Shown: positions 1 through 46,565 of the stretch, piece after piece | Numbering within the stretch: the first letter of the stretch is position 1 | Layout: the number at the start of each line of letters is the position of its first letter | DNA from: an uncultured Gammaproteobacteria bacterium | GTDB lineage: Bacteria > Patescibacteriota > Microgenomatia > UBA12405 > JAHJSD01 | Assembly (NCBI GenBank): GCA_964505765.1 | Contig: CAZDJQ010000003.1 | Location: 1-46,565, forward strand | DNA: 46,565 nucleotides | Direction: 5' to 3' | Program-made: the position numbers and the translations under genes | Notes under the pieces: generated by a model | Databases searched by the model: none | Seen by the model: the letters and a program-made list of their open reading frames with translations, nothing else | Told to the model about the DNA's origin: nothing

Positions 1-34
1 GAGAGTTTCCTATGCATGGAACTGAAATTTCACG

Positions 35-835
35 TCACTTTGGGACAAACTCAAAAAATATTCTGATTTTTTCTTTCTGGGATATTATATTTGGTTCAAT
101 TCTAAACCAGATAACTCCTACGATATGCCGGAAATTTTCTAAACAAAAAATTCCATTTTCATATCTATAGGGAATGAGCTTTTTTGGAGGATTCCTATAA
201 CACTTAGAAACAACATCTCCAAAAATCGCATTTCTAAGAGCCCATAATGCATCCTTATCGGAATGTGCAAATATCTGTCCTAATACAATAAAATTCAATC
301 CATTCTCAGGTAGTTGTTGCCTTGCTTTTCGAAAAATATCTCTGAGTTTGTTGCTTTCTGGATCTCCCTTGTTAGTTTGATTTATATATTTCCTATCTAC
401 CGTTTCCTGTGTGTCAGAGTAAAGAGGTCCATCCTTTTTTCCATGAAAAGGAAATTGATCATTTCTTGTTTTTATCTCAAAATTTATTGGGGCATCCTTA
501 TACTTTACTTGGAAATCGAAATCTTTATTACTTTGTGAAGATTTTGTAACATTCAAGTGCAGATTATCAAATCCTTTTGTGAGAGTAGATCCAAAATGAA
601 TCTCATATATAGTTTCGAGTAAGTTATTTCCCTTGATAAATCTATCTTTATATACTTCTTTCAACCTAGAAAGGGTAATTCCATTATCTAAAAGAATTTT
701 TAAATCTCTGTTTAAGAGATAAAAATATTGCTCCTGGGCGGCGAGCCATTTAGCTAGCTCTGGAGATTCGTATGAGTCTATTAGTTGTTGAAAATAATCA
801 ATTTTTTTGAATATTCTTAGAGCTTCTTTATTCAT
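35..835 (-). CDS. hypothetical protein, possible PD-(D/E)xK nuclease fold
   Basis: 266-aa ORF with no family recognised. The stretch DFDFQVKYKDAPINFEIKTR fits a D...E-x-K nuclease core, but this is weak. Confidence 0.45.
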   Translation of the reverse strand: MNKEALRIFKKIDYFQQLIDSYESPELAKWLAAQEQYFYLLNRDLKILLDNGITLSRLKEVYKDRFIKGNNLLETIYEIHFGSTLTKGFDNLHLNVTKSSQSNKDFDFQVKYKDAPINFEIKTRNDQFPFHGKKDGPLYSDTQETVDRKYINQTNKGDPESNKLRDIFRKARQQLPENGLNFIVLGQIFAHSDKDALWALRNAIFGDVVSKCYRNPPKKLIPYRYENGIFCLENFRHIVGVIWFRIEPNIISQKEKIRIFFEFVPK

Positions 836-852
836 AATATTAATTATCCAGG

Positions 853-1071
853 TTAATCATTTTTATTAATAAATTTTCCTTCTTTTGCTTTTTTATCCAC
901 CTTTTTATGAATCTTATCTATTCGCTTTTCTTCTTCATCTGACAAATCAAAAAAGCCTTGATCTGTGTAGTAATATTTGCCATTAATTTCTACTTGAAAA
1001 CAACCTTCAAAAGGCTTTTCAAAGTATTTTTTGCCGTTTATTACTACTGTTTTGTCTCTATTTTTCTTCAT
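853..1071 (-). CDS. small hypothetical protein
   Basis: 72-aa ORF, co-directional and closely spaced with its neighbours. No motif recognised. Confidence 0.35.
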   Translation of the reverse strand: MKKNRDKTVVINGKKYFEKPFEGCFQVEINGKYYYTDQGFFDLSDEEEKRIDKIHKKVDKKAKEGKFINKND

Positions 1072-1114
1072 TATTTATTACTTCTTTAAGATTATTTTGA
1101 ATTATATTTCCATA

Positions 1115-1564
1115 TCAAGGATTTATATATTCCTTCATGAATTTTAGATACCCATCCATTTGTTTTTGGTAGATTGGATGTCTTAGTCCCGGTAAATGAG
1201 GAAAGGGGAAAATGACTCTGGCCAGGACATTTTCTAATGGTTTTATGTAGCCAAACTTCTGACCGTATTGTGCCGGACCTTCAAAGCCCCAGGAATATCT
1301 GATCAATATTTCATCCTGCGTTTTTGTCAAACAGTTTAGAACGGGCTCGCCAAGCGTTAGGACAGGAATGTTTTTAAACTCCTCGATTTCTTCTTTGAGT
1401 AAAGGAATCCAATATTCAGCGGCTTTTTTAGAGAACTGCGGATCTTCCTTGTTCCATTTATCTGGGGGAATCGTGAAGAAATTCTTCAAGAGATTTGTGG
1501 CATAGATGTTTTTATCTCTGTTGATGACCCTTCTAACTTTTGTTGCTGACTTCTTTTCATTCAT
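1115..1564 (-). CDS. hypothetical protein (weak uracil-DNA-glycosylase-like motifs)
   Basis: 149-aa ORF. LTLGEPV and FPFPHLPG loosely resemble UDG-superfamily motifs A and B. The protein is shorter than typical UDGs, so the call is tentative. Confidence 0.4.
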   Translation of the reverse strand: MNEKKSATKVRRVINRDKNIYATNLLKNFFTIPPDKWNKEDPQFSKKAAEYWIPLLKEEIEEFKNIPVLTLGEPVLNCLTKTQDEILIRYSWGFEGPAQYGQKFGYIKPLENVLARVIFPFPHLPGLRHPIYQKQMDGYLKFMKEYINP

Positions 1565-1596
1565 CTGTATATAAATATATTTACATTCTTTTTTTA

Positions 1597-2610
1597 TTAC
1601 TCCCCTATCAAACCTGCTGCCATCTCATCAATACAATCCTTCAATTTAGCATATGTCACAGAACGGGCACCTATTTTCTTGAGCTTGGATAGTGAGATCT
1701 GCTTTGTGTGGCAGCAGTGCTTATTAAGGAGCCCTGTGGTTATGACATAAAACCGCCATTGGCTCACATTCAGAGGGTCCAGTGTTTCCTGGATTTTGTG
1801 TTTGAGAATGCAGAAAACATAGATATCTGCCTGGCGTTTAGGGTGTTTTTCCTGGATATTGCTATTTTCATTCCAGGCGCGGGTTTCAGGGATAGAAAAT
1901 GATATTTTAGAGAGTTTCCGCTGGTACCAGGATTGTATGTAAGCTGAGGACTTAACCTCTATTTTATGTCCGGATGGTAGTAATAGGTCATAGGCATCCC
2001 ATTCAGAACGGATGCCATCTGTAAGACCAAGGGCTGAACCTACTAGGAATTCTGCCAGAATGCCACGGGTGGCATTGCTTACTAAATCAGAGGCAGTCCA
2101 CTGCCAAAAGTCGATGAGACGAGGTGCTAATGGATTTTGGTTGTCATGGATTGGTTCCTGTCCGCTTTTGCGGCTTTTTTTAATGGGTGGAAGGCCGGAT
2201 TCTTTAAGCCATGATGAGAGCTGTAAAGGAGTTTCGCATATGGCATAAGGACGTATATATCGATCAGAGAGTTTCTTTCCTGTGCTTTTGAGTGTCAAAG
2301 AGGATAATGGCTTGGCATTGGGAAACTCGGTTAATTCCGAGAAGGTGTAGAGCGTGAACTGGCTGGGTTCTATTTGTATGTCATTGATTTGGGCAAAATA
2401 GATAAGTCCGGAATGCTCGTCTGCAGCACTAAAGAAGATAAGCATTTTTTGGTCTTTGTTTTCTGCGTCTTTAAACAGATTGTATGCGGTTTTCCAGGTT
2501 TTGTTCTCCCGGAATGATGCTTTCCCGTCACCGGCCATAACAAATTCAAGGTCTTGACGATTTCTCATGGTGTAAACGCAGAAGTTATAGAGTTTTTTTG
2601 GTTTGGTCAT
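1597..2610 (-). CDS. putative PD-(D/E)xK nuclease-domain protein with an unknown N-terminal domain
   Basis: 337-aa ORF. The C-terminal half has DAYDLLLPSGHKIEVKSS (a D...E-x-K core). The N-terminal 130 aa or so is a separate globular region of unknown family. Confidence 0.5.
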   Translation of the reverse strand: MTKPKKLYNFCVYTMRNRQDLEFVMAGDGKASFRENKTWKTAYNLFKDAENKDQKMLIFFSAADEHSGLIYFAQINDIQIEPSQFTLYTFSELTEFPNAKPLSSLTLKSTGKKLSDRYIRPYAICETPLQLSSWLKESGLPPIKKSRKSGQEPIHDNQNPLAPRLIDFWQWTASDLVSNATRGILAEFLVGSALGLTDGIRSEWDAYDLLLPSGHKIEVKSSAYIQSWYQRKLSKISFSIPETRAWNENSNIQEKHPKRQADIYVFCILKHKIQETLDPLNVSQWRFYVITTGLLNKHCCHTKQISLSKLKKIGARSVTYAKLKDCIDEMAAGLIGE

Positions 2611-2813
2611 GGGTTTTTACATATATAATTATATTTAGATATCTTCTTTTTTCAAAGGATAGTATCTCTGTTTGTTTTTTACTTTCTTAGTCGCTATATA
2701 ACTAGTCATATACACAGATTAGTAAAACTAATCAATTAGAACAACATACGCATTTGAAAAAATAAACATATTTTGTAATAATTTATAAGTTGGCAAACTT
2801 AAAGGAATAAATA

Positions 2814-3650
2814 ATGAAGAATAAAAAGAACTATTTTCAAAAAAAGAAAAGTCGCAACTTGATTTTTTCTTTTTTGGTCCTACTTTCTTTAATCTTAATA
2901 AGCTCCAATCACGCCCAAGAAATAGGAGCAAGAGTCGTGGTGATTAAGGCCGACGTCATGATCAAACCAGGGGGCTGGAAAGTTATTGCTACGGTCCCTA
3001 TTGGATTTATTTTTAAGCCATTAAAAAAAGTTGGAGATTGGTATTGCGTGGAACTGCCTCCTAATGAAAAGGGAGAGGTGCTTTCCGGATACATCCATCA
3101 TATTTATTTAGCCAAAGCAAACCATTTAGAAAGAATAGAAAGAAAACCAGTGGAATGGAAGTCGATTCCAGAACAATATGTGTTTATTGATCTTCATGTA
3201 CGCACACACGGAATTGCTATTGAAGGCGAATATCAAGGCCGTCAAATAGACTTTCCCACTTATAAATTCAACAAAACCGAAAAAGTCCTGAGCGGTAACA
3301 TAGACTTTGAAATAAATGAAAAATTAAAAATTGTGTTAGGACGAGGGGGAAGATTGACCGGAGTGGCAGGAGGCGGGATAGCAACCAGTCTTTATGGGAT
3401 TTACGAGCTGCCGTTTGAGGACAATAATTTGGCAATACTCAATGTATATAAAGACGGTAGTGTCAAGCTGGCATATGACAGCAAATCTATCATACTCGAA
3501 AGTGGAGAAAGTTGGCAGCAAGAAGTCTCATACATAGACAAACAAGAATATTCAATGGCAGAGGTTTCGGCAAAAATCATTAAAACACACACAATAAGAA
3601 ATTATGGTTTTTTGGAAAAATCTAAAATAATAGAAAAAGATGTTTGGTAA
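2814..3650 (+). CDS. secreted or membrane-anchored protein with a bacterial SH3-like domain
   Basis: N-terminal hydrophobic signal/anchor (LIFSFLVLLSLILISSNHAQE), followed by an SH3b-like segment (ARVVVIKADVMIKPGGWKVIATVPIG...GDWYCVEL...SGYIHHIYL). Confidence 0.55.
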   Translation: MKNKKNYFQKKKSRNLIFSFLVLLSLILISSNHAQEIGARVVVIKADVMIKPGGWKVIATVPIGFIFKPLKKVGDWYCVELPPNEKGEVLSGYIHHIYLAKANHLERIERKPVEWKSIPEQYVFIDLHVRTHGIAIEGEYQGRQIDFPTYKFNKTEKVLSGNIDFEINEKLKIVLGRGGRLTGVAGGGIATSLYGIYELPFEDNNLAILNVYKDGSVKLAYDSKSIILESGESWQQEVSYIDKQEYSMAEVSAKIIKTHTIRNYGFLEKSKIIEKDVW

Positions 3651-3825
3651 GTGATTGCTTCTAAAATTGAAATCTAAGGCTAAAAGGCTTTTTTTCTAAA
3701 ACTCATCGACCTAATGGAAAACATGACAATAATTATATCAAAGGAGATATAAATGGAGGTATAAGGATGAAATTTCGGAAAGGGTCGTTTGAAGAGAAAA
3801 CAGCAATTGTGCTGGAGGGGATGAA

Positions 3826-4299
3826 GTGACGGATACATTTTGTGATTTGAATTTTATTCAGGCAAAATGCGCGGCAAAGAGAACCCTTGAACTAGTCAAA
3901 GATTATAATTTTACTCTGGAGTATTTACCAGAAGCTCAGGAAAAACGAAAAGAAGAAAGAAAAAGACAAGAACGGATGGAAAAATATACAGATGATTTGA
4001 TAAATTATGCAAAAGGAGAGATAAAAACACTTGATATACCTAAAAGTGTGAAACCCTGGTCAAAAGAAAAAATTGATGCAGAAATAGAAAGAATCAAAAT
4101 TAATCCCAACCGGCTTAACCGTTTGGATGCATTTATTAATTTTGTTGGTTATGAAGCAGATAATCTTCAGAATTATGCATGTGAATTTCCCTATTTTAGT
4201 TTTCAGCAAGCAGGGAACTATGTTAACAGCGGACCTGTGGGAAAAGCAGCAGAGAAAATATCTTCAAAAAATAAGATTCAATCCATTTTTAGTGGATAA
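3826..4299 (+). CDS. hypothetical protein
   Basis: 157-aa ORF with a GTG start and a charged coiled-coil-like region. No family recognised. Confidence 0.35.
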   Translation: MTDTFCDLNFIQAKCAAKRTLELVKDYNFTLEYLPEAQEKRKEERKRQERMEKYTDDLINYAKGEIKTLDIPKSVKPWSKEKIDAEIERIKINPNRLNRLDAFINFVGYEADNLQNYACEFPYFSFQQAGNYVNSGPVGKAAEKISSKNKIQSIFSG

Positions 4300-4432
4300 C
4301 AAAGAATCCTGGTGGAAATTCTGGAAAAAATGATGTATAGGATAAGAAGAAAGTGTCATTTCCGGAAAAAAGTAAAAAGCCTTGTGCTCTCGATAAGTAA
4401 ATTTATTTTAAGATAAGAAGTGAAGAATAAAA

Positions 4433-4768
4433 ATGAAAAAGAGCATCGTCCTAAATAATGTCCATGATGTAACCAATCTTCACGTAAAGGTTGCACAGGG
4501 ACCCGTGCAGCCGGATACATCATTTGCCGGCGGGACATATGGTGAATTTTGGATCACGGTAACATATAAAGTAAAAAAAGGCAGCTTTCATGGAAGTTAT
4601 GAAACAGGTCCAAAGGATACTATTGTCAAGAATATGCGGGACAGACTTGAAAACGAGATGGATGAATTAAAAGAACAATACTGCCAAGATATCAAAACAA
4701 AGGGTTCCATAAAAATTAATTTGGATGAATTAGCCAGTTATTTTGGACGCAATTATAACCCTATTTAG
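4433..4768 (+). CDS. hypothetical protein
   Basis: 111-aa ORF with an ATG start. No family recognised. Confidence 0.4.
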   Translation: MKKSIVLNNVHDVTNLHVKVAQGPVQPDTSFAGGTYGEFWITVTYKVKKGSFHGSYETGPKDTIVKNMRDRLENEMDELKEQYCQDIKTKGSIKINLDELASYFGRNYNPI

Positions 4769-4942
4769 GCTCATCGACAGTTATAAACATCAGTTGTTTT
4801 GTTAAAAAAAAAGATTTTCAAGACACCTCATTCACGTGCCTAACTATCAGATTATTCTTGACATGGTGTATCCCTTTGATATTATCTAAGTGAAAAAATA
4901 ATGGGGTGTCGAATGTGAAGGGCACAATCCGGTAAGGACAAC

Positions 4943-6025
4943 ATGAGGGATCATGAAACCTCTCCCACCCAGCCGCAGGATGTTAACGAACTGCTCAACA
5001 GGATACAAAAGGCATTCGATAAATGGGATGATGCGGCCATAAAAGGACAGAAAAAGGCCAGACAACTCATTGCCATCTCTGTATTACTCATTCCTCTTGC
5101 CGTATTCCTGTTGACAATTCAAATCCTCGCTTTTTCTAAAGCTGGATTCATTTCAGTTGCCCTTATATCCATGGAGTTGATCGTACTGTTTACAGCTTTG
5201 CTGTTCTTTCTTTTCAATCCCATGAACAAAAGAAGGAAATGGACTGAAGATCGTATGCGTGCGGAAATACTTAGAAGAGAGAAATTGCTCCTTTTAGGGA
5301 AACTCGGACCTTACCTTGATAAAGACAGTTTTGATGAACTTGATGCTGCCGTTGATATGCGCTTGGCTATGATAGACAACCCGGCCAACAAGCCAGAAAG
5401 GTTTCTTCCCTTAAGAAATATCAGGCCTTGGCGGGATGAACTTGAAGATGCCCGCGGCGGGAAGATGGCGACTCCTGAAAAAGGCTTTGCAGAGATGTAT
5501 CTGAACAATCGCATCGCTGATCAGCAGAAATGGTTCAAATCCAAGAGCAAAAAGCTCATCGCTGTGCATTTTCAATACGAAAACATCATCCGATTTACAA
5601 TTGCCATTGCTCTTGTTCTGGCGGCCATGCATCTCATGACTCTCTTATTCAACATCCTGACTGAAGGATCGGCCCGCAACATGAAGCTGATAATAGAGAT
5701 CCTGGCCATTACAGTGCCTCCGATCGGTTCCGCAACCGCAGCCCTTCAAGGCCTTTTCCAATATCTTCGAGTGGGACGTTCCTATAAAATGTATGCCAGA
5801 GAATTAGGAAAAATCCATGAGGATTTTGCCGGTCTCATTTGTTCTCATAAAGAAAAACTCGAGGCTTTCGGTCAGCTTGCCGAATCTGAAGAAAAGAAAA
5901 AACACATTAAACAAGAAATTTCTGATTATGAGTTTCAAATAAAAAGGATCGTCCTTCGGTGTGAAGAAATCCTATCCAACGAATTGAACATCTGGTACTC
6001 CGTCATCCGTCCGGGCCAACCCTAA
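4943..6025 (+). CDS. membrane protein with two SLATT/DUF4231-like 2-TM modules
   Basis: Two modules share one layout: a helical lead-in, two adjacent TM helices, then a charged helix. Module 1 is KWDDAAIKGQKKARQL + 2 TM + KWTEDRMRAEILRREKLLL. Module 2 is YLNNRIADQQKWFKSKSKKL + 2 TM + YKMYARELGKIHEDF. Confidence 0.45.
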   Translation: MRDHETSPTQPQDVNELLNRIQKAFDKWDDAAIKGQKKARQLIAISVLLIPLAVFLLTIQILAFSKAGFISVALISMELIVLFTALLFFLFNPMNKRRKWTEDRMRAEILRREKLLLLGKLGPYLDKDSFDELDAAVDMRLAMIDNPANKPERFLPLRNIRPWRDELEDARGGKMATPEKGFAEMYLNNRIADQQKWFKSKSKKLIAVHFQYENIIRFTIAIALVLAAMHLMTLLFNILTEGSARNMKLIIEILAITVPPIGSATAALQGLFQYLRVGRSYKMYARELGKIHEDFAGLICSHKEKLEAFGQLAESEEKKKHIKQEISDYEFQIKRIVLRCEEILSNELNIWYSVIRPGQP

Positions 6026-6247
6026 TGGTTTCTTGACTGCTGATCAGGTTCATGTTCCAATCCGCATAATTGATTTCATAGACTCCAAGTCTTTGCTCTT
6101 TCCTTGTGCATCTTCTTTAGTCTCCCCAGCTGCCACCTTGAGTTCCTGTTGGATATAATAGGGTGGAGGTAAAAGGCAAAGAGAAGAGGATTATTGAATA
6201 TATAAGATATGAAGTGTTAACCGAGTCCGTAAAAGATTTTGATTTTC

Positions 6248-6841
6248 CTATTTCTTCCGTTGAGTAACGATGTTATCAATTAATCCGTACTTGACTGCAT
6301 CTTCTGCTGTCAAATAAAAATCCCTATCAGTATCTCTCTCAATGACCTCAATTGACTGTACCGTGTGTTGAACCAAGATATTATTGAGCATCTTTTTCAT
6401 CCTGCTCATTTCTTTTACTTTAATTTCCATGTCAGATGCCTGCCCTTCTGCGCCTCCAAGAGGCTGGTGGATCATCATCCTCGCGTTGGGAAATGCCATT
6501 CTTTTCTCTTTTGTACCCCCAGCAAGAAGAACCGCACCCATCGAAGCAGCTTGACCTAAACAGATTGTTACAACATCACAGGAAACATATTGCATGGTAT
6601 CATAAATAGCCAGTCCTGCAGTAACCTGCCCTCCTGGACTGTTTATGTAAAAAAAGATATCTTTATCTGGATTTTCAGATTCTAAGAAAAAAAGCTGGGA
6701 AACAACAATGTCTGATACATCATCATTTATTACTCCTGTCAGCACGATAATGCGAGAGGACAGCAAACGGGAATAGAGGTCAACTTGCCTTGCTCCCTGA
6801 GGTGTTTGCTCAACAACGTAAGGAACCTTAATAAATGCCAT
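6248..6841 (-). CDS. clpP: ATP-dependent Clp protease proteolytic subunit ClpP (paralog 1)
   Basis: Full-length ClpP with an intact triad context: GQAASMG (Ser), MIHQPLGG (His) and [21 protein letters not shown] (Asp). I chose the start at MAFIKVP, which matches paralog 2 and has GGAAGGGGG 8 nt upstream. The ORF track extends to 6865. Confidence 0.93.
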
Positions 6842-6888
6842 ATCCATTGCCCCCTTCCTGTGCATGTATCTTTATCATAATAGACTAA

Positions 6889-7320
6889 TTACATCTCACC
6901 AAGTTTCTTGCCTCCAAATTTTTCTTGAATTATGTCATCGTATTTGTCTGCGGTGGAAGCCACTGCTTTTACAGCCACTTCAAGCTCTTTCCTGTTGAGA
7001 AAATCACCTAACAGCGTATGTTCGAAGAAAACCGCTCGAACTTCAGGTTGAAGGGAAAACTTGCCAAATATTATTTTCATGTTCTCAACAGACAGGTATT
7101 TCGTCAACTCAGCACTGGGTTCAGTATCTTTGTTTACTGGGGCAAGAACCCTAACCAAGGTTCGACCTTTAGTCCAATCCATTGGTGTGATAAATAACTG
7201 GGTACTTCCGGCATTAAGAACATAGTTATCTCTTTGATCCTTTAGATATTGACCAAAAGATTCATTGAGATATCTTTCAATTGTTGACCTTAAGGTTTTT
7301 AGAGCTTCGGACTCAGCCAT
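6889..7320 (-). CDS. YbjN-like (T3SS-chaperone-like) domain protein, paralog 1
   Basis: 143 aa. The C-terminal signature FGKFSL...FEHTLLGDFLNRKELEVAVKAVASTADKYDDIIQEKFGG is typical of the YbjN family. It lies 23 nt upstream of clpP. Confidence 0.65.
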   Translation of the reverse strand: MAESEALKTLRSTIERYLNESFGQYLKDQRDNYVLNAGSTQLFITPMDWTKGRTLVRVLAPVNKDTEPSAELTKYLSVENMKIIFGKFSLQPEVRAVFFEHTLLGDFLNRKELEVAVKAVASTADKYDDIIQEKFGGKKLGEM

Positions 7321-7847
7321 TTTTTCACCTCCCTTACAATACTTTACTTTGCTGCTGTGAAATCAGCTTGATGTTTATTACTGATCTATCTTGATAATTA
7401 TCATATCAAATTCAAATCAAGCTTGACAAGGGATTTCTTCACACTCTAAGTAACTGGCGCAATCGAAATCATCATCACTGATTTCACAGTTGCTCATGGC
7501 TGGCGTCGAATTTCAAGCCCGACCTTTACCAGGAAGGAGGGTCAGGATTTCTCATTTTTCTCCGTCGTGATTCGCATTCTCGCGTAAGATGATCACAGAT
7601 AATCCGTATCTTAGAAATTTCATGTGCCGTCCGAATTTTGCTGAACCGTTGCAAATTTATGCACACCGGGAGTTAGTGTGCGTGGGGCGGCTCAAATCGA
7701 AGGCCGACACCTCGCTCACCGATCTGTTGTAGTGGATACAGTTGATCGTCTCCGCCAGAATTTCTGAGAGGCAGATAACTTTTAAACAGGGAAGCGCCGT
7801 GAATACGTCGTGTCGCCTGGGAGAGTCGGGAATTGTCAACTATGTCG

Positions 7848-7949
7848 TCACCAACGACAATGAATTTTCATTTTTTTCATTGCGATATTGCTCTTTCTCT
7901 TCTTTTTTTGGATAACGGCTTTTCCCGCTACTCCTAAAGGTTTTTCCAT
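7848..7949 (-). pseudogene. 5' remnant of a NUDIX hydrolase gene
   Basis: The minus strand reads MEKPLGVAGKAVIQKK..., against MKKPLGVAGKAIIRKN at the start of the intact NUDIX gene (36683..37099). The DNA around 7905-7950 aligns with 37055-37100, and it sits in the same position directly downstream of a WD40-ZnF gene. It stops after 33 codons. Confidence 0.5.
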
Positions 7950-7972
7950 TTTAAATCCTTTCGGAATTTATT

Positions 7973-10570
7973 TTATTTGAGCTCCCTTCCGCAGTTTTTA
8001 CACCACCTCTCACCCGCCGAATTTATGTACCCGCATTTGCAGGTGATGGTGGTTTGCTTTTCCGATGAGATGTCTTCCTTCTTGGTAGAGGAAGTTTGAG
8101 CACGTCTGTCAGCTTTGAGATGTTCCAGCACATCCCAGATTTTTTGTTCTTTGGCTTTGAGTTCTTCTATTTTTTTAAGCTGCTCTTTTTTCCAGAACTC
8201 TCTTTTTTTTTCTGTAAGGTCAGAGGGAGGATAGCCCAGGTCCTCAAGGAGTCGGGTATACTGGTGTCTGACTTTATCGGCCTCAGAGAGGAGTTTTTCC
8301 CTGCTATCAGGTAATTTATCTTGTTTTTGTTCAGGCACTTTTTGTTCAGATGATTCTTTTTCGCTTGATGCTTCCGTGGATTCCTCGGGGAAAGCTTCTT
8401 TGCTTTGAGAAAGAGTGGTAGAGTCGAAACCAATGAGCTCTAATATGTAAAGGTTTCCTCCGGAATCTCCCCCACAAACATTGAGTCCATTCGGACTAAA
8501 GCCAACACAAAGAACCCATCCCAAAGCGGGAAAGGAAACTATTTTCTTTCCGGTCTTTAATTCCCAGAGAATTATGTTTCCATCGTAACTTCCCGTGACA
8601 ATGATGTCCCCATTAGGATTGAATGCGCAGGAATTACATCCTAATGAATGTCCCTTTATAGTTTTTATTTCCTCTCCGACCGAAGCATCCCAGAGTTTGA
8701 GAGTGTTGTCTTCACTTGCTGAGGCTATCATCTCCCCGTCCGGAGAAAATGCACAGGACGTGACCCAACTAGTGTGGCCTTTGAATGTGGTTAACTCTCT
8801 TCCCGATGCTACATCCCAAAGTCCAAGAGTTCCATCATCTCTTCCCGTAACGATGAGCTTTCCATCAGGAGAAAACGCGCAGGAATTAATCGTTCCTGTC
8901 ATACCATGTAAATTCCCCATTACTTTTCCACTCTTTGCATCCCAGATTTTGAGGATCCCGCCACTGCTCCCTGAAACGATGAGTTTTTCGTTTGGCGAAA
9001 AGGCGTAGGAGGTGATGGCGGTGTGGTCTTTGAGTGTCCTCAACTCAAGACCACTCTTTGCGTCCCAGAGTTTGAGAGTTTCGTCGCTGCTTCCTGAGAC
9101 AATAATTTCCCCGTTGGGACTGAAGGAGCAGCAGGAACACGCTTGTGCATGACCTTCTAGAGTTTTTATTTCACTCCCGGCTGCGACATCCCAAAGCTTA
9201 AGGATCTTGTCACTGCCTGCCGAGACAATCAAGCCTCCATCAGGAGAAAACGCGCAGGACTCCACCCAGTCTAAATGGCCTTGAGCGGATGCAGTCTTTT
9301 CAGCTACGGTTAAATTTCTTACAGCTTCGACATCCCAGAGTTTGAGGGTGCTGTCATCACTAGCAGAAATGATTTTTTTTCCATCGGGGAGAAGCACACA
9401 TTTGCAGATAGGGCTTGTGTGGCCTGCGAGCGATGCCGATTCCTTCCCTGTAGCCACATCCCAGAGCTTTATTGTTTTGTCGGCACTTGCCGAGACGATA
9501 CTTTCTCCCTCCGGTAAGAAAGCGCAGAAATTAACCAGATCGGCATGGCCTTTTAAAGTGGCGACCTCTTCTCCACATGCTGCGTCCCAGAGTTTAAGGG
9601 TTTCATCATCACTTGCCGAAACAATGAGCCTCCCATCAGGAGAAAAGGAGATGGAATTCACCGCTTCTTCGTGTCCTTCAAAGGAAGCCAACTCTTTTCC
9701 TGTCTGTATGTTCCAGAGCTTCAGTGTCTCGTCATCACTCGTAGAGAGGAGGAGCTTACCGTCGGGAGAAAAGTTAAAAGAATTGACCGAGTCCTCATGT
9801 CCTTTTAAAGAAGCCAGCTCTTTTCCTGTCTCTGCGTCCCAGAGTTTGAGAGTCTCATCATTGCTTGCCGAAACGATGAGCCTCCCATCAGGAGAAAAGG
9901 CGCAGAAATTAACTGAACCGGTGTGGCCTATGAGCGATGTCGATTGCTTTCCTGTGGATGCATCCCAGAGCTTGAGGGATTTATCAAGGCTTGCAGAGAC
10001 AATCATCTTTCCATCGGGTGAGAAGGCACAGGAATTGACCGGATCTGCGTGACCTATGAGTGCTGCGAATTCACGTCTGGCGGGCACATCCCAGAGTTTG
10101 AGGGTCCTGTCAAGACTCGCCGAAATCAGTTGGTTACCGCTGCGGTTAAAACTTAAGGAAGTGACAGGCCCTTTATGTCCTTTGAGTGTTGCCAACTCAC
10201 GGCCAGTAGCAACATCCCAGAGCTTAAGGGTATTGTCAAGGCTTGCTGAGACGAGATGCTTTCCATCAGAAGAGACTGCACAGGTGCTCAAACTTCTTTT
10301 ATGGCCTTTGAAAGTTAGCAAAAGGGCTCCCGATTCCCGTAACCGGCTGAGAAGGTGGATCCAGGGATTTGCGCCAGGATAAGTCCTTTTTTCCAGCTCA
10401 AAAGATATGATTTTTGAAATTGTTTCTTTCCCGCCGGCAGAATCTTCCCACTGCAAACGGTTGTAGAGCTGCTGCCAGAGCAAGCCAGGATCTTGGGTAA
10501 GATTATGGACTTCTTGTCTTAAAACTTTCAATATAACTTCAAGGATCCTTTGCTGCTCAAAGCGGCTCAT
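7973..10570 (-). CDS. WD40-repeat protein (about 14 repeats) with N-terminal adaptor helix and C-terminal RanBP2-like zinc finger (W1)
   Basis: 865 aa with 42-aa repeats (GH..V.SCAFSPDGK.IVSAS.D.TLKLWD). The N-terminus carries HNLTQDPGLLWQQLYNRLQW. A K/E/S-rich tail ends in CKCGYINSAGERWCKNCG. Confidence 0.92.
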   Translation of the reverse strand: MSRFEQQRILEVILKVLRQEVHNLTQDPGLLWQQLYNRLQWEDSAGGKETISKIISFELEKRTYPGANPWIHLLSRLRESGALLLTFKGHKRSLSTCAVSSDGKHLVSASLDNTLKLWDVATGRELATLKGHKGPVTSLSFNRSGNQLISASLDRTLKLWDVPARREFAALIGHADPVNSCAFSPDGKMIVSASLDKSLKLWDASTGKQSTSLIGHTGSVNFCAFSPDGRLIVSASNDETLKLWDAETGKELASLKGHEDSVNSFNFSPDGKLLLSTSDDETLKLWNIQTGKELASFEGHEEAVNSISFSPDGRLIVSASDDETLKLWDAACGEEVATLKGHADLVNFCAFLPEGESIVSASADKTIKLWDVATGKESASLAGHTSPICKCVLLPDGKKIISASDDSTLKLWDVEAVRNLTVAEKTASAQGHLDWVESCAFSPDGGLIVSAGSDKILKLWDVAAGSEIKTLEGHAQACSCCSFSPNGEIIVSGSSDETLKLWDAKSGLELRTLKDHTAITSYAFSPNEKLIVSGSSGGILKIWDAKSGKVMGNLHGMTGTINSCAFSPDGKLIVTGRDDGTLGLWDVASGRELTTFKGHTSWVTSCAFSPDGEMIASASEDNTLKLWDASVGEEIKTIKGHSLGCNSCAFNPNGDIIVTGSYDGNIILWELKTGKKIVSFPALGWVLCVGFSPNGLNVCGGDSGGNLYILELIGFDSTTLSQSKEAFPEESTEASSEKESSEQKVPEQKQDKLPDSREKLLSEADKVRHQYTRLLEDLGYPPSDLTEKKREFWKKEQLKKIEELKAKEQKIWDVLEHLKADRRAQTSSTKKEDISSEKQTTITCKCGYINSAGERWCKNCGRELK

Positions 10571-10606
10571 AGATGACTCAAATTGAGAAATTTTTATTTT
10601 TATATC

Positions 10607-10966
10607 TTAATCAATGAACTTTATAGAGCCATTATTTTTTATTTTGATCAGGTTTGATTTAACCCCATTTTTTTTTAGGGCATAAAAGAATGTTTTAAAC
10701 CCTTGCTTAAATTTTTTTTCTTGGCCAAATTCAATAACTCCCTTCAATACACTGCTATGGATAAAAAGAATTCTGTTGTATATATCGACAGCTATCGCTA
10801 TTTCTGCCTCCAGAATAGCTATGGCCGCTTTGGCCAATGCTTCAGCACCAATTTTCACATTCCCGGTTGCATAGGTATGTTCTATCAGCCCGCCCTTTTC
10901 GCTTCTTCTATAAATATTAAATACCTTTTCTATTTCAGCCTCATCCGGCCAATGGCCCTTTTTCAT
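10607..10966 (-). CDS. hypothetical protein
   Basis: 119-aa ORF in operon position between the YbjN-TM and WD40 genes. No family recognised. Confidence 0.45.
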   Translation of the reverse strand: MKKGHWPDEAEIEKVFNIYRRSEKGGLIEHTYATGNVKIGAEALAKAAIAILEAEIAIAVDIYNRILFIHSSVLKGVIEFGQEKKFKQGFKTFFYALKKNGVKSNLIKIKNNGSIKFID

Positions 10967-11063
10967 AATCTTATCTCCTTTCTAGTTTACAAAATATTAA
11001 AAATAATCCCTGACATGATACCCAGTCACCTGATTTTCATTGAACATACAGGCAAGCTTCTTA

Positions 11064-11963
11064 TCAACTGCCGCCCTGGGATTTGAACCAGAATTTCATT
11101 CGTTCCTGATCGTCACGGGCTTCCTCAGCAGTCACCCTGGGAAAGATAATTGCGCTGATAATCCGGGCCAGGAATATGCCGATTATGTATCCAATCAAAG
11201 CCGAAAGCCACCACATCCCCCACCATTGGTAGGTAATATAAAGCAGGCCGACGGCAATAATCGGATGGAAGAAAAAGAAAATAATACGTTTGATTTTGTT
11301 AGGTTCAGTTATTATGTCCGGAATAGCCCTTGCCACCATATACTGTACCAAGAGATAGGTAAAAATAGCTAAAGCTAAAGACCTAATTTGTGTATAAGCA
11401 TAGATTCCTGACCCAATACCCACAAAAAATCCAAGAATGGAAAAAGTAATCTTTATCTTTCTGATACGAGCCTTGAGGTCCTTCTTACGGAGCCCTGCGG
11501 TAATCGGACTGAGTGCACCTATATAGCTCCCCCATCTTGCTGCCTTAGGTGTTGACGGCTCAATCACTTCAGAAGAAAAGGTTTCAGCCACTATATCATT
11601 GTATTTGTCAGCCACTTCAGCAACAGTGTTCACTGCTCTTTCAAACTCATTATAGTCAAGGTTATCCAGCGGCCTTTTTATTTGAAGGTCAATTGTTCCA
11701 ACTTCCTCATTTATGGCAAAAGCGGCGTCTTTAGTCTCAGAAAGATTCAGTGTTAGGAGCTTTCTGAAAAGGGGAAGTAAATTCTCTTGGGGAAGATGAA
11801 TCACCGGAGAGGAAACCAACAGCAGGTCTTCATTCGGAATAGCCACAACCGCAACAGGGGCATTGCCTTTCTTCAGCATACGCTTATTATTTTCGTCAAG
11901 TTCTCCCCATCCGCCTTTCTTTAAAAATTTATTGACTTTATCTAGCTGTTTTGAATTTCTCAT
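11064..11963 (-). CDS. YbjN-like domain fused to a C-terminal multi-TM region, paralog 1
   Basis: 299 aa. The N-terminal half is YbjN-like: NAPVAVVAIP...LPLFRKLLTLNLSETKDAAFAINEEVGTIDLQIKRPLDNLDYNEFERAVNTVAEVADKYNDIV. The C-terminal half holds three to four hydrophobic helices. It is a paralog of 42468..43370. Confidence 0.6.
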   Translation of the reverse strand: MRNSKQLDKVNKFLKKGGWGELDENNKRMLKKGNAPVAVVAIPNEDLLLVSSPVIHLPQENLLPLFRKLLTLNLSETKDAAFAINEEVGTIDLQIKRPLDNLDYNEFERAVNTVAEVADKYNDIVAETFSSEVIEPSTPKAARWGSYIGALSPITAGLRKKDLKARIRKIKITFSILGFFVGIGSGIYAYTQIRSLALAIFTYLLVQYMVARAIPDIITEPNKIKRIIFFFFHPIIAVGLLYITYQWWGMWWLSALIGYIIGIFLARIISAIIFPRVTAEEARDDQERMKFWFKSQGGS

Positions 11964-11972
11964 TAATAGATA

Positions 11973-14201
11973 TTAACCTCCTTTGTGTTTATTTGAGTTC
12001 ACACCCACATTTGCGGCACCATTTGGCCGAGGCATCATTAACTGCACCGCAGTCTTCACTCGGACATATCTTTTTGCCTTCTTCTTGGATCGTTGCTCTT
12101 TTTCCTTCTTCTTTCTTTTCTTTTTTACAGGTTTCTTTTTAAAAGTAATTTCATTATCAGAGACACTGATCTTGACCACATCATGCTCGGAAATCTTGCC
12201 CTTGATTATTTCATTGGCCAGAGTCTCCCGTACAAAATCTTCAATTGTCCTTCTTAAGGGACGCGCGCCCATTGTTGGGTCGTAGCGGGCATTGACCAGA
12301 AAATCCAATGCTTTTTTGTCAGCTTCAACCTTAATTGGAATCCTCGATAGCATGACCGAGGCAATGTTTCGCAGATTCTCCTTACTCAGGGGATTGAAGA
12401 TAATAACCTCATCAATCCGGTTCATAAATTCCGGGCTAAGTCTCTTCCTCAATTCCTTTTCTATATCACCGCGGAGGTTGTCTATGGAGACGCCTTTTTC
12501 CCGTTCTTCCTTTGATCTGATATCGACCCCACGGGGTCGATACTCACTTATCCTGTCTGATCCGATATTTGATGTCATAACAACCACGGCATTTCTAAAA
12601 TTAACCGGTCTCCCCAATCCATCTGTTAAACGTCCCTCCTCGAGGATATGGAGCAAGATGCGCAAGACTTCTGGGTGGGCCTTCTCGAGCTCGTCAAAAA
12701 GGACCACGGAATAAGGCTGCTTTTTAACTGCCTCGGTTAATTGTCCCCCCCTATCCGAATCGACGTAGCCTGGGGGGGATCCGGTGAGTCGGGAGATCGT
12801 ATGCTTTTCGTAGAATTCCGACATATCGATTTGAATCAAGCGGTCCTCGTCATCAAAAAGAATCTCTGCCAAGGTTTTGGCTAACTCTGTCTTGCCTACT
12901 CCTGTCGGGCCCAGGAACAGAAATGATCCAATGGGTCTTTTGGGATTGCCAAGCCCGGAGCGAGAGGTCCGGATGGACTGCGCAATTTCCGTTACAGCTT
13001 CATCCTGCCCGACGATTCTCTTCTTAATCAATTTTTCCAGTGCGAGAAGTTTCTCTCCCTCTTTTTCAGTCAGTTTGCCGGCCGGGATGCCGGTCCATTC
13101 AGATACGACCCGGGCTACATCCTCAAACGAGATTAAAATCGATTGATTCGCCTCTGTCGGATTTCCTTCTTCCGAAAATAAAGCCCTTCTCTCTTCCTTG
13201 GTAAGCTCCCCGAGATCGCTCAACCAATAATGAAGCCTCAATTTCTTCTGCGAGCATGCTTGGTCGATAGCATCTATTGCCTTGTCCGGTAAACGCCTAT
13301 CCCCGATGTATCTAGAGGGAAGTTCTACAGCGGACTTTAAAGCCTCCTCTAAAATCTTCACTCTGTGAAGCTCTTCGTATTTTGGCTTGAGACCTTCCAG
13401 AATCTCAAGAGTCTCATCTGTTGTCGGCTCTCCAATAAAAACCGGCTGGAATCGGCGTGCCAAAGCTTTATCTTTCTCGAAATATTTTCGATATTCATCG
13501 TAGGTTGTCGCACCGATACACTTCATGACTCCTCGGGATAAAGCGGGTTTCAGAATATCAGCCGCTCCCATAGCCGCACCTCGAGCCCCCATCAAGGTGT
13601 GAATTTCATCAATAAAAATAATGAGGTTGGGATTTTTTTCCGCCTCTTTGATAAGCTGCTGCCATTTTTTTTCAAACTGGCCCACATACTTGGCTCCGGC
13701 AGCGACCACCGCCACCATTTCGACAGTCCGAATCCTTTTCTCCGACAAAGCAGGAGGGGCCTTTTCAGAGATAATGACCTGTGCCAAACCTTCTACAACC
13801 GCTGTTTTACCTACCCCTGCATCGCCGATCAATATAGGGTTGTTCTTGCGCCTGCCAGAAAGTATCTTCATCATGGTAAGAATTTCGTCCTCGCGGCCAA
13901 TAATGGGATCAAGGGTTCCTTGTTCAGCATCTGCGGTAAGGTCGCGGCCAAGGTTTTTAAGTATGCCTGAGGTTTTATCTATTCCAGGCTGTTCGACCGT
14001 CTTTCGTTCCGCATAAAATTTCTTTGGCCACTCACCCTTCCTCATCATCTCTCTCAGATTCTGAGCCAGTTTATCCAATTCAGCCACACCTAAGAAGAGA
14101 TGGTCGGTTCCGACATAGTCATGCTTTAAATCCCTGGAAATGCGCTCAGAATAAGATAGCACAAGCTTCCCTGATTCGCCAAGGTTGCTGATATTATTCA
14201 T
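11973..14201 (-). CDS. ClpC/ClpA-type double AAA+ unfoldase, paralog 1 (shortened N-domain; zinc finger lies in the -1 frame)
   Basis: D1 has GDAGVGKTAVVEGLAQ and IIFIDEIHTL; D2 has GPTGVGKTELAKTLA and VVLFDELEKAHP. The linker between D1 and D2 is short (ClpC-like, not ClpB-like). It is 742 aa against 868 aa in paralog 2. The last 34 aa or so of the annotated frame are unrelated to paralog 2, and the zinc finger is encoded out of frame (see findings). Confidence 0.88.
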   Translation of the reverse strand: MNNISNLGESGKLVLSYSERISRDLKHDYVGTDHLFLGVAELDKLAQNLREMMRKGEWPKKFYAERKTVEQPGIDKTSGILKNLGRDLTADAEQGTLDPIIGREDEILTMMKILSGRRKNNPILIGDAGVGKTAVVEGLAQVIISEKAPPALSEKRIRTVEMVAVVAAGAKYVGQFEKKWQQLIKEAEKNPNLIIFIDEIHTLMGARGAAMGAADILKPALSRGVMKCIGATTYDEYRKYFEKDKALARRFQPVFIGEPTTDETLEILEGLKPKYEELHRVKILEEALKSAVELPSRYIGDRRLPDKAIDAIDQACSQKKLRLHYWLSDLGELTKEERRALFSEEGNPTEANQSILISFEDVARVVSEWTGIPAGKLTEKEGEKLLALEKLIKKRIVGQDEAVTEIAQSIRTSRSGLGNPKRPIGSFLFLGPTGVGKTELAKTLAEILFDDEDRLIQIDMSEFYEKHTISRLTGSPPGYVDSDRGGQLTEAVKKQPYSVVLFDELEKAHPEVLRILLHILEEGRLTDGLGRPVNFRNAVVVMTSNIGSDRISEYRPRGVDIRSKEEREKGVSIDNLRGDIEKELRKRLSPEFMNRIDEVIIFNPLSKENLRNIASVMLSRIPIKVEADKKALDFLVNARYDPTMGARPLRRTIEDFVRETLANEIIKGKISEHDVVKISVSDNEITFKKKPVKKKRKKKEKEQRSKKKAKRYVRVKTAVQLMMPRPNGAANVGVNSNKHKGG

Positions 14202-14405
14202 AATTCTACCCTAAGACAGGCCGTATTGAAAAGTCTAAAATTAATAGAGTTCAATGCAATGATTAACAGAATAATCTTATTAACTTATCTTTGTTAAATT
14301 CTAAAACAGATACAATGAAATGTCAAAGATCCCCTCGACAGTTTGCCTGATTGAAGCTCATCCGCAGTCGTCCGTGTCACTAATGTATTGAACGAGTACA
14401 AACTT

Positions 14406-14434
14406 TTGACAACACTTTTTATAAACTATATAAT
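14406..14434 (+). promoter_or_regulatory. sigma70-type consensus promoter for the TerB-like gene
   Basis: TTGACA (14406-14411), a 17-nt spacer, then TATAAT (14429-14434). It sits about 77 nt upstream of the ATG at 14511, which has AAGGAG upstream. Confidence 0.5.
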
Positions 14435-14510
14435 GATACAAAAAGGGAAGTATTAATCTAATTTAACCAATTTAGCTTAATTTTCTCAAATTATTTTAAG
14501 GAGATATTTT

Positions 14511-14933
14511 ATGGGTATATTTGAAGGCAAGGAAACAAAAAAAAGAAAGAGTCATTTCAAGAACTTAGTGGCATTATCAATGGCTGATGGAGTTCTTAGA
14601 GAAAGTGAAATTAAATTGCTTTCTCTTATAGGCAGCCGCTTGAATTTATCCAAAAAAGAAATCAAATCTGTTTTTCAAAATCCAAGTAAAATACAGTACA
14701 ATCGTCCAACTGATTCAAAGGAAAGATTTTCCCAGCTTTTTGACTTAATCGCATTGATGATGGTGGATGGTAATATCGACAGACGGGAAATGGATTTTTG
14801 TATGACCGTTGCTTCTTCTTTGGGATTTAGACCGACTGCTGTTCAAGAATTAGTGGATAAAATCGTTAAGGCCATAAAGGATTCTGTCCCTAAAGAAAAG
14901 TTGAGAACCGAAATGTCTGATTTCCTAGACTAG
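14511..14933 (+). CDS. TerB-like (tellurite-resistance TerB / DjlA N-terminal type) domain protein
   Basis: 140 aa with two ADG/VDG...E repeats (ALSMADGVLRESEIKLL and ALMMVDGNIDRREMDF), typical of TerB-family helical bundles. Confidence 0.55.
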   Translation: MGIFEGKETKKRKSHFKNLVALSMADGVLRESEIKLLSLIGSRLNLSKKEIKSVFQNPSKIQYNRPTDSKERFSQLFDLIALMMVDGNIDRREMDFCMTVASSLGFRPTAVQELVDKIVKAIKDSVPKEKLRTEMSDFLD

Positions 14934-15080
14934 GATTCATTCTGCTCGTTGCGTTTTAACCTCCCAAAGATTTCTTCATGGAATCATTCTATCTACTAAA
15001 AAAAAGATTCAATTCATTTGATCCAGTGTTCAGCTTTCACCAAAAGATTGAATGTTTTGATTTTGCAGTTTTATCAGCAC

Positions 15081-16247
15081 TTATTTCAAAGAGATTGAAT
15101 TTTCGGCGATTTTTTCCATTTTTTTATCAGAAGGTTCATTAACAGCTATGATGTAAATTTTGTCGTTCTGTTTTAAAATATAGTCTTCAGGATAGTCCTT
15201 CTTCTGTGGATTGATTATCCAATTTTCTTTCATTTTCATCTCAGGCTTTCCATCTTTATCCAATATTGCATTCCCGAATTCGTCCATTTTGGGGACTTCT
15301 ATTTTGGTTTCCACGGCTATAAGAGTCATGTCTTCATCATGGAGGATTTTGGCAGCTTTCCTAAAACCCATGTTCACAAATCCCTTTGGCACGGACTTTT
15401 TATAGAATTCGCTACCAGAAGTGAACTCCAATAGTTCGTTAAGTATCCAAGAAAGGCCATGATTCAGTGCAGAGGCGACCATCAAATTTCCGCTCATGCG
15501 GTCTAAGCAAATATACTCATCGACTTGAGCATGTTCCAGATGCTTTTTGTATTCAGAGTTCAAGAGCTGGACACATGTATAGACATCCCGGCGCAAAGCT
15601 TCGACGGCGAGTGTCATCAGAACAGCCTGGGCATCAGGATTGATTCCAGCCTGAAACCCAGGTCCGATCTGTGATAAAATAATAGCTGTATTTGCTTTCA
15701 TTATACCAGCTCTTTTTAAGTCTTCCTCTTTAGTGGGGTCCCCGGAAATAAAATCCACTATGTCCTCATCGACAGGTTTTTTATCCAAATCTGCCAGTAT
15801 AACGATGGGGCGTCTTTGTTCGATATCTGAAGTTAGAAGCTGTTTGATTATATTTTTACCTTGAATATTCCAACCACAAATAATGATGTGATTTTTATAG
15901 CTTACCTTCTTCATTATTCTTCCCTCCCTTAGAGATAAATTGACAAACCAAGAGACTATTTTGGCTCCAATAATAGTAATAAAGACAACTCCAGCAATTA
16001 AACCAACTGCACCAGTAAACTTGGCCAGACCGCTTTGCCATTCTAAACTCCCGAGTTCTCCTAGGAACAATGGTAAAACATCCGTAAGGCCTTCGAAGAT
16101 AGTGACATTCATTTCAATAGCTAAGATTAAGGCACATAACAACATCAAACCGACGGAAACGATCAGAGAAATCCAGACTGGATACCTGTATATTTTATTA
16201 ACCAGGATCCTTAACGCTTTTCTTAAATCTATACGCCGAGAACTCAA
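15081..16247 (-). CDS. CASTOR/POLLUX-like membrane protein with RCK (TrkA-N type) domain
   Basis: N-terminal TM helices are followed by HIIICGWNIQGKNIIKQL...PIVILADLD...ISGDPTKEEDLKRAGI, an RCK Rossmann domain with ICGW as in CASTOR/POLLUX. No TVGYG-type K+ filter was seen. Confidence 0.65.
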   Translation of the reverse strand: MSSRRIDLRKALRILVNKIYRYPVWISLIVSVGLMLLCALILAIEMNVTIFEGLTDVLPLFLGELGSLEWQSGLAKFTGAVGLIAGVVFITIIGAKIVSWFVNLSLREGRIMKKVSYKNHIIICGWNIQGKNIIKQLLTSDIEQRRPIVILADLDKKPVDEDIVDFISGDPTKEEDLKRAGIMKANTAIILSQIGPGFQAGINPDAQAVLMTLAVEALRRDVYTCVQLLNSEYKKHLEHAQVDEYICLDRMSGNLMVASALNHGLSWILNELLEFTSGSEFYKKSVPKGFVNMGFRKAAKILHDEDMTLIAVETKIEVPKMDEFGNAILDKDGKPEMKMKENWIINPQKKDYPEDYILKQNDKIYIIAVNEPSDKKMEKIAENSISLK

Positions 16248-16265
16248 GGTGATCCTCCGTTAAAT

Positions 16266-17360
16266 TTAAAATATGAAGTTTCTAACCTGAAATAAGATAA
16301 AAATCCCAAGGATGAAAACCACAATGATGGTTATGGTGTCCCAGCTCATATAGAAATAGACTTTTTTTGGTCTGTGAATCAACCCGATGATAACCAAACT
16401 GGTAAGGATTATGCCTAAAACAGCCGTGAGAACATGAACTGGAGAAACGCTTAGAAAAATATTGCCTCCTCTGAAGAAAAAATCGCTGATGGGAATGATG
16501 AACATATTAAGTATATTGCTGCCGAGAATGTTGCAGACAGCCATGTCAAAAGCCCCAATTTTGACAGCCCCAGCTGTGACTGCGACTTCCGGCAACGAGG
16601 TTACGAAAGCGAGGAAAAGACTGCCCACAAATGTGGCCCCCAAATCGACTCGTAAGTTAAACAGATAAAAAGGACTTGAAAGTGAGTCACCGATTTCTAC
16701 CAACCAAATCCCCGCTAAGACAACGATAACCGCAAATATAAAAAAAATACTAATGATCTTGAAATTCGACATTTTCGAGACATCATTCGTTTCCGTTTTT
16801 GCCGTCTTCTGCCTGCCAGAACGTTCTGTTTCTGTAATTTTAGAAGTTTTTCTTCCTAATTTTGTGATCAGAAATACGGCTGCCAGGTATATACTAAATA
16901 TGAGAAAACTGCAAAAGTAACCCAACCCTTCTCCAAACAATCCGATTACCTTAACTAAAATAATGGCTGCAATCACTATGCTCATTAATAGAATACCAAA
17001 TCCAGCGGTTAGAATATTTTCTATTCTCACATGGGCCAAGATGTGTTCCCTCTTTTGGAGTATATCTAAGATAGCAATGATAACCAAATTAAAAACATTG
17101 CTGCCTAAGACATTGCCTAGGGCAAGGTCCGGCTGAAGGGCTATAGTAACCGCCCCGATGTTGGTCGCTAGCTCAGGTAAAGAGGTGAGCATGGCCAATA
17201 TCACGATGCCGATCCATATTTGTCCCAAACCGGTCCTTTTTCCTATCTCATCTCCGTAGAGCGATATTTTGAAACCAGCAAAAAAGATGACGGAAGCACA
17301 CAAGAGAAACTCTAGAATCAGCCATATACCGCCTTCGCCAAATAACATCCTTAAGAACAT
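16266..17360 (-). CDS. CaCA-family cation/Ca2+ exchanger (YrbG-like)
   Basis: Two alpha-repeats: TSLPELATNIGAV...GNVLGSNVFNL and TSLPEVAVTAGAV...CNILGSNILNMF. About 10 TM helices surround a charged central loop. Confidence 0.85.
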   Translation of the reverse strand: MFLRMLFGEGGIWLILEFLLCASVIFFAGFKISLYGDEIGKRTGLGQIWIGIVILAMLTSLPELATNIGAVTIALQPDLALGNVLGSNVFNLVIIAILDILQKREHILAHVRIENILTAGFGILLMSIVIAAIILVKVIGLFGEGLGYFCSFLIFSIYLAAVFLITKLGRKTSKITETERSGRQKTAKTETNDVSKMSNFKIISIFFIFAVIVVLAGIWLVEIGDSLSSPFYLFNLRVDLGATFVGSLFLAFVTSLPEVAVTAGAVKIGAFDMAVCNILGSNILNMFIIPISDFFFRGGNIFLSVSPVHVLTAVLGIILTSLVIIGLIHRPKKVYFYMSWDTITIIVVFILGIFILFQVRNFIF

Positions 17361-17645
17361 TATTGTTTTTTTATGACCAGGGGCTATCGAACTCTTGATA
17401 GTGCTGCTTTATCCTTTAAAACGGCATTTAATATAAATCTGGGATTTGTGAAGAGGATCGAAATAAAAACTCCTACAATGATTTCGAAATGCTGTGCCTT
17501 TTATTTCTTTTTCATGATTGAAATCACAATCCATTATCAAAATCAACTGTTCCCTTCAGAAATCAGAATTTAATTTGCCCTGATTTCCCTTCAAGCTAAC
17601 ACAATTGAATTGACAAGTCAATTGCGAAGTCATTCCTTATAGGGA

Positions 17646-17942
17646 CGGTTCATCACGGAAATGAGTATCTGAAGTTGCAAAAAGAGGGACACCGTATTAA
17701 ATTCCTCATAGTAAAAAACATTTTACAAAAAGGAGGAATAACGATGTCCCTATAACTATTGTATCATGCTTTGGGCATCCTCAATTATTTTATTTTTCCT
17801 ATATCAACCGCTAAAGTAGAGGGCACCAACAACCGCATAAAAGTGATCAAACGAAGAGCTTATGGCTATCGAGAGCTCGTCTACTTTAAGCTGAAAATCT
17901 ACAACTTATATGCCACTAGGTACTCATTATTGTGATGAACCG
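17646..17942 (+). mobile_element. ISL3-family derived miniature element (both inverted repeats plus the transposase 3' end only)
   Basis: The terminal inverted repeats are cggttcatcacggaaatgagta (17646-17667) and the reverse complement of 17921-17942, cggttcatcacaataatgagta (19 of 22 match). Inside, the plus strand reads ...VEGTNNRIKVIKRRAYGYRELVYFKLKIYNLYATRY, the conserved C-terminal end of ISL3 transposases. There is no intact transposase ORF. Confidence 0.6.
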
Positions 17943-17956
17943 AATTCTTAAACTAC

Positions 17957-19450
17957 CTAGCCGCCCAGAAGCTTAAGCGCTCGTTCTCTCATGGGGCCTT
18001 TTTTCTCTTGAACCACAAAGTTCAGGAAGTTTTGGGTGGGAGCAAGTGTTGAGTCCAATTCGCCGCTTTCTATGAGGGCGAGTGTGAAAAGAATGGCCTT
18101 ATCTGCGATTTCGGATGTCCTGGTTCCTCCGAAGTACATGTCCTCTACCTGTCCGGCTTTGACGTCGGGCGGATAGCCCTGCAGTGCCTCGGTTAGCCTG
18201 GCGAAAGCAGCGAGGGCGATTTCTCGAATCCCGCAGTGAGTGGCGGCATAGTCGAGCATACCGATTCTGGTTGATTTGTGAGAAATTTCCTGAATCTGAG
18301 CCAGAACCTGGCGGGCAGCTTCCACATCTTTGCTTTCCACCAGGATTTTCTGCATCTGTGCGATCTTTCGGGGATTGATTGCAACCCCAGCGCTTGTATA
18401 TGAAGGTTCTTTCTCCACCATTTGACGAAGCTGTTTCATTTCTTCCTTGGTCTTGTTCACTTCTTCCTTGAGTTCAAGTGGAGCTGTTGCTACATATTTT
18501 TGAAACGCTCCGAGGGCTTCTCTGAACCTACCCTGCTCCTTAAAAATCGACCCTTTGGTGCTCCACAACCGAAAGGATTGAGGGTAAAGATTGAGGCCTC
18601 TCTCTACACATTCCAGTGCTTCCCCTGATTTTCCCAACCCCATCAAGGCAAAAGCCTTTTCATCAAAGATCGTTTCCATGATTATGTTTGTTGTTGAAGG
18701 CAGCTTTTTGGCAAGATTGAACGCTCGATCGCAATCTACTAGTGCATCTTCAAACTTCTCTCGGGTATTTTTTTTGATGATTTGTTTTACCAGATTATCG
18801 AGCTCCTGACGTCGTCTCTTATCCAGCTCGCCGGCCGGACTAGCTGTGGAGTTTTCCAGTAATTTTTCTGCATCTTCGCGATAGGGATGGTCTGGAGGAG
18901 CCAAGCTCAAGAAACGCTTGACATCTTCGAGAGCTTTGTCTTGTTCTGAAAGCTGGCTGTGAGCAATGGCTCGGTTCCAGTATGAGAGCGGATCTTTGGG
19001 ATTAAGCATTATCGATTCATCCAGATCCTTAATGGCACGCTCATACCCTCTTAGGTCTGAAGATTCGGACGCAATTTGAATACGGACCACAGCTCTGTCA
19101 CAGTAGACAATGGAGGATTTCGGATTCAAAGCTAACGCACGGTCATACCAGGAGAGTGCCTCTCGATAACGGCCCAACTCTTTGCAAGCTTTTCCCATAC
19201 TTAAAACTGCGTTTAAAACCAGCTGAGGAGGACCCGAAGAACGAGCAACCCTCTCGAAATTCTTGGCGGCTTGTTCCAGGTCTCCTAACCTTGCCAGGGC
19301 CAAGCCCCGGCTGTAATAACAGACAAGGTTTTGCCCGCTCTCCAAAGCCTTGTTAAATGCTTTCACCGCATCTTCATATTTTCCGCTTCGATACAGTTCC
19401 TGACCCTTTTTGAAAAAAAGATCGAATTTTCCTTGTTTGCGGTCAAACAT
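17957..19450 (-). CDS. TPR-repeat protein
   Basis: 497 aa with multiple 34-aa TPR units (for example YEDAVKAFNKALE, YREALSWYDRALALNP, YERAIKDLDESIMLNP). Confidence 0.85.
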   Translation of the reverse strand: MFDRKQGKFDLFFKKGQELYRSGKYEDAVKAFNKALESGQNLVCYYSRGLALARLGDLEQAAKNFERVARSSGPPQLVLNAVLSMGKACKELGRYREALSWYDRALALNPKSSIVYCDRAVVRIQIASESSDLRGYERAIKDLDESIMLNPKDPLSYWNRAIAHSQLSEQDKALEDVKRFLSLAPPDHPYREDAEKLLENSTASPAGELDKRRRQELDNLVKQIIKKNTREKFEDALVDCDRAFNLAKKLPSTTNIIMETIFDEKAFALMGLGKSGEALECVERGLNLYPQSFRLWSTKGSIFKEQGRFREALGAFQKYVATAPLELKEEVNKTKEEMKQLRQMVEKEPSYTSAGVAINPRKIAQMQKILVESKDVEAARQVLAQIQEISHKSTRIGMLDYAATHCGIREIALAAFARLTEALQGYPPDVKAGQVEDMYFGGTRTSEIADKAILFTLALIESGELDSTLAPTQNFLNFVVQEKKGPMRERALKLLGG

Positions 19451-19491
19451 GGGATTCCAAATCGTTATTACCTCCTATTCCACCGGCTCTA

Positions 19492-21537
19492 TTACTCTAG
19501 ATAACAGTTTGTCACCTTGTAAGGGGGCTGAATGAGCCGAAGGAAATACAGATTTCCTCCTTCATCCCCTGCGGCCAGTAGGTTTATTTTTCCAAAAAAA
19601 TCACAACACAGGAGATCCCCGGCTGTAGGAAAAGATGCCAGTTCTTCTCCGTCAGCGACATTCCAAATCCTTATCATCCTGTCCCATCCTACAGAAGCCA
19701 CTTTTGTATCGTCTTCGCAGAATGAACAACTTCGAACCCCAGCAGAATGTCTTCCGATCACTCTACCCCAGCTTTCTCCGGTTACCGGCCAAATACGGAC
19801 TGATCCATCAAAGCTGGCCGAAGCGATACAGTCCCCGAGATGACTGAAGGCACACCGGAGCACATTATCTTTATGGCCCCGCAGAGTTGCAATGTTAGCC
19901 CGAGATCCAATATCCCAGAGCATTAAGGAGTTATCTGCGCTGCTCGAAACAATGGTTTTTCCATCAGGGGTGAAAGAGCAACAGTTGACGCCCCCTTCAT
20001 GGCCCCGGAAAACAGCCAGTTCTTTTTGTTTGGATACATCCCAGAGCCGAAGGGTACGGTCTTCCCCGCAGGAAACAACCCGATTCCCGTCGGGATGGAA
20101 TCTGCAGCAGTAAACCGATCCAAGATGGGCCCTCCAGCTTGCGATCTCTTTACGTTGTCCAGTATCCCAAAGGGCCAACCATCCATTTGCCCTTCCAGAA
20201 ATAATCATTGTTCCACTGGGATTGAAATCGAGGGAACATTCGAGGTTTCCCTCTAAAGTCACCAGTAGTTCCGCATTGCTAGGATTCCAAAGCCGAATTG
20301 TTTGGTCTAGGCCGGTGGATGCGAGCCGATCAGTACTGGAGCTGTAGTTACAGTCAAGGATACTGGCTTTATGGCCCTGAAGAAGGGGGATATTTTGACT
20401 TAAACCTTTCTCCCAAAGCTTGAGACTTCTGTCCTCGCTGGCAGATATCAGGTATCGGCCGTCGCGGGTGAAAGCACATGCAGTAACAGCCAAAGTATGG
20501 CCTTGATAGGATTCAATTTCGCGAGAAGAATCAACATCCCAAATTCGAATAATACCTCTGGAGCTTCCAGTGACTAAAGAGGATCCATCTGGATGAAAAC
20601 TGCAGGAGAGAATTTCTGCAGCCTCATCGGTGGAAGCTGGATCGCAAAGGCGGGCGACTTCATCGCCACTTTCAGAGTTCCACAGGCATGTGGATCCATC
20701 AGAGCACCCCGCAGCAATCAAAGTGCCATCAGGGCTGAAATCACAGCAGTAGATAGGTCCGAAGCCGCTCTTAATGGAAATGGCTCTTGCATCATATATC
20801 GATTGCAGAATCAAGATTCCGTTAGCGTCGGCTGAAGCCACTCGCTTACCGTCAGGGCTGAATTTACAGCAAAGAATTTCTTCCTGATGTTGGCTGTAGA
20901 CCCGTTCCTCGCATTCCTCCTCAACATCCCAGATCCTGAGAATGCTGTCCGATCCTCCTGACATCAATTTAGTTCCATCAGGACTAAAAGAGCAGCAGTA
21001 AACGGGAATCCCCGGTCCTGTGAATGAAGCTACTATGTTTGTTGAAGTTGTATCCCACAAAAGTATCTTGCCGCCGGAAGATCCCGATGCGATCAGTTTT
21101 CCGTCGGGACTCCATGCACAACTTAAGATTCTAGTGTTGGATTCTCTAAAGGTGATGGGTTCTTTGCCTTCTCTAATGTTCCAGAGTTTGAGTGAGCCAT
21201 CGTAGCTGCCCGAGACTATCTCTTGAACATCATAGGGACGGGGATGGCAGCAAGAAACAGCATCATTGTGACCTGAGAATTCACGGATCAAATTTTCCGA
21301 ATCAGGAGGTCTGCTGATTTGGTGAAGCCAAGCCTGAGCTCCTTTTGAGGTCTTTCGGACTAGCTCGCGGTGTATTGATTTCGATGCCTTTGGAAAACGT
21401 TTTATACAGGGGTTCCACTGAAGCCGGTTGTAGAGCTGCTGCCAAAGAAGGTTGGGGAGGCGACAAATAATGTGAGCCTCCCTCATTAAAGCACGGCGAA
21501 GAGCAGAGAGTACTTCCCTCTGATCGTTATAATCCAC
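19492..21537 (-). CDS. WD40-repeat protein with the same N-terminal adaptor helix, no C-terminal tail (W2)
   Basis: 681 aa with a GTG start. The N-terminus carries ICRLPNLLWQQLYNRLQW. WD40 repeats follow, ending in the closure motif GGNLYFLRL. There is no zinc finger. Confidence 0.9.
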   Translation of the reverse strand: MDYNDQREVLSALRRALMREAHIICRLPNLLWQQLYNRLQWNPCIKRFPKASKSIHRELVRKTSKGAQAWLHQISRPPDSENLIREFSGHNDAVSCCHPRPYDVQEIVSGSYDGSLKLWNIREGKEPITFRESNTRILSCAWSPDGKLIASGSSGGKILLWDTTSTNIVASFTGPGIPVYCCSFSPDGTKLMSGGSDSILRIWDVEEECEERVYSQHQEEILCCKFSPDGKRVASADANGILILQSIYDARAISIKSGFGPIYCCDFSPDGTLIAAGCSDGSTCLWNSESGDEVARLCDPASTDEAAEILSCSFHPDGSSLVTGSSRGIIRIWDVDSSREIESYQGHTLAVTACAFTRDGRYLISASEDRSLKLWEKGLSQNIPLLQGHKASILDCNYSSSTDRLASTGLDQTIRLWNPSNAELLVTLEGNLECSLDFNPSGTMIISGRANGWLALWDTGQRKEIASWRAHLGSVYCCRFHPDGNRVVSCGEDRTLRLWDVSKQKELAVFRGHEGGVNCCSFTPDGKTIVSSSADNSLMLWDIGSRANIATLRGHKDNVLRCAFSHLGDCIASASFDGSVRIWPVTGESWGRVIGRHSAGVRSCSFCEDDTKVASVGWDRMIRIWNVADGEELASFPTAGDLLCCDFFGKINLLAAGDEGGNLYFLRLIQPPYKVTNCYLE

Positions 21538-21759
21538 TGTATCGTTGATTTTAAATCCCTAATCAAATCAAGTGGTGTGAATTTTACCTTATTGAGGTGA
21601 TAATCATTTTCTTTATTACCGCCCTCGGAGCGATTTCATCGTACATAATACATATAAAATAATAGACCTGTCAACAAGAAACCCACAAAATGTGATAACA
21701 AAGCAATAGTGTCCCCATCAACTGCTAAGCTAAAATGTCTCCTTCGGAAAGGAGGCGGG

Positions 21760-21888
21760 CATGAAGGAGATAATAACATTGAGTATGAAAGAGATTCATC
21801 GGTTAAAAATTTTAGAACAAGTTTATGAAGGGGAACTTTCGTTAATTTCTTGTTCAGAGGTGTTAAAAAAAAGAGCTCAGGATTTATA
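21760..21888 (+). pseudogene. possible remnant of a transposase N-terminal HTH region
   Basis: MKEIITLSMKEIHRLKILEQVYEGELSLISCSEVLKKRAQDL* resembles the N-terminal HTH of ISNCY-type transposases (M.QKEL.R..V...V..G.L....AA..L). It is stopped early, and the following frame (21850..22080) has no convincing continuation. Confidence 0.3.
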
Positions 21889-22097
21889 AAAAAGTTTACC
21901 AGTGAAGAGCCACCTCTCTCTTATTTTGTTTATGAGCTGGTTCAGCATGAACATTTAGAGGAGAGTTGCAATTTTGGTCCAAAAATCAGTGTTCTAAGCG
22001 TAAAAAAAGAAATTATTATCTTTAATTTCCAATTTTTTAGTGAATTGAGACTTTTCAGTAACTACCCTTCATTAGACTGAAAAAAGGAACATGCCTT

Positions 22098-23471
22098 CTA
22101 ATACCGATAAAGATTAATTTTTCTTATGGATTGAGATTTGTCATTGCTTAATTTTATATCTTTCTCCACAAGCCGGTATCCATCTTTGTAAATATAGGCC
22201 TTTACATTTTGGTCTCTCGGAACATTAACAATAAAGAATCCGTCTTTATCGCTCTGGGCTACTTTAAAGAAAAATTCTCCATTTATGTAAGATTCAACAT
22301 CTTCTGAGATAATTTTTTGAGACAAATCTATTTCCAGCACCAGAGATATTTTTTCTTCCGAAACATTAAATCTATCGGAAATTTCTTTAATCGATAATCC
22401 CAGGTTGTTGAGTTCCTGAATAATATAGACAGCTTGAATTGCCTTTAATTTCTCATCAAGGTCTTTAATCTGTTTCAAAGTTCTATCCCGGCGGGCAACA
22501 ATAATTACTGCCGAAACCGGTTTATTGGAATGGCTTGATACAACTTTCCCGGTTAGGTAGGTATCGGTCAGTGTTTCGTCCATGTTGTAGTCACTTTGAA
22601 GCCACTTCAGTGGGATTTCGGGAGTCGAGAATCGATATTTCTGTTGAGCCACAGTAAAGACCTTTAAAGCCCAAGTTACAGGATAGATATACCCCATATC
22701 TGAACCGGCTATGGTAGGAGCTGATACTGCGGCAGGGATTCCGATATAAGCTTTCTCATTTAAAGCCGCCCCTCCGCTGCTCCCAGGCGACATAGCTGCA
22801 TTGGATTTGATAATACCGTTTAGTTCTTCATAGAGCTGGTCGTGGTAGTATCCCAGAAATTTCCCTTCCGTCATAGTCAAAGTAGCTCCTCCTACTCCCG
22901 GGTAACCTATAATAGTGATATCTTCATTGAGCTTCATTCCAAAAGGATTGCCGATATCAACATAAGAAAACTCTTTACTCACTGGATTTCCATCTTTGTC
23001 CTGGTCGATCAAAAAAAGGGCTGTATCCCTTTCCTCATCAAGAGCAATGGGAGTGGCTGAAAACTGCCATTCAGGCACTTTGAGAGGATCATTGTCTTTT
23101 AATCTGTAAACCATAATGGAAGGGCTGACCGGCTTGAATACAAAAAGAAGGTTATTTTCTTTGTCGTAGCGGATGTTATCTTCCATTCGGTAAATATGGT
23201 AATTGGTCAGGATTAGGCCATTTTTACTGATAATTGTTCCTGAACCCGTAGGCATCTTTTCCAATCCTTCCTTTATCAATTGGCCGTGCTTAATCACTTC
23301 GTCCAAATTCTTATTCATAATTGGATTTTTGTAGACAGATATTTTCATCAGATGCCCCAACCGAACAAAGGGCGTAAAATCAGAAGGAATATTATCATCG
23401 GGGCCCGAATAAGAAGGGAGGCTCAAGAAAATTAAAATAAGGACAGTTATTTTTATCTTTTTGCCGGTCAT
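22098..23471 (-). CDS. secreted trypsin-like (S1/PA clan) serine protease with a C-terminal beta-rich domain
   Basis: Signal peptide MTGKKIKITVLILIFLSLPSYS. Catalytic contexts are LTNYHIY (His), RDTALFLI (Asp) and SPGSSGGA (Ser). I chose the start at 23471, which has GAGGA 7 nt upstream. The ORF track start at 23522 would overlap the upstream gene by 41 nt. Confidence 0.78.
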   Translation of the reverse strand: MTGKKIKITVLILIFLSLPSYSGPDDNIPSDFTPFVRLGHLMKISVYKNPIMNKNLDEVIKHGQLIKEGLEKMPTGSGTIISKNGLILTNYHIYRMEDNIRYDKENNLLFVFKPVSPSIMVYRLKDNDPLKVPEWQFSATPIALDEERDTALFLIDQDKDGNPVSKEFSYVDIGNPFGMKLNEDITIIGYPGVGGATLTMTEGKFLGYYHDQLYEELNGIIKSNAAMSPGSSGGAALNEKAYIGIPAAVSAPTIAGSDMGYIYPVTWALKVFTVAQQKYRFSTPEIPLKWLQSDYNMDETLTDTYLTGKVVSSHSNKPVSAVIIVARRDRTLKQIKDLDEKLKAIQAVYIIQELNNLGLSIKEISDRFNVSEEKISLVLEIDLSQKIISEDVESYINGEFFFKVAQSDKDGFFIVNVPRDQNVKAYIYKDGYRLVEKDIKLSNDKSQSIRKINLYRY

Positions 23472-23481
23472 TTTCTTATCC

Positions 23482-24891
23482 TCATTCATTTTCCCATTTA
23501 AGGCTTTCCATAATTTTTTCATACATAGTCAGCCCCTCATCAAAGTCCCCAACTGAAGCGCGGTAGGTAAAAACAAATACATGGTTTTTGAAGGAAATGA
23601 TGTCCGCGTAAACTTTTTGCATTTGAGGAAATTCATGTCGGAGCGAATTCTTATTGGTTAAGTAGCTATAGGCAATTCTTTTCCCCTCCCTGCCTCCTGC
23701 TTTAATGTCCCTTACCATCAGGCTTTCGGTTTCAGTGGATTTTATATATTTTGTAAAATCCTGGATTTCATCTTGCGGCTCAATCGGATTGATCTCTACT
23801 GCAAAAGAAAATCCGGGTGAGGAATTCTCACCGGAAAAAAGTATTTTCGAATCTTCATCTAATAAAGCCGGAAAAGGAGTTATCAAAGAAGTTATCTCGG
23901 TTAAAGGAAATTGAGAAAAGGAGTGTGGATAGAAGAAAGAAATGCCATATTGGTCATTTTCATATTTTTCACCTTGCAGGCCTTTGGAGGAAAAAAGACA
24001 AGCTGAAATTAATAAAACAGTTGCAATCAGGACGGCCAGAAAATCAAATTTCGGAACAACCTGGATTTCTTCAAGAACATTTTTTTGGGTCAACTTTTTC
24101 ATTTTAAAATAGCAAAAAAGCAAAATGGTCAGGGCATAGAAAAGAGTGAGAAAAAAAGATAACCAGAAGGCATGTTCAAACCCTGAAAGAAAGATAAATT
24201 CATTAAGCAGGTAGTAAATTCCTAAAAGAATAATTCCGATCAATATCCCGAAAGAAGAAGAAACATCTGTTCCATGTTTTCTGAATTTTGCTTTTCCGAT
24301 AATATAACCCATCAATGAGCCCACACCGGAATAAATAAGAACATTGGTAGTAGCGGTGTAGGCAATAACAAACAGGGTGAAAGAGGGATGCGGCCATATA
24401 TCATAAATGCTTTTTACAAAAGCAAAGCCAGCCCCTACTATTGCTCCATAAACCATGCCGTCCACAATTTCGTCAAACTTTTCGAGCGGCAGGAAGCCGT
24501 AGCGAATAACAAGATAGAGCATTATACTGACCAGAGGAGCCATGACCAGAAATGAACCCAGCATAAAAAGAGAAGATGAAGCATACATCCATTCCTGAAT
24601 ACGAAAAATGATATGATATAAAGGAAAAGCGCCAAAACCGGCTGCTGCCATGCCGGCAATAAAAGATACCGCCAAATATGACAAAGGTTCAGGCTCTAAC
24701 CTGTCTTGAAGATAGAAAAATATAACCCAGATGATGCTCGGAATAAGTATTACGGCCACAAGCTGGATGAAACGCAGGCTTTCCCCGCTGCTCAGAGCAA
24801 TATTATAGCCCGCTAAATACACGGCCAACAAAAAAACAAATTGAAAAAATAAGTTGGTCTCCCCTGTCCTGAGGAAGCTTTTAAGCCTCAT
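23482..24891 (-). CDS. PrsW-family-like polytopic membrane protein with a C-terminal soluble domain; catalytic motifs not evident
   Basis: FYLQDRLEPEP and KFDEIVDGMVYGAIVGAGFAF match PrsW landmarks (YLKDQYDNEP, FDEHYDGIVYGASVSLGFA). I could not find the EExxK motif, and the expected His positions read N or L. Confidence 0.45.
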   Translation of the reverse strand: MRLKSFLRTGETNLFFQFVFLLAVYLAGYNIALSSGESLRFIQLVAVILIPSIIWVIFFYLQDRLEPEPLSYLAVSFIAGMAAAGFGAFPLYHIIFRIQEWMYASSSLFMLGSFLVMAPLVSIMLYLVIRYGFLPLEKFDEIVDGMVYGAIVGAGFAFVKSIYDIWPHPSFTLFVIAYTATTNVLIYSGVGSLMGYIIGKAKFRKHGTDVSSSFGILIGIILLGIYYLLNEFIFLSGFEHAFWLSFFLTLFYALTILLFCYFKMKKLTQKNVLEEIQVVPKFDFLAVLIATVLLISACLFSSKGLQGEKYENDQYGISFFYPHSFSQFPLTEITSLITPFPALLDEDSKILFSGENSSPGFSFAVEINPIEPQDEIQDFTKYIKSTETESLMVRDIKAGGREGKRIAYSYLTNKNSLRHEFPQMQKVYADIISFKNHVFVFTYRASVGDFDEGLTMYEKIMESLKWENE

Positions 24892-24953
24892 GGATTGTTC
24901 TCCTTAATTTTTTGAAAGGTTGCCGGAGGCTTTATGAATTTTCTCTTTTCACT

Positions 24954-25547
24954 TTATTTCTTGCGCTTTTCAATGATTGTGTCGATTAATCCGTATTTTA
25001 CTGCATCCTCTGGGGTTAGGTAAAAATCCCTGTCCGTATCCCGGGCAATAATCTCCATCGATTGGCCTGTGTGTTGAACCAATATTTCATTTATCCTCTT
25101 TTTTATCCTGTTCATCTCCTTGACCTGAATTTCCATGTCAGATGCCTGACCCTTTGCTCCTCCCAGAGGCTGGTGGATCAGCATCCTGGCGTTGGGAAAA
25201 GCCATCCTTTTCCCTTTTGTCCCTCCGGCCAGAAGAACAGCTCCCATTGAGGCTGCTTGACCTAAACAAATTGTAGCCACATCACAGGAAACATATTGCA
25301 TGGTGTCATAAATAGCCAGTCCTGCTGTAACTTCTCCCCCCGGGCTGTTTATATAGAAAAAGATGTCTTTATCAGGATCTTCAGATTCTAAATAAAAAAA
25401 CTGAGAAACAACAATATCGGCAACATCGTCGTTTATTATCCCCGTTAATAAGACAATTCGAGCCGACAGCAAGCGCGAATACAAATCAACTTGCCTGGCT
25501 CCCTGCGGTGTTTGCTCCACTACATAAGGAACTTTTATAAAAGCCAT
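24954..25547 (-). CDS. clpP: ATP-dependent Clp protease proteolytic subunit ClpP (paralog 2)
   Basis: 197 aa with [15 protein letters not shown] and [21 protein letters not shown]. By eye, most positions are identical to paralog 1. Confidence 0.93.
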
Positions 25548-25583
25548 GTTTAAGTCTCCTCCTAGATTAGATCACTCGCCTGC

Positions 25584-26015
25584 TCACTGTTCCCCATACT
25601 TCTTGCCTCCGAATTGCGCTTTAATTTCATCATCGTATTTGTCTGCTATGTAAGCAACTGACTTAACAGCAACTTCAAGTTCTTTCCGGTTAAGAAAATC
25701 TCCTAGCAGAATATGCTCAAACAGGATTGCCTGCCGGTCCGGGTCAAGCGAAAATTTACCAAATACTACTTTTATATTCTCATAAGCCAAAAACTTTGTC
25801 AGCTCCCCAGTTATTTGAGCCCCGCGATTAACTACTGACACAACTCTAACAATAGTTTGCTCCTTAATCCAATCTACTGGAATTATAAATACCCGGGCAC
25901 TTCCGGCCTGAAGAATGTAATTGTTACGGTCGTCCTTAAGATACGAGCCGAAAGATTCTTTGAGATATTTTTCTATTGTAGACCTTAATGTTTTTACGGC
26001 ATCAGACGCTGCCAT
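25584..26015 (-). CDS. YbjN-like domain protein, paralog 2
   Basis: 143 aa, colinear with 6889..7320 (FGKFSL...FEHILLGDFLNRKELEVAVKSVAYIADKYDDEIKAQFGG). It lies 36 nt upstream of clpP paralog 2. Confidence 0.65.
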   Translation of the reverse strand: MAASDAVKTLRSTIEKYLKESFGSYLKDDRNNYILQAGSARVFIIPVDWIKEQTIVRVVSVVNRGAQITGELTKFLAYENIKVVFGKFSLDPDRQAILFEHILLGDFLNRKELEVAVKSVAYIADKYDDEIKAQFGGKKYGEQ

Positions 26016-26191
26016 TTTTTCACCTCCTTTTTATTTTTTGCTTTTGCCATGTAAAATCAGCGGAAAATATCTTATTTGCTGATTAACCAGTGTTATAACC
26101 ATATCAAACCAGAATTAAACATAGCAAGTAATTTATTCGTTAAATTCCATAGTTAACATAAGTCTGTTCATTATTGTCCCTGTCTCTGCTT

Positions 26192-28795
26192 TTATTCTTC
26201 CCTCCTTATTTCCAGGCCTTCTTTGGCCAGGAATTCTGGTATCTTACGCACGGTGGCTCGATCCCACTCTTTGACGTCGTCAGGAAGCTCTGACCAGCTC
26301 ACAAGATAAGGACTCTTCTTCTTGGCAGTATCTTTTTTCTCTCCCCATCTCCACCCTTCAAGCAGTCTTTCGACATTCCACCGCCCATGCTCCATTTCTG
26401 CCAGAAACTCAACCTCGTCTTCGGTGAACGATAGTAACCTGATTTTTCGATCGGTTACTTTTTGCGCTGTACACCCAATATGACGAAGCTTCTCGAAAAT
26501 GTGGTCAGCCTGTTGAGCATTAGATTCCTTCAAATTAACCGGCAATTTCTCCCAGTCCGCCATCGCCGGATCGTCGGTCTTTAGACCATCCTTTTTGGTG
26601 CGTCGATACTCCTCATGAATTTCCTTAGCCAGTGTCTTCCTAATATCTTCCGCCAGTTTGGAAGCTCCCAAACCGATGAAAGCCCTAACCGTCATAGCAT
26701 CAGCAGGAAGAAGTGCCAGATTTTTCGAATCGACCCACTTTTCATCTTGAAGTAACTTGGCTGCCTCTCGTCCGCTTTCTTCTGCAACCCCCACTGTGGC
26801 TCCCAGAGCTAAGGCAATTCTGTATTCAATGGCTGAAATCATGCCCCCGTTAATACCGAAAACTTTAACCTGAGATGGATCAATGCCGGCAGAAATTATA
26901 TCAATCCAATTTTGCAAGGGCTCCATTGGACTAAAGCCGCTTCCCTCAGTTTTACGAAGTTCGCTGTACCTCCGGTCAACAGTGGCATCAGGGGGGATAA
27001 GTTTAGGAATATAACCAATCGTCCGGATTTTCTCCCGATATTTTTCTCCTGTTTCACCGACCAATCCGCTTATCCCTTGCTTTGTCCCTCCACTTATTAC
27101 CGTACCCTCATATTCTTTAAAACCTTCCTGCATTAAATGTCTGTAGGCTTTCATCTGTTCTTCAATAGATGGGTCACAGCCACCGGCCACAATAACAACA
27201 GGTCCTTGAATAGATTCGTACTGACTTAAGGTCAGCTCTCTTGCCTTCTCTATTGCTTCTTTAGCCTCTTTTGCTTTTTCTTTCTGTTTTTTAATTTTCT
27301 TTGTCTTCTCTTTTTCTTCTTTGCTTTCTTTGACTTCCTCAAGAGTTTCCTTGGCTTTTTTCTCAGCCCTTGATGCTTTACCAATTAAAAGCAATCGCCG
27401 GACCCATTCATACCCTGAGAGCTCATTGGCAACATTTTTGAGTCTTTCCAATGAGGCAAGTGCCGTCTCAATCATAAAGAGTGCCGAACTGATTTGGATG
27501 GCTTTTGCGTAGGCTTCAAGGCTTTTATAAGGCTTGTTTAATAAAAGATAAAACTTGCCCATCATATAAAAGGCCCATGGCAGATTAACGCCAACATCAG
27601 CCTGGTCATTACATCTCTGGATAGCTGAGGTAATCACAGGACTCAAGAGTGAGACTATGGATGTATTCCTGGCTTGAGAAATTTCTAAATCCAAATAGTT
27701 CTCCAATGGATACGGGTCTGACGGATCTAGTTCAAAAGCATGACGGTATAGCTTTCGCACCTTTTCTTCGTCGATTCCCTTCCAGGTGCCGGCCAGGGAA
27801 GCCAGGGCATCCACGTCTTCATTGGGGGGCTCGCATGCCTTCTCCAGATAGCGCTGGCCTTTCTTAAAGCGGCGGCCATTGGGTCTGTGTTTGTTCATTT
27901 TACAAAGAGCAACACCCAGGTCTCTCAGGATAGCCGGCTCCTCTGAATCACGGTACTTGGAAAGCACCTCATCGGCCTTCGGCCAGTCTCCAAGGGTAAT
28001 GGCTAACTTTCCGATGCGGCCGGCGATTTCCACGTTATCAGAATCGTGTTCCAGGATTATCTCCAGCAATTTTATTTCATCCTGCATTTGTTCTTCAGTC
28101 ATGTAAGCCCCGTAGCTTGCGGCGTAGGCGGATAACCCCTCTTTTATTTTAGAAAAGTTTTTATCTGCGCTTTCCAGCATTGCCGCTACCCCGGCAAATT
28201 CGCGCTCCCACTTTGAGGGTATTTGAAAAGAACTTTTATAAGCCAACACATGGGCCATATCCGCCCAAGCGTGCTCAAGAATGGTTCTCACCTGGACTTC
28301 AGCCCATGGATTAGGAAATTTCTTTTCATCCAACAGCACCGGCGGCACCTCTACCTTGACATCTTTATTGGGAAAAACCCCAGGCCTAAATTTGATAATA
28401 TAGTGCACAGAACGGTAACCAAACTCAGTGGGTTTTAGCCGTTGACTAACATCTATTGTGTTATCTTCATCAATCCGGAAATTATTCCTGATAAACTCAG
28501 ATATGGCTCTAACTTCATCAGCGGTATGAACAATGACTCGCCCACCACACAAGTCAGTCAACTGATTTACCGGATCTTTATACTTAGCCTTTTTCCGCTG
28601 ACATTTTTCGGCAAAACTGGCAATGGCCTTGGGCCTTGTTTGCACAATAGCCAAAGGGGCAAGCTTTTTTGCTACTTTTTTGAGAACCTGTTCCAAGACT
28701 TCAGCGTAGAGCTTATAATTATTGTAACGCCTTTTATATTCTTCAACCTGCTGGCGGGTCCATTCTTTGCATTTAATATCTGTTTTCTTAGTCAT
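26192..28795 (-). CDS. RelA/SpoT-type nucleotide pyrophosphokinase - TPR - SLOG-like - RyR-domain fusion protein
   Basis: - N-terminus: TRPKAIASFAEKCQRK...LTDLCGGRVIVHT...EFGYRSVHYIIKF...AEVQVRTILEHAWADMAH, the RelA_SpoT synthetase fold.
- Middle: TPR-like helices and a K/E coiled coil.
- Then: VVIVAGGCDPS...GTVISGGTKQGISGLVGE...GINGGMISAIEYRIALALG, a LOG/SLOG-type Rossmann domain.
- C-terminus: MEHGRWNVERLLEGWRWGEKKD..KKKSPYLVSWSELPDDVKEWDR, a RyR repeat. Confidence 0.8.
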   Translation of the reverse strand: MTKKTDIKCKEWTRQQVEEYKRRYNNYKLYAEVLEQVLKKVAKKLAPLAIVQTRPKAIASFAEKCQRKKAKYKDPVNQLTDLCGGRVIVHTADEVRAISEFIRNNFRIDEDNTIDVSQRLKPTEFGYRSVHYIIKFRPGVFPNKDVKVEVPPVLLDEKKFPNPWAEVQVRTILEHAWADMAHVLAYKSSFQIPSKWEREFAGVAAMLESADKNFSKIKEGLSAYAASYGAYMTEEQMQDEIKLLEIILEHDSDNVEIAGRIGKLAITLGDWPKADEVLSKYRDSEEPAILRDLGVALCKMNKHRPNGRRFKKGQRYLEKACEPPNEDVDALASLAGTWKGIDEEKVRKLYRHAFELDPSDPYPLENYLDLEISQARNTSIVSLLSPVITSAIQRCNDQADVGVNLPWAFYMMGKFYLLLNKPYKSLEAYAKAIQISSALFMIETALASLERLKNVANELSGYEWVRRLLLIGKASRAEKKAKETLEEVKESKEEKEKTKKIKKQKEKAKEAKEAIEKARELTLSQYESIQGPVVIVAGGCDPSIEEQMKAYRHLMQEGFKEYEGTVISGGTKQGISGLVGETGEKYREKIRTIGYIPKLIPPDATVDRRYSELRKTEGSGFSPMEPLQNWIDIISAGIDPSQVKVFGINGGMISAIEYRIALALGATVGVAEESGREAAKLLQDEKWVDSKNLALLPADAMTVRAFIGLGASKLAEDIRKTLAKEIHEEYRRTKKDGLKTDDPAMADWEKLPVNLKESNAQQADHIFEKLRHIGCTAQKVTDRKIRLLSFTEDEVEFLAEMEHGRWNVERLLEGWRWGEKKDTAKKKSPYLVSWSELPDDVKEWDRATVRKIPEFLAKEGLEIRREE

Positions 28796-28823
28796 GAAAA
28801 TTCCTCCGTTTTATTTTATTCAT

Positions 28824-31409
28824 CTATTTAAAAATCGATAACTTCCCTTTGCATGAAGGACATTCATCTAAACCTTCAGCGGTTTGAAAATAGATTGACT
28901 TTCCACAGTGGGGGCAGGTAAATACTTTGGCTGTCAAGCTTGCCCAGAATAATATTATGGCAAAAAGGATCAGCGGCCCACCCAACAGCCATAGCCATGG
29001 GGAGAGCCGGGTCAGTGCATAGCCGCCCCCAGCCAGCAGTACAGCCATCGCTGTAGTAAGCAGTTTTGTCCAGCTGACGCTTTTTCTCTCAGCTCGTGAA
29101 GGAGCTCTACGTACCTTTGGTTTCACCTCCGGTATTGGTGGACGGGGCTTTGGTGGGGAATCCGTGACCTGCTCAGCCTTTTCCCCAGTAGCGGTTTCTT
29201 TTTTGTTCGGCAGGATGGGTTCATTGTTCCTAACATTTGAAGTGACAACCTGATTTGTCTCCTGTTTAAACGGCTCTCTGTAATATCCGAAAATTTCAAG
29301 TATATATACGTTCCCTAAGTTGTCGCCCGCGGCAATCATATTTCCATTGTGATTAAAATGGCAACCTCGGATATATCCGAGAGCTGGATATATGTCTAAT
29401 AGTACTCCCGTCTCAGTATCCCAAAGTCGTATAGTGCTATCGGCACTTGTTGAGGCAATTATTTTACCATCAGGACTAAAAGCACAGGAGAGCACCACAT
29501 TTGTGTGTCCGTTAAGAATGGCCTTTTCTTCAACTCTTTGTGCGTCAAACAACCGAACCGTTTTGTCATGGGACAATATAACCATTTGTCCATCAGGGCT
29601 AAATGCACAGCAGTAGACATCACCTACGACATTTCTGCCGGTTTTAAATTTACCTGTCTGAGCATCCCATAGTCTTAATGCCCCACCATCAATCGCAGTG
29701 GCGAGGATTTTCCCATCCGGACTAAAAGCACAACATTTACTAACTCTGTTTTGTCCTTTAATAACAACCTTTTCCTCACCCGACCTAGAATTCCATAACC
29801 TAATTGTAAAATCTCTACTTGTGGATGCAATTAGCTTTCCATCGTGACTGAAGGCACATGATACAACCGAATCTTCATGTCCTTTGAAGACTGCTTTTTC
29901 ATCACCTGTTTGAGAATCCCAGAGCCTTATTGTTTCATCTTCGCTTGCTGATGCAAGTAATTTTCCGTCAGGATGAAAAACACAGGAATTAATGTCTCCC
30001 GTATGGCTTAAAAAGACAGCCTTTTCTTCTCCAGTTTGGGAATCCCAGATCCTGATGCTCTTATCATCACCTGCCGAGGCAAGTATTTTTCCGTCGGGTC
30101 TGAAGGAGCAGGAATTGATCCAATAGAAAGGGCCTTCGAGAGTAGCTTTATCTTCACTTCTTTGAGTATCCCATAGCCGCGCTGTAAAATCTTTACTTGC
30201 TGTGGCAATTATTTTACCATCAGTACTGAAAGCACAAGCGTTGACAGAGTGTATGTGACCTTTTAGGACGGTCTTTTCTTCACCGGTTTGGGAATCCCAT
30301 AACCTTACTCTCCAATCTTCACTTGCGGAAGCAACCATTTTGCCATCCGGACTAAAGGCACAGTATGTCACCCTGTTGGAATGGCCTCTGAGGGTTAAAA
30401 CCTTCTCATCAGTCTTGACATCCCAAAGTAATACATTTCTTGGATTAGAACCCATACAGACTACTTTGTTACCGTAAGGGGAATAACAGCCTGTTGCCTC
30501 ATAGGAAGAACCATATTTTAATTTGAATCCAGCCTTTCTTCTTTCTGTTTCAACATTCCAGAGCATCACAGCGTAGAGACCTACAGATACGATTGTCTTT
30601 CCATCGGAACTAAAGGCACAGAATATAACTGCCGAAGTGTCGCATTTGAGGATAATTAGTTCTTTACCATTTTCAGCATTCCATAACCTTACAGTCTTAT
30701 CACCTGCAGAAGCTAGCATTTTCCCATCGTGGCGAAATGCACATAATAAGACGGGGTCGGTGTGACCTTCAAGGACGGCCTTTGCTTCACCGGTTTGAGA
30801 ATCCCATAGCCGCGCTGTGCAATCTTTACTTGCTGTGGCAATTATTTTACCATCAGGGCTGAATGTACAATAATTAATAGTCTCAGTATGGCCTATGAGA
30901 ATAGTTCTTAATTGGCCCGTTTTAGCATTCCAAAGCCTTATGGTACAATCTTTACTTGCTGTGGCAATTATTTTACCATCAGGGCTGAAGGAACAAAAGT
31001 TTACATTTTGGGTGTGGCCTCTGAGAACCGCTTTTTCTCGGCCGGTTTTCACATCCCAGAGCCTTATTGTCTTATCAGCACTTGCTGTAGCAACAATATT
31101 TCCGTCGGGACAAAAATCACAATAGTTTACAATGTGGGTATGGCCCTTGAGGATCAATAAAAATGCCTCGGACTCACTAGTCCTGCATTTGTTGTGAAAC
31201 CAGGACTTGGAACCGGGAGAGATCATCCTCTCGAATTCTGGGGCTATCAAATTTGAAACCGGCCCTTCTTTCCCTTCTCCATCCACCCACTGCAGCCGGT
31301 TATACATCTGCTGCCAGAGAATATCAGGCCGCTCCCGCAGGTTGTGAAGCTCCTGGCCTAAAACTCTGGCAAAAGCCTCCAGGACTGTTTTTTGTTCAGA
31401 ATGTTTCAT
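28824..31409 (-). CDS. WD40-repeat protein with adaptor helix, two C-terminal TM helices and a CPxC..CPxC zinc ribbon (W3)
   Basis: 861 aa. The N-terminus carries ELHNLRERPDILWQQMYNRLQW, followed by about 14 WD40 repeats. The tail has two hydrophobic helices (LLTTAMAVLLAGGGYAL, LLGGPLILFAIILFWASL) and then FTCPHCGKSIYFQTAEGLDECPSCKG. Confidence 0.9.
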   Translation of the reverse strand: MKHSEQKTVLEAFARVLGQELHNLRERPDILWQQMYNRLQWVDGEGKEGPVSNLIAPEFERMISPGSKSWFHNKCRTSESEAFLLILKGHTHIVNYCDFCPDGNIVATASADKTIRLWDVKTGREKAVLRGHTQNVNFCSFSPDGKIIATASKDCTIRLWNAKTGQLRTILIGHTETINYCTFSPDGKIIATASKDCTARLWDSQTGEAKAVLEGHTDPVLLCAFRHDGKMLASAGDKTVRLWNAENGKELIILKCDTSAVIFCAFSSDGKTIVSVGLYAVMLWNVETERRKAGFKLKYGSSYEATGCYSPYGNKVVCMGSNPRNVLLWDVKTDEKVLTLRGHSNRVTYCAFSPDGKMVASASEDWRVRLWDSQTGEEKTVLKGHIHSVNACAFSTDGKIIATASKDFTARLWDTQRSEDKATLEGPFYWINSCSFRPDGKILASAGDDKSIRIWDSQTGEEKAVFLSHTGDINSCVFHPDGKLLASASEDETIRLWDSQTGDEKAVFKGHEDSVVSCAFSHDGKLIASTSRDFTIRLWNSRSGEEKVVIKGQNRVSKCCAFSPDGKILATAIDGGALRLWDAQTGKFKTGRNVVGDVYCCAFSPDGQMVILSHDKTVRLFDAQRVEEKAILNGHTNVVLSCAFSPDGKIIASTSADSTIRLWDTETGVLLDIYPALGYIRGCHFNHNGNMIAAGDNLGNVYILEIFGYYREPFKQETNQVVTSNVRNNEPILPNKKETATGEKAEQVTDSPPKPRPPIPEVKPKVRRAPSRAERKSVSWTKLLTTAMAVLLAGGGYALTRLSPWLWLLGGPLILFAIILFWASLTAKVFTCPHCGKSIYFQTAEGLDECPSCKGKLSIFK

Positions 31410-31439
31410 TTCTCGTCTTTGAAAAAGTTATCATTCATA

Positions 31440-32189
31440 TTAAGCAAGATCGGATTCCGGCAGCAGTTCCGTCGATTTGAACTGCACCCTGATTTTTCCA
31501 CTGTGACTCATCTTTCGCTTCACCCGGTTGGCTGAAATGAAAGATTGCTCCAGAATTGAAACAAACTCCAGCGGTTCTTCCTCTTCAACCCTGAGGATCC
31601 AGTCTGTACCGGGAGCGGGAGGCGTCGCCGTGTTCTTTTTCTGACCAATAACCGACAATTCTACTTTGTGTCCCCTGAACTCAAACTCCCAGAATGAACT
31701 GTTCGTACCCCTGTTGGAAACTGGCTTGACGCCCAGGCGTATCTGCAGCCACTCCAGGAGCCGATCCTCAAAGGCGTCTGCCACAGGGTCGCCAGAACGA
31801 ACAGCTCGAACAAGATTGTTCCTCAAAGACTCATCGGGCTCGTCGCCGTCCTTGTTGAAACCATGATTTTCCACCGGCTTTATCTCTTGGATCGTTTGGG
31901 GATTTACCGGAGAAATCCTGGCTTGCTTTGCCTTTTTCCGTTGGCGCCTTCGGAGCTGCCACCATGGACGCTTCTGCGATGATCCCTCTATCGTAACCTT
32001 GAATCCACAATTTGGACAATAAAAATTGTTTTTTTCGACACAGCGATCACAATGTATAAAACCACAATTTCCACATTTTGCATAATGCATGGCCATTGTG
32101 TCCGGATTTTCTTTCGCTACAGGATTCCCTCCCGGGATCTCCGAAAGGGAAATAAACCTGTTACATGACGGACAAATGTTAATACCCAT
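31440..32189 (-). CDS. zinc-ribbon protein with unknown C-terminal domain
   Basis: 249 aa. The N-terminus has ICPSCNRF, KCGNCGFIHCDRC and YCPNCGF (three to four CxxC pairs), then a basic linker and an unrecognised domain of about 130 aa. Confidence 0.55.
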   Translation of the reverse strand: MGINICPSCNRFISLSEIPGGNPVAKENPDTMAMHYAKCGNCGFIHCDRCVEKNNFYCPNCGFKVTIEGSSQKRPWWQLRRRQRKKAKQARISPVNPQTIQEIKPVENHGFNKDGDEPDESLRNNLVRAVRSGDPVADAFEDRLLEWLQIRLGVKPVSNRGTNSSFWEFEFRGHKVELSVIGQKKNTATPPAPGTDWILRVEEEEPLEFVSILEQSFISANRVKRKMSHSGKIRVQFKSTELLPESDLA

Positions 32190-32273
32190 TTTTTTGCCTC
32201 CTCAAGAGCCCGTTGAATAATGACTTATTAAATAAAATCGTTAAATCCAACGATTTCCCGGATAGAACGACTG

Positions 32274-32498
32274 TCAGAAGTGGTAAATAATCGCTCTCTC
32301 TCCGAGATGCTCCTTTTGAACATTAGGGTCTTCACATACAGCAATATCTACTGTCTTATCCGGATAATTGGCCTTGCGGTACTGTTCTGCCGGCAAAATC
32401 TGGTTTTCATGCCAGACCAGCATAACCACATCAGCCTCTCCTTTGTACATATCGCTTTTATTTAGATGATAAACCTCGTTGAATCCATATTTTTCCAT
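32274..32498 (-). CDS. small hypothetical protein
   Basis: 74-aa ORF in operon register (17 nt from the upstream gene). No family recognised. Confidence 0.4.
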   Translation of the reverse strand: MEKYGFNEVYHLNKSDMYKGEADVVMLVWHENQILPAEQYRKANYPDKTVDIAVCEDPNVQKEHLGERAIIYHF

Positions 32499-32515
32499 TT
32501 ATTCCTCCTGTCCAA

Positions 32516-34324
32516 TTAAATCCTCCGGTAAATTTGAACGCCGGCCTGGGCGAGAAAAGAAGGAAGACCCCGAATCATATTCCGATCATACTCTTTAATC
32601 TCCTCGGAAAGCTTTTCCCATGGAACAAGATGCGGACTGGTCTTCTTTTTAATATCTTTATTCCCTGGAGCATAAGACCAGCCTTGTCGGCGTCTCTCGT
32701 CACACCAGCGTTCATGCTCCATTTCAGACAATTTCTCCATTTCTTCCAGTGAAAATTCAAAATCGAATGCTTTCCAATCGGTCAAGGGCTGGATGCCGCA
32801 GCCGATAGCTTTCAGTTTCACTTCAATATGAGCAGCCTGATGCCGGTTTGATTCTTTTAAATCCTCCGGCAAGTTATTCCAATCGACCATTGAAGGGTTC
32901 GTCTCAGGGGTTTCGCCGGCTTTCTTCTGATGGCGGACATAGTCCTCGTGGATAGCCTGAGCCAGGATTTCATGTGTCCCCCCTAAAAGTGCCTCCAGGC
33001 TGCAGGTTTTATCGAGCAAGCCAAAGGCATGAAGCTGGTTTAAATCAAGAGCTTCGCGGTCTTCTTTGATTAATTTGGCCAACCCGGCTTCCTGGCTCAT
33101 ACGCATCACAATCGGCACCTTGTGTTTTTTGGTTCTCCGGTAAAGGGTTAAGGCGTTTACCAGGACATGGACATCATCATCAAAGCAAATATAGACCGCA
33201 TCTACATCAAGATTGCCTTTGGAATCATAGAGAAAATCGCCTCTTTCAAACTCCAACGCATTTTTTTCCATTTGCCGGATATCAAACTCACAGGCCTTAT
33301 CAAGCTGGGGATATTGCAAACACAGAATTTCCACTTTTTTTTCAGCATCTCTGTCAATCACTGCAATCCGCAGCCGCCCGCCGTTTTTTTCCCGCTTCAT
33401 CCACCAGTTTCTGGCCGCCTGGACAACCAGGCTTCTTCCCATCTTACCCAAACCGACAATCAGCATCCTTGGATACCTGCCGCCTGCTTCAATTTCTCCC
33501 TTAAAGGGTGGATGCTCCCTTAGCATGAGACGAGCTCCTTGTTCGAGAACATTGAAAAGCTCCAATCTAAAAGCATCCGCTTCAGCAGCCAGCTCCCATC
33601 CCCTTAGCAAATCGCACAATTCAAGGTCGACAATATGAACAAATGCAGTAAGAGCTTTTTCTTTCCGATAGCGAACTATATCGCGGGCCTTAAGAGCTAT
33701 TTCTGCATTGGTCCCGTCATCAGCACAAACTGTGATGAGGTATTTTGCCCTGTGAACCCTTGCCTTGCGAAGCAGATTTTCGTCTGTTGCATCTCCGATT
33801 AAGACAACTGCTCCCTGTTTCCGGCATTGGTCAATCAAAGGATTTTCCTCATCTTCCTCAACTAACACTACTTGATACCCATGTTCTAAGAACTGCTGAG
33901 ACAAACGCAGTCCTCTTTCTCCAAGTCCACAGATCACAATATGATTCTTAAGAAAACGAACCTTCAGCAACTGCCACTGCTGGCTGAAGACAGCTAAAAG
34001 AGCCTGAATTGCAGCATAAGCAGCCACAGCCGGCATCAAAAATCGGGCTGCCTCAAGCTGCCAGGGAATAGTTCCTCCCACATCGCCGGATTCTAATATC
34101 ATGAGCTGCACAGTTCGGTATGTAATGTCGAATATTGTACTACCTTCCCCTATTGCCAAAGAATATCTGTAAAAACCAATATATCCCAGAACAAAGCCAA
34201 TTATCCAGATTGCCCCAACCAAAGGCCATTCAATGTCATGCCAAATCGGATGAAGCCGTTTTCTTTTAAAGGCCCGGAGGCGATTACGCCAGTTTTTTTT
34301 ACTTCTTCGTCCTTCTTTTGCCAT
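32516..34324 (-). CDS. channel-like membrane protein: 2 TM with pore-like loop - tandem RCK/TrkA-N Rossmann domains - RyR domain
   Basis: The two TM helices flank YRTVQLMILESGDVGG (in pore-loop position, but not a K+ filter). The Rossmann motifs are HIVICGLGERGLRLSQQF and MLIVGLGKMGRSLV. The C-terminus reads MEHERWCDERRRQGWSYAPGNKDIKKKTSPHLVPWEKLSEEIKEYDR (RyR repeat). Confidence 0.72.
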   Translation of the reverse strand: MAKEGRRSKKNWRNRLRAFKRKRLHPIWHDIEWPLVGAIWIIGFVLGYIGFYRYSLAIGEGSTIFDITYRTVQLMILESGDVGGTIPWQLEAARFLMPAVAAYAAIQALLAVFSQQWQLLKVRFLKNHIVICGLGERGLRLSQQFLEHGYQVVLVEEDEENPLIDQCRKQGAVVLIGDATDENLLRKARVHRAKYLITVCADDGTNAEIALKARDIVRYRKEKALTAFVHIVDLELCDLLRGWELAAEADAFRLELFNVLEQGARLMLREHPPFKGEIEAGGRYPRMLIVGLGKMGRSLVVQAARNWWMKREKNGGRLRIAVIDRDAEKKVEILCLQYPQLDKACEFDIRQMEKNALEFERGDFLYDSKGNLDVDAVYICFDDDVHVLVNALTLYRRTKKHKVPIVMRMSQEAGLAKLIKEDREALDLNQLHAFGLLDKTCSLEALLGGTHEILAQAIHEDYVRHQKKAGETPETNPSMVDWNNLPEDLKESNRHQAAHIEVKLKAIGCGIQPLTDWKAFDFEFSLEEMEKLSEMEHERWCDERRRQGWSYAPGNKDIKKKTSPHLVPWEKLSEEIKEYDRNMIRGLPSFLAQAGVQIYRRI

Positions 34325-34333
34325 TATTCTCCT

Positions 34334-42467: not shown

Positions 42468-43370
42468 TTATCTACCACTGCCTTGAGCCTTCATCCAGGC
42501 GCTACTACGTGCCTTATCGTCACGGGTCTCTTCTAAAGTTATCTTAGGCATAATAATTGTCACAATAATTCGCCCAAGGAATAAGCCGCCGAGGTACCCG
42601 ATCAAAGCCGAAAGCCACCACATCTCCCATAATTCATAGGTCCCTAAAAGCAGCGCAACACCAACAGCCGGATGGAAAGCAAAGAAGATAAAACGTTTGA
42701 TTTTGCTGGATTCTGTAATAAGATCGGGGATGGCTCTTGCCACAATAAACTGGGTCCAGAGAAAAACGAAAATGCCCAGCGCCCAGGACAAGGTCTGGGT
42801 GTAGGTGAATATTCCAGCTCCTATTGCAGACACAATACTAAGCACAGTAAAAACAGCCCTGATATTGCGGACACGGTTCCTTGGATCTTTCTTTGGCATA
42901 AATGCAGCAAATGGGTTAAGTGAACTGATATAGCGCCCCCAAGTATTTGCTTTGGTACTATGCAGTAGAACTGCCGGCGAGCCAAAAGTTTTAGCCAAAA
43001 TATCATTGTATCTATCAGCCACCTCTGCGACAGTTCCAACCGATCTTTCTAACTCCGGGTAATCCAGGTTTTCCAACTGTCTCTTTATCTGAAGGTCAAT
43101 CGTACCTGATCCCTCGTTTATGGCAAAGGCAGCGTCTTTAGTATCAGATAGATTCAATGTGAGGAGCTTCCTGAAAAGAGGGAGTAAATTCTCCTCAGGC
43201 AAATTAATTACCGGGGCGGAAACCAATAGCAAGTCTTTTTTTGGAACAGCAACTACTGCGACAGGTGCATTGCCTTTCTTAAGTAAGCATTTATTGTTTT
43301 TATCAAGCTGGCTATTGACCATCTTTTTTAAAAACTTGTTAATCTTGTCAATGCTCTTTTTTTCTGACAT
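42468..43370 (-). CDS. YbjN-like domain fused to a C-terminal multi-TM region, paralog 2
   Basis: 300 aa, colinear with 11064..11963 (NAPVAVVAVP...LPLFRKLLTLNLSDTKDAAFAINEGSGTIDLQIKRQLENLDYPELERSVGTVAEVADRYNDIL, followed by hydrophobic helices). Confidence 0.6.
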   Translation of the reverse strand: MSEKKSIDKINKFLKKMVNSQLDKNNKCLLKKGNAPVAVVAVPKKDLLLVSAPVINLPEENLLPLFRKLLTLNLSDTKDAAFAINEGSGTIDLQIKRQLENLDYPELERSVGTVAEVADRYNDILAKTFGSPAVLLHSTKANTWGRYISSLNPFAAFMPKKDPRNRVRNIRAVFTVLSIVSAIGAGIFTYTQTLSWALGIFVFLWTQFIVARAIPDLITESSKIKRFIFFAFHPAVGVALLLGTYELWEMWWLSALIGYLGGLFLGRIIVTIIMPKITLEETRDDKARSSAWMKAQGSGR

Positions 43371-43399
43371 ATATCACCTTTTTTATTGGTTTGTGTTAT

Positions 43400-46006
43400 T
43401 TACTTGAGATCACGGCCGCATTTTCTGCACCACTTATTTGAAGCAGGATTCACTGTCCCGCATCCTTTGCATATCTTTGTTTTTTTATCCGGTTCGGGTT
43501 TCGTCTTTGGCAATTCAGACGGCTCTTTATCCCGGGGACTTGGTTTTTTAATCACTTCCTTTTCCGGTATTTCTTTTTTTGGAACCGGGTCTTCTTTCTT
43601 ATTTGCCTCCTTTTTTGTTACTCTTTCCTCTTCTTTCTTAACTTTCTGCTTTCTGACCCGTTTTTTTTTAAATGTAATCGCACCATCCGACATTCTGAGT
43701 TTAATTACATCATGTTCGGAAATCTTGCCGCGGATTATTTCATTGGCCAGTGGCTCTACCACCAGATCTTCGATGGTCCGCCTTAAGGGGCGGGCACCCA
43801 TGGCCGGGTCGTAGCGGGCATTAACCAGGAAATCGATAACTTTATCTTCAGCTTCAACTTTGACTTTAACTCTCGATAACATTACTGAGGCAATATTTCT
43901 AAGATTATCTTTGCTTAGAGGATTAAAGATGACTACTTCATCAATCCGGTTCATAAACTCCGGGCTAAGCCTTCTTTTCAGGTCCTTTTCTATGTCCCCG
44001 CGAATATCCTTTATGGAAACTCCCTTCTCTTGCTCTTCTGTTGTTCTTAAATCTACTCCAAGAGGACGATATTCACTAATTCTGTTTGAGCCGATATTGG
44101 AAGTCATAATAACCACGGTGTTTCTGAAATTTACAGGTCTTCCCAAACCATCAGTTAAGCGGCCTTCTTCCATGATTTGAAGCAAGATGCGCAGGACTTC
44201 CGGATGGGCCTTTTCAATTTCATCAAAAAGGACAACTGAATACGGCTGTTTTTTAACTGCCTCTGTCAATTGTCCTCCCAGCTCTGAATTAACATAGCCG
44301 TGCGGTGAACCAAGCAGGCGGGAAATTGTATGTTTGTCATAGAATTCAGACATATCGACCTGGATTATGCGGTCTTCATCATCAAAAAGAATCTCTGCCA
44401 AGGTTTTAGCTAACTCCGTCTTGCCCACTCCTGTTGGGCCCAGAAAAAGAAATGAACCGATGGGCCTTTTGGGATTTCCGAGACCGGAACGGGATTTCCT
44501 GATAGATTGGCAAATAGCAAATACTGCTTCATCCTGACCGACTATTCTTTTTTTCATCAATTTCTCAAGGGAAATCAGCTTTTCACTTTCTTTTTCGGTG
44601 AGTTTACCGGAAGGAATTCCTGTCCAATCAGAAACTATCCGGGCTACATCTTCAAACGAGATTAAAATTGATTTGGTGGCTGGTGATGCTTCTTTTTTGC
44701 CCGAAAAGAGCTCTCTTCTTTCTTCCCTGGTAAGCTGACCGAAATCGCTTACTCCGTAATAATGCCTAAGCTTCTTTTGAGAACAAGCCTGGTCAATTAA
44801 ATCGATTGCCTTATCCGGTAAGCGTCTGTCGCCTATGTACCTTGTTGAAAGTTCAACCCCTGCTTTTAAAGCTTCGTCCAAGATTTTGACCCTATGAAAC
44901 TCTTCATATTTGGGTCTGAGTCCCAAGAGAATCTCATGGGTTTCATCTGTGGTCGGTTCGCCCACAAAGACCGGCTGAAAGCGCCGGGCCAGGGCCTTGT
45001 CTTTTTCAAAATGTCGGCGATATTCCTCATTGGTAGTAGCACCAATGCACTTTATTGTGCCGCGGGAAAGAGCCGGTTTTAAAATATCGGCTGCGCCCAT
45101 AGACACACCGCGAGCTCCTATCAAAGTGTGAATTTCATCAATAAAAATAATGAGATTCGGGTCCTTTTCCGCCTCTTTTATAAGACCCTGCAGTTTCTGC
45201 TCAAAATGGCCGTAATACTTGGCACCGGCAGCTACCACTGCCACCATTTCAACAGTTCGGATTCTTTTCCCTTTTAATTCAGGCGGGACTTTTTCTAAGA
45301 CAATAACTTGAGCCAAGCCTTCGACCACCGCTGTTTTACCCACACCTGCATCACCGACTAAAATGCAGTTATTTTTTCGTCTGCCAGTCAGAATTTTCAT
45401 CATGGCAAGAAGTTCGTCTTCGCGGCCTATTATTGGATCAAGCTTTCCTTTTTCGGCATCTGCGGTAAGGTCCCGGCCGAGATTTTTGAGTATGCCTGAG
45501 GTTTTATCAATTCCCGGTTGTTCGACCGTTTTTCTTTCTTCATAAAATTTCCTAGGCCAATCTCCCCAGCGCACCATCTCCTGAAAATTCTGAATCGCTT
45601 TGGCTATATCAGCGCCACTGCTTTTTAAAATACTAACAACCATACTGCTTTCATCATCTAAAATCCCCAGCAGAATATGAGTTGCCTCGACTTTAGATTG
45701 GCCGACTCTATTTGATTCAATTTTAGCCGTTTCTATGGCTTTCTTGGCTTCCGGTGAAAAAAAGACTTGAAATTCTTCCGGCTTTTTTGCAGATTTAAGC
45801 TTTTGGCGGATTTTTCGGGCTATCTCATCAATATCTATACCAATTTTTTGAAACTGACGACGGATATACACATCTTCAAGCTCAACCACTCCTAAAAAGA
45901 GATGTTCTGTCCCAATGTAGTCGTTATTTAACTCCTTGCAAATACGCTCAGCATAAGATATCGTGAGTTTGCCCGATTCACCAAGATTGCTTAAACTCAT
46001 TTTCAC
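43400..46006 (-). CDS. ClpC/ClpA-type double AAA+ unfoldase with full Clp_N domain and in-frame C-terminal RanBP2-like zinc finger, paralog 2
   Basis: 868 aa with two Clp_N repeats (YIGTEHLFLGV; EATHILLGIL). D1 has GDAGVGKTAVVEGLAQ and IIFIDEIHTL; D2 has GPTGVGKTELAKTLA and VVLFDEIEKAHP. A K/E/P-rich tail ends in CKGCGTVNPASNKWCRKCG. Confidence 0.92.
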   Translation of the reverse strand: MKMSLSNLGESGKLTISYAERICKELNNDYIGTEHLFLGVVELEDVYIRRQFQKIGIDIDEIARKIRQKLKSAKKPEEFQVFFSPEAKKAIETAKIESNRVGQSKVEATHILLGILDDESSMVVSILKSSGADIAKAIQNFQEMVRWGDWPRKFYEERKTVEQPGIDKTSGILKNLGRDLTADAEKGKLDPIIGREDELLAMMKILTGRRKNNCILVGDAGVGKTAVVEGLAQVIVLEKVPPELKGKRIRTVEMVAVVAAGAKYYGHFEQKLQGLIKEAEKDPNLIIFIDEIHTLIGARGVSMGAADILKPALSRGTIKCIGATTNEEYRRHFEKDKALARRFQPVFVGEPTTDETHEILLGLRPKYEEFHRVKILDEALKAGVELSTRYIGDRRLPDKAIDLIDQACSQKKLRHYYGVSDFGQLTREERRELFSGKKEASPATKSILISFEDVARIVSDWTGIPSGKLTEKESEKLISLEKLMKKRIVGQDEAVFAICQSIRKSRSGLGNPKRPIGSFLFLGPTGVGKTELAKTLAEILFDDEDRIIQVDMSEFYDKHTISRLLGSPHGYVNSELGGQLTEAVKKQPYSVVLFDEIEKAHPEVLRILLQIMEEGRLTDGLGRPVNFRNTVVIMTSNIGSNRISEYRPLGVDLRTTEEQEKGVSIKDIRGDIEKDLKRRLSPEFMNRIDEVVIFNPLSKDNLRNIASVMLSRVKVKVEAEDKVIDFLVNARYDPAMGARPLRRTIEDLVVEPLANEIIRGKISEHDVIKLRMSDGAITFKKKRVRKQKVKKEEERVTKKEANKKEDPVPKKEIPEKEVIKKPSPRDKEPSELPKTKPEPDKKTKICKGCGTVNPASNKWCRKCGRDLK

Positions 46007-46131
46007 TCCTCAACCGTTTAGGTTATATCGATGTATAATAATAAAAAAGATAAGAATCTCTTTTTTTTCTGTTGATGATGATTTTCACTCCATTTCATCA
46101 AATTTTCACCCTCTTAGCAACTTCATCATCC

Positions 46132-46161
46132 ATCATACATATTAAAAACAATTCTAGTCAA
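46132..46161 (-). promoter_or_regulatory. candidate promoter for the large minus-strand operon
   Basis: The minus strand reads TTGACT (46161-46156), an 18-nt spacer, then TATGAT (46137-46132), about 125 nt upstream of the ClpC-like start. This is a motif match only. Confidence 0.25.
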
Positions 46162-46439
46162 CATGAAATCCAAAAATGTCTTCTCTTCCGATTGCAAAAG
46201 ATTTAAATTAGCTATCTTATTGATTAACAAATATTTGCCATGGGCGACCCCAAAAACAAAACTTTCCTATATTTCATAGGAATCTTATCCTAATACCATC
46301 CTGCCTCCTTATAAGCGTCAACGGAACTTTACGGTTCTGAGCTGCAAGAGGCAGAGCTCCTTCTGCTAACTCCTTTTATTTCAGCAATTATCCCCTTCCT
46401 TCGGGGATTGGCCTGTTTCTTGATGGATAGCTCCTTGCT

Positions 46440-46565
46440 GTGGCAGGAATCTATCGCCCCCGACATCCGGAACGCACCGTGCTCTACCGTGTGCTCTTCT
46501 ATTACTTTGAGCAGTTCCTTGCCGAATACGAGAGCCGGTTTGAGAGAGAGTACGGCTTCCTCCGG
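46440..46565 (+). mobile_element. 5' end of an IS91-family transposase gene (partial, runs off the window)
   Basis: The frame is open from a GTG at 46440 and reads VAGIYRPRHPERTVLYRVLFYYFEQFLAEYESRFEREYGFLR. This matches the conserved N-terminal region of IS91-family transposases (YRPR.P..S.LY......F..F...Y..RF...YGF.RP) that precedes their zinc-binding domain. Confidence 0.6.

Follow-up and report, generated by a model that had tools for sequence, protein, structure and literature searches.

The zinc finger that lies out of frame at the end of a ClpC-like ATPase gene, here called paralog 1, is very probably the consequence of a single genuine and lineage-specific deletion of 73 nt, a case of ordinary gene damage, as judged from the alignment of the gene with its relatives. 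The gene is part of the window, by which we mean the whole stretch of DNA that was analysed (46,565 nt).

The zinc ribbon and its two reading frames

The features that define the 3' end of the gene are the following:

11973..14201, minus strand: paralog 1, a ClpC-like class-I AAA+ ATPase; zero-frame ORF of 742 aa
11973..12081, minus strand: out-of-frame tail of the zero frame, about 36 codons, KAKRYVRVKTAVQLMMPRPNGAANVGVNSNKHKGG and stop; it reads the former zinc-finger codons in their +1 frame
11989..12081, minus strand: remnant of the zinc-ribbon coding sequence in the -1 frame, EGKKICPSEDCGAVNDASAKWCRKCGCELK and stop; four of four cysteines kept and the stop at its ancestral position

The zero-frame product has the C-terminus KKKAKRYVRVKTAVQLMMPRPNGAANVGVNSNKHKGG, and its tail extends into the SD of the next gene (AAGGAGG, 11983..11977). 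Following a TAA at 12141..12139, the -1 frame stays open between 12138 and the TAA at 11991..11989, and reads KETCKKEKKEEGKRATIQEEGKKICPSEDCGAVNDASAKWCRKCGCELK. These limits are the ones given in an earlier note on this DNA, whose translation of the frame is correct except for one extra lysine (EEGKK RATIQ, where EEGK RATIQ is to be read). The note had also recognised the -1 frame as encoding the zinc finger of the family, and this holds: the same C-terminal ribbon is found in frame at the end of four further ORFs of the window (7973..10570, 37101..40451, 40799..42109 and 43400..46006) as well as in most close homologs. The cysteines of the -1 frame are arranged as a CxxxxC and a CxxC pair (CPSEDC...CRKC), and the profile scores, for a domain that is very short, are E = 0.0025 and 18 bits for Zn_Ribbon_1 (cut-off 25) and E = 4.9e-4 and 20.1 bits for DUF7577 (cut-off 28).

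On the branch leading to paralog 1, five synonymous and three non-synonymous changes were counted in the zinc-finger frame from the nucleotide alignment (binomial p = 0.019 versus a roughly neutral 0.77), a synonymous bias consistent with translation of this frame until recent times. The alternative frame used by the tail is also free of stops in the relatives L003, L014 and L106. At the protein level, peptides of the zero-frame tail would include YVR and TAVQLMMPRPNGAANVGVNSNK, and those spanning the junction from the zero to the -1 frame would include ...PVKKEKKEEGK and ICPSEDCGAVNDASAK.

A 73-nt deletion between short repeats

The analysis of the frame break involves three further features, paralog 2 being used as an internal reference:

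12070..12088, minus strand: junction of the deletion, CCAAGAA / GAAGGCAAAAAG; the break lies between 12082 and 12081
12120..12126, minus strand: A_AAA_AAG heptamer in X_XXY_YYZ register (GTA AAA AAG at 12128..12120)
43400..46006, minus strand: ClpC-like paralog 2, 868 aa, with a full Clp_N (55.6 bits, 2 stretches); its K/E/P linker is long and its zinc ribbon is in frame

The alignment of paralog 1 to L003, L014, L106 and L113 is gap-free over TTTAAAAAGAAAC through CCAAGAA, and then again over GAAGGCAAAAAGATATGTCC to the stop. Between these two blocks exactly 73 nt of linker (24 codons + 1) are missing, the gap being matched by 73 letters in each of the four relatives. Since 73 = 3x24+1, everything 3' of 12081 is shifted, which places the zinc finger in the -1 frame. 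The segment lost here is flanked in the relatives by imperfect direct repeats (GAAGRCA ... GAAGGCA), which in L106 read GAGAA/GAAGACA on the left and GGGC/GAAGGCA on the right, and the window retains a single copy, GAAGGCA. Collinear flanks, one contiguous gap of a length not divisible by three and repeats at both ends are the marks of a frame-disrupting deletion. The 20 nt 3' of the junction, the A5 run among them, are identical to those of L014, L106 and L113, and on both sides of the junction all A runs agree in length with those of the relatives (A6 at 12126..12121, A5 at 12075..12071). The frame break is located roughly 40 nt downstream of the heptamer, and neither at the heptamer nor in a homopolymer. 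A recent inactivating indel, one of the explanations put forward in the earlier note, is supported by these data, its nature being a loss of 73 nt between 12082 and 12081 and not a change of 1 nt in an A run.

The ancestral gene would have comprised the ATPase, a K/E/P-rich linker and the C-terminal zinc ribbon in one frame, as in paralog 2 and in the nearest relatives. A segment of 73 nt between the 7-nt imperfect repeats would then have been lost together with one repeat copy, and the geometry of the repeats points to replication slippage or microhomology-mediated deletion as the mechanism. The present product would be a ClpC-like ATPase ending in about 36 nonsense residues, and the zinc-ribbon codons would be an untranslated fossil, which looks intact because the event would be recent relative to the divergence from the relatives. 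We infer that the deletion is indeed recent.

Comparison with relatives

The nearest homologs in the protein search (P0002-P0006) are proteins of 852 aa with 78-80% identity and a zinc finger in frame, as is the zinc finger of the four nearest relatives in the nucleotide alignment (L003, L014, L106 and L113; 80-82% amino acid identity), and an in-frame zinc finger is also present in most homologs down to 63% identity. Searches of 5.8 billion protein clusters, GTDB genomes and JGI metagenomes yielded no relatives closer than about 82%. Among some 30 close homologs, including eight distinct loci read as DNA, there is no second case of the two-frame layout; P0020 (788 aa, with the same ...TKTGK ending as P0013) was compared at the protein level. 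A comparison of orthologous loci had been proposed in the earlier note, and its outcome speaks against a programmed shift, as the zinc finger of the close homologs is either in frame or absent and the arrangement is not shared. A few apparent candidates for frameshifted members were rejected: the short homologs L008/P0017 and L009/P0013 lack a zinc finger in all frames, in L011 and L012 (P0030 and P0032) the finger belongs to a distinct FHA-ZnF ORF, and the odd match length of L113 is due to masked N bases.

The ATPase core, a second deletion and the neighbourhood

Two other features bear on the state of the gene and on its surroundings:

14075..14085, minus strand: second deletion junction, with one GGCTGAATTGG copy left where the relatives have two (GGCTGAACTGG ... 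GGCTGAATTGG)
11064..11963, minus strand: CesT-like gene (CesT 1.6e-09), hydrophobic in its C-terminal half, downstream of paralog 1

Both AAA+ modules of paralog 1 (D1 and D2) are intact, as evidenced by the motifs GDAGVGKT/FIDEIH and GPTGVGKT/LFDELEKA read in the translation and by Pfam matches to AAA_2 (2.3e-66), AAA (2.2e-22, 2 stretches), AAA_lid_9 (7.1e-24) and ClpB_D2-small (1.6e-15). The match to Clp_N is confined to residues 19-43 (21.4 bits), which falls short of a complete double-repeat N-domain. Nucleotide alignment and protein sequences show that paralog 1 has also lost some 330 nt of Clp_N, or about 110 codons, through an in-frame deletion between 11-nt repeats.

On the paralog-1 branch the N/S ratio of the AAA+ core is 9/63, which corresponds to purifying selection and is as low as in the relatives (5/31, 2/13 and 4/16); paralog 1 is therefore not a long-dead pseudogene, and we rejected a whole-gene pseudogene on the same grounds. 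Some selection for a product that acquires its zinc finger by slippage may also be at work. The number of private substitutions at sites that are invariant elsewhere is somewhat high (8/28 for a nearest neighbour at 89%). The core may belong to an unfoldase that still works in spite of having neither N-domain nor zinc finger, or its decay may have only just begun.

In relatives the CesT-like gene accompanies the ClpC-like gene as a conserved partner, the same order being observed in L002-L007; a contig matching 11500..12093 at <90% probably corresponds to the CesT-like partner gene of paralog 2. ClpP paralogs are located near by, at 6248..6865 and 24954..25547. A known defence system was considered for the region and rejected, PADLOC giving no more than scattered matches to candidate families. 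Several unrelated proteins of the neighbourhood end in the same zinc ribbon, and this apparently undescribed neighbourhood is the more interesting biology.

The heptamer and ribosomal frameshifting

The presence of A AAA AAG in X XXY YYZ register at 12126..12120, as described in the earlier note, was confirmed on the minus strand. At the aligned position the relatives have GTC or GTT AAA AAG, the sole difference being a synonymous third-position change to GTA. The in-register heptamer occurs 16 times in the 13,092 codons of the window ORFs, versus 5.5 occurrences expected from codon frequencies; the intact linker of paralog 2 contains three in-register A6N heptamers, and A_AAA_AAA is found in the same tail of three of the eight distinct relatives with an intact frame. 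No stem-loop or pseudoknot, which a programmed site would have at a distance of about 5-9 nt, was detected 3' of the heptamer in the fold of 12126..12020 (MFE -15.2 kcal/mol, z = -1.11, with 28 of 200 shuffles as stable), in agreement with the absence of a hairpin remarked upon earlier, and in the same fold the first 45 nt or so downstream are essentially unpaired. An SD-like stimulator (GGAGG, AGGAG or GAGG), to be expected some 10-14 nt upstream, is absent from the 20 nt 5' of the heptamer (ACTTTTAAAAAGAAACCTGT), and the window contains no tRNA genes, tRNA-Lys isoacceptors included. We judge the heptamer to be coincidental and not a recoding signal; it would be a by-product of lysine-rich coding plus one synonymous change from GTC or GTT to GTA.

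We consider it unlikely that a compensatory or programmed -1 shift at this heptamer, reading EKKEEGKRATIQEEGKK, yields a zinc-finger-bearing isoform beside the zinc-finger-less one (a 'pseudo-pseudogene'). The register of the heptamer is correct, and its position is within the sole stretch in which a shift would work (12138..12082), where the linker is K/E-rich in both frames, making a trans-frame product plausible as a protein. Retention of the four cysteines, of the stop and of synonymous-biased substitutions in the zinc-finger frame is a pattern that continued translation would equally give, and the ATPase core is under purifying selection. Furthermore, in E. coli no heptamer is more prone to shifting than A_AAA_AAG where AAA and AAG are both decoded by one tRNA-Lys (PMC5009743). 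However, the deletion 40 nt downstream already accounts for the frame break, and neither a 5' SD-like element nor a 3' structure accompanies a layout which some 30 close homologs, eight distinct loci at the DNA level among them, do not share. The heptamer is also over-represented rather than avoided in the window and recurs in the linker of paralog 2, so that it appears to be tolerated and not very slippery here, and only one synonymous third-position change separates it from the sequence of the relatives. In E. coli, the same heptamer is present in 68 genes, and in canonical translation frameshifts arise spontaneously in vivo at a rate of about 1e-4 to 1e-5 (PMC9307594). Programmed frameshifting, one of the three options of the earlier note, is not supported, given that no relative shares the arrangement, no stimulator is present and the heptamer is at a background frequency and one synonymous change away. 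Spontaneous slippage at a low level may occur on the heptamer.

A narrower version, which we regard as distinctly improbable, is that spontaneous -1 slippage at A_AAA_AAG or at a nearby A_AAG, within the 19-codon stretch 12138-12082, restores a small and selected amount of zinc-finger ATPase, with GTC>GTA as a compensatory change. If true, one gene would supply both a zinc-finger-less and a zinc-finger-tagged ATPase.

Sequence error and transcriptional slippage

A sequencing or assembly artefact, with a true genome in which the zinc finger is in frame, could be suspected from the purine-rich and low-complexity nature of the tract, and is very unlikely. The difference is a clean loss of 73 nt with repeat flanks and no change in run length, the homopolymers match those of the relatives in register, and a repeat of 7 nt is far under assembler k-mer sizes. 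Moreover, the Logan contig SRR7048220_62249 is base-identical to positions 8973..17201 of the window (an independent assembly; contigs drop minor variants, and an intact allele may co-exist), and the exact 742-aa protein is present on contigs from two samples. The homopolymer sequencing error envisaged in the earlier note is contradicted by the A-run lengths, by this identical assembly and by the product seen in two samples. Transcriptional slippage, in which RNA polymerase would gain or drop an A and restore the frame in part of the mRNA, has an exceedingly low probability, as productive slippage in bacteria requires runs of about 9 or more A/T, whereas those available here are of just 5-6 (12126..12121 and 12075..12071), a length that is ubiquitous in the window, and are devoid of conservation.

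The deletion of 73 nt thus remains the reading on which an annotation may be based: paralog 1 would be described as a C-terminally frameshifted and N-terminally deleted ClpC-like paralog, and neither as a programmed-frameshift gene nor as an error to be 'repaired'. It also calls for caution, as a textbook slippery heptamer upstream of an out-of-frame conserved domain mimics recoding and is commonplace in lysine-rich linkers; here it is the alignment to relatives that exposes what is very probably the true cause, a repeat-mediated deletion.

Comparison with known systems

With the -1 frameshift of E. coli dnaX, paralog 1 shares the heptamer itself and its register, its location within coding sequence and the open -1 frame that follows. 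However, the 5' SD-like element and the 3' stem-loop of dnaX are absent here, the arrangement is not conserved in relatives, and whereas the shift truncates the dnaX protein, in paralog 1 it would append a domain. In addition, the frame break of paralog 1 has a visible mutational cause, the 73-nt deletion 40 nt downstream. The likeness to savior or compensatory frameshifting and to 'pseudo-pseudogenes' (Atkins et al. 2016, PMC5009743) lies in a gene broken by an indel with a shift-prone site upstream of the break, although for paralog 1 some full-length product is conceivable only in principle.

Compared with ClpC/ClpA-type class-I unfoldases, the two AAA+ modules with Walker A/B, AAA_lid_9 and ClpB_D2-small are shared, and a match to the UVR/M-domain is absent here. 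Paralog 2 and the relatives possess Clp_N, which is mostly gone from paralog 1. The zinc ribbon is C-terminal and common to the WD40 and FHA proteins of the neighbourhood; among Clp ATPases a zinc module is already known from ClpX, which has an N-terminal zinc-binding domain. The aligned putative docking site is P[LVF]GV in the relatives and PRGV in paralog 1, a loop whose role in ClpP docking we assume from ClpA, ClpC and ClpX, and the putative docking tripeptide of paralog 1 thus starts with an arginine (PRGVD versus PLGVD) and not with a hydrophobic residue.

A distinct scenario from classical whole-gene pseudogenisation is also apparent, as only the C-terminal appendage is lost and the 690-residue ATPase core is open and under purifying selection, which amounts to a truncation. 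There is a likeness to genes cut by a deletion between short direct repeats, with a frameshifted C-terminus as the outcome: paralog 1 has the same single contiguous loss, here between 7-nt imperfect repeats, of a length not divisible by three and with collinear flanks, and it also carries a second repeat-bounded deletion.

Two reading frames at the 3' end of ClpC-like paralog 1

11973..14201, minus strand: paralog 1 ORF, 742 aa, with two AAA+ modules, AAA_lid_9 and a ClpB_D2-small domain (Pfam)

The annotated (zero) frame of paralog 1 ends in ...ITFKKKPVKKKRKKKEKEQRSKKKAKRYVRVKTAVQLMMPRPNGAANVGVNSNKHKGG and a stop. The -1 frame, open from 12138, directly after a TAA at 12141..12139, down to a TAA at 11991..11989, translates as KETCKKEKKEEGKRATIQEEGKKICPSEDCGAVNDASAKWCRKCGCELK and a stop, which is the family zinc ribbon; the same ribbon terminates, in frame, four other ORFs of the window, namely three WD40 proteins and the ClpC-like paralog 2 (43400..46006). 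The zero frame reads GTA AAA AAG at 12128..12120, placing the heptamer A_AAA_AAG (12126..12120) in X_XXY_YYZ register. The two-frame arrangement described in the earlier note is thus confirmed on re-reading in all its elements (zero-frame end, open -1 frame, zinc ribbon and heptamer register), except that its -1 translation carried one K in excess.

The sequence of paralog 1 is reproducible at contig level across assemblers and samples: a Logan contig (SRR7048220_62249) is base-identical to the window over 8973..17201, Logan contigs from two samples encode precisely the 742-aa product, and the sampled words of the region are 100% present in two microbial-mat runs. A homopolymer sequencing error can therefore be rejected, given the identical Logan contig, the exact product in two samples and run lengths that are as in relatives. 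Short contigs (~3x) 99-100% identical to 11556..11907 were also found in two runs of other studies (X3 and X4, aquatic and freshwater-sediment metagenomes), and therefore the organism, or this locus, is not restricted to microbial-mat samples.

A 73-nt deletion and the zinc ribbon of relatives

The decisive comparison is a nucleotide alignment of the paralog 1 tail with its four nearest relatives (L003, L014, L106 and L113), in which the ribbon is in frame. The window aligns with all four without gaps over TTTAAAAAGAAAC and the whole K-rich tract up to CCAAGAA, and again in a second gap-free block running from GAAGGCAAAAAGATATGTCC to the stop, whose first 20 nt, A5 run included, are identical in L014, L106 and L113. 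Between these blocks exactly 73 nt present in all four relatives are missing from the window; as 73 corresponds to 24 codons plus one nucleotide, everything downstream is put in the -1 frame, matching the observation. The missing segment opens with GAAGACA in L106 and has GAAGGCA behind it; one copy of the repeat is retained in the window. On the aligned sequences, gap and repeats bear the mark of a deletion that took place between short direct repeats. Its junction, between 12082 and 12081, is located some 40 nt 3' of the heptamer; this, together with the gap-free alignment, indicates that the zero frame is ancestral across the entire A-rich tract and that nonsense is confined to the final ~36 codons. 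The recent indel considered previously is the explanation that holds, in the form of a 73-nt deletion at 12082|12081 and not of a run-length change in the A tract.

Using the trans-frame protein of paralog 1 as query, the closest homologues in the protein search were P0002-P0006 (852 aa, 78-80% identity, 99% query coverage); paralog 2, at 74%, is more distant. L014, L106 and L113 (80-82%) were added by scanning GTDB genomes and JGI metagenomes, the ribbon being in frame in all three, and neither these scans nor the protein search returned a relative above ~82%. At the protein level nearly all homologues, down to 63% identity, carry the ribbon in frame. Three short ones do not (P0017, P0013 and P0020): the DNA of the first two (L008, L009) has no zinc finger in any frame and a NUDIX gene comes directly after, and P0020 (788 aa), known from protein sequence alone, ends ...TKTGK as P0013 does. 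No other family member read as DNA has an out-of-frame ribbon. Two side observations concern this set. L014 (CAYGBE010000106.1, 80%), the closest relative in genome collections, is labelled 'uncultured archaeon', all others being bacterial (Bacteroidales, Syntrophomonadaceae and others), and its 7.6-kb contig is probably mis-binned. P0028 (ENA contig, 709 aa) is frameshifted mid-D2, after which ~150 residues of R/G-rich nonsense follow; real or artefactual, this is a separate case, unrelated to the paralog 1 linker.

The heptamer as a candidate frameshift site

At the aligned position the relatives read GTC AAA AAG or GTT AAA AAG, so that the heptamer results from a synonymous third-position substitution with unchanged run length. 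No SD-like element occurs in the 20 nt before it and no structure follows it (fold z = -1.11, the first ~45 nt being essentially unpaired), which bears out the previously noted absence of a stimulatory hairpin. Across the 13,092 codons of the window ORFs there are 16 in-register copies of A_AAA_AAG, where codon frequencies predict 5.5; the intact linker of paralog 2 has three in-register A6N heptamers, one being A_AAA_AAG at 43616, and A_AAA_AAA is found in the tail of 3 of 8 distinct intact-frame relatives. In E. coli, 68 genes contain A_AAA_AAG, and spontaneous frameshifting in vivo during canonical translation amounts to about 1e-4 to 1e-5 (PMC9307594). Given this frequency and the lack of stimulators, the heptamer is unremarkable. 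Its high shiftiness requires a single tRNA-Lys decoding AAA and AAG (PMC5009743); there are no tRNA genes in the window. Trace slippage is physically possible, and nothing points to selection for it; compensatory low-level frameshifting, an idea taken from PMC5009743, has a low probability. Programmed -1 frameshifting is thus unsupported, there being no 5' or 3' stimulator and no conservation in relatives at a heptamer that is common.

State of the gene

Paralog 1 has a second deletion, in frame, of about 330 nt (110 codons) from the Clp_N domain, between two GGCTGAAYTGG copies which the relatives both retain and of which paralog 1 keeps one, at 14085..14075(-); Pfam matches Clp_N at residues 19-43 only, while paralog 2 gives two complete stretches. 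There are also eight private substitutions where 25 homologues are invariant (e.g. L180W, S295P, G326W, V658R), rather many for a protein that shares 89% core identity with its nearest neighbour. Residues 574-578 (~12475..12490(-)) read PRGVD, and P[LVF]GVD in paralog 2 and all close homologues; we take this site, by analogy with other Clp ATPases, to be the ClpP-docking loop, and the change may mean loss of ClpP coupling.

On the paralog-1 branch, polarised with paralog 2, the core shows 9 non-synonymous and 63 synonymous single-step changes, a ratio resembling that of relatives (5/31, 2/13, 4/16). The zinc-finger segment, counted manually in its own frame on the four-relative alignment, shows 3 and 5, respectively (binomial p = 0.019 against a roughly neutral 0.77; Fisher p = 0.09 against the core). 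These patterns say that purifying selection acted on core and ribbon over most of the branch; hence the deletions happened recently, or the core continues to be used. As judged from sequence, paralog 1 could be either a working N-less, ribbon-less ATPase or a gene just beginning to decay.

Gene neighbourhood and shared ribbon

24954..46006, minus strand: conserved neighbourhood
6248..14201, minus strand: partial second copy
7991..8041, 37116..37166, 40823..40873 and 43418..43471, minus strand: zinc ribbon copies
L011 3749..4207 and L012 5357..5818: ribbon on an FHA protein whose gene directly follows the ClpC-like one

The ribbon is a C-terminal element of ~25 residues (C-x1-4-C ... WC-x2-CG-x-[ED]L[KD], then stop) that terminates unrelated architectures in one neighbourhood: three WD40 proteins, the ClpC-like ATPase and, in the more distant L011 and L012, a small FHA protein, where it is the end of a separate ORF immediately downstream. 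It has the look of a common docking or recognition tag for a putative system. The neighbourhood comprises ClpC-like-ZnF, a CesT-like membrane protein with a hydrophobic C-terminal half, WD40-ZnF proteins with a common ~85-aa N-terminal domain, NUDIX, DUF4062-NACHT, TrkA_N-RyR, a multi-zinc-ribbon protein, RelA/SpoT-SLOG-RyR and ClpP. This order recurs in relatives (L002-L009), which come from Bacteroidales MAGs and from metagenomes of sediment and aquatic origin. In PADLOC there were only marginal, scattered matches to candidate families (PDC-S07, PDC-S33, PDC-M37B), and no published description of this gene combination was found in the literature. With several unrelated proteins sharing a terminal ribbon, the neighbourhood merits attention in its own right.

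Two WD40-ZnF proteins, 37101..40451 (1116 aa) and 40799..42109 (436 aa), both minus, have near-identical N-termini (MRFGMNRSEQKTVLE...) and a common spacer segment (SAKQSLLETNDVSQTK.KVKAEKPEKKIES), suggestive of a recent tandem duplication in which domains were reshuffled. There are also two ClpP paralogs of close similarity, 6248..6865 and 24954..25547 (-), each adjoining one ClpC-like cluster, the former having an N-terminal extension, MHRKGAMD.

Comparison with known systems

With dnaX-type programmed frameshifting, which is characterised by stimulator and conservation, the paralog 1 site has the heptamer alone in common and neither of these two features; it fits instead the commonplace pattern of a gene cut short by deletion between repeats.

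Follow-up and report, generated by a model that had tools for sequence, protein, structure and literature searches.

Do the packed minus-strand genes at 22098-46006 of a contig from an uncultured bacterium constitute a single functional unit and, if so, of what kind? The whole stretch of 46,565 nucleotides is hereinafter referred to as the window. A sequence-only reading had described a 24-kb operon of nineteen genes, with parts familiar from conflict or programmed-death systems. The listing of open reading frames shows 17 consecutive packed genes, from 46006 down to 22098 (Table 1); nineteen was a miscount, given that the list in that reading itself holds 17 items. The junctions quoted there (37099/37101, 34324/34334, 36664/36683, 28795/28824, 40451/40469 and 43370/43400) are all exact, and every domain call was reproduced with Pfam.

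Table 1. Features of the window, in the order of transcription.
Feature	Position	Strand	Evidence or remark
ClpC-like double-ring AAA+ unfoldase, K/E-rich linker, C-terminal Zn ribbon, 868 aa	43400..46006	-	Pfam
CesT-type chaperone domain fused to unnamed 4-5 helix transmembrane module (CesT-4TM), 300 aa	42468..43370	-	Pfam CesT, CesT_Tir_1
DUF6572 small protein, copy a	42127..42450	-	Pfam DUF6572, E 2.9e-11
W5: WD40, conserved 85-aa N-terminal segment, near-identical repeats, C-terminal Zn ribbon, 436 aa	40799..42109	-	Pfam WD40
DUF6572 small protein, copy b	40469..40774	-	Pfam DUF6572, E 1.4e-11
W4: double WD40 propeller, HEAT repeats, Zn ribbon, 1116 aa	37101..40451	-	Pfam WD40, 10 stretches; HEAT_2, E 5.8e-23
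MutT/NudG-like NUDIX hydrolase, 138 aa from ATG	36683..37099	-	Pfam NUDIX, E 1.7e-19
DUF4062 (TIR-like) and NACHT NTPase without sensor repeats, 776 aa	34334..36664	-	Pfam DUF4062, NACHT, nSTAND1, HTH_NWD1
TM1, re-entrant LESG loop, TM2, RCK (TrkA_N), RyR; membrane protein, 602 aa	32516..34324	-	TrkA_N E 3e-20, RyR E 7.5e-19
74-aa protein	32274..32498	-	always paired with N-terminal Zn-ribbon part of next gene
Zn-ribbon protein, 249 aa	31440..32189	-	without family match
W3: 12-blade WD40, 2 transmembrane helices, Zn ribbon, 861 aa	28824..31409	-	Pfam WD40, 12 stretches
RelA/SpoT pyrophosphokinase, TPR, SLOG (LSDAT), tandem RyR (Repeat12-like), 867 aa	26192..28795	-	Pfam
AT-rich spacer, 176 nt	26016..26191	-	before TY-Chap1
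TY-Chap1/YbjN-type chaperone, 143 aa	25584..26015	-	Pfam TY-Chap1, E 1.2e-17
Canonical ClpP peptidase, 197 aa, dedicated paralog	24954..25547	-	Pfam CLP_protease, E 3e-80
PrsW-like membrane protease, co-directional neighbor	23482..24891	-	Pfam PrsW, E 8.6e-7
Secreted trypsin-like protease, co-directional neighbor	22098..23522	-	Pfam Trypsin_2, E 6e-15
Additional WD40 protein, 681 aa, W-type N-terminal segment, without Zn ribbon	19492..21537	-	followed by TPR protein (17957-19450)
Degraded second copy: ClpC, CesT-4TM, 119-aa ORF, WD40-Zn-ribbon protein, NUDIX/RyR stubs, TY-Chap1, ClpP	6248..14201	-	

The intergenic gaps across the 17-gene run are 1-36 nt, with four exceptions, namely 84 nt at 32190-32273, 62 nt at 24892-24953, 176 nt at 26016-26191 and a 41-nt overlap of the PrsW and trypsin-like genes. 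Judged by this spacing alone, the 17 genes appear to form one operon. A sequence scan detected no terminator-like site in any minus-strand intergenic gap of the run; a sigma-70-like site (10/12 match) is located upstream of ClpC, at 46161-46132, and the number of promoter-like matches at the locus is not above the shuffled expectation. The gap between the Rel and TY-Chap1 genes is 83-322 nt in 9 of the 9 other loci that reach this junction, most other junctions being 10-40 nt; the spacer in the window, which has no Rfam match, is a possible internal promoter or regulatory site.

In the related loci (numbered with L here), all of which come from metagenome contigs, ClpC followed by CesT-4TM at the 5' end and TY-Chap1 followed by ClpP at the 3' end bracket the signaling genes, an arrangement seen in at least 10 independent contigs. 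The full bracket around the NUDIX, RCK-RyR and Rel-SLOG-RyR genes is present in the window, L002/12, L003+L007, L005/21, L008, L009/20, L010, L011, L013 and L014, with the eight genes of the L005 type as the minimal version; L019 and L025 are Clp-bracketed variants without CesT-4TM, and the short contigs L022, L024 and L026 carry fragments of the same arrangement. Within the bracket, the gene order is shuffled between loci, and the DUF4062-NACHT and WD40 proteins are cargo that varies from locus to locus. The homologs are syntenic rather than scattered, in agreement with the proposal of a recurrent unit. As for the entire 24-kb set, only the stretch from ClpC to ClpP is conserved; the PrsW-like protein has no homolog at E<=1e-5 in any related locus and the trypsin-like protease has none in any of them, so both were rejected as conserved members. 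The conserved unit is ClpC to ClpP, 24954-46006, approximately 21 kb. An unrelated PrsW gene is located upstream of ClpC in L003. Among the neighbors of these loci are SLATT_1, TerB, additional NACHT, TIR and PIN genes, that is, defense-island-like surroundings.

The sequence-only reading had also cited a duplication of the core as an argument for a functional unit. A second copy does exist; it is not a clean duplicate but a decaying deletion derivative, a paralog with 62-86% identity to the larger copy (ClpC 80%, CesT-4TM 62%, TY-Chap1 65%, ClpP 86%). Its ClpC is 742 aa long, with one Clp_N repeat, and the Zn ribbon is out of frame, being encoded at 12123-11992 in another frame; of the signaling trio, lost by deletion, there remain a NUDIX 5' stub (from 7949) and a RyR 3' stub (7494-7541). 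Because of these losses, the duplicate argues only weakly for a functional unit.

The first gene of the bracket, for which the ATG at 46000, behind GAGGAG, is the likely true start, encodes a protein with Clp_N, AAA, AAA_lid_9, AAA_2 and ClpB_D2-small domains and a CxxC...CxxC tail; the Zn ribbon is found in the ClpC homologs of 9 of the 10 loci. The top PDB match is Bacillus subtilis ClpC (3j3s, E 1.5e-191, full length), whose M-domain is longer by about 20 aa. The Walker A and B motifs are intact in both rings, and the pore loops are KYY and GYVN. The ClpP (PDB match 8r04, E 5e-76; 82-92% identity between loci) retains the triad of Ser (AASMG), His (IHQP) and Asp (DTDRD). Against a pairing of these two proteins counts the ClpP-docking tripeptide, which is LGV at the position of VGF and is non-canonical and variable across the homologs (LGV, RGV, VGV, MGF). 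The AF2 model of CesT-4TM (pLDDT 70) has an N-domain resembling the T3SS class I chaperones ExsC/SicP/CesT (TM up to 0.78). This family consists of just 39 clusters at 90% identity, all of about 300 aa, and directly follows ClpC in almost all loci; its transmembrane module is an independent domain that is fused elsewhere to TY-Chap1, WD40 and TIR_2 proteins. TY-Chap1 (43 clusters, nearly all of exactly 143 aa), defined from ADPr-centered conflict neighborhoods (PMC9503650), directly precedes ClpP in each locus extending far enough. All examined instances of CesT-4TM and TY-Chap1 belong to a Clp-bracketed context.

Inside the bracket, the Rel protein retains the catalytic motifs DxxGxR, GYRSxH and EVQVRT, and its AF2 model (pLDDT 86) shows an N-terminal small alarmone synthetase fold (5dec, TM 0.77; CapRel also matches) and a C-terminus modeled as a full Repeat12 that matches the ADP-bound human RyR3 Repeat12 over 186 columns. 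The SLOG (LSDAT_prok) call in this protein is under the Pfam cut-off (22.3 vs 25.4 bits); the domain is matched in 24 of 30 members of the family. The membrane protein with RCK and RyR domains is a putative ligand-gated cation channel, with the motif YRxxQLxxLESGxxxGxxPWxLxxAR, conserved in 9 homologs, between two hydrophobic helices. The residues H75, W78 and D117 serve PF02026 RyR domains in binding or cleaving 2'/3'cADPR (PMC13232231); the channel-like protein keeps H, W(+3) and D(+43), and Rel has H, W(+3) and D(+42), the spacing of RyDEP H75/W78/D117. The third protein, NUDIX, is found in nearly every related locus, has by sequence reading an intact Nudix box, GX5EX7REUXEEXGU, and is nearest to the NCBIfam models NudG/MutT/NudI, all under the cut-off.

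The Rel-TPR-SLOG-RyR architecture is present in 701 homologs (Bacteroidota, Planctomycetota, Chloroflexota, Acidobacteriota, Proteobacteria, Eisenbacteria and an Altiarchaeales bin). Two loci, L029 in Acidobacteriota and L031 in Planctomycetota, have NUDIX, TrkA_N-RyR and Rel-RyR alone, without Clp, and in L030 (Eisenbacteria) NUDIX and Rel adjoin a fused DUF4062-NACHT-WD40. The three genes form a widespread stand-alone trio, apparently not described previously, which in most cases adjoins TIR or DUF4062 genes. The Clp/chaperone bracket is narrow: its proteins make up about 40 clusters, and it occurs in 5 of 185,579 species genomes; it is a narrow-lineage addition to the wider trio. The reading of the cluster as one indivisible system was rejected given that the trio is far more widespread on its own.

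The DUF4062-NACHT protein, with Walker A and B motifs that read as intact, is 50% identical to the first 761 residues of a 1543-aa protein in which DUF4062, NACHT and WD40 parts are fused; its C-terminus coincides with the start of the WD40 part of the latter. DUF4062 is a TIR-like NADase that hydrolyzes NAD+, yielding ADPR, and has a role in phage defense (2026 preprints 10.64898/2026.05.01.722283; 10.64898/2026.06.25.731849). By their intact motifs, the ClpC, ClpP, Rel, Nudix and NACHT enzymes look competent. Among the WD40 proteins, W5 contains five 42-aa units in which nearly all differences fall on the GH-xxx-V-x-S positions and which are encoded by 126-nt repeats with 83-86% identity at the DNA level; such near-identity combined with variation confined to surface positions is an immune-receptor signature. 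The Zn ribbons of W5 and the ClpC-like protein belong to one type; the N-terminal segment of W3, the tail of which is CPHC...CPSC, is common to W4 and W5. Because a profile of 20 WD40 N-termini yielded no significant match in the fused NACHT-WD40 proteins, it is the architecture only that suggests a receptor split into a DUF4062-NACHT gene and WD40 genes. The two DUF6572 copies are 98% identical; in T7SS, DUF6572 is an adaptor binding the EssC ATPase (PMC12558993). Neither the 74-aa protein nor the 249-aa Zn-ribbon protein has a match in Pfam, NCBIfam or PADLOC. The N-terminal 72 aa and C-terminal 190 aa of the latter are separate genes elsewhere (in L013, residues 1-72 and 60-249 are on two genes), and homologs of the former, 74-77% identical, directly precede the 72-aa Zn-ribbon gene in L002, L011, L013 and L014.

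The data show directly which genes and domains are present, that the catalytic motifs are intact, that synteny is conserved and how the modules are distributed; every functional link between the parts is our inference. There is, in our estimate, an even chance that the locus is a composite anti-invader system of the abortive-infection type, with three nested modules. The core trio would comprise the Rel pyrophosphokinase with TPR/SLOG/RyR sensor domains, the two-helix RCK-RyR channel and the MutT-like Nudix hydrolase; the second module would be a NOD-like receptor (NLR), with DUF4062-NACHT and hypervariable WD40 sensors on separate genes; and the third, in this small lineage only, would pair a private ClpC-like unfoldase and a ClpP peptidase each with a type-III-secretion-style chaperone, CesT-4TM after ClpC and TY-Chap1 before ClpP, and would also include the DUF6572 adaptors. 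An invader protein would be bound by the WD40 proteins, the NACHT module would oligomerize, and the DUF4062 domain of the NACHT protein would convert NAD+ to an ADP-ribose-type signal, which the channel and the Rel enzyme would bind in their RyR and SLOG pockets. The channel would then dissipate ion gradients, Rel would make an alarmone or pyrophosphorylate tRNA and thus stop growth, and the Nudix hydrolase, by removing the product or the signal, would set a threshold. ClpC-ClpP, guided by the chaperones and by the Zn-ribbon tail that it has in common with the WD40 proteins, might control the lifetime of sensors or effectors, in a licensing or reset step that works through proteolysis. A route of this kind, in which an NLR acts through an ADPR signal on a channel and a pyrophosphokinase gated by RyR/SLOG, is suggested because, according to the 2026 preprints, DUF4062 is an NADase and signals of the ADPR type are bound or cleaved by RyR domains. 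Of the 15 informative loci, 12 have a DUF4062 or TIR_2 gene inside the retrieved span, but the Clp-bracketed L005/21, L019 and L025 have neither TIR nor DUF4062 there; WD40 proteins accompany the Clp module also where NACHT is absent, the Nudix protein is MutT/NudG-like rather than ADPR-pyrophosphatase-like, and the phosphate-binding His of RyDEP (H100) is replaced by Ser/Thr in the RyR proteins of the window, all of which speaks against this pathway.

With respect to known systems, PADLOC assigned no named defense system to the locus, only the single-gene candidates PDC-S07 (the NUDIX protein, E 1e-28), PDC-S33 and PDC-M37B/DolB (the last for the AAA+ part), and searches of the full-text literature turned up no description of such a gene cluster, in line with the earlier claim that it fits no named system. 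The attribution of the parts to conflict systems holds as well, and a conflict or programmed-death role of the locus may be envisaged. The cluster is a real, recurrent unit from uncultured bacteria, and it looks like a previously undescribed anti-virus system.

The minus-strand operon of the window is a real, conserved, composite cluster of conflict-type parts in a new arrangement. ORF calling on the window yields 17 consecutive minus-strand ORFs rather than the nineteen genes counted in the sequence-only reading, whose own list likewise comprises 17; the junction coordinates quoted there are all exact, each of its domain calls was reproduced by Pfam, and the genes are as tightly spaced as described, with gaps of mostly 1-36 nt and the larger exceptions listed in the table. 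No terminator-like hairpins were found in the intergenic gaps on the coding strand of the operon, and the sole good sigma-70-like site close to a gene start on this strand is found shortly before the first gene, promoter-like matches overall being no more frequent than in shuffled sequence. A known RNA or riboswitch was not detected at the Rfam gathering threshold either in the 176-nt spacer or elsewhere in the window. Judging from the gene spacing, the sequence is consistent with a single operon. The last two genes, encoding a PrsW-like protein and a trypsin-like protease, have no homologue in any other retrieved locus (tblastn), so that we take ClpP as the 3' end of the unit. All sequence data used here are metagenome assemblies; the window sequence is independently backed by a read-assembly contig that is 100% identical (L001) and by JGI contigs of ~97% identity.

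Features of the operon, of the second gene set (copy 1) and of the surrounding sequence
Feature	Positions	Strand	Remarks
Operon	46006-22098	-	17 consecutive ORFs
Sigma-70-like site	46161-46132	-	
Spacer	32190-32273		84 nt
Spacer	26016-26191		176 nt
Spacer	24892-24953		62 nt
ClpP, 3' boundary of unit	24954	-	
WD40 repeats of W5	41215-41864		126-nt period
Copy 1	6248-14201		
NUDIX relic of copy 1	7896-7949	-	First ~18 codons, then stops; directly after copy-1 WD40 gene
RyR relic of copy 1	7494-7541	-	Last 15 codons, PSFLVKVGLEIRRQP and stop; upstream of copy-1 TY-Chap1
Zn ribbon of copy-1 ClpC	11992-12123	-	ICPSEDCGAVNDASAKWCRKCGCELK, out of frame
SLATT_1/DUF4231 gene	4943-6025	+	Two transmembrane helices, effector type; beside copy 1
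TerB (+), BK/Slo-like RCK channel (-), Na+/Ca2+ exchanger (-)	14511-17360		Between the copies
WD40 protein and TPR protein	17957-21537	-	681 aa and 497 aa; outside operon
Unannotated ORFs	35-2610	-	
Unannotated ORFs	2814-4768	+	
Contig-end translation	46380-46565	+	...GIYRPRHPERTVLYRVLFYYFEQFLAEYESRFEREYGFLR

The unit is bracketed by genes for a ClpC-like unfoldase and a 300-aa chaperone-like membrane protein (CesT-4TM) at its 5' end and for TY-Chap1 and ClpP at its 3' end, and it encloses, among others, a NUDIX gene, a gene for a TrkA_N-RyR protein that is a putative cation channel (RCK-RyR) and a gene for an 867-aa RelA/SpoT-TPR-SLOG-RyR protein (Rel-SLOG-RyR), together referred to here as the trio. 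Using the two signature proteins as queries against 5.8 billion proteins, we detected just 39 clusters of CesT-4TM, all of ~300 aa, and 43 clusters of TY-Chap1, nearly all of exactly 143 aa. The Clp-bracketed form was found in five of 185,579 species (one genome scanned per species); four of these loci come from Bacteroidales or Rikenellaceae bins, and the fifth, on a short contig, from an "archaeon" bin. We retrieved 28 loci and mapped every window protein onto them by tblastn. TY-Chap1 is encoded immediately upstream of ClpP in each locus that reaches that far, CesT-4TM immediately downstream of ClpC except in L019 and L025, and the members of the trio are situated between the Clp ends. The variable cargo consists of DUF4062-NACHT (a 776-aa STAND protein in the window), one to four WD40 proteins, DUF6572 and a pair of genes for a 74-aa and a Zn-ribbon protein, and the order of variable and core genes changes between loci. 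That the membership stays constant while the order is shuffled is a good argument that the genes are functionally linked, and the expectation that the genes would recur as a syntenic unit in related genomes is borne out for the Clp/chaperone ends with the trio between them. In one of these loci (L010; ENA ERZ25039502 contig_68441), ClpC, RCK-RyR and ClpP are each split into several ORFs, owing either to pseudogenisation of this copy or to indel errors in a long-read assembly.

The trio is far more widespread than the genes that bracket it. The Rel-TPR-SLOG-RyR architecture has 701 matches, of which >120 are full length with 52-95% identity, in Bacteroidota, Planctomycetota, Chloroflexota, Acidobacteriota, Proteobacteria, Eisenbacteria and an Altiarchaeales bin. 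In Acidobacteriota, the NUDIX, TrkA_N-RyR and Rel-RyR genes adjoin a TIR_2 gene; in Planctomycetota, the same trio is followed by a 75-aa gene with a weak Pfam match to TIR_2; and in Eisenbacteria, NUDIX and Rel-RyR lie near TIR_2 genes and a fused DUF4062-NACHT-WD40 gene. Clp genes are absent from all three of these distant contexts, which indicates that the trio is the old core, to which one small lineage has added the ClpC/CesT-4TM/TY-Chap1/ClpP bracket. In 12 of the 15 informative loci, DUF4062 or TIR_2 is encoded within reach. The acidobacterial contig (L029) additionally encodes, beside the trio, a further RyR-domain protein of 883 aa (3123-5774, minus strand).

The window also contains a second set of the bracketing genes (copy 1), so that the duplicated core recognized earlier does exist; as an argument for a functional unit, the duplication is weak evidence because this copy is decaying. 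The two copies are 80% (ClpC), 62% (CesT-4TM), 65% (TY-Chap1) and 86% (ClpP) identical, and several foreign loci are nearer to copy 1 than to the main operon (copy 2) in tblastn comparisons; hence, the copies are old paralogues or separate acquisitions. A 650-nt "empty" gap of copy 1 holds a NUDIX and a RyR relic, and these remnants show that a deletion removed the trio from copy 1. In the copy-1 ClpC, the Zn ribbon is shifted out of frame within an A-rich Lys linker, which could be due either to a genuine frameshift or to an assembly error in a homopolymer. Five copy-1 ORFs are still intact; the interpretation of copy 1 as a minimal functional unit was rejected on account of the NUDIX and RyR stubs and the out-of-frame Zn ribbon.

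These patterns bear on the possibility that the operon is an island of independent, co-transcribed but uncoupled systems, namely a Clp/chaperone/WD40 system, a DUF4062-NACHT receptor and the trio. The trio stands alone in other phyla, as does the fused DUF4062-NACHT-WD40 protein (L008 and the Eisenbacteria locus L030), NACHT is missing from the Clp-bracketed loci L005, L019 and L025, the gene order is fluid, and copy 1 holds intact Clp/chaperone/WD40 ORFs after the loss of the trio. Independent systems, however, would be expected to form contiguous blocks, whereas every full-length locus has the trio enclosed by ClpC on one side and TY-Chap1-ClpP on the other; furthermore, CesT-4TM and TY-Chap1 were not found outside this context in any locus examined, and the decay of copy 1 extends beyond the trio, to the frameshifted Zn ribbon and a truncated Clp_N. 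We consider an assemblage of uncoupled systems an unlikely explanation.

The ClpC-like protein aligns over its full length with ClpC of B. subtilis (3j3s, E 1.5e-191) and has intact Walker A/B motifs in both AAA+ modules (GDAGVGKT/IIFIDEIH and GPTGVGKT/VVLFDEIE) as well as intact pore loops with aromatic residues (KYY and GYVN). At the position aligned to the VGF tripeptide of ClpC (the ClpP-docking motif [LIV]-G-[FL] of the second ring), there is LGV in the window protein, RGV in copy 1, and VGV, or MGF shifted by 2, in the homologues; the hydrophobic-Gly-hydrophobic pattern is mostly retained, yet non-canonical. Pfam identifies Clp_N in two stretches of the window protein and a single Clp_N repeat in the copy-1 ClpC, and the M-domain region is ~20 residues shorter than that of ClpC. 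The C-terminus consists of a Lys/Glu-rich linker and a CxxC...CxxC Zn ribbon, a tail that also terminates W4 and W5, two of the separate WD40 proteins of the operon, and the copy-1 WD40 protein. ClpP is canonical (PF00574, E 3e-80): the catalytic Ser, His and Asp (AASMG, IHQP and DTDRD) are kept in comparison with 8r04, and the protein scores 305.6 bits against the NCBIfam subfamily NF001368, for which the cut-off is 249.

The chaperones belong to the Pfam families CesT and TY-Chap1. The AlphaFold model of CesT-4TM (pLDDT 70) comprises a type III secretion class I chaperone fold, for which Foldseek retrieves ExsC, SicP, CesT and SycE (TM up to 0.78, E down to 3e-7), followed by 4-5 membrane helices. 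Given that no type III secretion system (T3SS) genes were found in the window or in any related locus, the operon chaperones can be regarded as similar to class I chaperones in their working but not as T3SS components. In secretion systems, DUF6572 and T3SS-type chaperones pass partly unfolded clients to hexameric ATPases (for DUF6572, PMC12558993). No PDB structure matches the transmembrane module of CesT-4TM. When 1.84 billion representatives were searched with a profile, it emerged as an independent, unnamed module that occurs alone (~150-170 aa) or fused to TY-Chap1, WD40 or TIR_2 proteins (proteins with this module include P0211, P0222, P0242, P0272 and P0287); among the 408 matches with E <= 0.001, most of those listed cover this module alone. 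Its conserved polar motifs are ARxIPDLITD, FFALHP, WWLSALIGY and EExRDDQER, and we consider it a candidate for a new conflict-system domain with a membrane effector or anchor role.

The apparent catalytic competence of both the ClpC-like protein and ClpP, as read from their motifs, raises the possibility that ClpC-ClpP is the executioner, which would be switched on by a signal or by chaperone-borne WD40 sensors and would destroy invader or host proteins, or pull proteins out at the membrane via CesT-4TM, with Rel and the channel as auxiliaries. Uncontrolled ClpP proteolysis is lethal, as is known from the acyldepsipeptide antibiotics; T3SS-type chaperones and DUF6572 normally deliver clients to ATPases of this hexameric kind; the Zn-ribbon tail is common to ClpC and the WD40 sensors; and ClpC, CesT-4TM, WD40-ZnF (a WD40 protein with the Zn ribbon), TY-Chap1 and ClpP are exactly the proteins that copy 1 retains. 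Against such a role, the trio is older, far commoner and works without Clp elsewhere, no substrate is indicated, and copy 1 itself is decaying, so that an executioner ClpC-ClpP appears quite improbable.

The repeats of W5 are 83-86% identical to one another at the DNA level and vary almost only at the GH-xxx-V-x-S positions, with the amino-acid changes limited to a few surface positions. This pattern is typical of rapidly diversifying receptor repeats and suggests that the repeats have been shaped by concerted evolution or by recombination-driven diversification. The WD40 proteins have in common a conserved 85-aa N-terminal segment that belongs to no known family, and they also accompany the Clp module in places that lack NACHT (L005, L019, L025 and copy 1). 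The same segment is found in a fifth WD40 protein, without a Zn ribbon, which is encoded outside the operon and followed by a TPR protein.

The DUF4062-NACHT protein contains the NACHT motifs GEGGSGKS and LVLFLDSLD downstream of the N-terminal DUF4062 domain, and it stops where a fused homologue runs on into WD40 repeats, the sensor repeats being encoded by separate genes. When the WD40 N-termini were compared by BLAST with a fused NACHT-WD40 protein, nothing better than a weak collinear match (E 0.2) was obtained, and a profile of 20 such N-termini detected nothing significant in the fused proteins. Thus, a "split NLR" is not supported by these sequence comparisons; we infer it from the architecture alone. 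DUF4062 has been described as a TIR-like NADase that makes ADP-ribose, acts in phage defence and precedes NACHT-WD40 in TEP1 and NWD1 (10.64898/2026.05.01.722283), a DUF4062 defence family is named in a second preprint (10.64898/2026.06.25.731849), and TY-Chap1 was first defined in ADP-ribose-centred conflict neighbourhoods (PMC9503650).

Within the trio, the NUDIX protein has a perfect Nudix box and comes closest to the NCBIfam models NudG, MutT and NudI, without reaching the cut-off of any; MutT and NudG are able to hydrolyse (p)ppGpp. The Rel protein keeps the catalytic motifs DxxGxR, GYRSxH and EVQVRT, and its Rel domain is closest to the small alarmone synthetases, the nearest structures being SAS1/RelQ, RelP and CapRel. 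In its four-part model (pLDDT 86), an alarmone-synthetase fold is followed by a TPR solenoid, by a Rossmann-like domain with an alternating beta/alpha core at residues 533-710, and by a C-terminal unit that superposes on the entire human RyR3 Repeat12 bound to ADP. The SLOG model LSDAT_prok scores 22.3 bits in the window protein (cut-off 25.4) and matches 24 of 30 family members, with a best E of 2.3e-8. In the RCK-RyR protein, two hydrophobic helices flank an invariant, re-entrant-looking YRxxQLxxLESGxxxGxxPW segment, a predicted topology that is P-loop-channel-like with a non-canonical filter.

Phage RyR-domain proteins (PF02026) bind or cleave 2'/3'cADPR via H75, W78, H100 and D117 in a pocket that is conserved across the family, and RyR domains have recently been shown to recognise Thoeris cADPR signals (PMC13232231). 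In the window, the corresponding positions are H, W(+3) and D(+42) in the RyR domain of the Rel protein (EMEHGRW...KEWDR) and H, W(+3) and D(+43) in that of the channel protein (EMEHERW...KEYDR); all three residues are invariant or nearly so in 30 homologues. The +25 His of RyDEP is replaced by Ser/Thr, a comparison made by residue spacing only because the RyDEP sequence is absent from the phage-collection matches and from the PDB copy. The idea that the RyR domains are single repeats and hence obligate heterodimers was dropped, given that each protein contains a tandem Repeat12-like unit according to both the model and the sequence.

We infer every link of the following signalling pathway and of its Clp layer, which together we regard as the most likely mode of action. 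The WD40 sensors would bind an invader protein, NACHT would oligomerise, and DUF4062 would yield an ADPR-type signal that the RyR and SLOG pockets of the channel and the Rel enzyme could bind; SLOG domains sense TIR products in Thoeris. The outcome would be ion leakage together with alarmone synthesis or tRNA pyrophosphorylation, and the MutT-like Nudix enzyme would reset the system. The chaperones, for their part, would bring the WD40 sensors, or another operon protein, to the private ClpC-ClpP in a licensing or reset step. Chaperone-guided delivery is favoured in view of the client-passing partners, the common WD40 N-terminal segment, the shared Zn-ribbon tail and the co-occurrence of WD40 and Clp without NACHT. 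In its most specific form, the private ClpC-ClpP would degrade hypervariable, chaperone-held WD40-ZnF sensors and thereby license the DUF4062-NACHT NADase, the product of which would gate the channel and Rel via RyR/SLOG; the trio would be a novel, phylum-spanning TIR effector set, and the pathway a bacterial setting in which RyR Repeat12 and the TRPM SLOG/Nudix modules already regulate an ion channel. We put this forward tentatively, as a joint proposition that is on the unlikely side.

The genes between and beside the two copies suggest additional connections. Conserved counterparts of TerB and the RCK channel, with 71-79% identity, follow ClpP in L008, L009 and L020, and L022 has the RCK channel as well; with the exchanger, these neighbours hint at a link to cation or Ca2+ handling. 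The effector-type SLATT_1/DUF4231 gene beside copy 1 is another hallmark of conflict systems. Taken with the housekeeping roles of Rel enzymes, ClpCP with adaptors, RCK channels and Nudix enzymes, the adjoining Na+/Ca2+ exchanger and the conserved neighbours TerB and second RCK channel agree with a physiological stress or developmental circuit in organisms with complex lifestyles, in which regulated proteolysis would be combined with an alarmone synthetase and cation/Ca2+ flux. The failure to find a phage or plasmid association also fits a circuit of this kind. However, the distribution is patchy and rare, as the five Clp-bracketed species show, the operon combines NACHT and TIR-like NADase domains with hypervariable yet mutually very similar WD40 repeats, a decaying paralogous copy lies on the same contig, and SLATT, PIN and TIR genes are neighbours; together, these traits are conflict-system hallmarks, and a purely physiological circuit seems very unlikely.

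A phage or plasmid origin is not supported: no relatives of TY-Chap1 or Rel-SLOG-RyR were found in IMG/VR, plasmids yielded isolated Rel domains only, and phage records three weak RyR-domain matches only. Horizontal transfer is likely. The closest relatives in genome bins are Bacteroidales MAGs with ~70% identity, and a TY-Chap1 of 97% identity bears the label 'Firmicutes bacterium ML8_F2'. A Bacteroidota host is doubtful because most of the window genes inspected are preceded by strong Shine-Dalgarno motifs (AGGAGG, GGAGG), which are unusual for Bacteroidota, though the nearest bins are Bacteroidales. The unannotated ORFs near the contig start (266, 149, 337, 278, 157 and 111 aa), the first four of which matched no Pfam family significantly, lie in a region with a G+C of 0.34-0.38, compared with 0.43-0.47 in the operon, that may be a separately acquired segment. 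At the opposite end, the translated sequence appears to resemble the N-terminus of IS91-family transposases, and a repeat element may explain why the contig ends at 46565.

The earlier statement that the gene set fits no named defence system holds for the 10 of the 17 operon proteins that were run through PADLOC v2, which returned only generic or candidate single-gene matches: PDC-S07 (Nudix), PDC-S33 (Rel domain) and PDC-M37B/DolB (AAA+ part). In NCBIfam, all matches of the operon proteins were generic and sub-threshold, save that of ClpP. Neither the Clp-bracketed operon nor the trio is described in the open-access papers and preprints covered by our literature search, and two broad surveys of NTP-dependent conflict systems make no mention of ClpP, RyR, CesT or DUF4062. 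If the proposed pathway is correct, the trio, with hundreds of homologues in many phyla and no description found, would be a candidate new family of TIR-signal effectors and would supply the bacterial host side of the RyR-domain story, so far known only from phage counter-defence. The dedicated ClpC-ClpP with T3SS-type chaperones would then make this, as far as we found, the first immune system with its own ATP-dependent unfoldase-protease, making regulated proteolysis in bacterial immunity directly testable, and the combination of SLOG, Nudix, RyR Repeat12 and a cation channel would bear on the origin of the ligand-gating modules of TRPM2 and the ryanodine receptors.

Among the known systems, Thoeris similarly pairs a TIR-type NAD+-consuming enzyme with SLOG-sensor effectors. 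However, the operon lacks ThsA/ThsB. A DUF4062 domain joined to NACHT takes the place of the TIR, the effector role falls to a Rel pyrophosphokinase and an RCK channel instead of SIR2 or TM-Macro, and Nudix, ClpCP and chaperone layers are added; no Thoeris model was matched among the operon proteins run in PADLOC (10 of 17), and the canonical TIR domain (PF13676) is absent from the window. The likeness to the NACHT/NLR-related proteins (Avs; NWD1, TEP1 and NPHP3) lies in the DUF4062-NACHT-(WHD) order, as in NWD1/TEP1, the intact Walker A/B motifs, the similar WD40 units and a fused 1543-aa homologue in related contigs, whereas the window NACHT protein ends before the repeats, which are found in three to five separate WD40 proteins, each having a conserved N-terminal segment of its own and a Zn-ribbon or transmembrane tail. 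With toxSAS/CapRel, the operon shares the Rel catalytic fold and motifs and a neighbouring hydrolase that could serve as a neutraliser, but the 867-aa protein contains TPR, SLOG and RyR domains and is not a small toxin with a pseudo-ZFD or an antitoxin, and the partner is a Nudix enzyme, not always encoded beside Rel, instead of a small alarmone hydrolase.

As in ClpC-ClpP (with MecA or McsB), ClpE-ClpP and TAC, there are a class I unfoldase (nearest to ClpC), a canonical ClpP and small dedicated partners; a Zn-binding module is also present in ClpE/ClpX, and TAC likewise combines a chaperone with proteolysis in a conflict setting. The operon differs from those systems in the C-terminal position of its Zn ribbon, in a shorter M-domain and in a non-canonical docking tripeptide; its partner proteins are chaperones of the T3SS type (CesT/YbjN, one membrane-anchored) rather than MecA or SecB, and the genes are private to it. 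TRPM2 and the animal RyR display the same set of SLOG (Pfam LSDAT, 'SLOG in TRPM'), Nudix, RyR Repeat12 and cation channel modules, which here are spread over three prokaryotic proteins, with a two-helix RCK channel that has no homology to the TRP or RyR pore. As a system, the operon belongs to none of these groups; in its working, it resembles Thoeris/TIR-SLOG, NLR-type STAND proteins, toxSAS and adaptor-guided ClpCP.

Follow-up and report, generated by a model that had tools for sequence, protein, structure and literature searches.

A RelA/SpoT synthetase fused to TPR, SLOG, and tandem RyR domains and accompanied by a NUDIX hydrolase

The window (the whole stretch of 46,565 nucleotides that was analyzed) encodes on its minus strand an 867-amino-acid (aa) protein composed of five parts: a RelA/SpoT synthetase at the N terminus, followed by a TPR solenoid, a variable helical linker rich in K and E, a SLOG domain of the TRPM/LSDAT type, and a tandem RyR Repeat12-type module. 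The gene and its parts, with the evidence for each, are the following.

26192..28795, minus strand: whole open reading frame, 867 aa, ATG start, with RelA_SpoT, TPR, linker, SLOG, and tandem RyR (open reading frame list, Pfam, homologues, AF2)
28106..28795, minus strand: residues 1-230, N-terminal helix and RelA/SpoT synthetase (SYNTH) domain, active-site residues intact (Pfam PF04607, phmmer, Foldseek, family conservation)
27386..28105, minus strand: residues 231-470, all-helical TPR solenoid (weak Pfam TPR, AF2 helix-turn-helix repeats, Foldseek, CTPR 7obi)
27221..27385, minus strand: residues 471-525, long K/E-rich helical linker (family alignment, AF2 helices 462-519)
26660..27220, minus strand: residues 526-712, TRPM/LSDAT-type SLOG domain (PF18171 below cut-off, Foldseek, conserved loops)
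26447..26659, minus strand: residues 713-783, degenerate first RyR repeat with H727, Y730, and N759 (internal repeat, neighbor identity, alignment, Foldseek)
26195..26446, minus strand: residues 784-867, canonical RyR repeat (PF02026, PDB 6uhi and 3nrt, alignment, invariant columns)

The reading frame and all of the motifs quoted in the preliminary description are present in the translation of 26192..28795: GGRVIV (residues 84-89), EFGYRSVHYII (124-134), EVQVRTILEHAWADMAH (166-182), GGCD (538-541), SGGTKQGISG (568-577), and NGGMISAIE (649-657). Each of the four folds named there (RelA/SpoT, TPR, SLOG, and RyR) is backed by profile and structure searches (Pfam, PDB matches, and Foldseek), but the single RyR domain of that four-module build is in fact a tandem. 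The AF2 model of the full-length protein has a pLDDT of 88.2 and a pTM of 0.76. The C-terminal ~340 aa, comprising the SLOG domain and the tandem RyR module, form a rigid unit, and the TPR solenoid and variable helical linker connect the synthetase half to this SLOG/RyR half. Judged from its sequence, the product belongs with the small alarmone synthetases as a multidomain, regulated relative. The fusion had been thought undescribed, and this agrees with the literature searched, in which no description of a RelA/SpoT-TPR-SLOG-RyR fusion was found; the likeliest texts (Burroughs et al. 2015 NAR and Burroughs & Aravind 2020 J Bacteriol) lay outside its scope.

By its residues and fold, the N-terminal ~230 aa is a RelQ/RelP-like RelA/SpoT pyrophosphokinase. 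RelA_SpoT (PF04607) matches residues 53 to 189 with E = 6.8e-20 and 71.9 bits, as opposed to a gathering cut-off of 27. RelQ (5ded) aligns over all motifs with a phmmer E value of 1e-10, profile matches to RelQ/RelP range from 1e-15 to 1e-17, and Foldseek places the fold with 5dec, 5ded, 6ewz, and 6fgk at TM(target) values of 0.75 to 0.79. The synthetase residues, which the preliminary description had singled out for comparison with RelQ, Tas1, and CapRel, are all present in alignments to RelQ and FaRel2, and the domain has the pattern R-x-K...S...K, D, G-x-R, G-Y-x-S-x-H, E-x-Q-x-R-T. The donor-ATP, Mg2+, and acceptor residues in place are R54, K56, S60, K64, R67, D81, G84, R86, Y127, R128, H131, E166, and Q168 (in FaRel2, the counterparts are R64, K66, S70, K74, R77, D90, G93, R95, Y128, E145, and Q147). 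Most of them, including R86, are invariant in 60 family members; S60, R67, and R128 fall outside the invariant list. The residues named above other than R128 are invariant or at least 90% conserved, and synthetase residues show at least 95% conservation in a diverse alignment of 63 sequences reaching down to ~30% identity.

Similarity to CapRel (7ztb/9erv) is limited to residues 118 to 187 (phmmer E = 0.013), and nucleotide and tRNA acceptors are not separable from sequence. The AF2 model begins with a long ordered helix (residues 2-45). HD, TGS, and ACT domains have no Pfam match at E <= 1 in the 867-aa protein, and the C-terminal pseudo-Zn-finger that serves CapRel as antitoxin and sensor is absent, the C-terminal domains being TPR, SLOG, and RyR. 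The nearest stand-alone SYNTH relatives are single-gene cargo on plasmids and phage-plasmids and match the defense candidate PDC-S33.

Behind the synthetase, TPR families give weak Pfam matches at residues 241 to 436, and Foldseek aligns the solenoid with the TPRs of SPY and OGT. The linker is the only poorly conserved, indel-rich part of the protein, with a mean conservation of 0.18 and a gap fraction of 0.49. In the SLOG domain, LSDAT_prok (PF18171) matches residues 532 to 692 with E = 8.8e-5 and 22.3 bits, just under the gathering cut-off of 25.4. The SLOG assignment, questioned by this subthreshold score, nevertheless stands because many close homologues of the window protein have a precomputed PF18171 match and because the AF2 model of residues 520 to 867 (pLDDT 89.5) has as its best PDB match the MHR1/2 region of TRPM2 (8sre, a chanzyme with ADPR; Foldseek E = 6e-8), followed by TRPM8, TRPM4, and TRPM5. 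Its conserved residues are G538, G539, the S-G-G-T-x-x-G loop at 568 to 574 (G569-G570-T571 and G574), N649-G650-G651, and E657, and the LOG-like signature GGxxG...NGG...E657 is kept. In another fusion of this SLOG clade, a PycC-like nucleotide cyclase plus AAA_16 takes the place of RelA_SpoT.

The canonical RyR repeat matches PF02026 at residues 784 to 864 (E = 1.4e-12; 48.1 bits, as opposed to a cut-off of 27.4), and the tandem module, two-fold pseudosymmetric in its fold, aligns with the whole RyR3 Repeat12 (R12) domain over about 186 to 191 columns in Foldseek. RyR3 R12 binds ATP and ADP by stacking on Trp880 and by salt bridges from Lys884 and Arg895, and the phage RyR proteins known as RyDEP use H75, W78, and D117 to bind TIR-made 2'/3'cADPR and to cleave or sequester it. 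In alignments, H803, W806, and D845, invariant in the family, correspond to those three RyDEP residues, W806 also to Trp880, and the conserved R810 and K821 to K884 and R895 of RyR3. The phosphate-binding H100 of RyDEP is replaced by Ser828, and R1018, which makes the third contact to phosphate in RyR3, has no conserved counterpart as read off the alignment. Because the catalytic dyad of RyDEP is kept, the canonical repeat may cleave its own ligand, which would give the protein a built-in timer. The SLOG domain of Thoeris ThsA senses TIR-made 3'cADPR (PMC11204291), and recent work makes RyR and SLOG domains likely sensors of ADP-ribose-type ligands.

Around the synthetase gene lie six further features of the window.

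24954..26015, minus strand: 143-aa TY-Chap1/YbjN-like chaperone and 197-aa ClpP, immediately downstream of the synthetase gene (Pfam)
28824..31409, minus strand: WD40 protein, 861 aa, with two propellers, a C-terminal TM segment, and a Zn-ribbon, 28 bp upstream of the synthetase gene (open reading frame list, Pfam)
32516..34324, minus strand: 602-aa protein with two predicted TM helices, TrkA_N/RCK, a second Rossmann-like domain, and a tandem RyR (Pfam TrkA_N and RyR; RCK matches 1id1 and 4j9u)
34334..36664, minus strand: STAND NTPase, 776 aa, with DUF4062 (TIR-like NADase domain), NACHT, and NWD1-like wHTH (Pfam; motifs FVSSTF...CLEEL...LLGDRYG N-terminal)
36683..37138, minus strand: NUDIX hydrolase, 151 aa, MutT/NudG-like, with intact NUDIX box (Pfam, PADLOC PDC-S07, PDB matches, partner counts)
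37101..42109, minus strand: two more WD40 proteins belonging to this gene array, 1116 and 436 aa long (Pfam)

The NUDIX gene, located 7.9 kb from the synthetase gene in the window, had been placed at 36683..37099; the gene is real (Pfam NUDIX E = 1.7e-19), but its GTG start extends it to 37138, and 37099 marks an internal ATG. Its PDB matches are NudG 2rrk and 3gwy, and its nearest solved relatives are NudG and MutT, both of which degrade (p)ppGpp in E. coli (PMC5845004, PMC7593582). The same NUDIX clade occurs in 45 of 75 related loci and directly abuts the synthetase gene in 41; with neighboring and fused copies counted together, this small MutT/NudG-like NUDIX accompanies the family in 48 of the 75. 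Among the 52 loci whose flanks extend 3 kb or more on each side, 34 have it. In 9 members the NUDIX is fused to the N terminus of the synthetase; partner NUDIX proteins measure 135 to 150 aa, and the NUDIX box is intact in 32 of 32. The tie between NUDIX and synthetase that was proposed from the window is therefore strong as linkage, and a small MutT/NudG-type NUDIX is a dedicated partner of the family, although it could equally act as an ADPR hydrolase.

The family comprises ~915 clusters at 50% identity in a library of 1.84 billion proteins and is spread patchily over more than 15 bacterial phyla and archaea. Its members belong to uncultured organisms, come almost entirely from MAGs, and are annotated merely as "RyR domain-containing protein," making this a widespread and so far unstudied enzyme. 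Identities of 50 to 79% across phyla and domains are typical of horizontal transfer, and one MAG holds two copies (L057 and L060). In 20 of 75 loci (~27%), the window among them, a TIR-like domain of either the DUF4062 or the TIR_2 type is encoded within 10 kb, usually as part of a STAND NTPase; the remaining loci have none within that distance. Of the 20, 19 are DUF4062-like and one (L006) is TIR_2-NACHT, and they often abut the synthetase gene. DUF4062 is an NADase making ADPR, and the characterized ones yield linear ADPR and are NAD+-depleting executioners rather than signal generators. Other recurrent neighbors are WD40 proteins (7 loci), SLATT membrane proteins (7 loci), and vWA and kinase-trypsin genes. 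The 861-aa WD40 protein of the window is likely the sensor arm of the repeat-less STAND protein. In 15 of 75 loci, a partner protein carries the RyR module of the synthetase as well, one such partner being the 602-aa RCK protein, whose RyR region is 46% identical to the synthetase C terminus over 149 aa and which has orthologues in at least 7 loci. At the cyclase-SLOG locus, the neighboring genes encode a TIR_2-nSTAND1-WD40 protein along with cNMP-binding(-RyR) proteins; with RyR beside a cNMP-binding domain, RyR is not simply the receiver of the generator's product.

Several characterized systems share portions of this design. RelQ and RelP have the same SYNTH fold and all catalytic, donor, and acceptor residues, are the best matches in sequence and structure, and likewise lack an HD hydrolase, but they are homotetramers of a single ~210-aa domain under the control of pppGpp or RNA, as opposed to a protein with ~640 extra residues (TPR, SLOG, and tandem RyR) and a dedicated NUDIX partner. 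The toxSAS systems (FaRel/SAH antitoxin, FaRel2, CapRel, and Tas1) resemble the family in pairing a RelA/SpoT enzyme with a partner in a conserved two-gene or fused layout and in their conflict-like spread, and FaRel is neutralized enzymatically by a hydrolase, the SAH antitoxin. Here, however, the partner is a NUDIX, which is not known as a toxSAS antitoxin, instead of SAH/HD, a pseudo-Zn-finger, or Tis1; the sensor domains are SLOG and RyR, and the CapRel similarity is confined to the SYNTH core. Long RSH enzymes, namely Rel, RelA, and SpoT, place a hydrolase N-terminal to SYNTH and regulatory domains C-terminal to it, an order paralleled by the NUDIX-SYNTH fusions (P0139, P0197, and others), but the hydrolase here is nonhomologous (NUDIX versus HD), and SLOG and RyR are the regulators in place of TGS, ACT, and ribosome-binding domains. 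By analogy, the NUDIX would be a functional counterpart of the HD hydrolase of long Rel/SpoT or of the FaRel SAH antitoxin.

On the sensory side, type I Thoeris sets a TIR-family NADase (ThsB) beside a SLOG fused to an enzymatic output (ThsA, SLOG-SIR2). It differs in that the output here is a RelA/SpoT pyrophosphokinase and not SIR2, the SLOG belongs to the TRPM/LSDAT clade, RyR and NUDIX are added, and the TIR-like counterpart, found in only ~27% of loci, is a DUF4062 or TIR_2 domain carried by a STAND NTPase. RyDEP and RyR Repeat12 have the same PF02026 fold, and the H-x-x-W and dyad Asp of the former and the ATP-contacting Trp, Lys, and Arg of the latter are conserved; RyDEP, however, is a stand-alone phage counterdefense homodimer, whereas the present module is an intramolecular tandem, with one degenerate repeat and Ser for H100, fused to host enzymes. 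The TRPM2 channel/chanzyme, whose ligand is ADP-ribose, provides the best structural match to the SLOG and joins SLOG (MHR1/2) and NUDIX (NUDT9-H) in one functional unit, but its output is a channel rather than an enzyme and its NUDIX is NUDT9-like rather than MutT/NudG-like; the likeness is one of structure.

Because a dedicated NUDIX and, often, TIR-like NAD-cleaving immune sensors accompany it, the gene probably ties NAD-derived danger signals to growth-arrest signaling. The mechanism that we rate as most likely, at about even odds, is that alarmone synthesis is turned on when SLOG/RyR sense an ADP-ribose-type ligand, with the NUDIX as eraser. The SLOG domain, the RyR module, or both would bind an adenine-ribose nucleotide, the best candidate being either ADP-ribose or a TIR-like NADase product of the cyclic-ADPR type; in the window, the candidate source is the upstream DUF4062-NACHT protein, with WD40 partners sensing the trigger. 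Binding, passed on via the TPR scaffold, would free the synthetase, which would use ATP to pyrophosphorylate a purine nucleotide at its 3'-OH; the resulting alarmone, of the (p)ppGpp or (p)ppApp type, would arrest growth or signal onward. The NUDIX would hydrolyze this alarmone (or, less likely, the ADPR-type input), keeping the switch safe and reversible. Since TIR-like genes occur near only ~27% of loci, a TIR product is not demonstrable as the general input. Further points against the scheme are the linear ADPR and executioner role of the characterized DUF4062 enzymes, Ser828 in place of RyDEP H100, the nonconserved R1018 contact, the subthreshold LSDAT_prok score of the window protein, and the pairing of RyR with a cNMP-binding domain at the cyclase-SLOG locus.

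The same enzyme might instead target translation as a toxSAS, with RelA/SpoT pyrophosphorylating the tRNA 3'-CCA like CapRel and FaRel2 once SLOG/RyR sense a signal and the NUDIX removing the tRNA 3'-pyrophosphate or the ligand. The donor site and acceptor tyrosine are common to tRNA-modifying toxSAS, and the long N-terminal helix, the PDC-S33 matches of the plasmid-borne SYNTH relatives, and the conflict-system-like context all point this way. We consider it improbable, however, given that RelQ/RelP are far closer (E = 1e-10; TM 0.75 to 0.79) than CapRel (E = 0.013), that the pseudo-Zn-finger antitoxin domain is missing, that the GYRS motif retains R128 as in RelQ/RelP, and that a conserved or fused MutT/NudG-type NUDIX better suits a small-nucleotide product. 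The proximity to RelQ/RelP would also fit a housekeeping stress synthetase, in which TPR, SLOG, and RyR adjust the stringent response according to the energy or NAD state of the cell (ATP/ADP/ADPR) and the NUDIX supplies the hydrolase activity of a bifunctional enzyme divided between two proteins, with no role in conflict or immunity. Such an enzyme is consistent with the high conservation of the whole protein, which lacks a hypervariable sensor surface, with the NUDIX-SYNTH order paralleling HD-SYNTH, with the description of eukaryotic R12 as an ADP/ATP sensor, and with the lack of a TIR-like gene near most loci. It is nonetheless unlikely in view of the sporadic distribution with 50 to 79% identities across phyla and domains, the doubled copy in one MAG, the repeated presence of TIR-like/STAND, SLATT, vWA, kinase-trypsin, and WD40 genes nearby, and the matches of PADLOC defense-candidate models to both partners.

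Alternatively, the locus might process ADP-ribose or other NAD metabolites: the RyR His/Asp dyad would open cADPR-type molecules, the SLOG would be a LOG-like N-glycosidase or a binder, the NUDIX would cleave ADPR, and RelA/SpoT would pyrophosphorylate ADPR or a related ribose nucleotide for a new messenger or NAD+ salvage. RyDEP indeed sits in the phage NARP1 operon beside a pyrophosphokinase-type enzyme that pyrophosphorylates ADPR, H803 and D845 are invariant, the SLOG bears the LOG-like signature ending in E657, NUDIX ADPRases are common, and the TRPM2 chanzyme joins SLOG to an ADPR-cleaving NUDIX. Yet no RelA/SpoT enzyme is known with ADPR as acceptor, the small partner NUDIX is nearest to NTP-type MutT/NudG and not to ADPRases, and the acceptor site has the residues of SAS enzymes that act on purine nucleotides, which leaves this reading very unlikely. 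An extension of the sensing-and-alarmone scheme, which we offer tentatively and hold to be doubtful, is a two-tier nucleotide cascade: TIR-like NADase/STAND sensors would produce an ADP-ribose-type signal for the SLOG and RyR-Repeat12 unit (whose RyR may also destroy it), and RelA/SpoT would then make an alarmone or a new pyrophosphorylated ADPR-type nucleotide as second messenger, with NUDIX as eraser and RyR-tagged partners (RCK membrane protein, AAA ATPase, and SLATT) as further receivers. If true, this would be the first immune link of NAD-derived signaling to stringent-response chemistry, and a prokaryotic setting in which modules later found in animal TRPM2 (SLOG and NUDIX) and ryanodine receptors (R12) cooperate.

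In this genome, the synthetase gene is surrounded by a ClpB/CesT/TY-Chap1/ClpP backbone, for which the proposed scheme does not account, another point against it. The TY-Chap1 and ClpP genes belong to this backbone, which is duplicated in the window, and are not conserved beside the family elsewhere.

The 867-aa protein encoded at 26192..28795 on the reverse strand (hereafter the target) begins with an ATG in the ORF listing of the window and joins a RelA/SpoT synthetase (SYNTH) domain to tetratricopeptide repeats (TPR), a SLOG domain and a RyR module. This architecture is real and well above chance level. Every motif quoted in the preliminary description is present in the translated ORF, and all four folds named there are backed by Pfam, by Foldseek or by both, that of SLOG mainly by Foldseek.

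Pfam matches along the target
Residues 53-189: RelA_SpoT, E = 6.8e-20, 71.9 bits (gathering cut-off 27)
Residues 241-436: TPR families, weak matches
Residues 532-692: LSDAT_prok (SLOG), E = 8.8e-5, 22.3 bits, slightly under the gathering cut-off of 25.4
Residues 784-864: RyR, E = 1.4e-12, 48.1 bits (gathering cut-off 27.4)

Because the SLOG profile score fell under its cut-off, this assignment required structural support. The full-length AlphaFold2 model, built from a 60-sequence alignment, is compact and confident (pLDDT 88.2, pTM 0.76), as is a separate model of residues 520-867 (pLDDT 89.5, pTM 0.87). In Foldseek searches against the PDB, residues 1-230 match RelQ/RelP (TM(target) 0.75-0.79), the central part resembles TPR solenoids of the SPY/OGT type, and residues 526-712 match the MHR1/2 (LSDAT/SLOG) region of TRPM2, the top match being the ADP-ribose-containing structure 8sre (E = 6e-8), followed by TRPM8, TRPM4 and TRPM5. 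Residues 713-867 match the whole tandem Repeat12 (R12) domain of RyR3 over ~186-191 aligned columns, and the matched structures include ATP, ADP and AMP-PCP complexes. The RyR part thus matched comprises a degenerate first and a canonical second repeat, a two-repeat module shared with a 602-aa neighbor (46% identity over 149 aa, BLASTP). Across both sets used to measure conservation (63 diverse and 60 closer members), all modules are constrained except the K/E-rich helical linker at residues 471-525.

All key catalytic residues of the synthetase are present, as judged from a RelQ alignment and the FaRel2 residue list, and most are invariant, so the enzyme is predicted to be active.

Active-site residues of the target
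R54, K56, S60, K64, R67: donor-ATP residues
D81: Mg2+ ligand
G84, R86: further donor-site residues
Y127: acceptor-stacking residue, inside the GYRSxH motif
E166, Q168: other active-site residues

By its SYNTH domain, the target belongs to the RelA/SpoT (RSH) superfamily, every testable feature of which it displays. Without an HD, TGS or ACT domain, it falls outside the long RSH enzymes. Nor is it CapRel-type: its synthetase is far nearer RelQ/RelP, matched at E = 1e-10, than CapRel, matched at E = 0.013. The PADLOC defense-candidate model PDC-S33 matches the synthetase region (E = 6e-17). The nearest relatives of this domain on mobile elements are stand-alone RelA/SpoT proteins of 357-378 aa, at 436-1572 of the Klebsiella pneumoniae plasmid pZZW20-3.5K (locus L082) and at 3875-4948 of locus L084. 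One such protein is the sole cargo of a 3.5-kb ColE1-type plasmid, and on a Bacteroides phage-plasmid another is flanked by the terminase and HNH genes; they have the look of single-gene defense or toxin candidates of the PDC-S33 type. The proteins from the K. pneumoniae plasmid, a Bacillus thuringiensis plasmid and the Bacteroides phage-plasmid are, like the target, nearer to RelQ than to CapRel, and their PDC-S33 match is confined to the SYNTH core, so they were rejected as a guide to the target's substrate.

The two C-terminal modules have relatives that read adenine nucleotides. In crystal structures of eukaryotic R12, ATP or ADP stacks on Trp880 and forms salt bridges with Lys884 and Arg895. 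According to a 2026 preprint, phage RyR-domain proteins (RyDEP; PF02026) bind 2'cADPR and 3'cADPR (cyclic ADP-ribose isomers), then cleave or sequester them, using an H75/D117 catalytic dyad, W78 stacked on the adenine and H100 on the phosphates. Alignment of one such protein, gp78 of phage DyoEdafos, with the RyR repeats of the target places most of these contacts in the canonical repeat (784-867).

Ligand-contact positions in the canonical repeat
H803 (RyDEP H75): invariant
W806 (RyDEP W78, RyR3 Trp880): invariant
R810 (RyR3 Lys884): conserved
K821 (RyR3 Arg895): basic residue at the aligned position
S828 (RyDEP H100): not conserved
D845 (RyDEP D117): invariant

In the degenerate repeat, which resembles the noncatalytic animal repeats, the residues are H727, Y730 and N759. 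For SLOG, the precedents are TRPM2 and ThsA of Thoeris, whose SLOG domain senses cADPR isomers made by TIR. Since the RyR and SLOG precedents agree, we infer from homology that both modules probably take an adenine-ribose ligand of the ADP-ribose (ADPR)/cADPR type.

A search of 5.8 billion proteins returned 701 matches, and the best 120 of these all extend over the full length (825-907 aa) at 53-95% identity and share the architecture of the target. With the SLOG domain alone as the query, 915 clusters at 50% identity were recovered, nearly all with the same layout. In the source databases, the matches to the whole protein go by no other name than "RyR domain-containing protein" or "ppGpp synthetase/RelA/SpoT-type nucleotidyltransferase." The 80 genome loci gathered all come from metagenome-assembled genomes and cover Planctomycetota, Verrucomicrobiota, Desulfobacterota, Chloroflexota, Actinomycetota, Acidobacteriota, Nitrospirota, Gemmatimonadota, Bacteroidota, Lentisphaerae/Kiritimatiellia, Fibrobacteres, Cloacimonadales, Hydrogenedentota and Pseudomonadota among bacteria, and Bathyarchaeia and Methanobacterium among archaea. 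Identities of 50-79% between phyla and between domains of life indicate horizontal spread. In plasmid and phage collections, tblastn found no full-length members, only stand-alone RelA/SpoT proteins at 19-24% coverage, which leaves carriage of the full-length family by known mobile elements unsupported. The earlier view that the fusion is undescribed agrees with the searchable literature, in which Kaur 2020/2021 and both RSH classification papers make no mention of it, a scope that excludes the founding SLOG/LSDAT papers (Burroughs 2015 NAR; Burroughs & Aravind 2020).

To describe gene context, ORFs were called in all loci, flanking proteins were clustered and HMMs were built, with counts given per 75 loci. 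The commonest partner is a small NUDIX protein of the same clade as the window gene at 36683..37138 (reverse strand). It occurs in 45 loci, or 34 of the 52 with at least 3 kb on each flank, and in 41 it abuts the gene of the family member, mostly directly upstream on the same strand. Nine members are outright fusions with NUDIX N-terminal to SYNTH (proteins P0131, P0139, P0192, P0197, P0206 and P0245, plus the family members at loci L036, L037 and L058), bringing the NUDIX-linked loci to 48 of 75. The NUDIX box is intact in 32 of 32 partners examined. An eraser role had been proposed for this gene; its linkage to the family held, and it may well act as an eraser. Among solved structures, NudG and MutT-type enzymes are nearest; NudG and MutT hydrolyze (p)ppGpp in Escherichia coli, as do the NUDIX enzymes NahA and Ndx8 in other organisms. 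A gene of the inositol-monophosphatase/CysQ family (cluster 20) adjoins the family at two loci, L067 (8965-9927) and L043. Enzymes of this type strip 3'-phosphates off pAp-type nucleotides, and such a neighbor would suit a later step that disposes of (p)ppNpp already cut by NUDIX.

A TIR-like domain ranks second among the recurrent partners, of the DUF4062 type in 19 of 75 loci and as TIR_2-NACHT in locus L006. These domains are mostly N-terminal on STAND NTPases with WD40 or TPR arms and often abut the family member; the window's version is a DUF4062-NACHT protein (34334..36664) plus three separate WD40 proteins. A 2026 preprint describes DUF4062 as a TIR-like NADase making ADP-ribose, in a phage-defense system and in human TEP1. 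The tandem RyR module recurs on another protein in 15 of 75 loci, as TrkA_N/RCK-RyR, AAA-RyR or a small stand-alone RyR. In the window's TrkA_N-RyR protein (32516-34324, reverse strand), two hydrophobic helices flank a pore-loop-like TYRTVQLMILESGDVGG ahead of two Rossmann/RCK-like domains. The protein may act as a nucleotide-gated 2TM/RCK cation channel; its pore has no Pfam or PDB match. The AAA-RyR protein (~900-1000 aa; L033, 5481-8180; also L027, L038, L043, L064, L065 and L072) is a third type of RyR-tagged partner: behind an uncharacterized N terminus it carries a P-loop AAA domain, and it ends in the shared tandem RyR module. Less frequent recurrent neighbors are Sigma54-type AAA, kinase-trypsin and vWA proteins; membrane proteins of the SLATT/DUF4231 kind are present in 7 loci, the window among them. 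The window's 360-aa SLATT_1 + DUF4231 protein (4943-6025, forward strand, ~20 kb from the target) is of the SMODS/SLOG-associated 2TM effector type; its homologues recur near the family, close ones a few genes away at most in L012, L027, L039 and L067 and remoter ones in L004 and L006.

The SLOG clade of the target (~50% identity) is also found C-terminal on proteins that combine a complete PycC-like cyclase with AAA_16 and have no RyR (L086, an ENA ERZ1758309 scaffold, 6001-15153; also L085 and L087). Next to them are encoded a TIR_2-nSTAND1-WD40 protein and two proteins that bind cNMP, of which one bears RyR. This is a parallel system with a cyclase replacing RelA/SpoT, which implies a shared syntax built from different parts: a SLOG-fused nucleotide generator, a TIR-like STAND protein and RyR-tagged receivers. 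Because RyR is here joined to a cNMP-binding domain beside a cyclase, the idea that RyR receives the synthetase's own product is weakened.

We give about an even chance to a model in which an ADPR-family ligand, supplied by the TIR-like NADase/STAND sensor at loci having one, would be read by the SLOG/RyR unit; the TPR scaffold would pass the change on to the RelA/SpoT domain, which would pyrophosphorylate a purine nucleotide to an alarmone, and the partner NUDIX would clear that product. The NUDIX would then correspond in function to FaRel's SAH antitoxin and to the HD domain that Rel/SpoT enzymes carry N-terminal to SYNTH. The family resembles toxSAS (toxic small alarmone synthetase) modules in its linked, putatively neutralizing partner; Thoeris, at loci with a TIR-like gene, in the pairing of TIR with SLOG; RyDEP and R12 in the RyR pocket; and TRPM2 in joining SLOG with NUDIX. 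As a whole it equals none of them. That the target is itself a tRNA-pyrophosphorylating toxSAS is rather improbable; its synthetase is much nearer to RelQ/RelP than to CapRel.

Several points count against the ADPR-to-alarmone model: TIR-like genes lie within the 10-kb flanks used at only ~27% of loci, characterized DUF4062 enzymes deplete NAD+ instead of signaling, and no histidine stands at the position of RyDEP H100. A housekeeping alarmone synthetase tuned by energy or NAD has the same low probability as the toxSAS reading. An enzyme that processes or pyrophosphorylates ADPR is the least probable reading.

If the ADPR-to-alarmone model holds, this is a very large family (~900 clusters at 50% identity, in >15 phyla plus archaea) that has gone unstudied because its members sit in uncultured lineages. 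It would link alarmone (RelA/SpoT) and NAD-derived TIR/ADPR immune signaling, now separate fields, and NUDIX + SYNTH would be a second type of bifunctional alarmone enzyme, a nonhomologous counterpart of HD + SYNTH in Rel/SpoT. For cellular RyR domains it would mean a concrete and testable function in sensing ADP-ribose-type ligands, one shown to date only for phage counterdefense proteins and the drug-binding R12 of animal RyRs, and the SLOG (TRPM2) and R12 (RyR channel) modules would have bacterial relatives in which to study nucleotide reading.

In the window, the target belongs to an array of genes that share one direction and extend from 46.0 kb to 22.1 kb, and part of this array has a shorter paralogue.

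Array and paralogous backbones (all on the reverse strand)
Array items 1-5: ClpB-like AAA, CesT-like chaperone, WD40 (two genes), NUDIX, DUF4062-NACHT
Array items 6-9: TrkA_N-RyR, 249-aa protein, WD40, target
Array items 10-13: TY-Chap1, ClpP, PrsW-like protein, Trypsin_2
24954-46006: larger backbone, ClpB-like AAA+, CesT-like, WD40, TY-Chap1/YbjN, ClpP
6248-14201: shorter backbone (6.2-14.2 kb), the same five components

The NUDIX, STAND, RyR and RelA genes are embedded in the larger copy. The duplicated backbone may be a conflict system regulated by Clp protease and chaperones. As general partners of the family, Clp, TY-Chap1 and CesT were rejected: beside other loci they are absent, except for a ClpB-like protein in 2, and we therefore regard them as a host-specific scaffold. 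A promoter and terminator scan of 24.8-37.4 kb gave counts at shuffle level, uninformative on transcription units. At 35-4299, where GC is low (31-38%), Pfam matches none of five ORFs (149-337 aa) at E <= 1e-5.

Between the backbones (14511-17360) are TerB-like (14511-14933, forward), RCK/TrkA_N (15081-16247, reverse) and Na+/Ca2+ exchanger family (16266-17360, reverse) genes, a cation/Ca2+-handling cluster within a conflict-type island. The WD40 protein directly upstream of the target (28824-31409, reverse) ends in a Pro/Lys-rich linker, a predicted transmembrane segment and a CxxC...CxxC zinc ribbon; the window's five large WD40 proteins group into one cluster and appear paralogous. After ClpP, in the same orientation (22098-24891, reverse), come a PrsW-like intramembrane protease homologue (469 aa) and a Trypsin_2 peptidase (474 aa), and Kinase-Trypsin_2-TPR proteins recur close to the family in L015, L018 and L021.

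Follow-up and report, generated by a model that had tools for sequence, protein, structure and literature searches.

Two genes on the minus strand of the DNA analysed here (the window, 46,565 nt) encode proteins that end in the same ryanodine-receptor (RyR) module: a 602-aa protein with a 2TM part, tandem RCK domains and tandem RyR repeats (RCK-RyR; 32516..34324) and an 867-aa protein combining RelA_SpoT, TPR, SLOG and tandem RyR parts (RelA-SLOG-RyR; 26192..28795), both ATG-start ORFs. Because relatives of the membrane protein repeatedly adjoin TIR-type NAD-cleaving immune genes, the RyR-bearing pair has the appearance of a bacterial immune signalling module not described before. As the best explanation, held with slightly less than even confidence, we propose that the cluster encodes a conflict (immune-type) module based on nucleotide signalling, whose two output proteins carry the same ligand-sensing domain. 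We infer that both effectors of a TIR/NLR-type conflict system would sense their common ligand through the RyR module, with a NUDIX enzyme as the eraser.

The RyR module at both C-termini

BLASTP aligned residues 452-600 of the 602-aa protein with residues 720-865 of the 867-aa protein at 46% identity and 64% positives (E 1e-35). The clear homology of the two C-termini claimed by a sequence-only reading of this DNA is thus confirmed over the last ~150 aa, and both motif lines quoted there can be read in the alignment. Of the two blocks distinguished in that reading, the second is indeed a RyR repeat: Pfam RyR (PF02026; gathering score 27.4) is significant in both carriers, with 68.2 bits and E 7.5e-19 for residues 529-598 of the 602-aa protein and 48.1 bits and E 1.4e-12 for residues 784-864 of the 867-aa protein. 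The first block, however, is not a separate element but a diverged RyR repeat. Scanned alone, it gives a sub-threshold Pfam RyR match (E 7e-4, 20 bits); in a repeat alignment it retains the His, Pro and Leu that are invariant among RyR repeats, and a secondary BLAST HSP exposes the internal repeat within the module. Both proteins thus end in two RyR repeats in tandem. In the 602-aa protein these are the diverged repeat 1 (aa 450-515; 32780..32977, minus strand; H459-x-x-Y462, NPSMVDW, KESN493R) and repeat 2 (aa 516-602; 32519..32779, minus strand; H537-x-x-W540, SPH565LVPW, KEYD580R), while the tandem module of the RelA protein spans aa 716-867 (26195..26650, minus strand).

A PDB sequence search returned Repeat12 (R12) of RyR1, RyR2 and RyR3 and a Bacteroides thetaiotaomicron RyR-domain protein. 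Using Foldseek, repeats 1 and 2 of the 602-aa model were aligned with RyR3 Repeat12 over 189 columns (TM 0.59, rmsd 3.6 Å) and the module in the model of the RelA protein over 187-196 columns; in both proteins the module is predicted to take the whole R12 fold of animal ryanodine receptors. With the module as query, tblastn found a single weak match in 50,697 phage records.

R12/RyR domains are known to bind ADP/ATP, ADPR and cADPR isomers (PMC12627627, PMC13642953, PMC13232231, bioRxiv 10.64898/2026.06.04.730250), and papers from 2025-26 describe phage RyR domains that bind or cleave 2'/3' cADPR and hold ADPR. These published experiments now make the nucleotide theme plausible. The ligand contacts include Trp880/Trp994 of the HxxW pair in RyR R12 (PMC12627627), H75/W78 in RyDEP (PMC13232231), and H129/W132 in RyR Tad, which binds 3'cADPR with a KD of 43 nM (2026 preprint). 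Among 35 members of the RCK-RyR family, H459, Y462 and H537 are invariant and W540 is conserved in at least 90%. By alignment, the conserved residues of the module are thus those of the ligand pocket, with the His/aromatic pair kept; this conservation of a known ligand-contact pair favours the conflict-module explanation.

The sequence-only reading had also suggested that the module couples the enzyme to the membrane protein. Coupling agrees with the co-occurrence of the two genes described below, but heterodimer docking does not agree with a full repeat pair in each protein. Direct docking, in which the two RyR modules bind each other so that the RelA enzyme is tethered to the membrane protein and through its activity or conformation gates the pore by touching it, appears unlikely to us, even though the same module lies on neighbouring and sometimes overlapping genes, the single-repeat RyR proteins RyDEP and RyR Tad are obligate dimers, and RCK-RyR genes also pair with AAA-type RyR proteins and small RyR-only ORFs, a partner pairing that recalls the adaptor-domain coupling logic of other conflict systems (PMC7159879). 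Each tandem pair is predicted to form a complete intramolecular R12-like unit, leaving no unpaired half-domain for a heterodimer. Moreover, the neighbouring modules are 46% identical, as against 50-77% overall among orthologous RCK-RyR proteins elsewhere, RelA-RyR is also found where RCK-RyR is absent, it can have as its neighbour an RCK protein that lacks a functional RyR module, and the conserved residues are those of the ligand pocket. The RyR module is probably not a docking module; under the conflict-module explanation it would couple both proteins through a common ligand, without contact.

Membrane and RCK parts of the 602-aa protein

The AF2 model of the 602-aa protein (pLDDT 86.3, pTM 0.81) and its hydropathy plot were used to delimit the membrane part. 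A strongly basic N-terminal tail precedes the predicted TM1 (aa 31-55; 34160..34234, minus strand; hydropathy maximum 1.8, model helix 12-58). A predicted re-entrant segment follows (34064..34135, minus strand), made up of a short helix (aa 64-76) and the loop LESGDVGGTIP (aa 77-87), and leads into the predicted TM2 (aa 88-112; 33989..34063, minus strand), which is supported by hydropathy and model. The re-entrant segment sits where K+ channels have their pore helix and filter, without TVGYG. LESGDVGG occupies residues 77-84 between the short helix and TM2, so that the absence of a K+ selectivity filter at this position, as read from the sequence, is correct.

The RCK-RyR family comprises at least 2,447 representatives at E<=1e-30. 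In its re-entrant region Y69, L74, G80 and W88 are invariant and D66, Q73, S79 and G84 are at least 90% conserved, while L90 is also invariant and R94 nearly so. The loop follows the non-K+ pattern x-S-G-x-V-x-G, in which positions 78 and 81 vary. TM2 is conserved more strongly than any other segment (mean column identity 0.75), and conservation of the membrane segment equals that of the soluble domains.

RCK1, a Rossmann domain (aa 128-270; 33515..33943, minus strand), contains G133-x-G-x-x-G138 and E156 and matches TrkA_N (E 3e-20) and, in the PDB, the Kch RCK domain, TrkA, KefC and YbaL. The second Rossmann/RCK-like domain (aa 285-447; 32984..33472, minus strand) contains G291-x-G-x-x-G296 and D324. 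Two RCK domains had been proposed: the first is clear by sequence, whereas the second is insignificant at that level (TrkA_N E 0.4) and depends on its GxGxxG motif and on the beta-alpha-beta fold of the model. In Foldseek searches the model aligned with tandem-RCK TrkA over 402-413 columns and with GsuK over up to 590 columns, and it also matched full-length MthK. The 602-aa protein is thereby predicted to have the layout of a GsuK-type ligand-gated channel; a pore function is suggested by the predicted monomer fold only. For the proposed channel-like 2TM protein this means that the predicted topology agrees, but that homology to a pore is absent at the sequence level: neither Pfam, nor PDB profile searches, nor hhalign against KcsA, MthK and NaK detected any.

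This lack of pore homology would also suit a protein whose N-terminal region merely tethers a TrkA/KtrA-like nucleotide-binding regulator of another transporter or enzyme and forms no pore, as would the modest hydrophobicity of TM2 and the variable loop positions 78 and 81, and so would a distant Arcobacter version of the protein with a single hydrophobic helix. We nevertheless regard such an anchor as improbable. A membrane segment as conserved as enzymatic domains, with invariant polar and aromatic residues, is unusual for a simple anchor; the modelled spacing of helix, short helix, loop and helix matches that of 2TM channels; the top Foldseek match is a full-length GsuK chain (4gx5_B, 529 alignment columns); and no conserved transporter gene is adjacent in the loci examined.

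Gene neighbourhoods and the proposed conflict module

All genes of the cluster lie on one strand (minus) with short gaps between them. The gene for a DUF4062-NACHT STAND NTPase (34334..36664; Pfam DUF4062 2.6e-12, NACHT 3.6e-10) ends 9 nt upstream of the RCK-RyR gene; neither it nor the TIR/DUF4062 neighbourhood figured in the sequence-only reading. DUF4062 is a TIR-like NADase domain that converts NAD+ to ADPR (bioRxiv 10.64898/2026.05.01.722283). The NUDIX hydrolase gene (36683..37138; canonical Nudix box, Pfam NUDIX 1.7e-19) would encode 138 aa (36683..37099) with the start called in a sister contig. Two genes separate the RyR carriers. One encodes a 249-aa protein with N-terminal Cys-rich zinc-ribbon motifs (31440..32189), for which Pfam, PADLOC and NCBIfam profile searches found no significant family and which is kept beside an RCK-RyR-type gene in L008 and L099. 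The other encodes a WD40 protein (28824..31409) that has an N-terminal module of ~85 aa in common with two WD40 proteins encoded upstream (37101..40451 and 40799..42109, with C-terminal zinc ribbons) and is probably the detached sensor arm of the STAND protein; 'WDN' matches are present in loci related to the window. The cluster is bracketed by a TY-Chap1/YbjN-like chaperone (25584..26015) and ClpP (24954..25547) downstream and by a CesT-like protein (42468..43370) and a ClpB-like ATPase with a C-terminal zinc ribbon (43400..46006) upstream. A paralogous ClpB...ClpP bracket is found in the window at 6248..14201.

The RelA-SLOG-RyR family (more than 700 matches) has a constant architecture. Foldseek matches of the 867-aa model (pLDDT 84.7) include SAS1/SAS2, SPY/OGT TPR and RyR3 R12. 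The RelA_SpoT synthetase domain (aa 1-230; 28106..28795, minus strand; Pfam E 7e-20, structural match TM 0.76) was aligned to B. subtilis YjbM/SAS1, and the small-alarmone-synthetase motifs R54/K56, D81..G84, Y127-R-S-x-H131 and E166-x-Q-x-R-T are intact, identifying it at the motif level as a small-alarmone-synthetase-like pyrophosphokinase; the NCBIfam model GTPPhKinYjbM matched with 1e-13, below its cut-off. A TPR region follows (aa ~231-520; 27236..28105, minus strand), with helical repeats in the model and matches to TPR families in 11-26 of 32 family members (TPR-S in 16 of 32). The SLOG domain of the LSDAT_prok type (aa ~530-710; 26666..27208, minus strand) shows a Rossmann-like beta-alpha pattern in the model. 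SLOG, NUDIX and RelA parts are thus present as had been stated, although SLOG is sub-threshold in the window protein (22.3 bits, GA 25.4) and clear only across the family (29 of 32 members, best E 2.3e-9).

An active-looking NUDIX gene commonly adjoins the RelA-SLOG-RyR gene, directly upstream of it in L098 and L100; none was detected in L023, L052/L053, L059 and L101. The nearest relatives of the NUDIX protein are NudG, MutT and NudI, and an identity like NUDT9 or ADPR pyrophosphatases was rejected on these grounds. Since it resembles NTP pyrophosphatases, the protein is more readily seen as an eraser of alarmones than of ADPR. PADLOC candidate-defence models match both the NUDIX (PDC-S07, 1e-28) and the RelA parts, which favours the conflict-module explanation; PADLOC detected no ThsA/ThsB-type proteins.

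Gene neighbourhoods were surveyed by tblastn in metagenome-derived sequences for the best 80 RCK-RyR loci, uncorrected for phylogeny. The two RyR carriers do occur together in other genomes, for example in L009, L012, L015, L016, L017, L021 and L026. In the window and these seven loci, among others, the NUDIX gene lies upstream and the RelA-SLOG-RyR gene downstream of RCK-RyR. The triad loci span several phyla with unrelated flanks, and the two RyR genes overlap in L015 and L016; conservation of the triad amid unrelated flanks and the gene overlap likewise speak for a conflict module. Partners were counted in the 30 non-redundant loci from the best 80 with flanks of at least 3 kb: RelA was found in 8, an AAA-type RyR protein in 10, a TIR or DUF4062 gene, as a rule directly adjacent, in 17, and any of these in 23, leaving 7 without any, a finding that weakens the conflict-module explanation. 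Small RyR-only ORFs adjoin some RCK-RyR genes, and most RCK-RyR genes at <55% identity have partners other than RelA. Conversely, L098 and L100 contain RelA-RyR without any RCK gene, and in L025, L099 and L101 the RCK protein beside RelA-RyR has a degenerate RyR module or none. The pairing is therefore not obligatory, and the loss of the RyR pocket from some RCK proteins of the system also counts against the conflict-module explanation.

Where a TIR/DUF4062 ORF was present, it lay within 500 nt of RCK-RyR in 19 of 33 loci, and such genes are immediate same-strand neighbours far above the expectation from random placement in the flanks. All 10 neighbours tested proved to be genuine TIR_2 or DUF4062 proteins, and their sensor domains varied. 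The DUF4062 gene recurs in L012, L018, L020, L025, L099 and L101. RelA-only loci also carry such genes, which again favours a conflict module: L098 has TIR_2 genes and a DUF4062-STAND gene, and L100 has the order TIR, NUDIX, RelA, NACHT. The minimal triads L015 and L016 gave no TIR/DUF4062 match within the available flanks, so that a TIR-made signal cannot be the sole input. In addition, characterised DUF4062 systems are single genes that deplete NAD+ and need no second effector (bioRxiv 10.64898/2026.05.01.722283), which weakens the explanation further.

The minimal triads would also be in line with a housekeeping role, in which an ADP/ATP- or NAD-sensing cation channel shares its regulation with an alarmone synthetase and a NUDIX enzyme, the proteins tune ion balance and the stringent response to the energy state, and the STAND/TIR/WD40 neighbours are there by chance, such genes being abundant in these genomes. 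RyR1 R12 has been described as an ADP sensor (PMC13642953), the RCK domains of GsuK bind NAD+/ADP (PDB 4gx1, 4gx2), RelA/SAS enzymes and NUDIX enzymes of the MutT/NudG type belong to ordinary metabolism, and ClpB and ClpP flank the cluster, though in close relatives only. We consider this role unlikely, given the variable and modular partner genes, the excess of TIR/DUF4062 neighbours, the matches to candidate-defence models and the absent K+ selectivity sequence. Moreover, a distant version in split form is found in a defence island on a plasmid, where its neighbours are a type I restriction enzyme, an integrase and a transposase.

In the conflict module that we favour, STAND/WD40 (or TIR-sensor) proteins would sense a trigger, upon which the TIR-like domain would produce ADPR, or an adenine nucleotide related to it, from NAD+. 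This nucleotide would bind the RyR cleft, and possibly also the SLOG and RCK sites, opening the membrane pore so that ion gradients collapse, and activating the RelA-type enzyme to make a toxic or alarmone-type pyrophosphorylated product. Pore opening and this product together would arrest growth, while the NUDIX enzyme would hydrolyse the signal or the RelA product, thereby setting a threshold and protecting the uninfected cell. That the RyR modules instead cleave cADPR-type signals like phage RyDEP, ending or buffering signalling, is very unlikely: the RyDEP His/Asp dyad H75/D117 lies in the same pocket (PMC13232231), the counterparts in repeat 2 are H537 of the HERW motif and D580 of the KEYDR motif, and the small RyR-only ORFs could be buffers, but 7 of 8 other phage homologues did not cleave while 6 of 8 bound signals (PMC13232231), several family members have Asn in place of the Asp, as does repeat 1 in the two window proteins, and it is not apparent why an enzyme should be fused to a membrane RCK protein.

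Comparison with known systems

Like GsuK, a multi-ligand-gated K+ channel of Geobacter sulfurreducens (PDB 4gx0-4gx5), the 602-aa protein is predicted to have a 2TM part and, behind it, two RCK/Rossmann domains in each subunit; it shares GxGxxG dinucleotide-type sites with GsuK, MthK, Kch and TrkA, and its RCK1 sequence matches TrkA_N, Kch, KefC and YbaL. It differs in having x-S-G-x-V-x-G for TVGYG, no Ion_trans_2 or profile-level pore homology and an added C-terminal tandem RyR module, and its context is one of TIR/STAND/RelA genes rather than ion homeostasis. Animal Repeat12 (R12/RY12) likewise consists of tandem RyR repeats, whose fold matches that predicted for the window modules over ~190 columns; it contains the His-x-x-Trp pair that contacts adenine nucleotides and dantrolene (PMC12627627), and it is attached to an ion channel, as one of the window modules is to a channel-like protein. 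The window modules, however, form the C-termini of a 2TM protein of 602 aa and of a soluble enzyme, Tyr replaces Trp in repeat 1, and the remainder of the proteins is not homologous to RyR. RyDEP and RyR Tad belong to the same Pfam family and share the pocket residues. According to 2026 preprints, these RyR domains of the prokaryote world bind ADPR and the cADPR isomers that TIR proteins make, with affinities in the nM range. They are small single-repeat phage homodimers acting as anti-defence sponges or glycosidases, whereas the window modules are host-encoded fused tandems on putative effectors.

The catalytic domain and motifs of the RelA protein are those of small alarmone synthetases and toxSAS (RelQ/YjbM, RelP, CapRel, FaRel). 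Small alarmone hydrolase antitoxins accompany toxSAS, and the hydrolase gene beside RelA-RyR may be compared to these. The RelA protein, in contrast, is 867 aa long and adds TPR, SLOG and RyR regulatory domains, and its neighbour is a NUDIX rather than an HD-type hydrolase. TRPM2 combines SLOG (MHR1-2), a 6TM channel and NUDT9H, and SLOG, NUDIX and a channel-like protein also co-occur here with an ADPR-type theme. These domains are spread over three separate proteins, the membrane protein is 2TM-RCK and not a 6TM TRP channel, the NUDIX protein is MutT/NudG/NudI-like and not NUDT9-like, and TRPM2 has no RyR domain. The differences in channel class and NUDIX type leave the TRPM2 parallel a loose analogy, as the sequence-only reading had itself held.

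The DUF4062-NACHT architecture with WD40 partners is found in Swarozyc, Evangelion and NWD1/TEP1/NPHP3-type STAND proteins. Unlike the single-gene NAD+ depleters Swarozyc and Evangelion, the cluster has its WD40 arms on separate genes and co-encodes RyR-bearing proteins. As in Thoeris-like TIR-signal systems, a TIR(-like) gene lies beside genes with domains capable of binding NAD-derived nucleotides (RyR, SLOG), and a putative membrane effector is accompanied by a hydrolase that might reset the signal. In contrast to Thoeris, the putative signal generator is an NLR-like DUF4062-NACHT protein, and the candidate effectors are of new types.

The C-terminal RyR module of the two proteins

In the window, the minus-strand ORFs from 22098 to 46006 form an unbroken run with short gaps. 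The sequence-only reading had claimed that two proteins encoded in this run, the 602-aa RCK-RyR protein (32516..34324(-)) and the 867-aa RelA-SLOG-RyR protein (26192..28795(-)), are homologous at their C-termini, and this was borne out far beyond chance, with 46% identity between residues 452–600 of the former and 720–865 of the latter (BLASTP, E 1e-35). A significant Pfam match to RyR (PF02026), the lack of which had been set beforehand as refuting the idea that the module couples the two proteins, was obtained for both carriers, with 68.2 bits (E 7.5e-19) at aa 529–598 of the 602-aa protein and 48.1 bits (E 1.4e-12) at aa 784–864 of the 867-aa protein against a GA of 27.4. When PDB sequences were searched with the 602-aa protein, the matches were Repeat12 (R12) of RyR1/2/3, a Bacteroides thetaiotaomicron RyR-domain protein and RCK domains, the RyR repeats scoring E 4e-20 to 1e-8.

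The second of the two conserved blocks had rightly been named a RyR repeat, but the first, which had been set apart from it, is a RyR repeat as well. A secondary BLAST HSP pairs block 1 of one carrier with block 2 of the other, and block 1 of the 602-aa protein scanned alone is matched by Pfam RyR with an E of 7e-4. When the four repeats of the window are aligned with one bacterial and two RyR1 repeats, a His (the one in His-x-x-Trp/Tyr), a Pro and a Leu prove invariant. In AlphaFold models, both C-termini align by Foldseek to human RyR3 R12 crystal structures over 187–196 columns (TM 0.54–0.59), and since these columns span both repeats, each carrier has a complete R12-like unit. The shared module consists, in each carrier, of two RyR repeats forming one predicted pseudo-symmetric R12-like domain. 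Some longer family members (P0254, P0257, P0260, P0261 and P0276; 730–1298 aa) have 2–7 separately matched stretches, which suggests fusions with additional RyR repeats or partner domains.

Recent crystal and cryo-EM studies demonstrate that the inter-repeat cleft of R12 in RyR1–3 binds ADP/AMP-PCP and dantrolene together, with both His-x-x-Trp tryptophans as key contacts, and propose R12 as an ADP sensor (PMC12627627, PMC13642953). Phage RyR-domain proteins, according to two preprints of 2026, use the same His/Trp/His/Asp positions to bind 2'/3' cADPR with nM affinity or to cleave it to ADPR, and in this way defeat Thoeris (PMC13232231; bioRxiv 10.64898/2026.06.04.730250). In the 602-aa protein, the candidate pocket residues are H459, Y462 and N493 in repeat 1 and H537, W540, H565 and D580 in repeat 2; H459, Y462 and H537 are invariant in the RCK-RyR family alignment, and W540 is conserved in at least 90% of its members. 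Judged from the alignment, residues of the kind that contact adenine nucleotides (His-x-x-Trp, basic/His, Asp) are present in the predicted binding module. A rival explanation makes the RyR modules signal-degrading enzymes. When 50,697 phage records were searched with the RyR module by tblastn, only one weak match came up; recent host-to-phage transfer of RyR from this clade is unsupported.

The membrane protein, the pyrophosphokinase-like protein and the NUDIX enzyme

In a library clustered at 50%, the RCK-RyR family comprises at least 2,447 representatives at E≤1e-30, of which the best 150 all match at E<1e-129, nearly all along the full query length. The AlphaFold model of the 602-aa protein, built on the family alignment, is confident (pLDDT 86.3, pTM 0.81). 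In this AF2 monomer, a basic N-terminal tail is followed by a predicted long helix (aa 12–58) with a hydrophobic stretch at 31–55, a short helix (aa 64–76), a loop (aa 77–87, LESGDVGGTIP) and a second membrane helix (aa 88–112); the model continues with two Rossmann domains, each bearing GxGxxG and, following strand 2, an acidic residue, and ends with the RyR tandem. Pfam detects TrkA_N at aa 129–217 (E 3e-20), and the second Rossmann domain is visible at the fold level in the model and by Foldseek. The top Foldseek match, with E 4e-10 over 529 alignment columns, is the full-length GsuK chain 4gx5_B, in which 548 residues are modelled, followed by tandem-RCK TrkA, full-length MthK and RyR3 R12.

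Conservation was assessed in an alignment of 35 family members that share 49–77% identity with the query. It is as strong in the membrane part as in the soluble domains, the mean column identity of TM2 being 0.75. Y69, L74, G80, W88 and L90 are invariant, and D66, Q73, S79, G84 and R94 nearly so, while loop positions 78 (E/Q/R/H) and 81 (D/A/S/N/G) vary. The T-V-G-Y-G selectivity sequence is absent; LESGDVGG stands instead, with (L/F)(E/Q)SGx(V/I)xG as the family consensus. Pfam finds no pore family and no Ion_trans_2 in the N-terminal 127 aa, the family profile gives no pore match for the membrane part among all PDB sequences, and hhalign against the KcsA/MthK/NaK pore regions yields a probability of 0.2%. 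As the sequence searches for a pore were all negative, the channel claim depends solely on the predicted fold and on conservation. The idea of a channel-like 2TM protein with two RCK domains and no K+ filter thus agrees with the model and the missing TVGYG but finds no pore homology at the sequence level. A channel-like protein that is not K+-selective is a reasonable but unproven reading of the model; the rival to it takes the N-terminal region as a non-conducting membrane anchor.

In the stretch 32190..32515, between the RCK-RyR gene and the gene for the zinc-ribbon protein, a 74-aa ORF matching no family is called in the identical sister contig (L008, 7945–8169). At 15081..17360(-), a separate 388-aa RCK protein (TrkA_N and a Slo-like RCK, without RyR) adjoins a Na+/Ca2+ exchanger family protein, and a comparable 386-aa RCK gene lies close to the cluster in the related locus L012.

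The 867-aa protein carries a RelA_SpoT domain at aa 53–189 (Pfam, E 7e-20, 71.9 bits), in which alignment with B. subtilis SAS1 (YjbM) reveals the ATP-/acceptor-binding motifs and the catalytic Glu. Its AlphaFold model, also built on the family alignment, has a pLDDT of 84.7, and the RelA domain matches SAS1/SAS2 structures with a TM of 0.76 (Foldseek). It is not a RelQ orthologue, scoring 51 bits in the NCBIfam YjbM equivalog against a cut-off of 320. The putative SLOG domain at aa 532–692 reaches 22.3 bits with LSDAT_prok (PF18171), below the GA of 25.4; of the 32 aligned homologues, 29 match this family at E≤0.01, the best at 2.3e-9, and no SLOG structure is among the 50 best Foldseek matches of the model. 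SLOG/LSDAT was reportedly defined by Burroughs and colleagues in 2015. All 32 aligned members have RelA_SpoT and RyR, and most have TPR families. The family as a whole has more than 700 matches of near-constant length and architecture, with source labels including Bacteroidota, Planctomycetes, Anaerolineae, Acidobacteria, Eisenbacteria and one Altiarchaeales archaeon.

The NUDIX gene (36683..37138(-)) encodes 151 aa with a canonical Nudix box and is closest to the nucleoside-triphosphate pyrophosphatases NudG, MutT and NudI, not to ADPR pyrophosphatases. It is adjacent in loci carrying the triad of NUDIX, RCK-RyR and RelA-SLOG-RyR genes, where it precedes the RCK-RyR gene, and directly precedes the RelA gene in the RelA-seeded loci L098 and L100; it was undetected in L023, L052/L053, L059 and L101. 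NUDIX with RelA-SLOG-RyR is the commonest pairing. PADLOC returned only candidate models (PDC-S07 and PDC-S33) for the NUDIX and RelA parts and no model for the RCK-RyR protein.

Recurrence of the triad and its neighbours

To place these genes in context, we surveyed metagenome contigs and exact-protein look-ups; a single-protein scan of genome contigs gave 7 loci. The metagenome scan found 458 relatives, from which the best 80 loci were kept and redundancy was then removed. The order NUDIX / RCK-RyR / RelA-SLOG-RyR recurs among unrelated flanks, for example in the exact-protein look-ups L015, L016 and L017, the last an Acidobacteriota MAG; in L015 and L016 the RCK-RyR and RelA-SLOG-RyR genes overlap. 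A minimal form, ClpB / NUDIX / RCK-RyR / RelA-RyR / YbjN / ClpP, is found in L009, relative to which additional genes are inserted in the window and in L012.

The sequence-only reading made co-occurrence of the two RyR carriers in other genomes a test of its coupling idea; such co-occurrence holds for part of the family, and the pairing is not obligatory. Where the RCK protein is at least 55% identical to the query and at least 3 kb are available on both sides, a RelA partner is present in 7/9 and NUDIX in 8/9 loci, whereas below 55% identity the RelA partner is present in 3/23. These counts take in two RelA-seeded loci and, like all partner counts here, are tblastn-based lower bounds from a similarity-ranked sample uncorrected for phylogeny. 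Conversely, the RelA-seeded look-ups L098 (Eisenbacteria MAG) and L100 (Altiarchaeales MAG) have NUDIX and RelA-RyR, and the RCK gene is absent. Some RCK proteins have themselves changed at the C-terminus: the one at L101:5548-7011 lacks any RyR module, and those at L025:8001-9700 and L099:4383-6083 have a degenerate one, with His replaced by Tyr in repeat 1 and a deletion of ~43 aa in repeat 2 that removes HxxW..SPHLVPW. All three still adjoin STAND, NUDIX and RelA-RyR genes.

Many RCK-RyR loci without RelA encode another large protein of 850–920 aa, in which the N-terminal ~430 aa match no family, residues ~440–540 hold an AAA/STAND-like P-loop and the C-terminus is a RyR module. This AAA-type RyR partner is present in 18/82 non-redundant loci, for example at L035:5319-7982, L063:4796-7438(-), L070:7639-10221, L078:1548-4079 and L095:4635-7322, and L017 and L026 have both it and the RelA type. 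Small RyR-only ORFs of 155–201 aa also directly adjoin RCK-RyR genes (L003:9899-10501, L005:14223-14714, L035:334-894, L055:4334-4867, L076:8043-8507 and L090:3290-3793); such ORFs might encode buffers or sponges of the host, or else separate subunits.

TIR and TIR-like genes are frequent neighbours. In the window, the DUF4062-NACHT gene (34334..36664(-)) ends 9 nt upstream of the RCK-RyR gene. Among the 82 non-redundant RCK-seeded loci, TIR_2 homologues are present in 22 and DUF4062 homologues in 12. With at least 3 kb on both sides (n=30), 17 loci have a TIR or DUF4062 gene, and one or more of RelA, AAA-RyR, TIR and DUF4062 are present in 23. In the 33 loci with a TIR/DUF4062 ORF, it lies less than 500 nt from the RCK-RyR ORF in 19 and on the same strand in 24. 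A Pfam check of ten such neighbours confirmed a bona fide N-terminal TIR_2 or DUF4062 in all ten; what follows at the C-terminus differs among them (FGE-sulfatase, TPR, WD40, solute-binding, NACHT, cyclase with AAA_16). The archaeal RelA locus L100 has the order TIR / NUDIX / RelA-SLOG-RyR / NACHT. A recent preprint demonstrates that DUF4062, both in the bacterial Swarozyc and in human TEP1, is a TIR-like NADase with ADPR as its product (bioRxiv 10.64898/2026.05.01.722283), and Evangelion is described in another preprint as a single-gene DUF4062 defence.

In the plasmid collection, only a distant split version was found, in Arcobacter strain Kiel 2759 (L102; Arcobacter sp. AZ-2023 plasmid CP146529.1, 41442-56751), where genes for an NAD-binding protein, a RyR protein and a DUF4062 protein lie together. 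These encode 325 aa with one hydrophobic helix, 166 aa and 728 aa, respectively, and belong to a plasmid defence island in which their neighbours are a type I restriction enzyme, an integrase, a recombinase and a transposase. As this version is on the plasmid of a named strain, the hypothesis set out below is directly testable.

The wider surroundings contain two parallel minus-strand brackets (6248..14201 and 24954..46006), each running ClpB-like ATPase / CesT-like / cargo / TY-Chap1 (YbjN)-like / ClpP; the first encloses one WD40 protein (7973..10570) and the second the whole RyR cluster. The bracket is also found in the close relatives L009, L012, L021 and L023. As a core part it is ruled out, since L015–L017 carry the triad without it; it may provide these large repeat proteins with a frame for Clp-based regulation or quality control. 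Five WD40-repeat proteins are encoded (7973..10570, 19492..21537, 28824..31409, 37101..40451 and 40799..42109), three of which have a common N-terminal module of ~85 aa (..SEQKTVLEAF..LGQELHNL..P.ILWQQMYNRLQW..) that in other loci is also encoded next to STAND and RCK-RyR genes. In L012 (1543 aa) and L098 (1588 aa), a single protein combines DUF4062-NACHT with WD40; the arrangement in the window resembles an NLR split into parts, with several sensor arms as alternatives. A near-identical zinc-ribbon motif, C-x-C-G-x-x-N-P-x(4)-W-C-x-x-C-G, forms a common C-terminal tag in the ClpB-like ATPase (43400..46006) and in the WD40 proteins at 37101..40451 and 40799..42109.

Proposed working of the cluster and its relation to known systems

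We tentatively regard the cluster as a modular conflict system, the best-supported reading, to which we give slightly less than even weight, in which both outputs carry the R12-like, putatively nucleotide-binding module. Every step of the mechanism that goes past domain identity, fold and gene context is inferred. The part of sensor and signal generator would be played by a TIR or TIR-like NADase joined to an NLR-like sensor, in the window DUF4062-NACHT with the WD40 arms as separate genes. The 2TM tandem-RCK pore-like protein would be the first output and a regulated RelA/SAS-type pyrophosphokinase the second, with the NUDIX enzyme as an eraser or antitoxin-like partner. Most likely, the common module would let both outputs read one ligand, for which ADPR, a cADPR isomer and ADP are candidates. 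As a second messenger gating the pore, the RelA product may also come into play.

A more far-reaching proposal, possible but somewhat less probable, is that the host tandem RyR is the receptor of a very large class of prokaryotic immune effectors reading NAD-derived nucleotides made by TIR/DUF4062, two of these effectors being a nucleotide-gated 2TM-RCK pore and a RelA-type pyrophosphokinase with the same receptor. The cluster might instead serve a housekeeping role in energy or ion sensing. In another rival, the RyR modules of the two carriers couple physically by direct docking; obligatory docking is mainly at odds with the complete tandem already present in each carrier, the conservation of pocket residues, the loss of the module from some RCK proteins and the occurrence of RelA-RyR alone.

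Both protein families already have database entries with generic names ("NAD-binding protein", "RyR domain-containing protein"); what is new is that they recur in association at the level of a system, together with the reading of function that this permits. In text searches, the RCK-RyR and RelA-SLOG-RyR contexts were undescribed, although they may be mentioned in Burroughs et al. (2015). The searched passages of the R12, phage RyR and DUF4062 papers contain no host-encoded RCK-RyR or RelA-SLOG-RyR proteins, those of the R12 and phage RyR papers name no bacterial host protein with a RyR domain, and RyR, TrkA and DUF4062 all go unmentioned in Kaur et al. (2020; PMC7159879). In 2025–26, R12 gained a defined adenine-nucleotide/ADPR/cADPR pocket, as ADP sensor and dantrolene site in RyR1–3 and as anti-Thoeris sponge/glycosidase in phages. 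At least ~2,400 sequence clusters link this type of pocket, as predicted, to a channel-like RCK protein beside TIR, DUF4062, STAND and RelA-SLOG genes.

If the inference holds, nucleotide-based bacterial immunity would gain a new effector and receptor class, the phage RyR proteins would have a natural target logic, and a small bacterial model would become available for an old and disputed question of calcium signalling, how nucleotide binding to R12 acts on a pore. If the receptor proposal is true, control of a channel by adenine nucleotides or ADPR through R12 would be ancient, older than animal ryanodine receptors, and phage RyR sponges and glycosidases would be counter-measures against exactly this receptor-ligand pair. 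A new family of regulated toxSAS-like enzymes paired with NUDIX is also defined. Should the inference fail, the genes would still constitute a well-delimited, widespread and conserved triad.

Among known systems, the likeness to TRPM2 was offered as an analogy only and holds as such: the test for a TRPM2-type architecture failed, and homology beyond the theme is ruled out by a 2TM-RCK rather than 6TM protein, by SLOG and NUDIX being on other proteins and by a NUDIX of NudG/MutT/NudI type. As a whole, the cluster would work most like Thoeris-like TIR-signal systems, but PADLOC gave no Thoeris model (ThsA/ThsB) for any cluster protein. The 867-aa enzyme would work most like a regulated form of toxSAS/SAS, with which it shares the synthetase domain but not RelQ orthology. 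Signature and profile tests for membership in the MthK/GsuK/Kch family were negative for the 602-aa protein; nevertheless, GsuK/MthK-type RCK-gated channels are probably nearest to it in working, to which the membrane protein described here would add a predicted R12 sensor.
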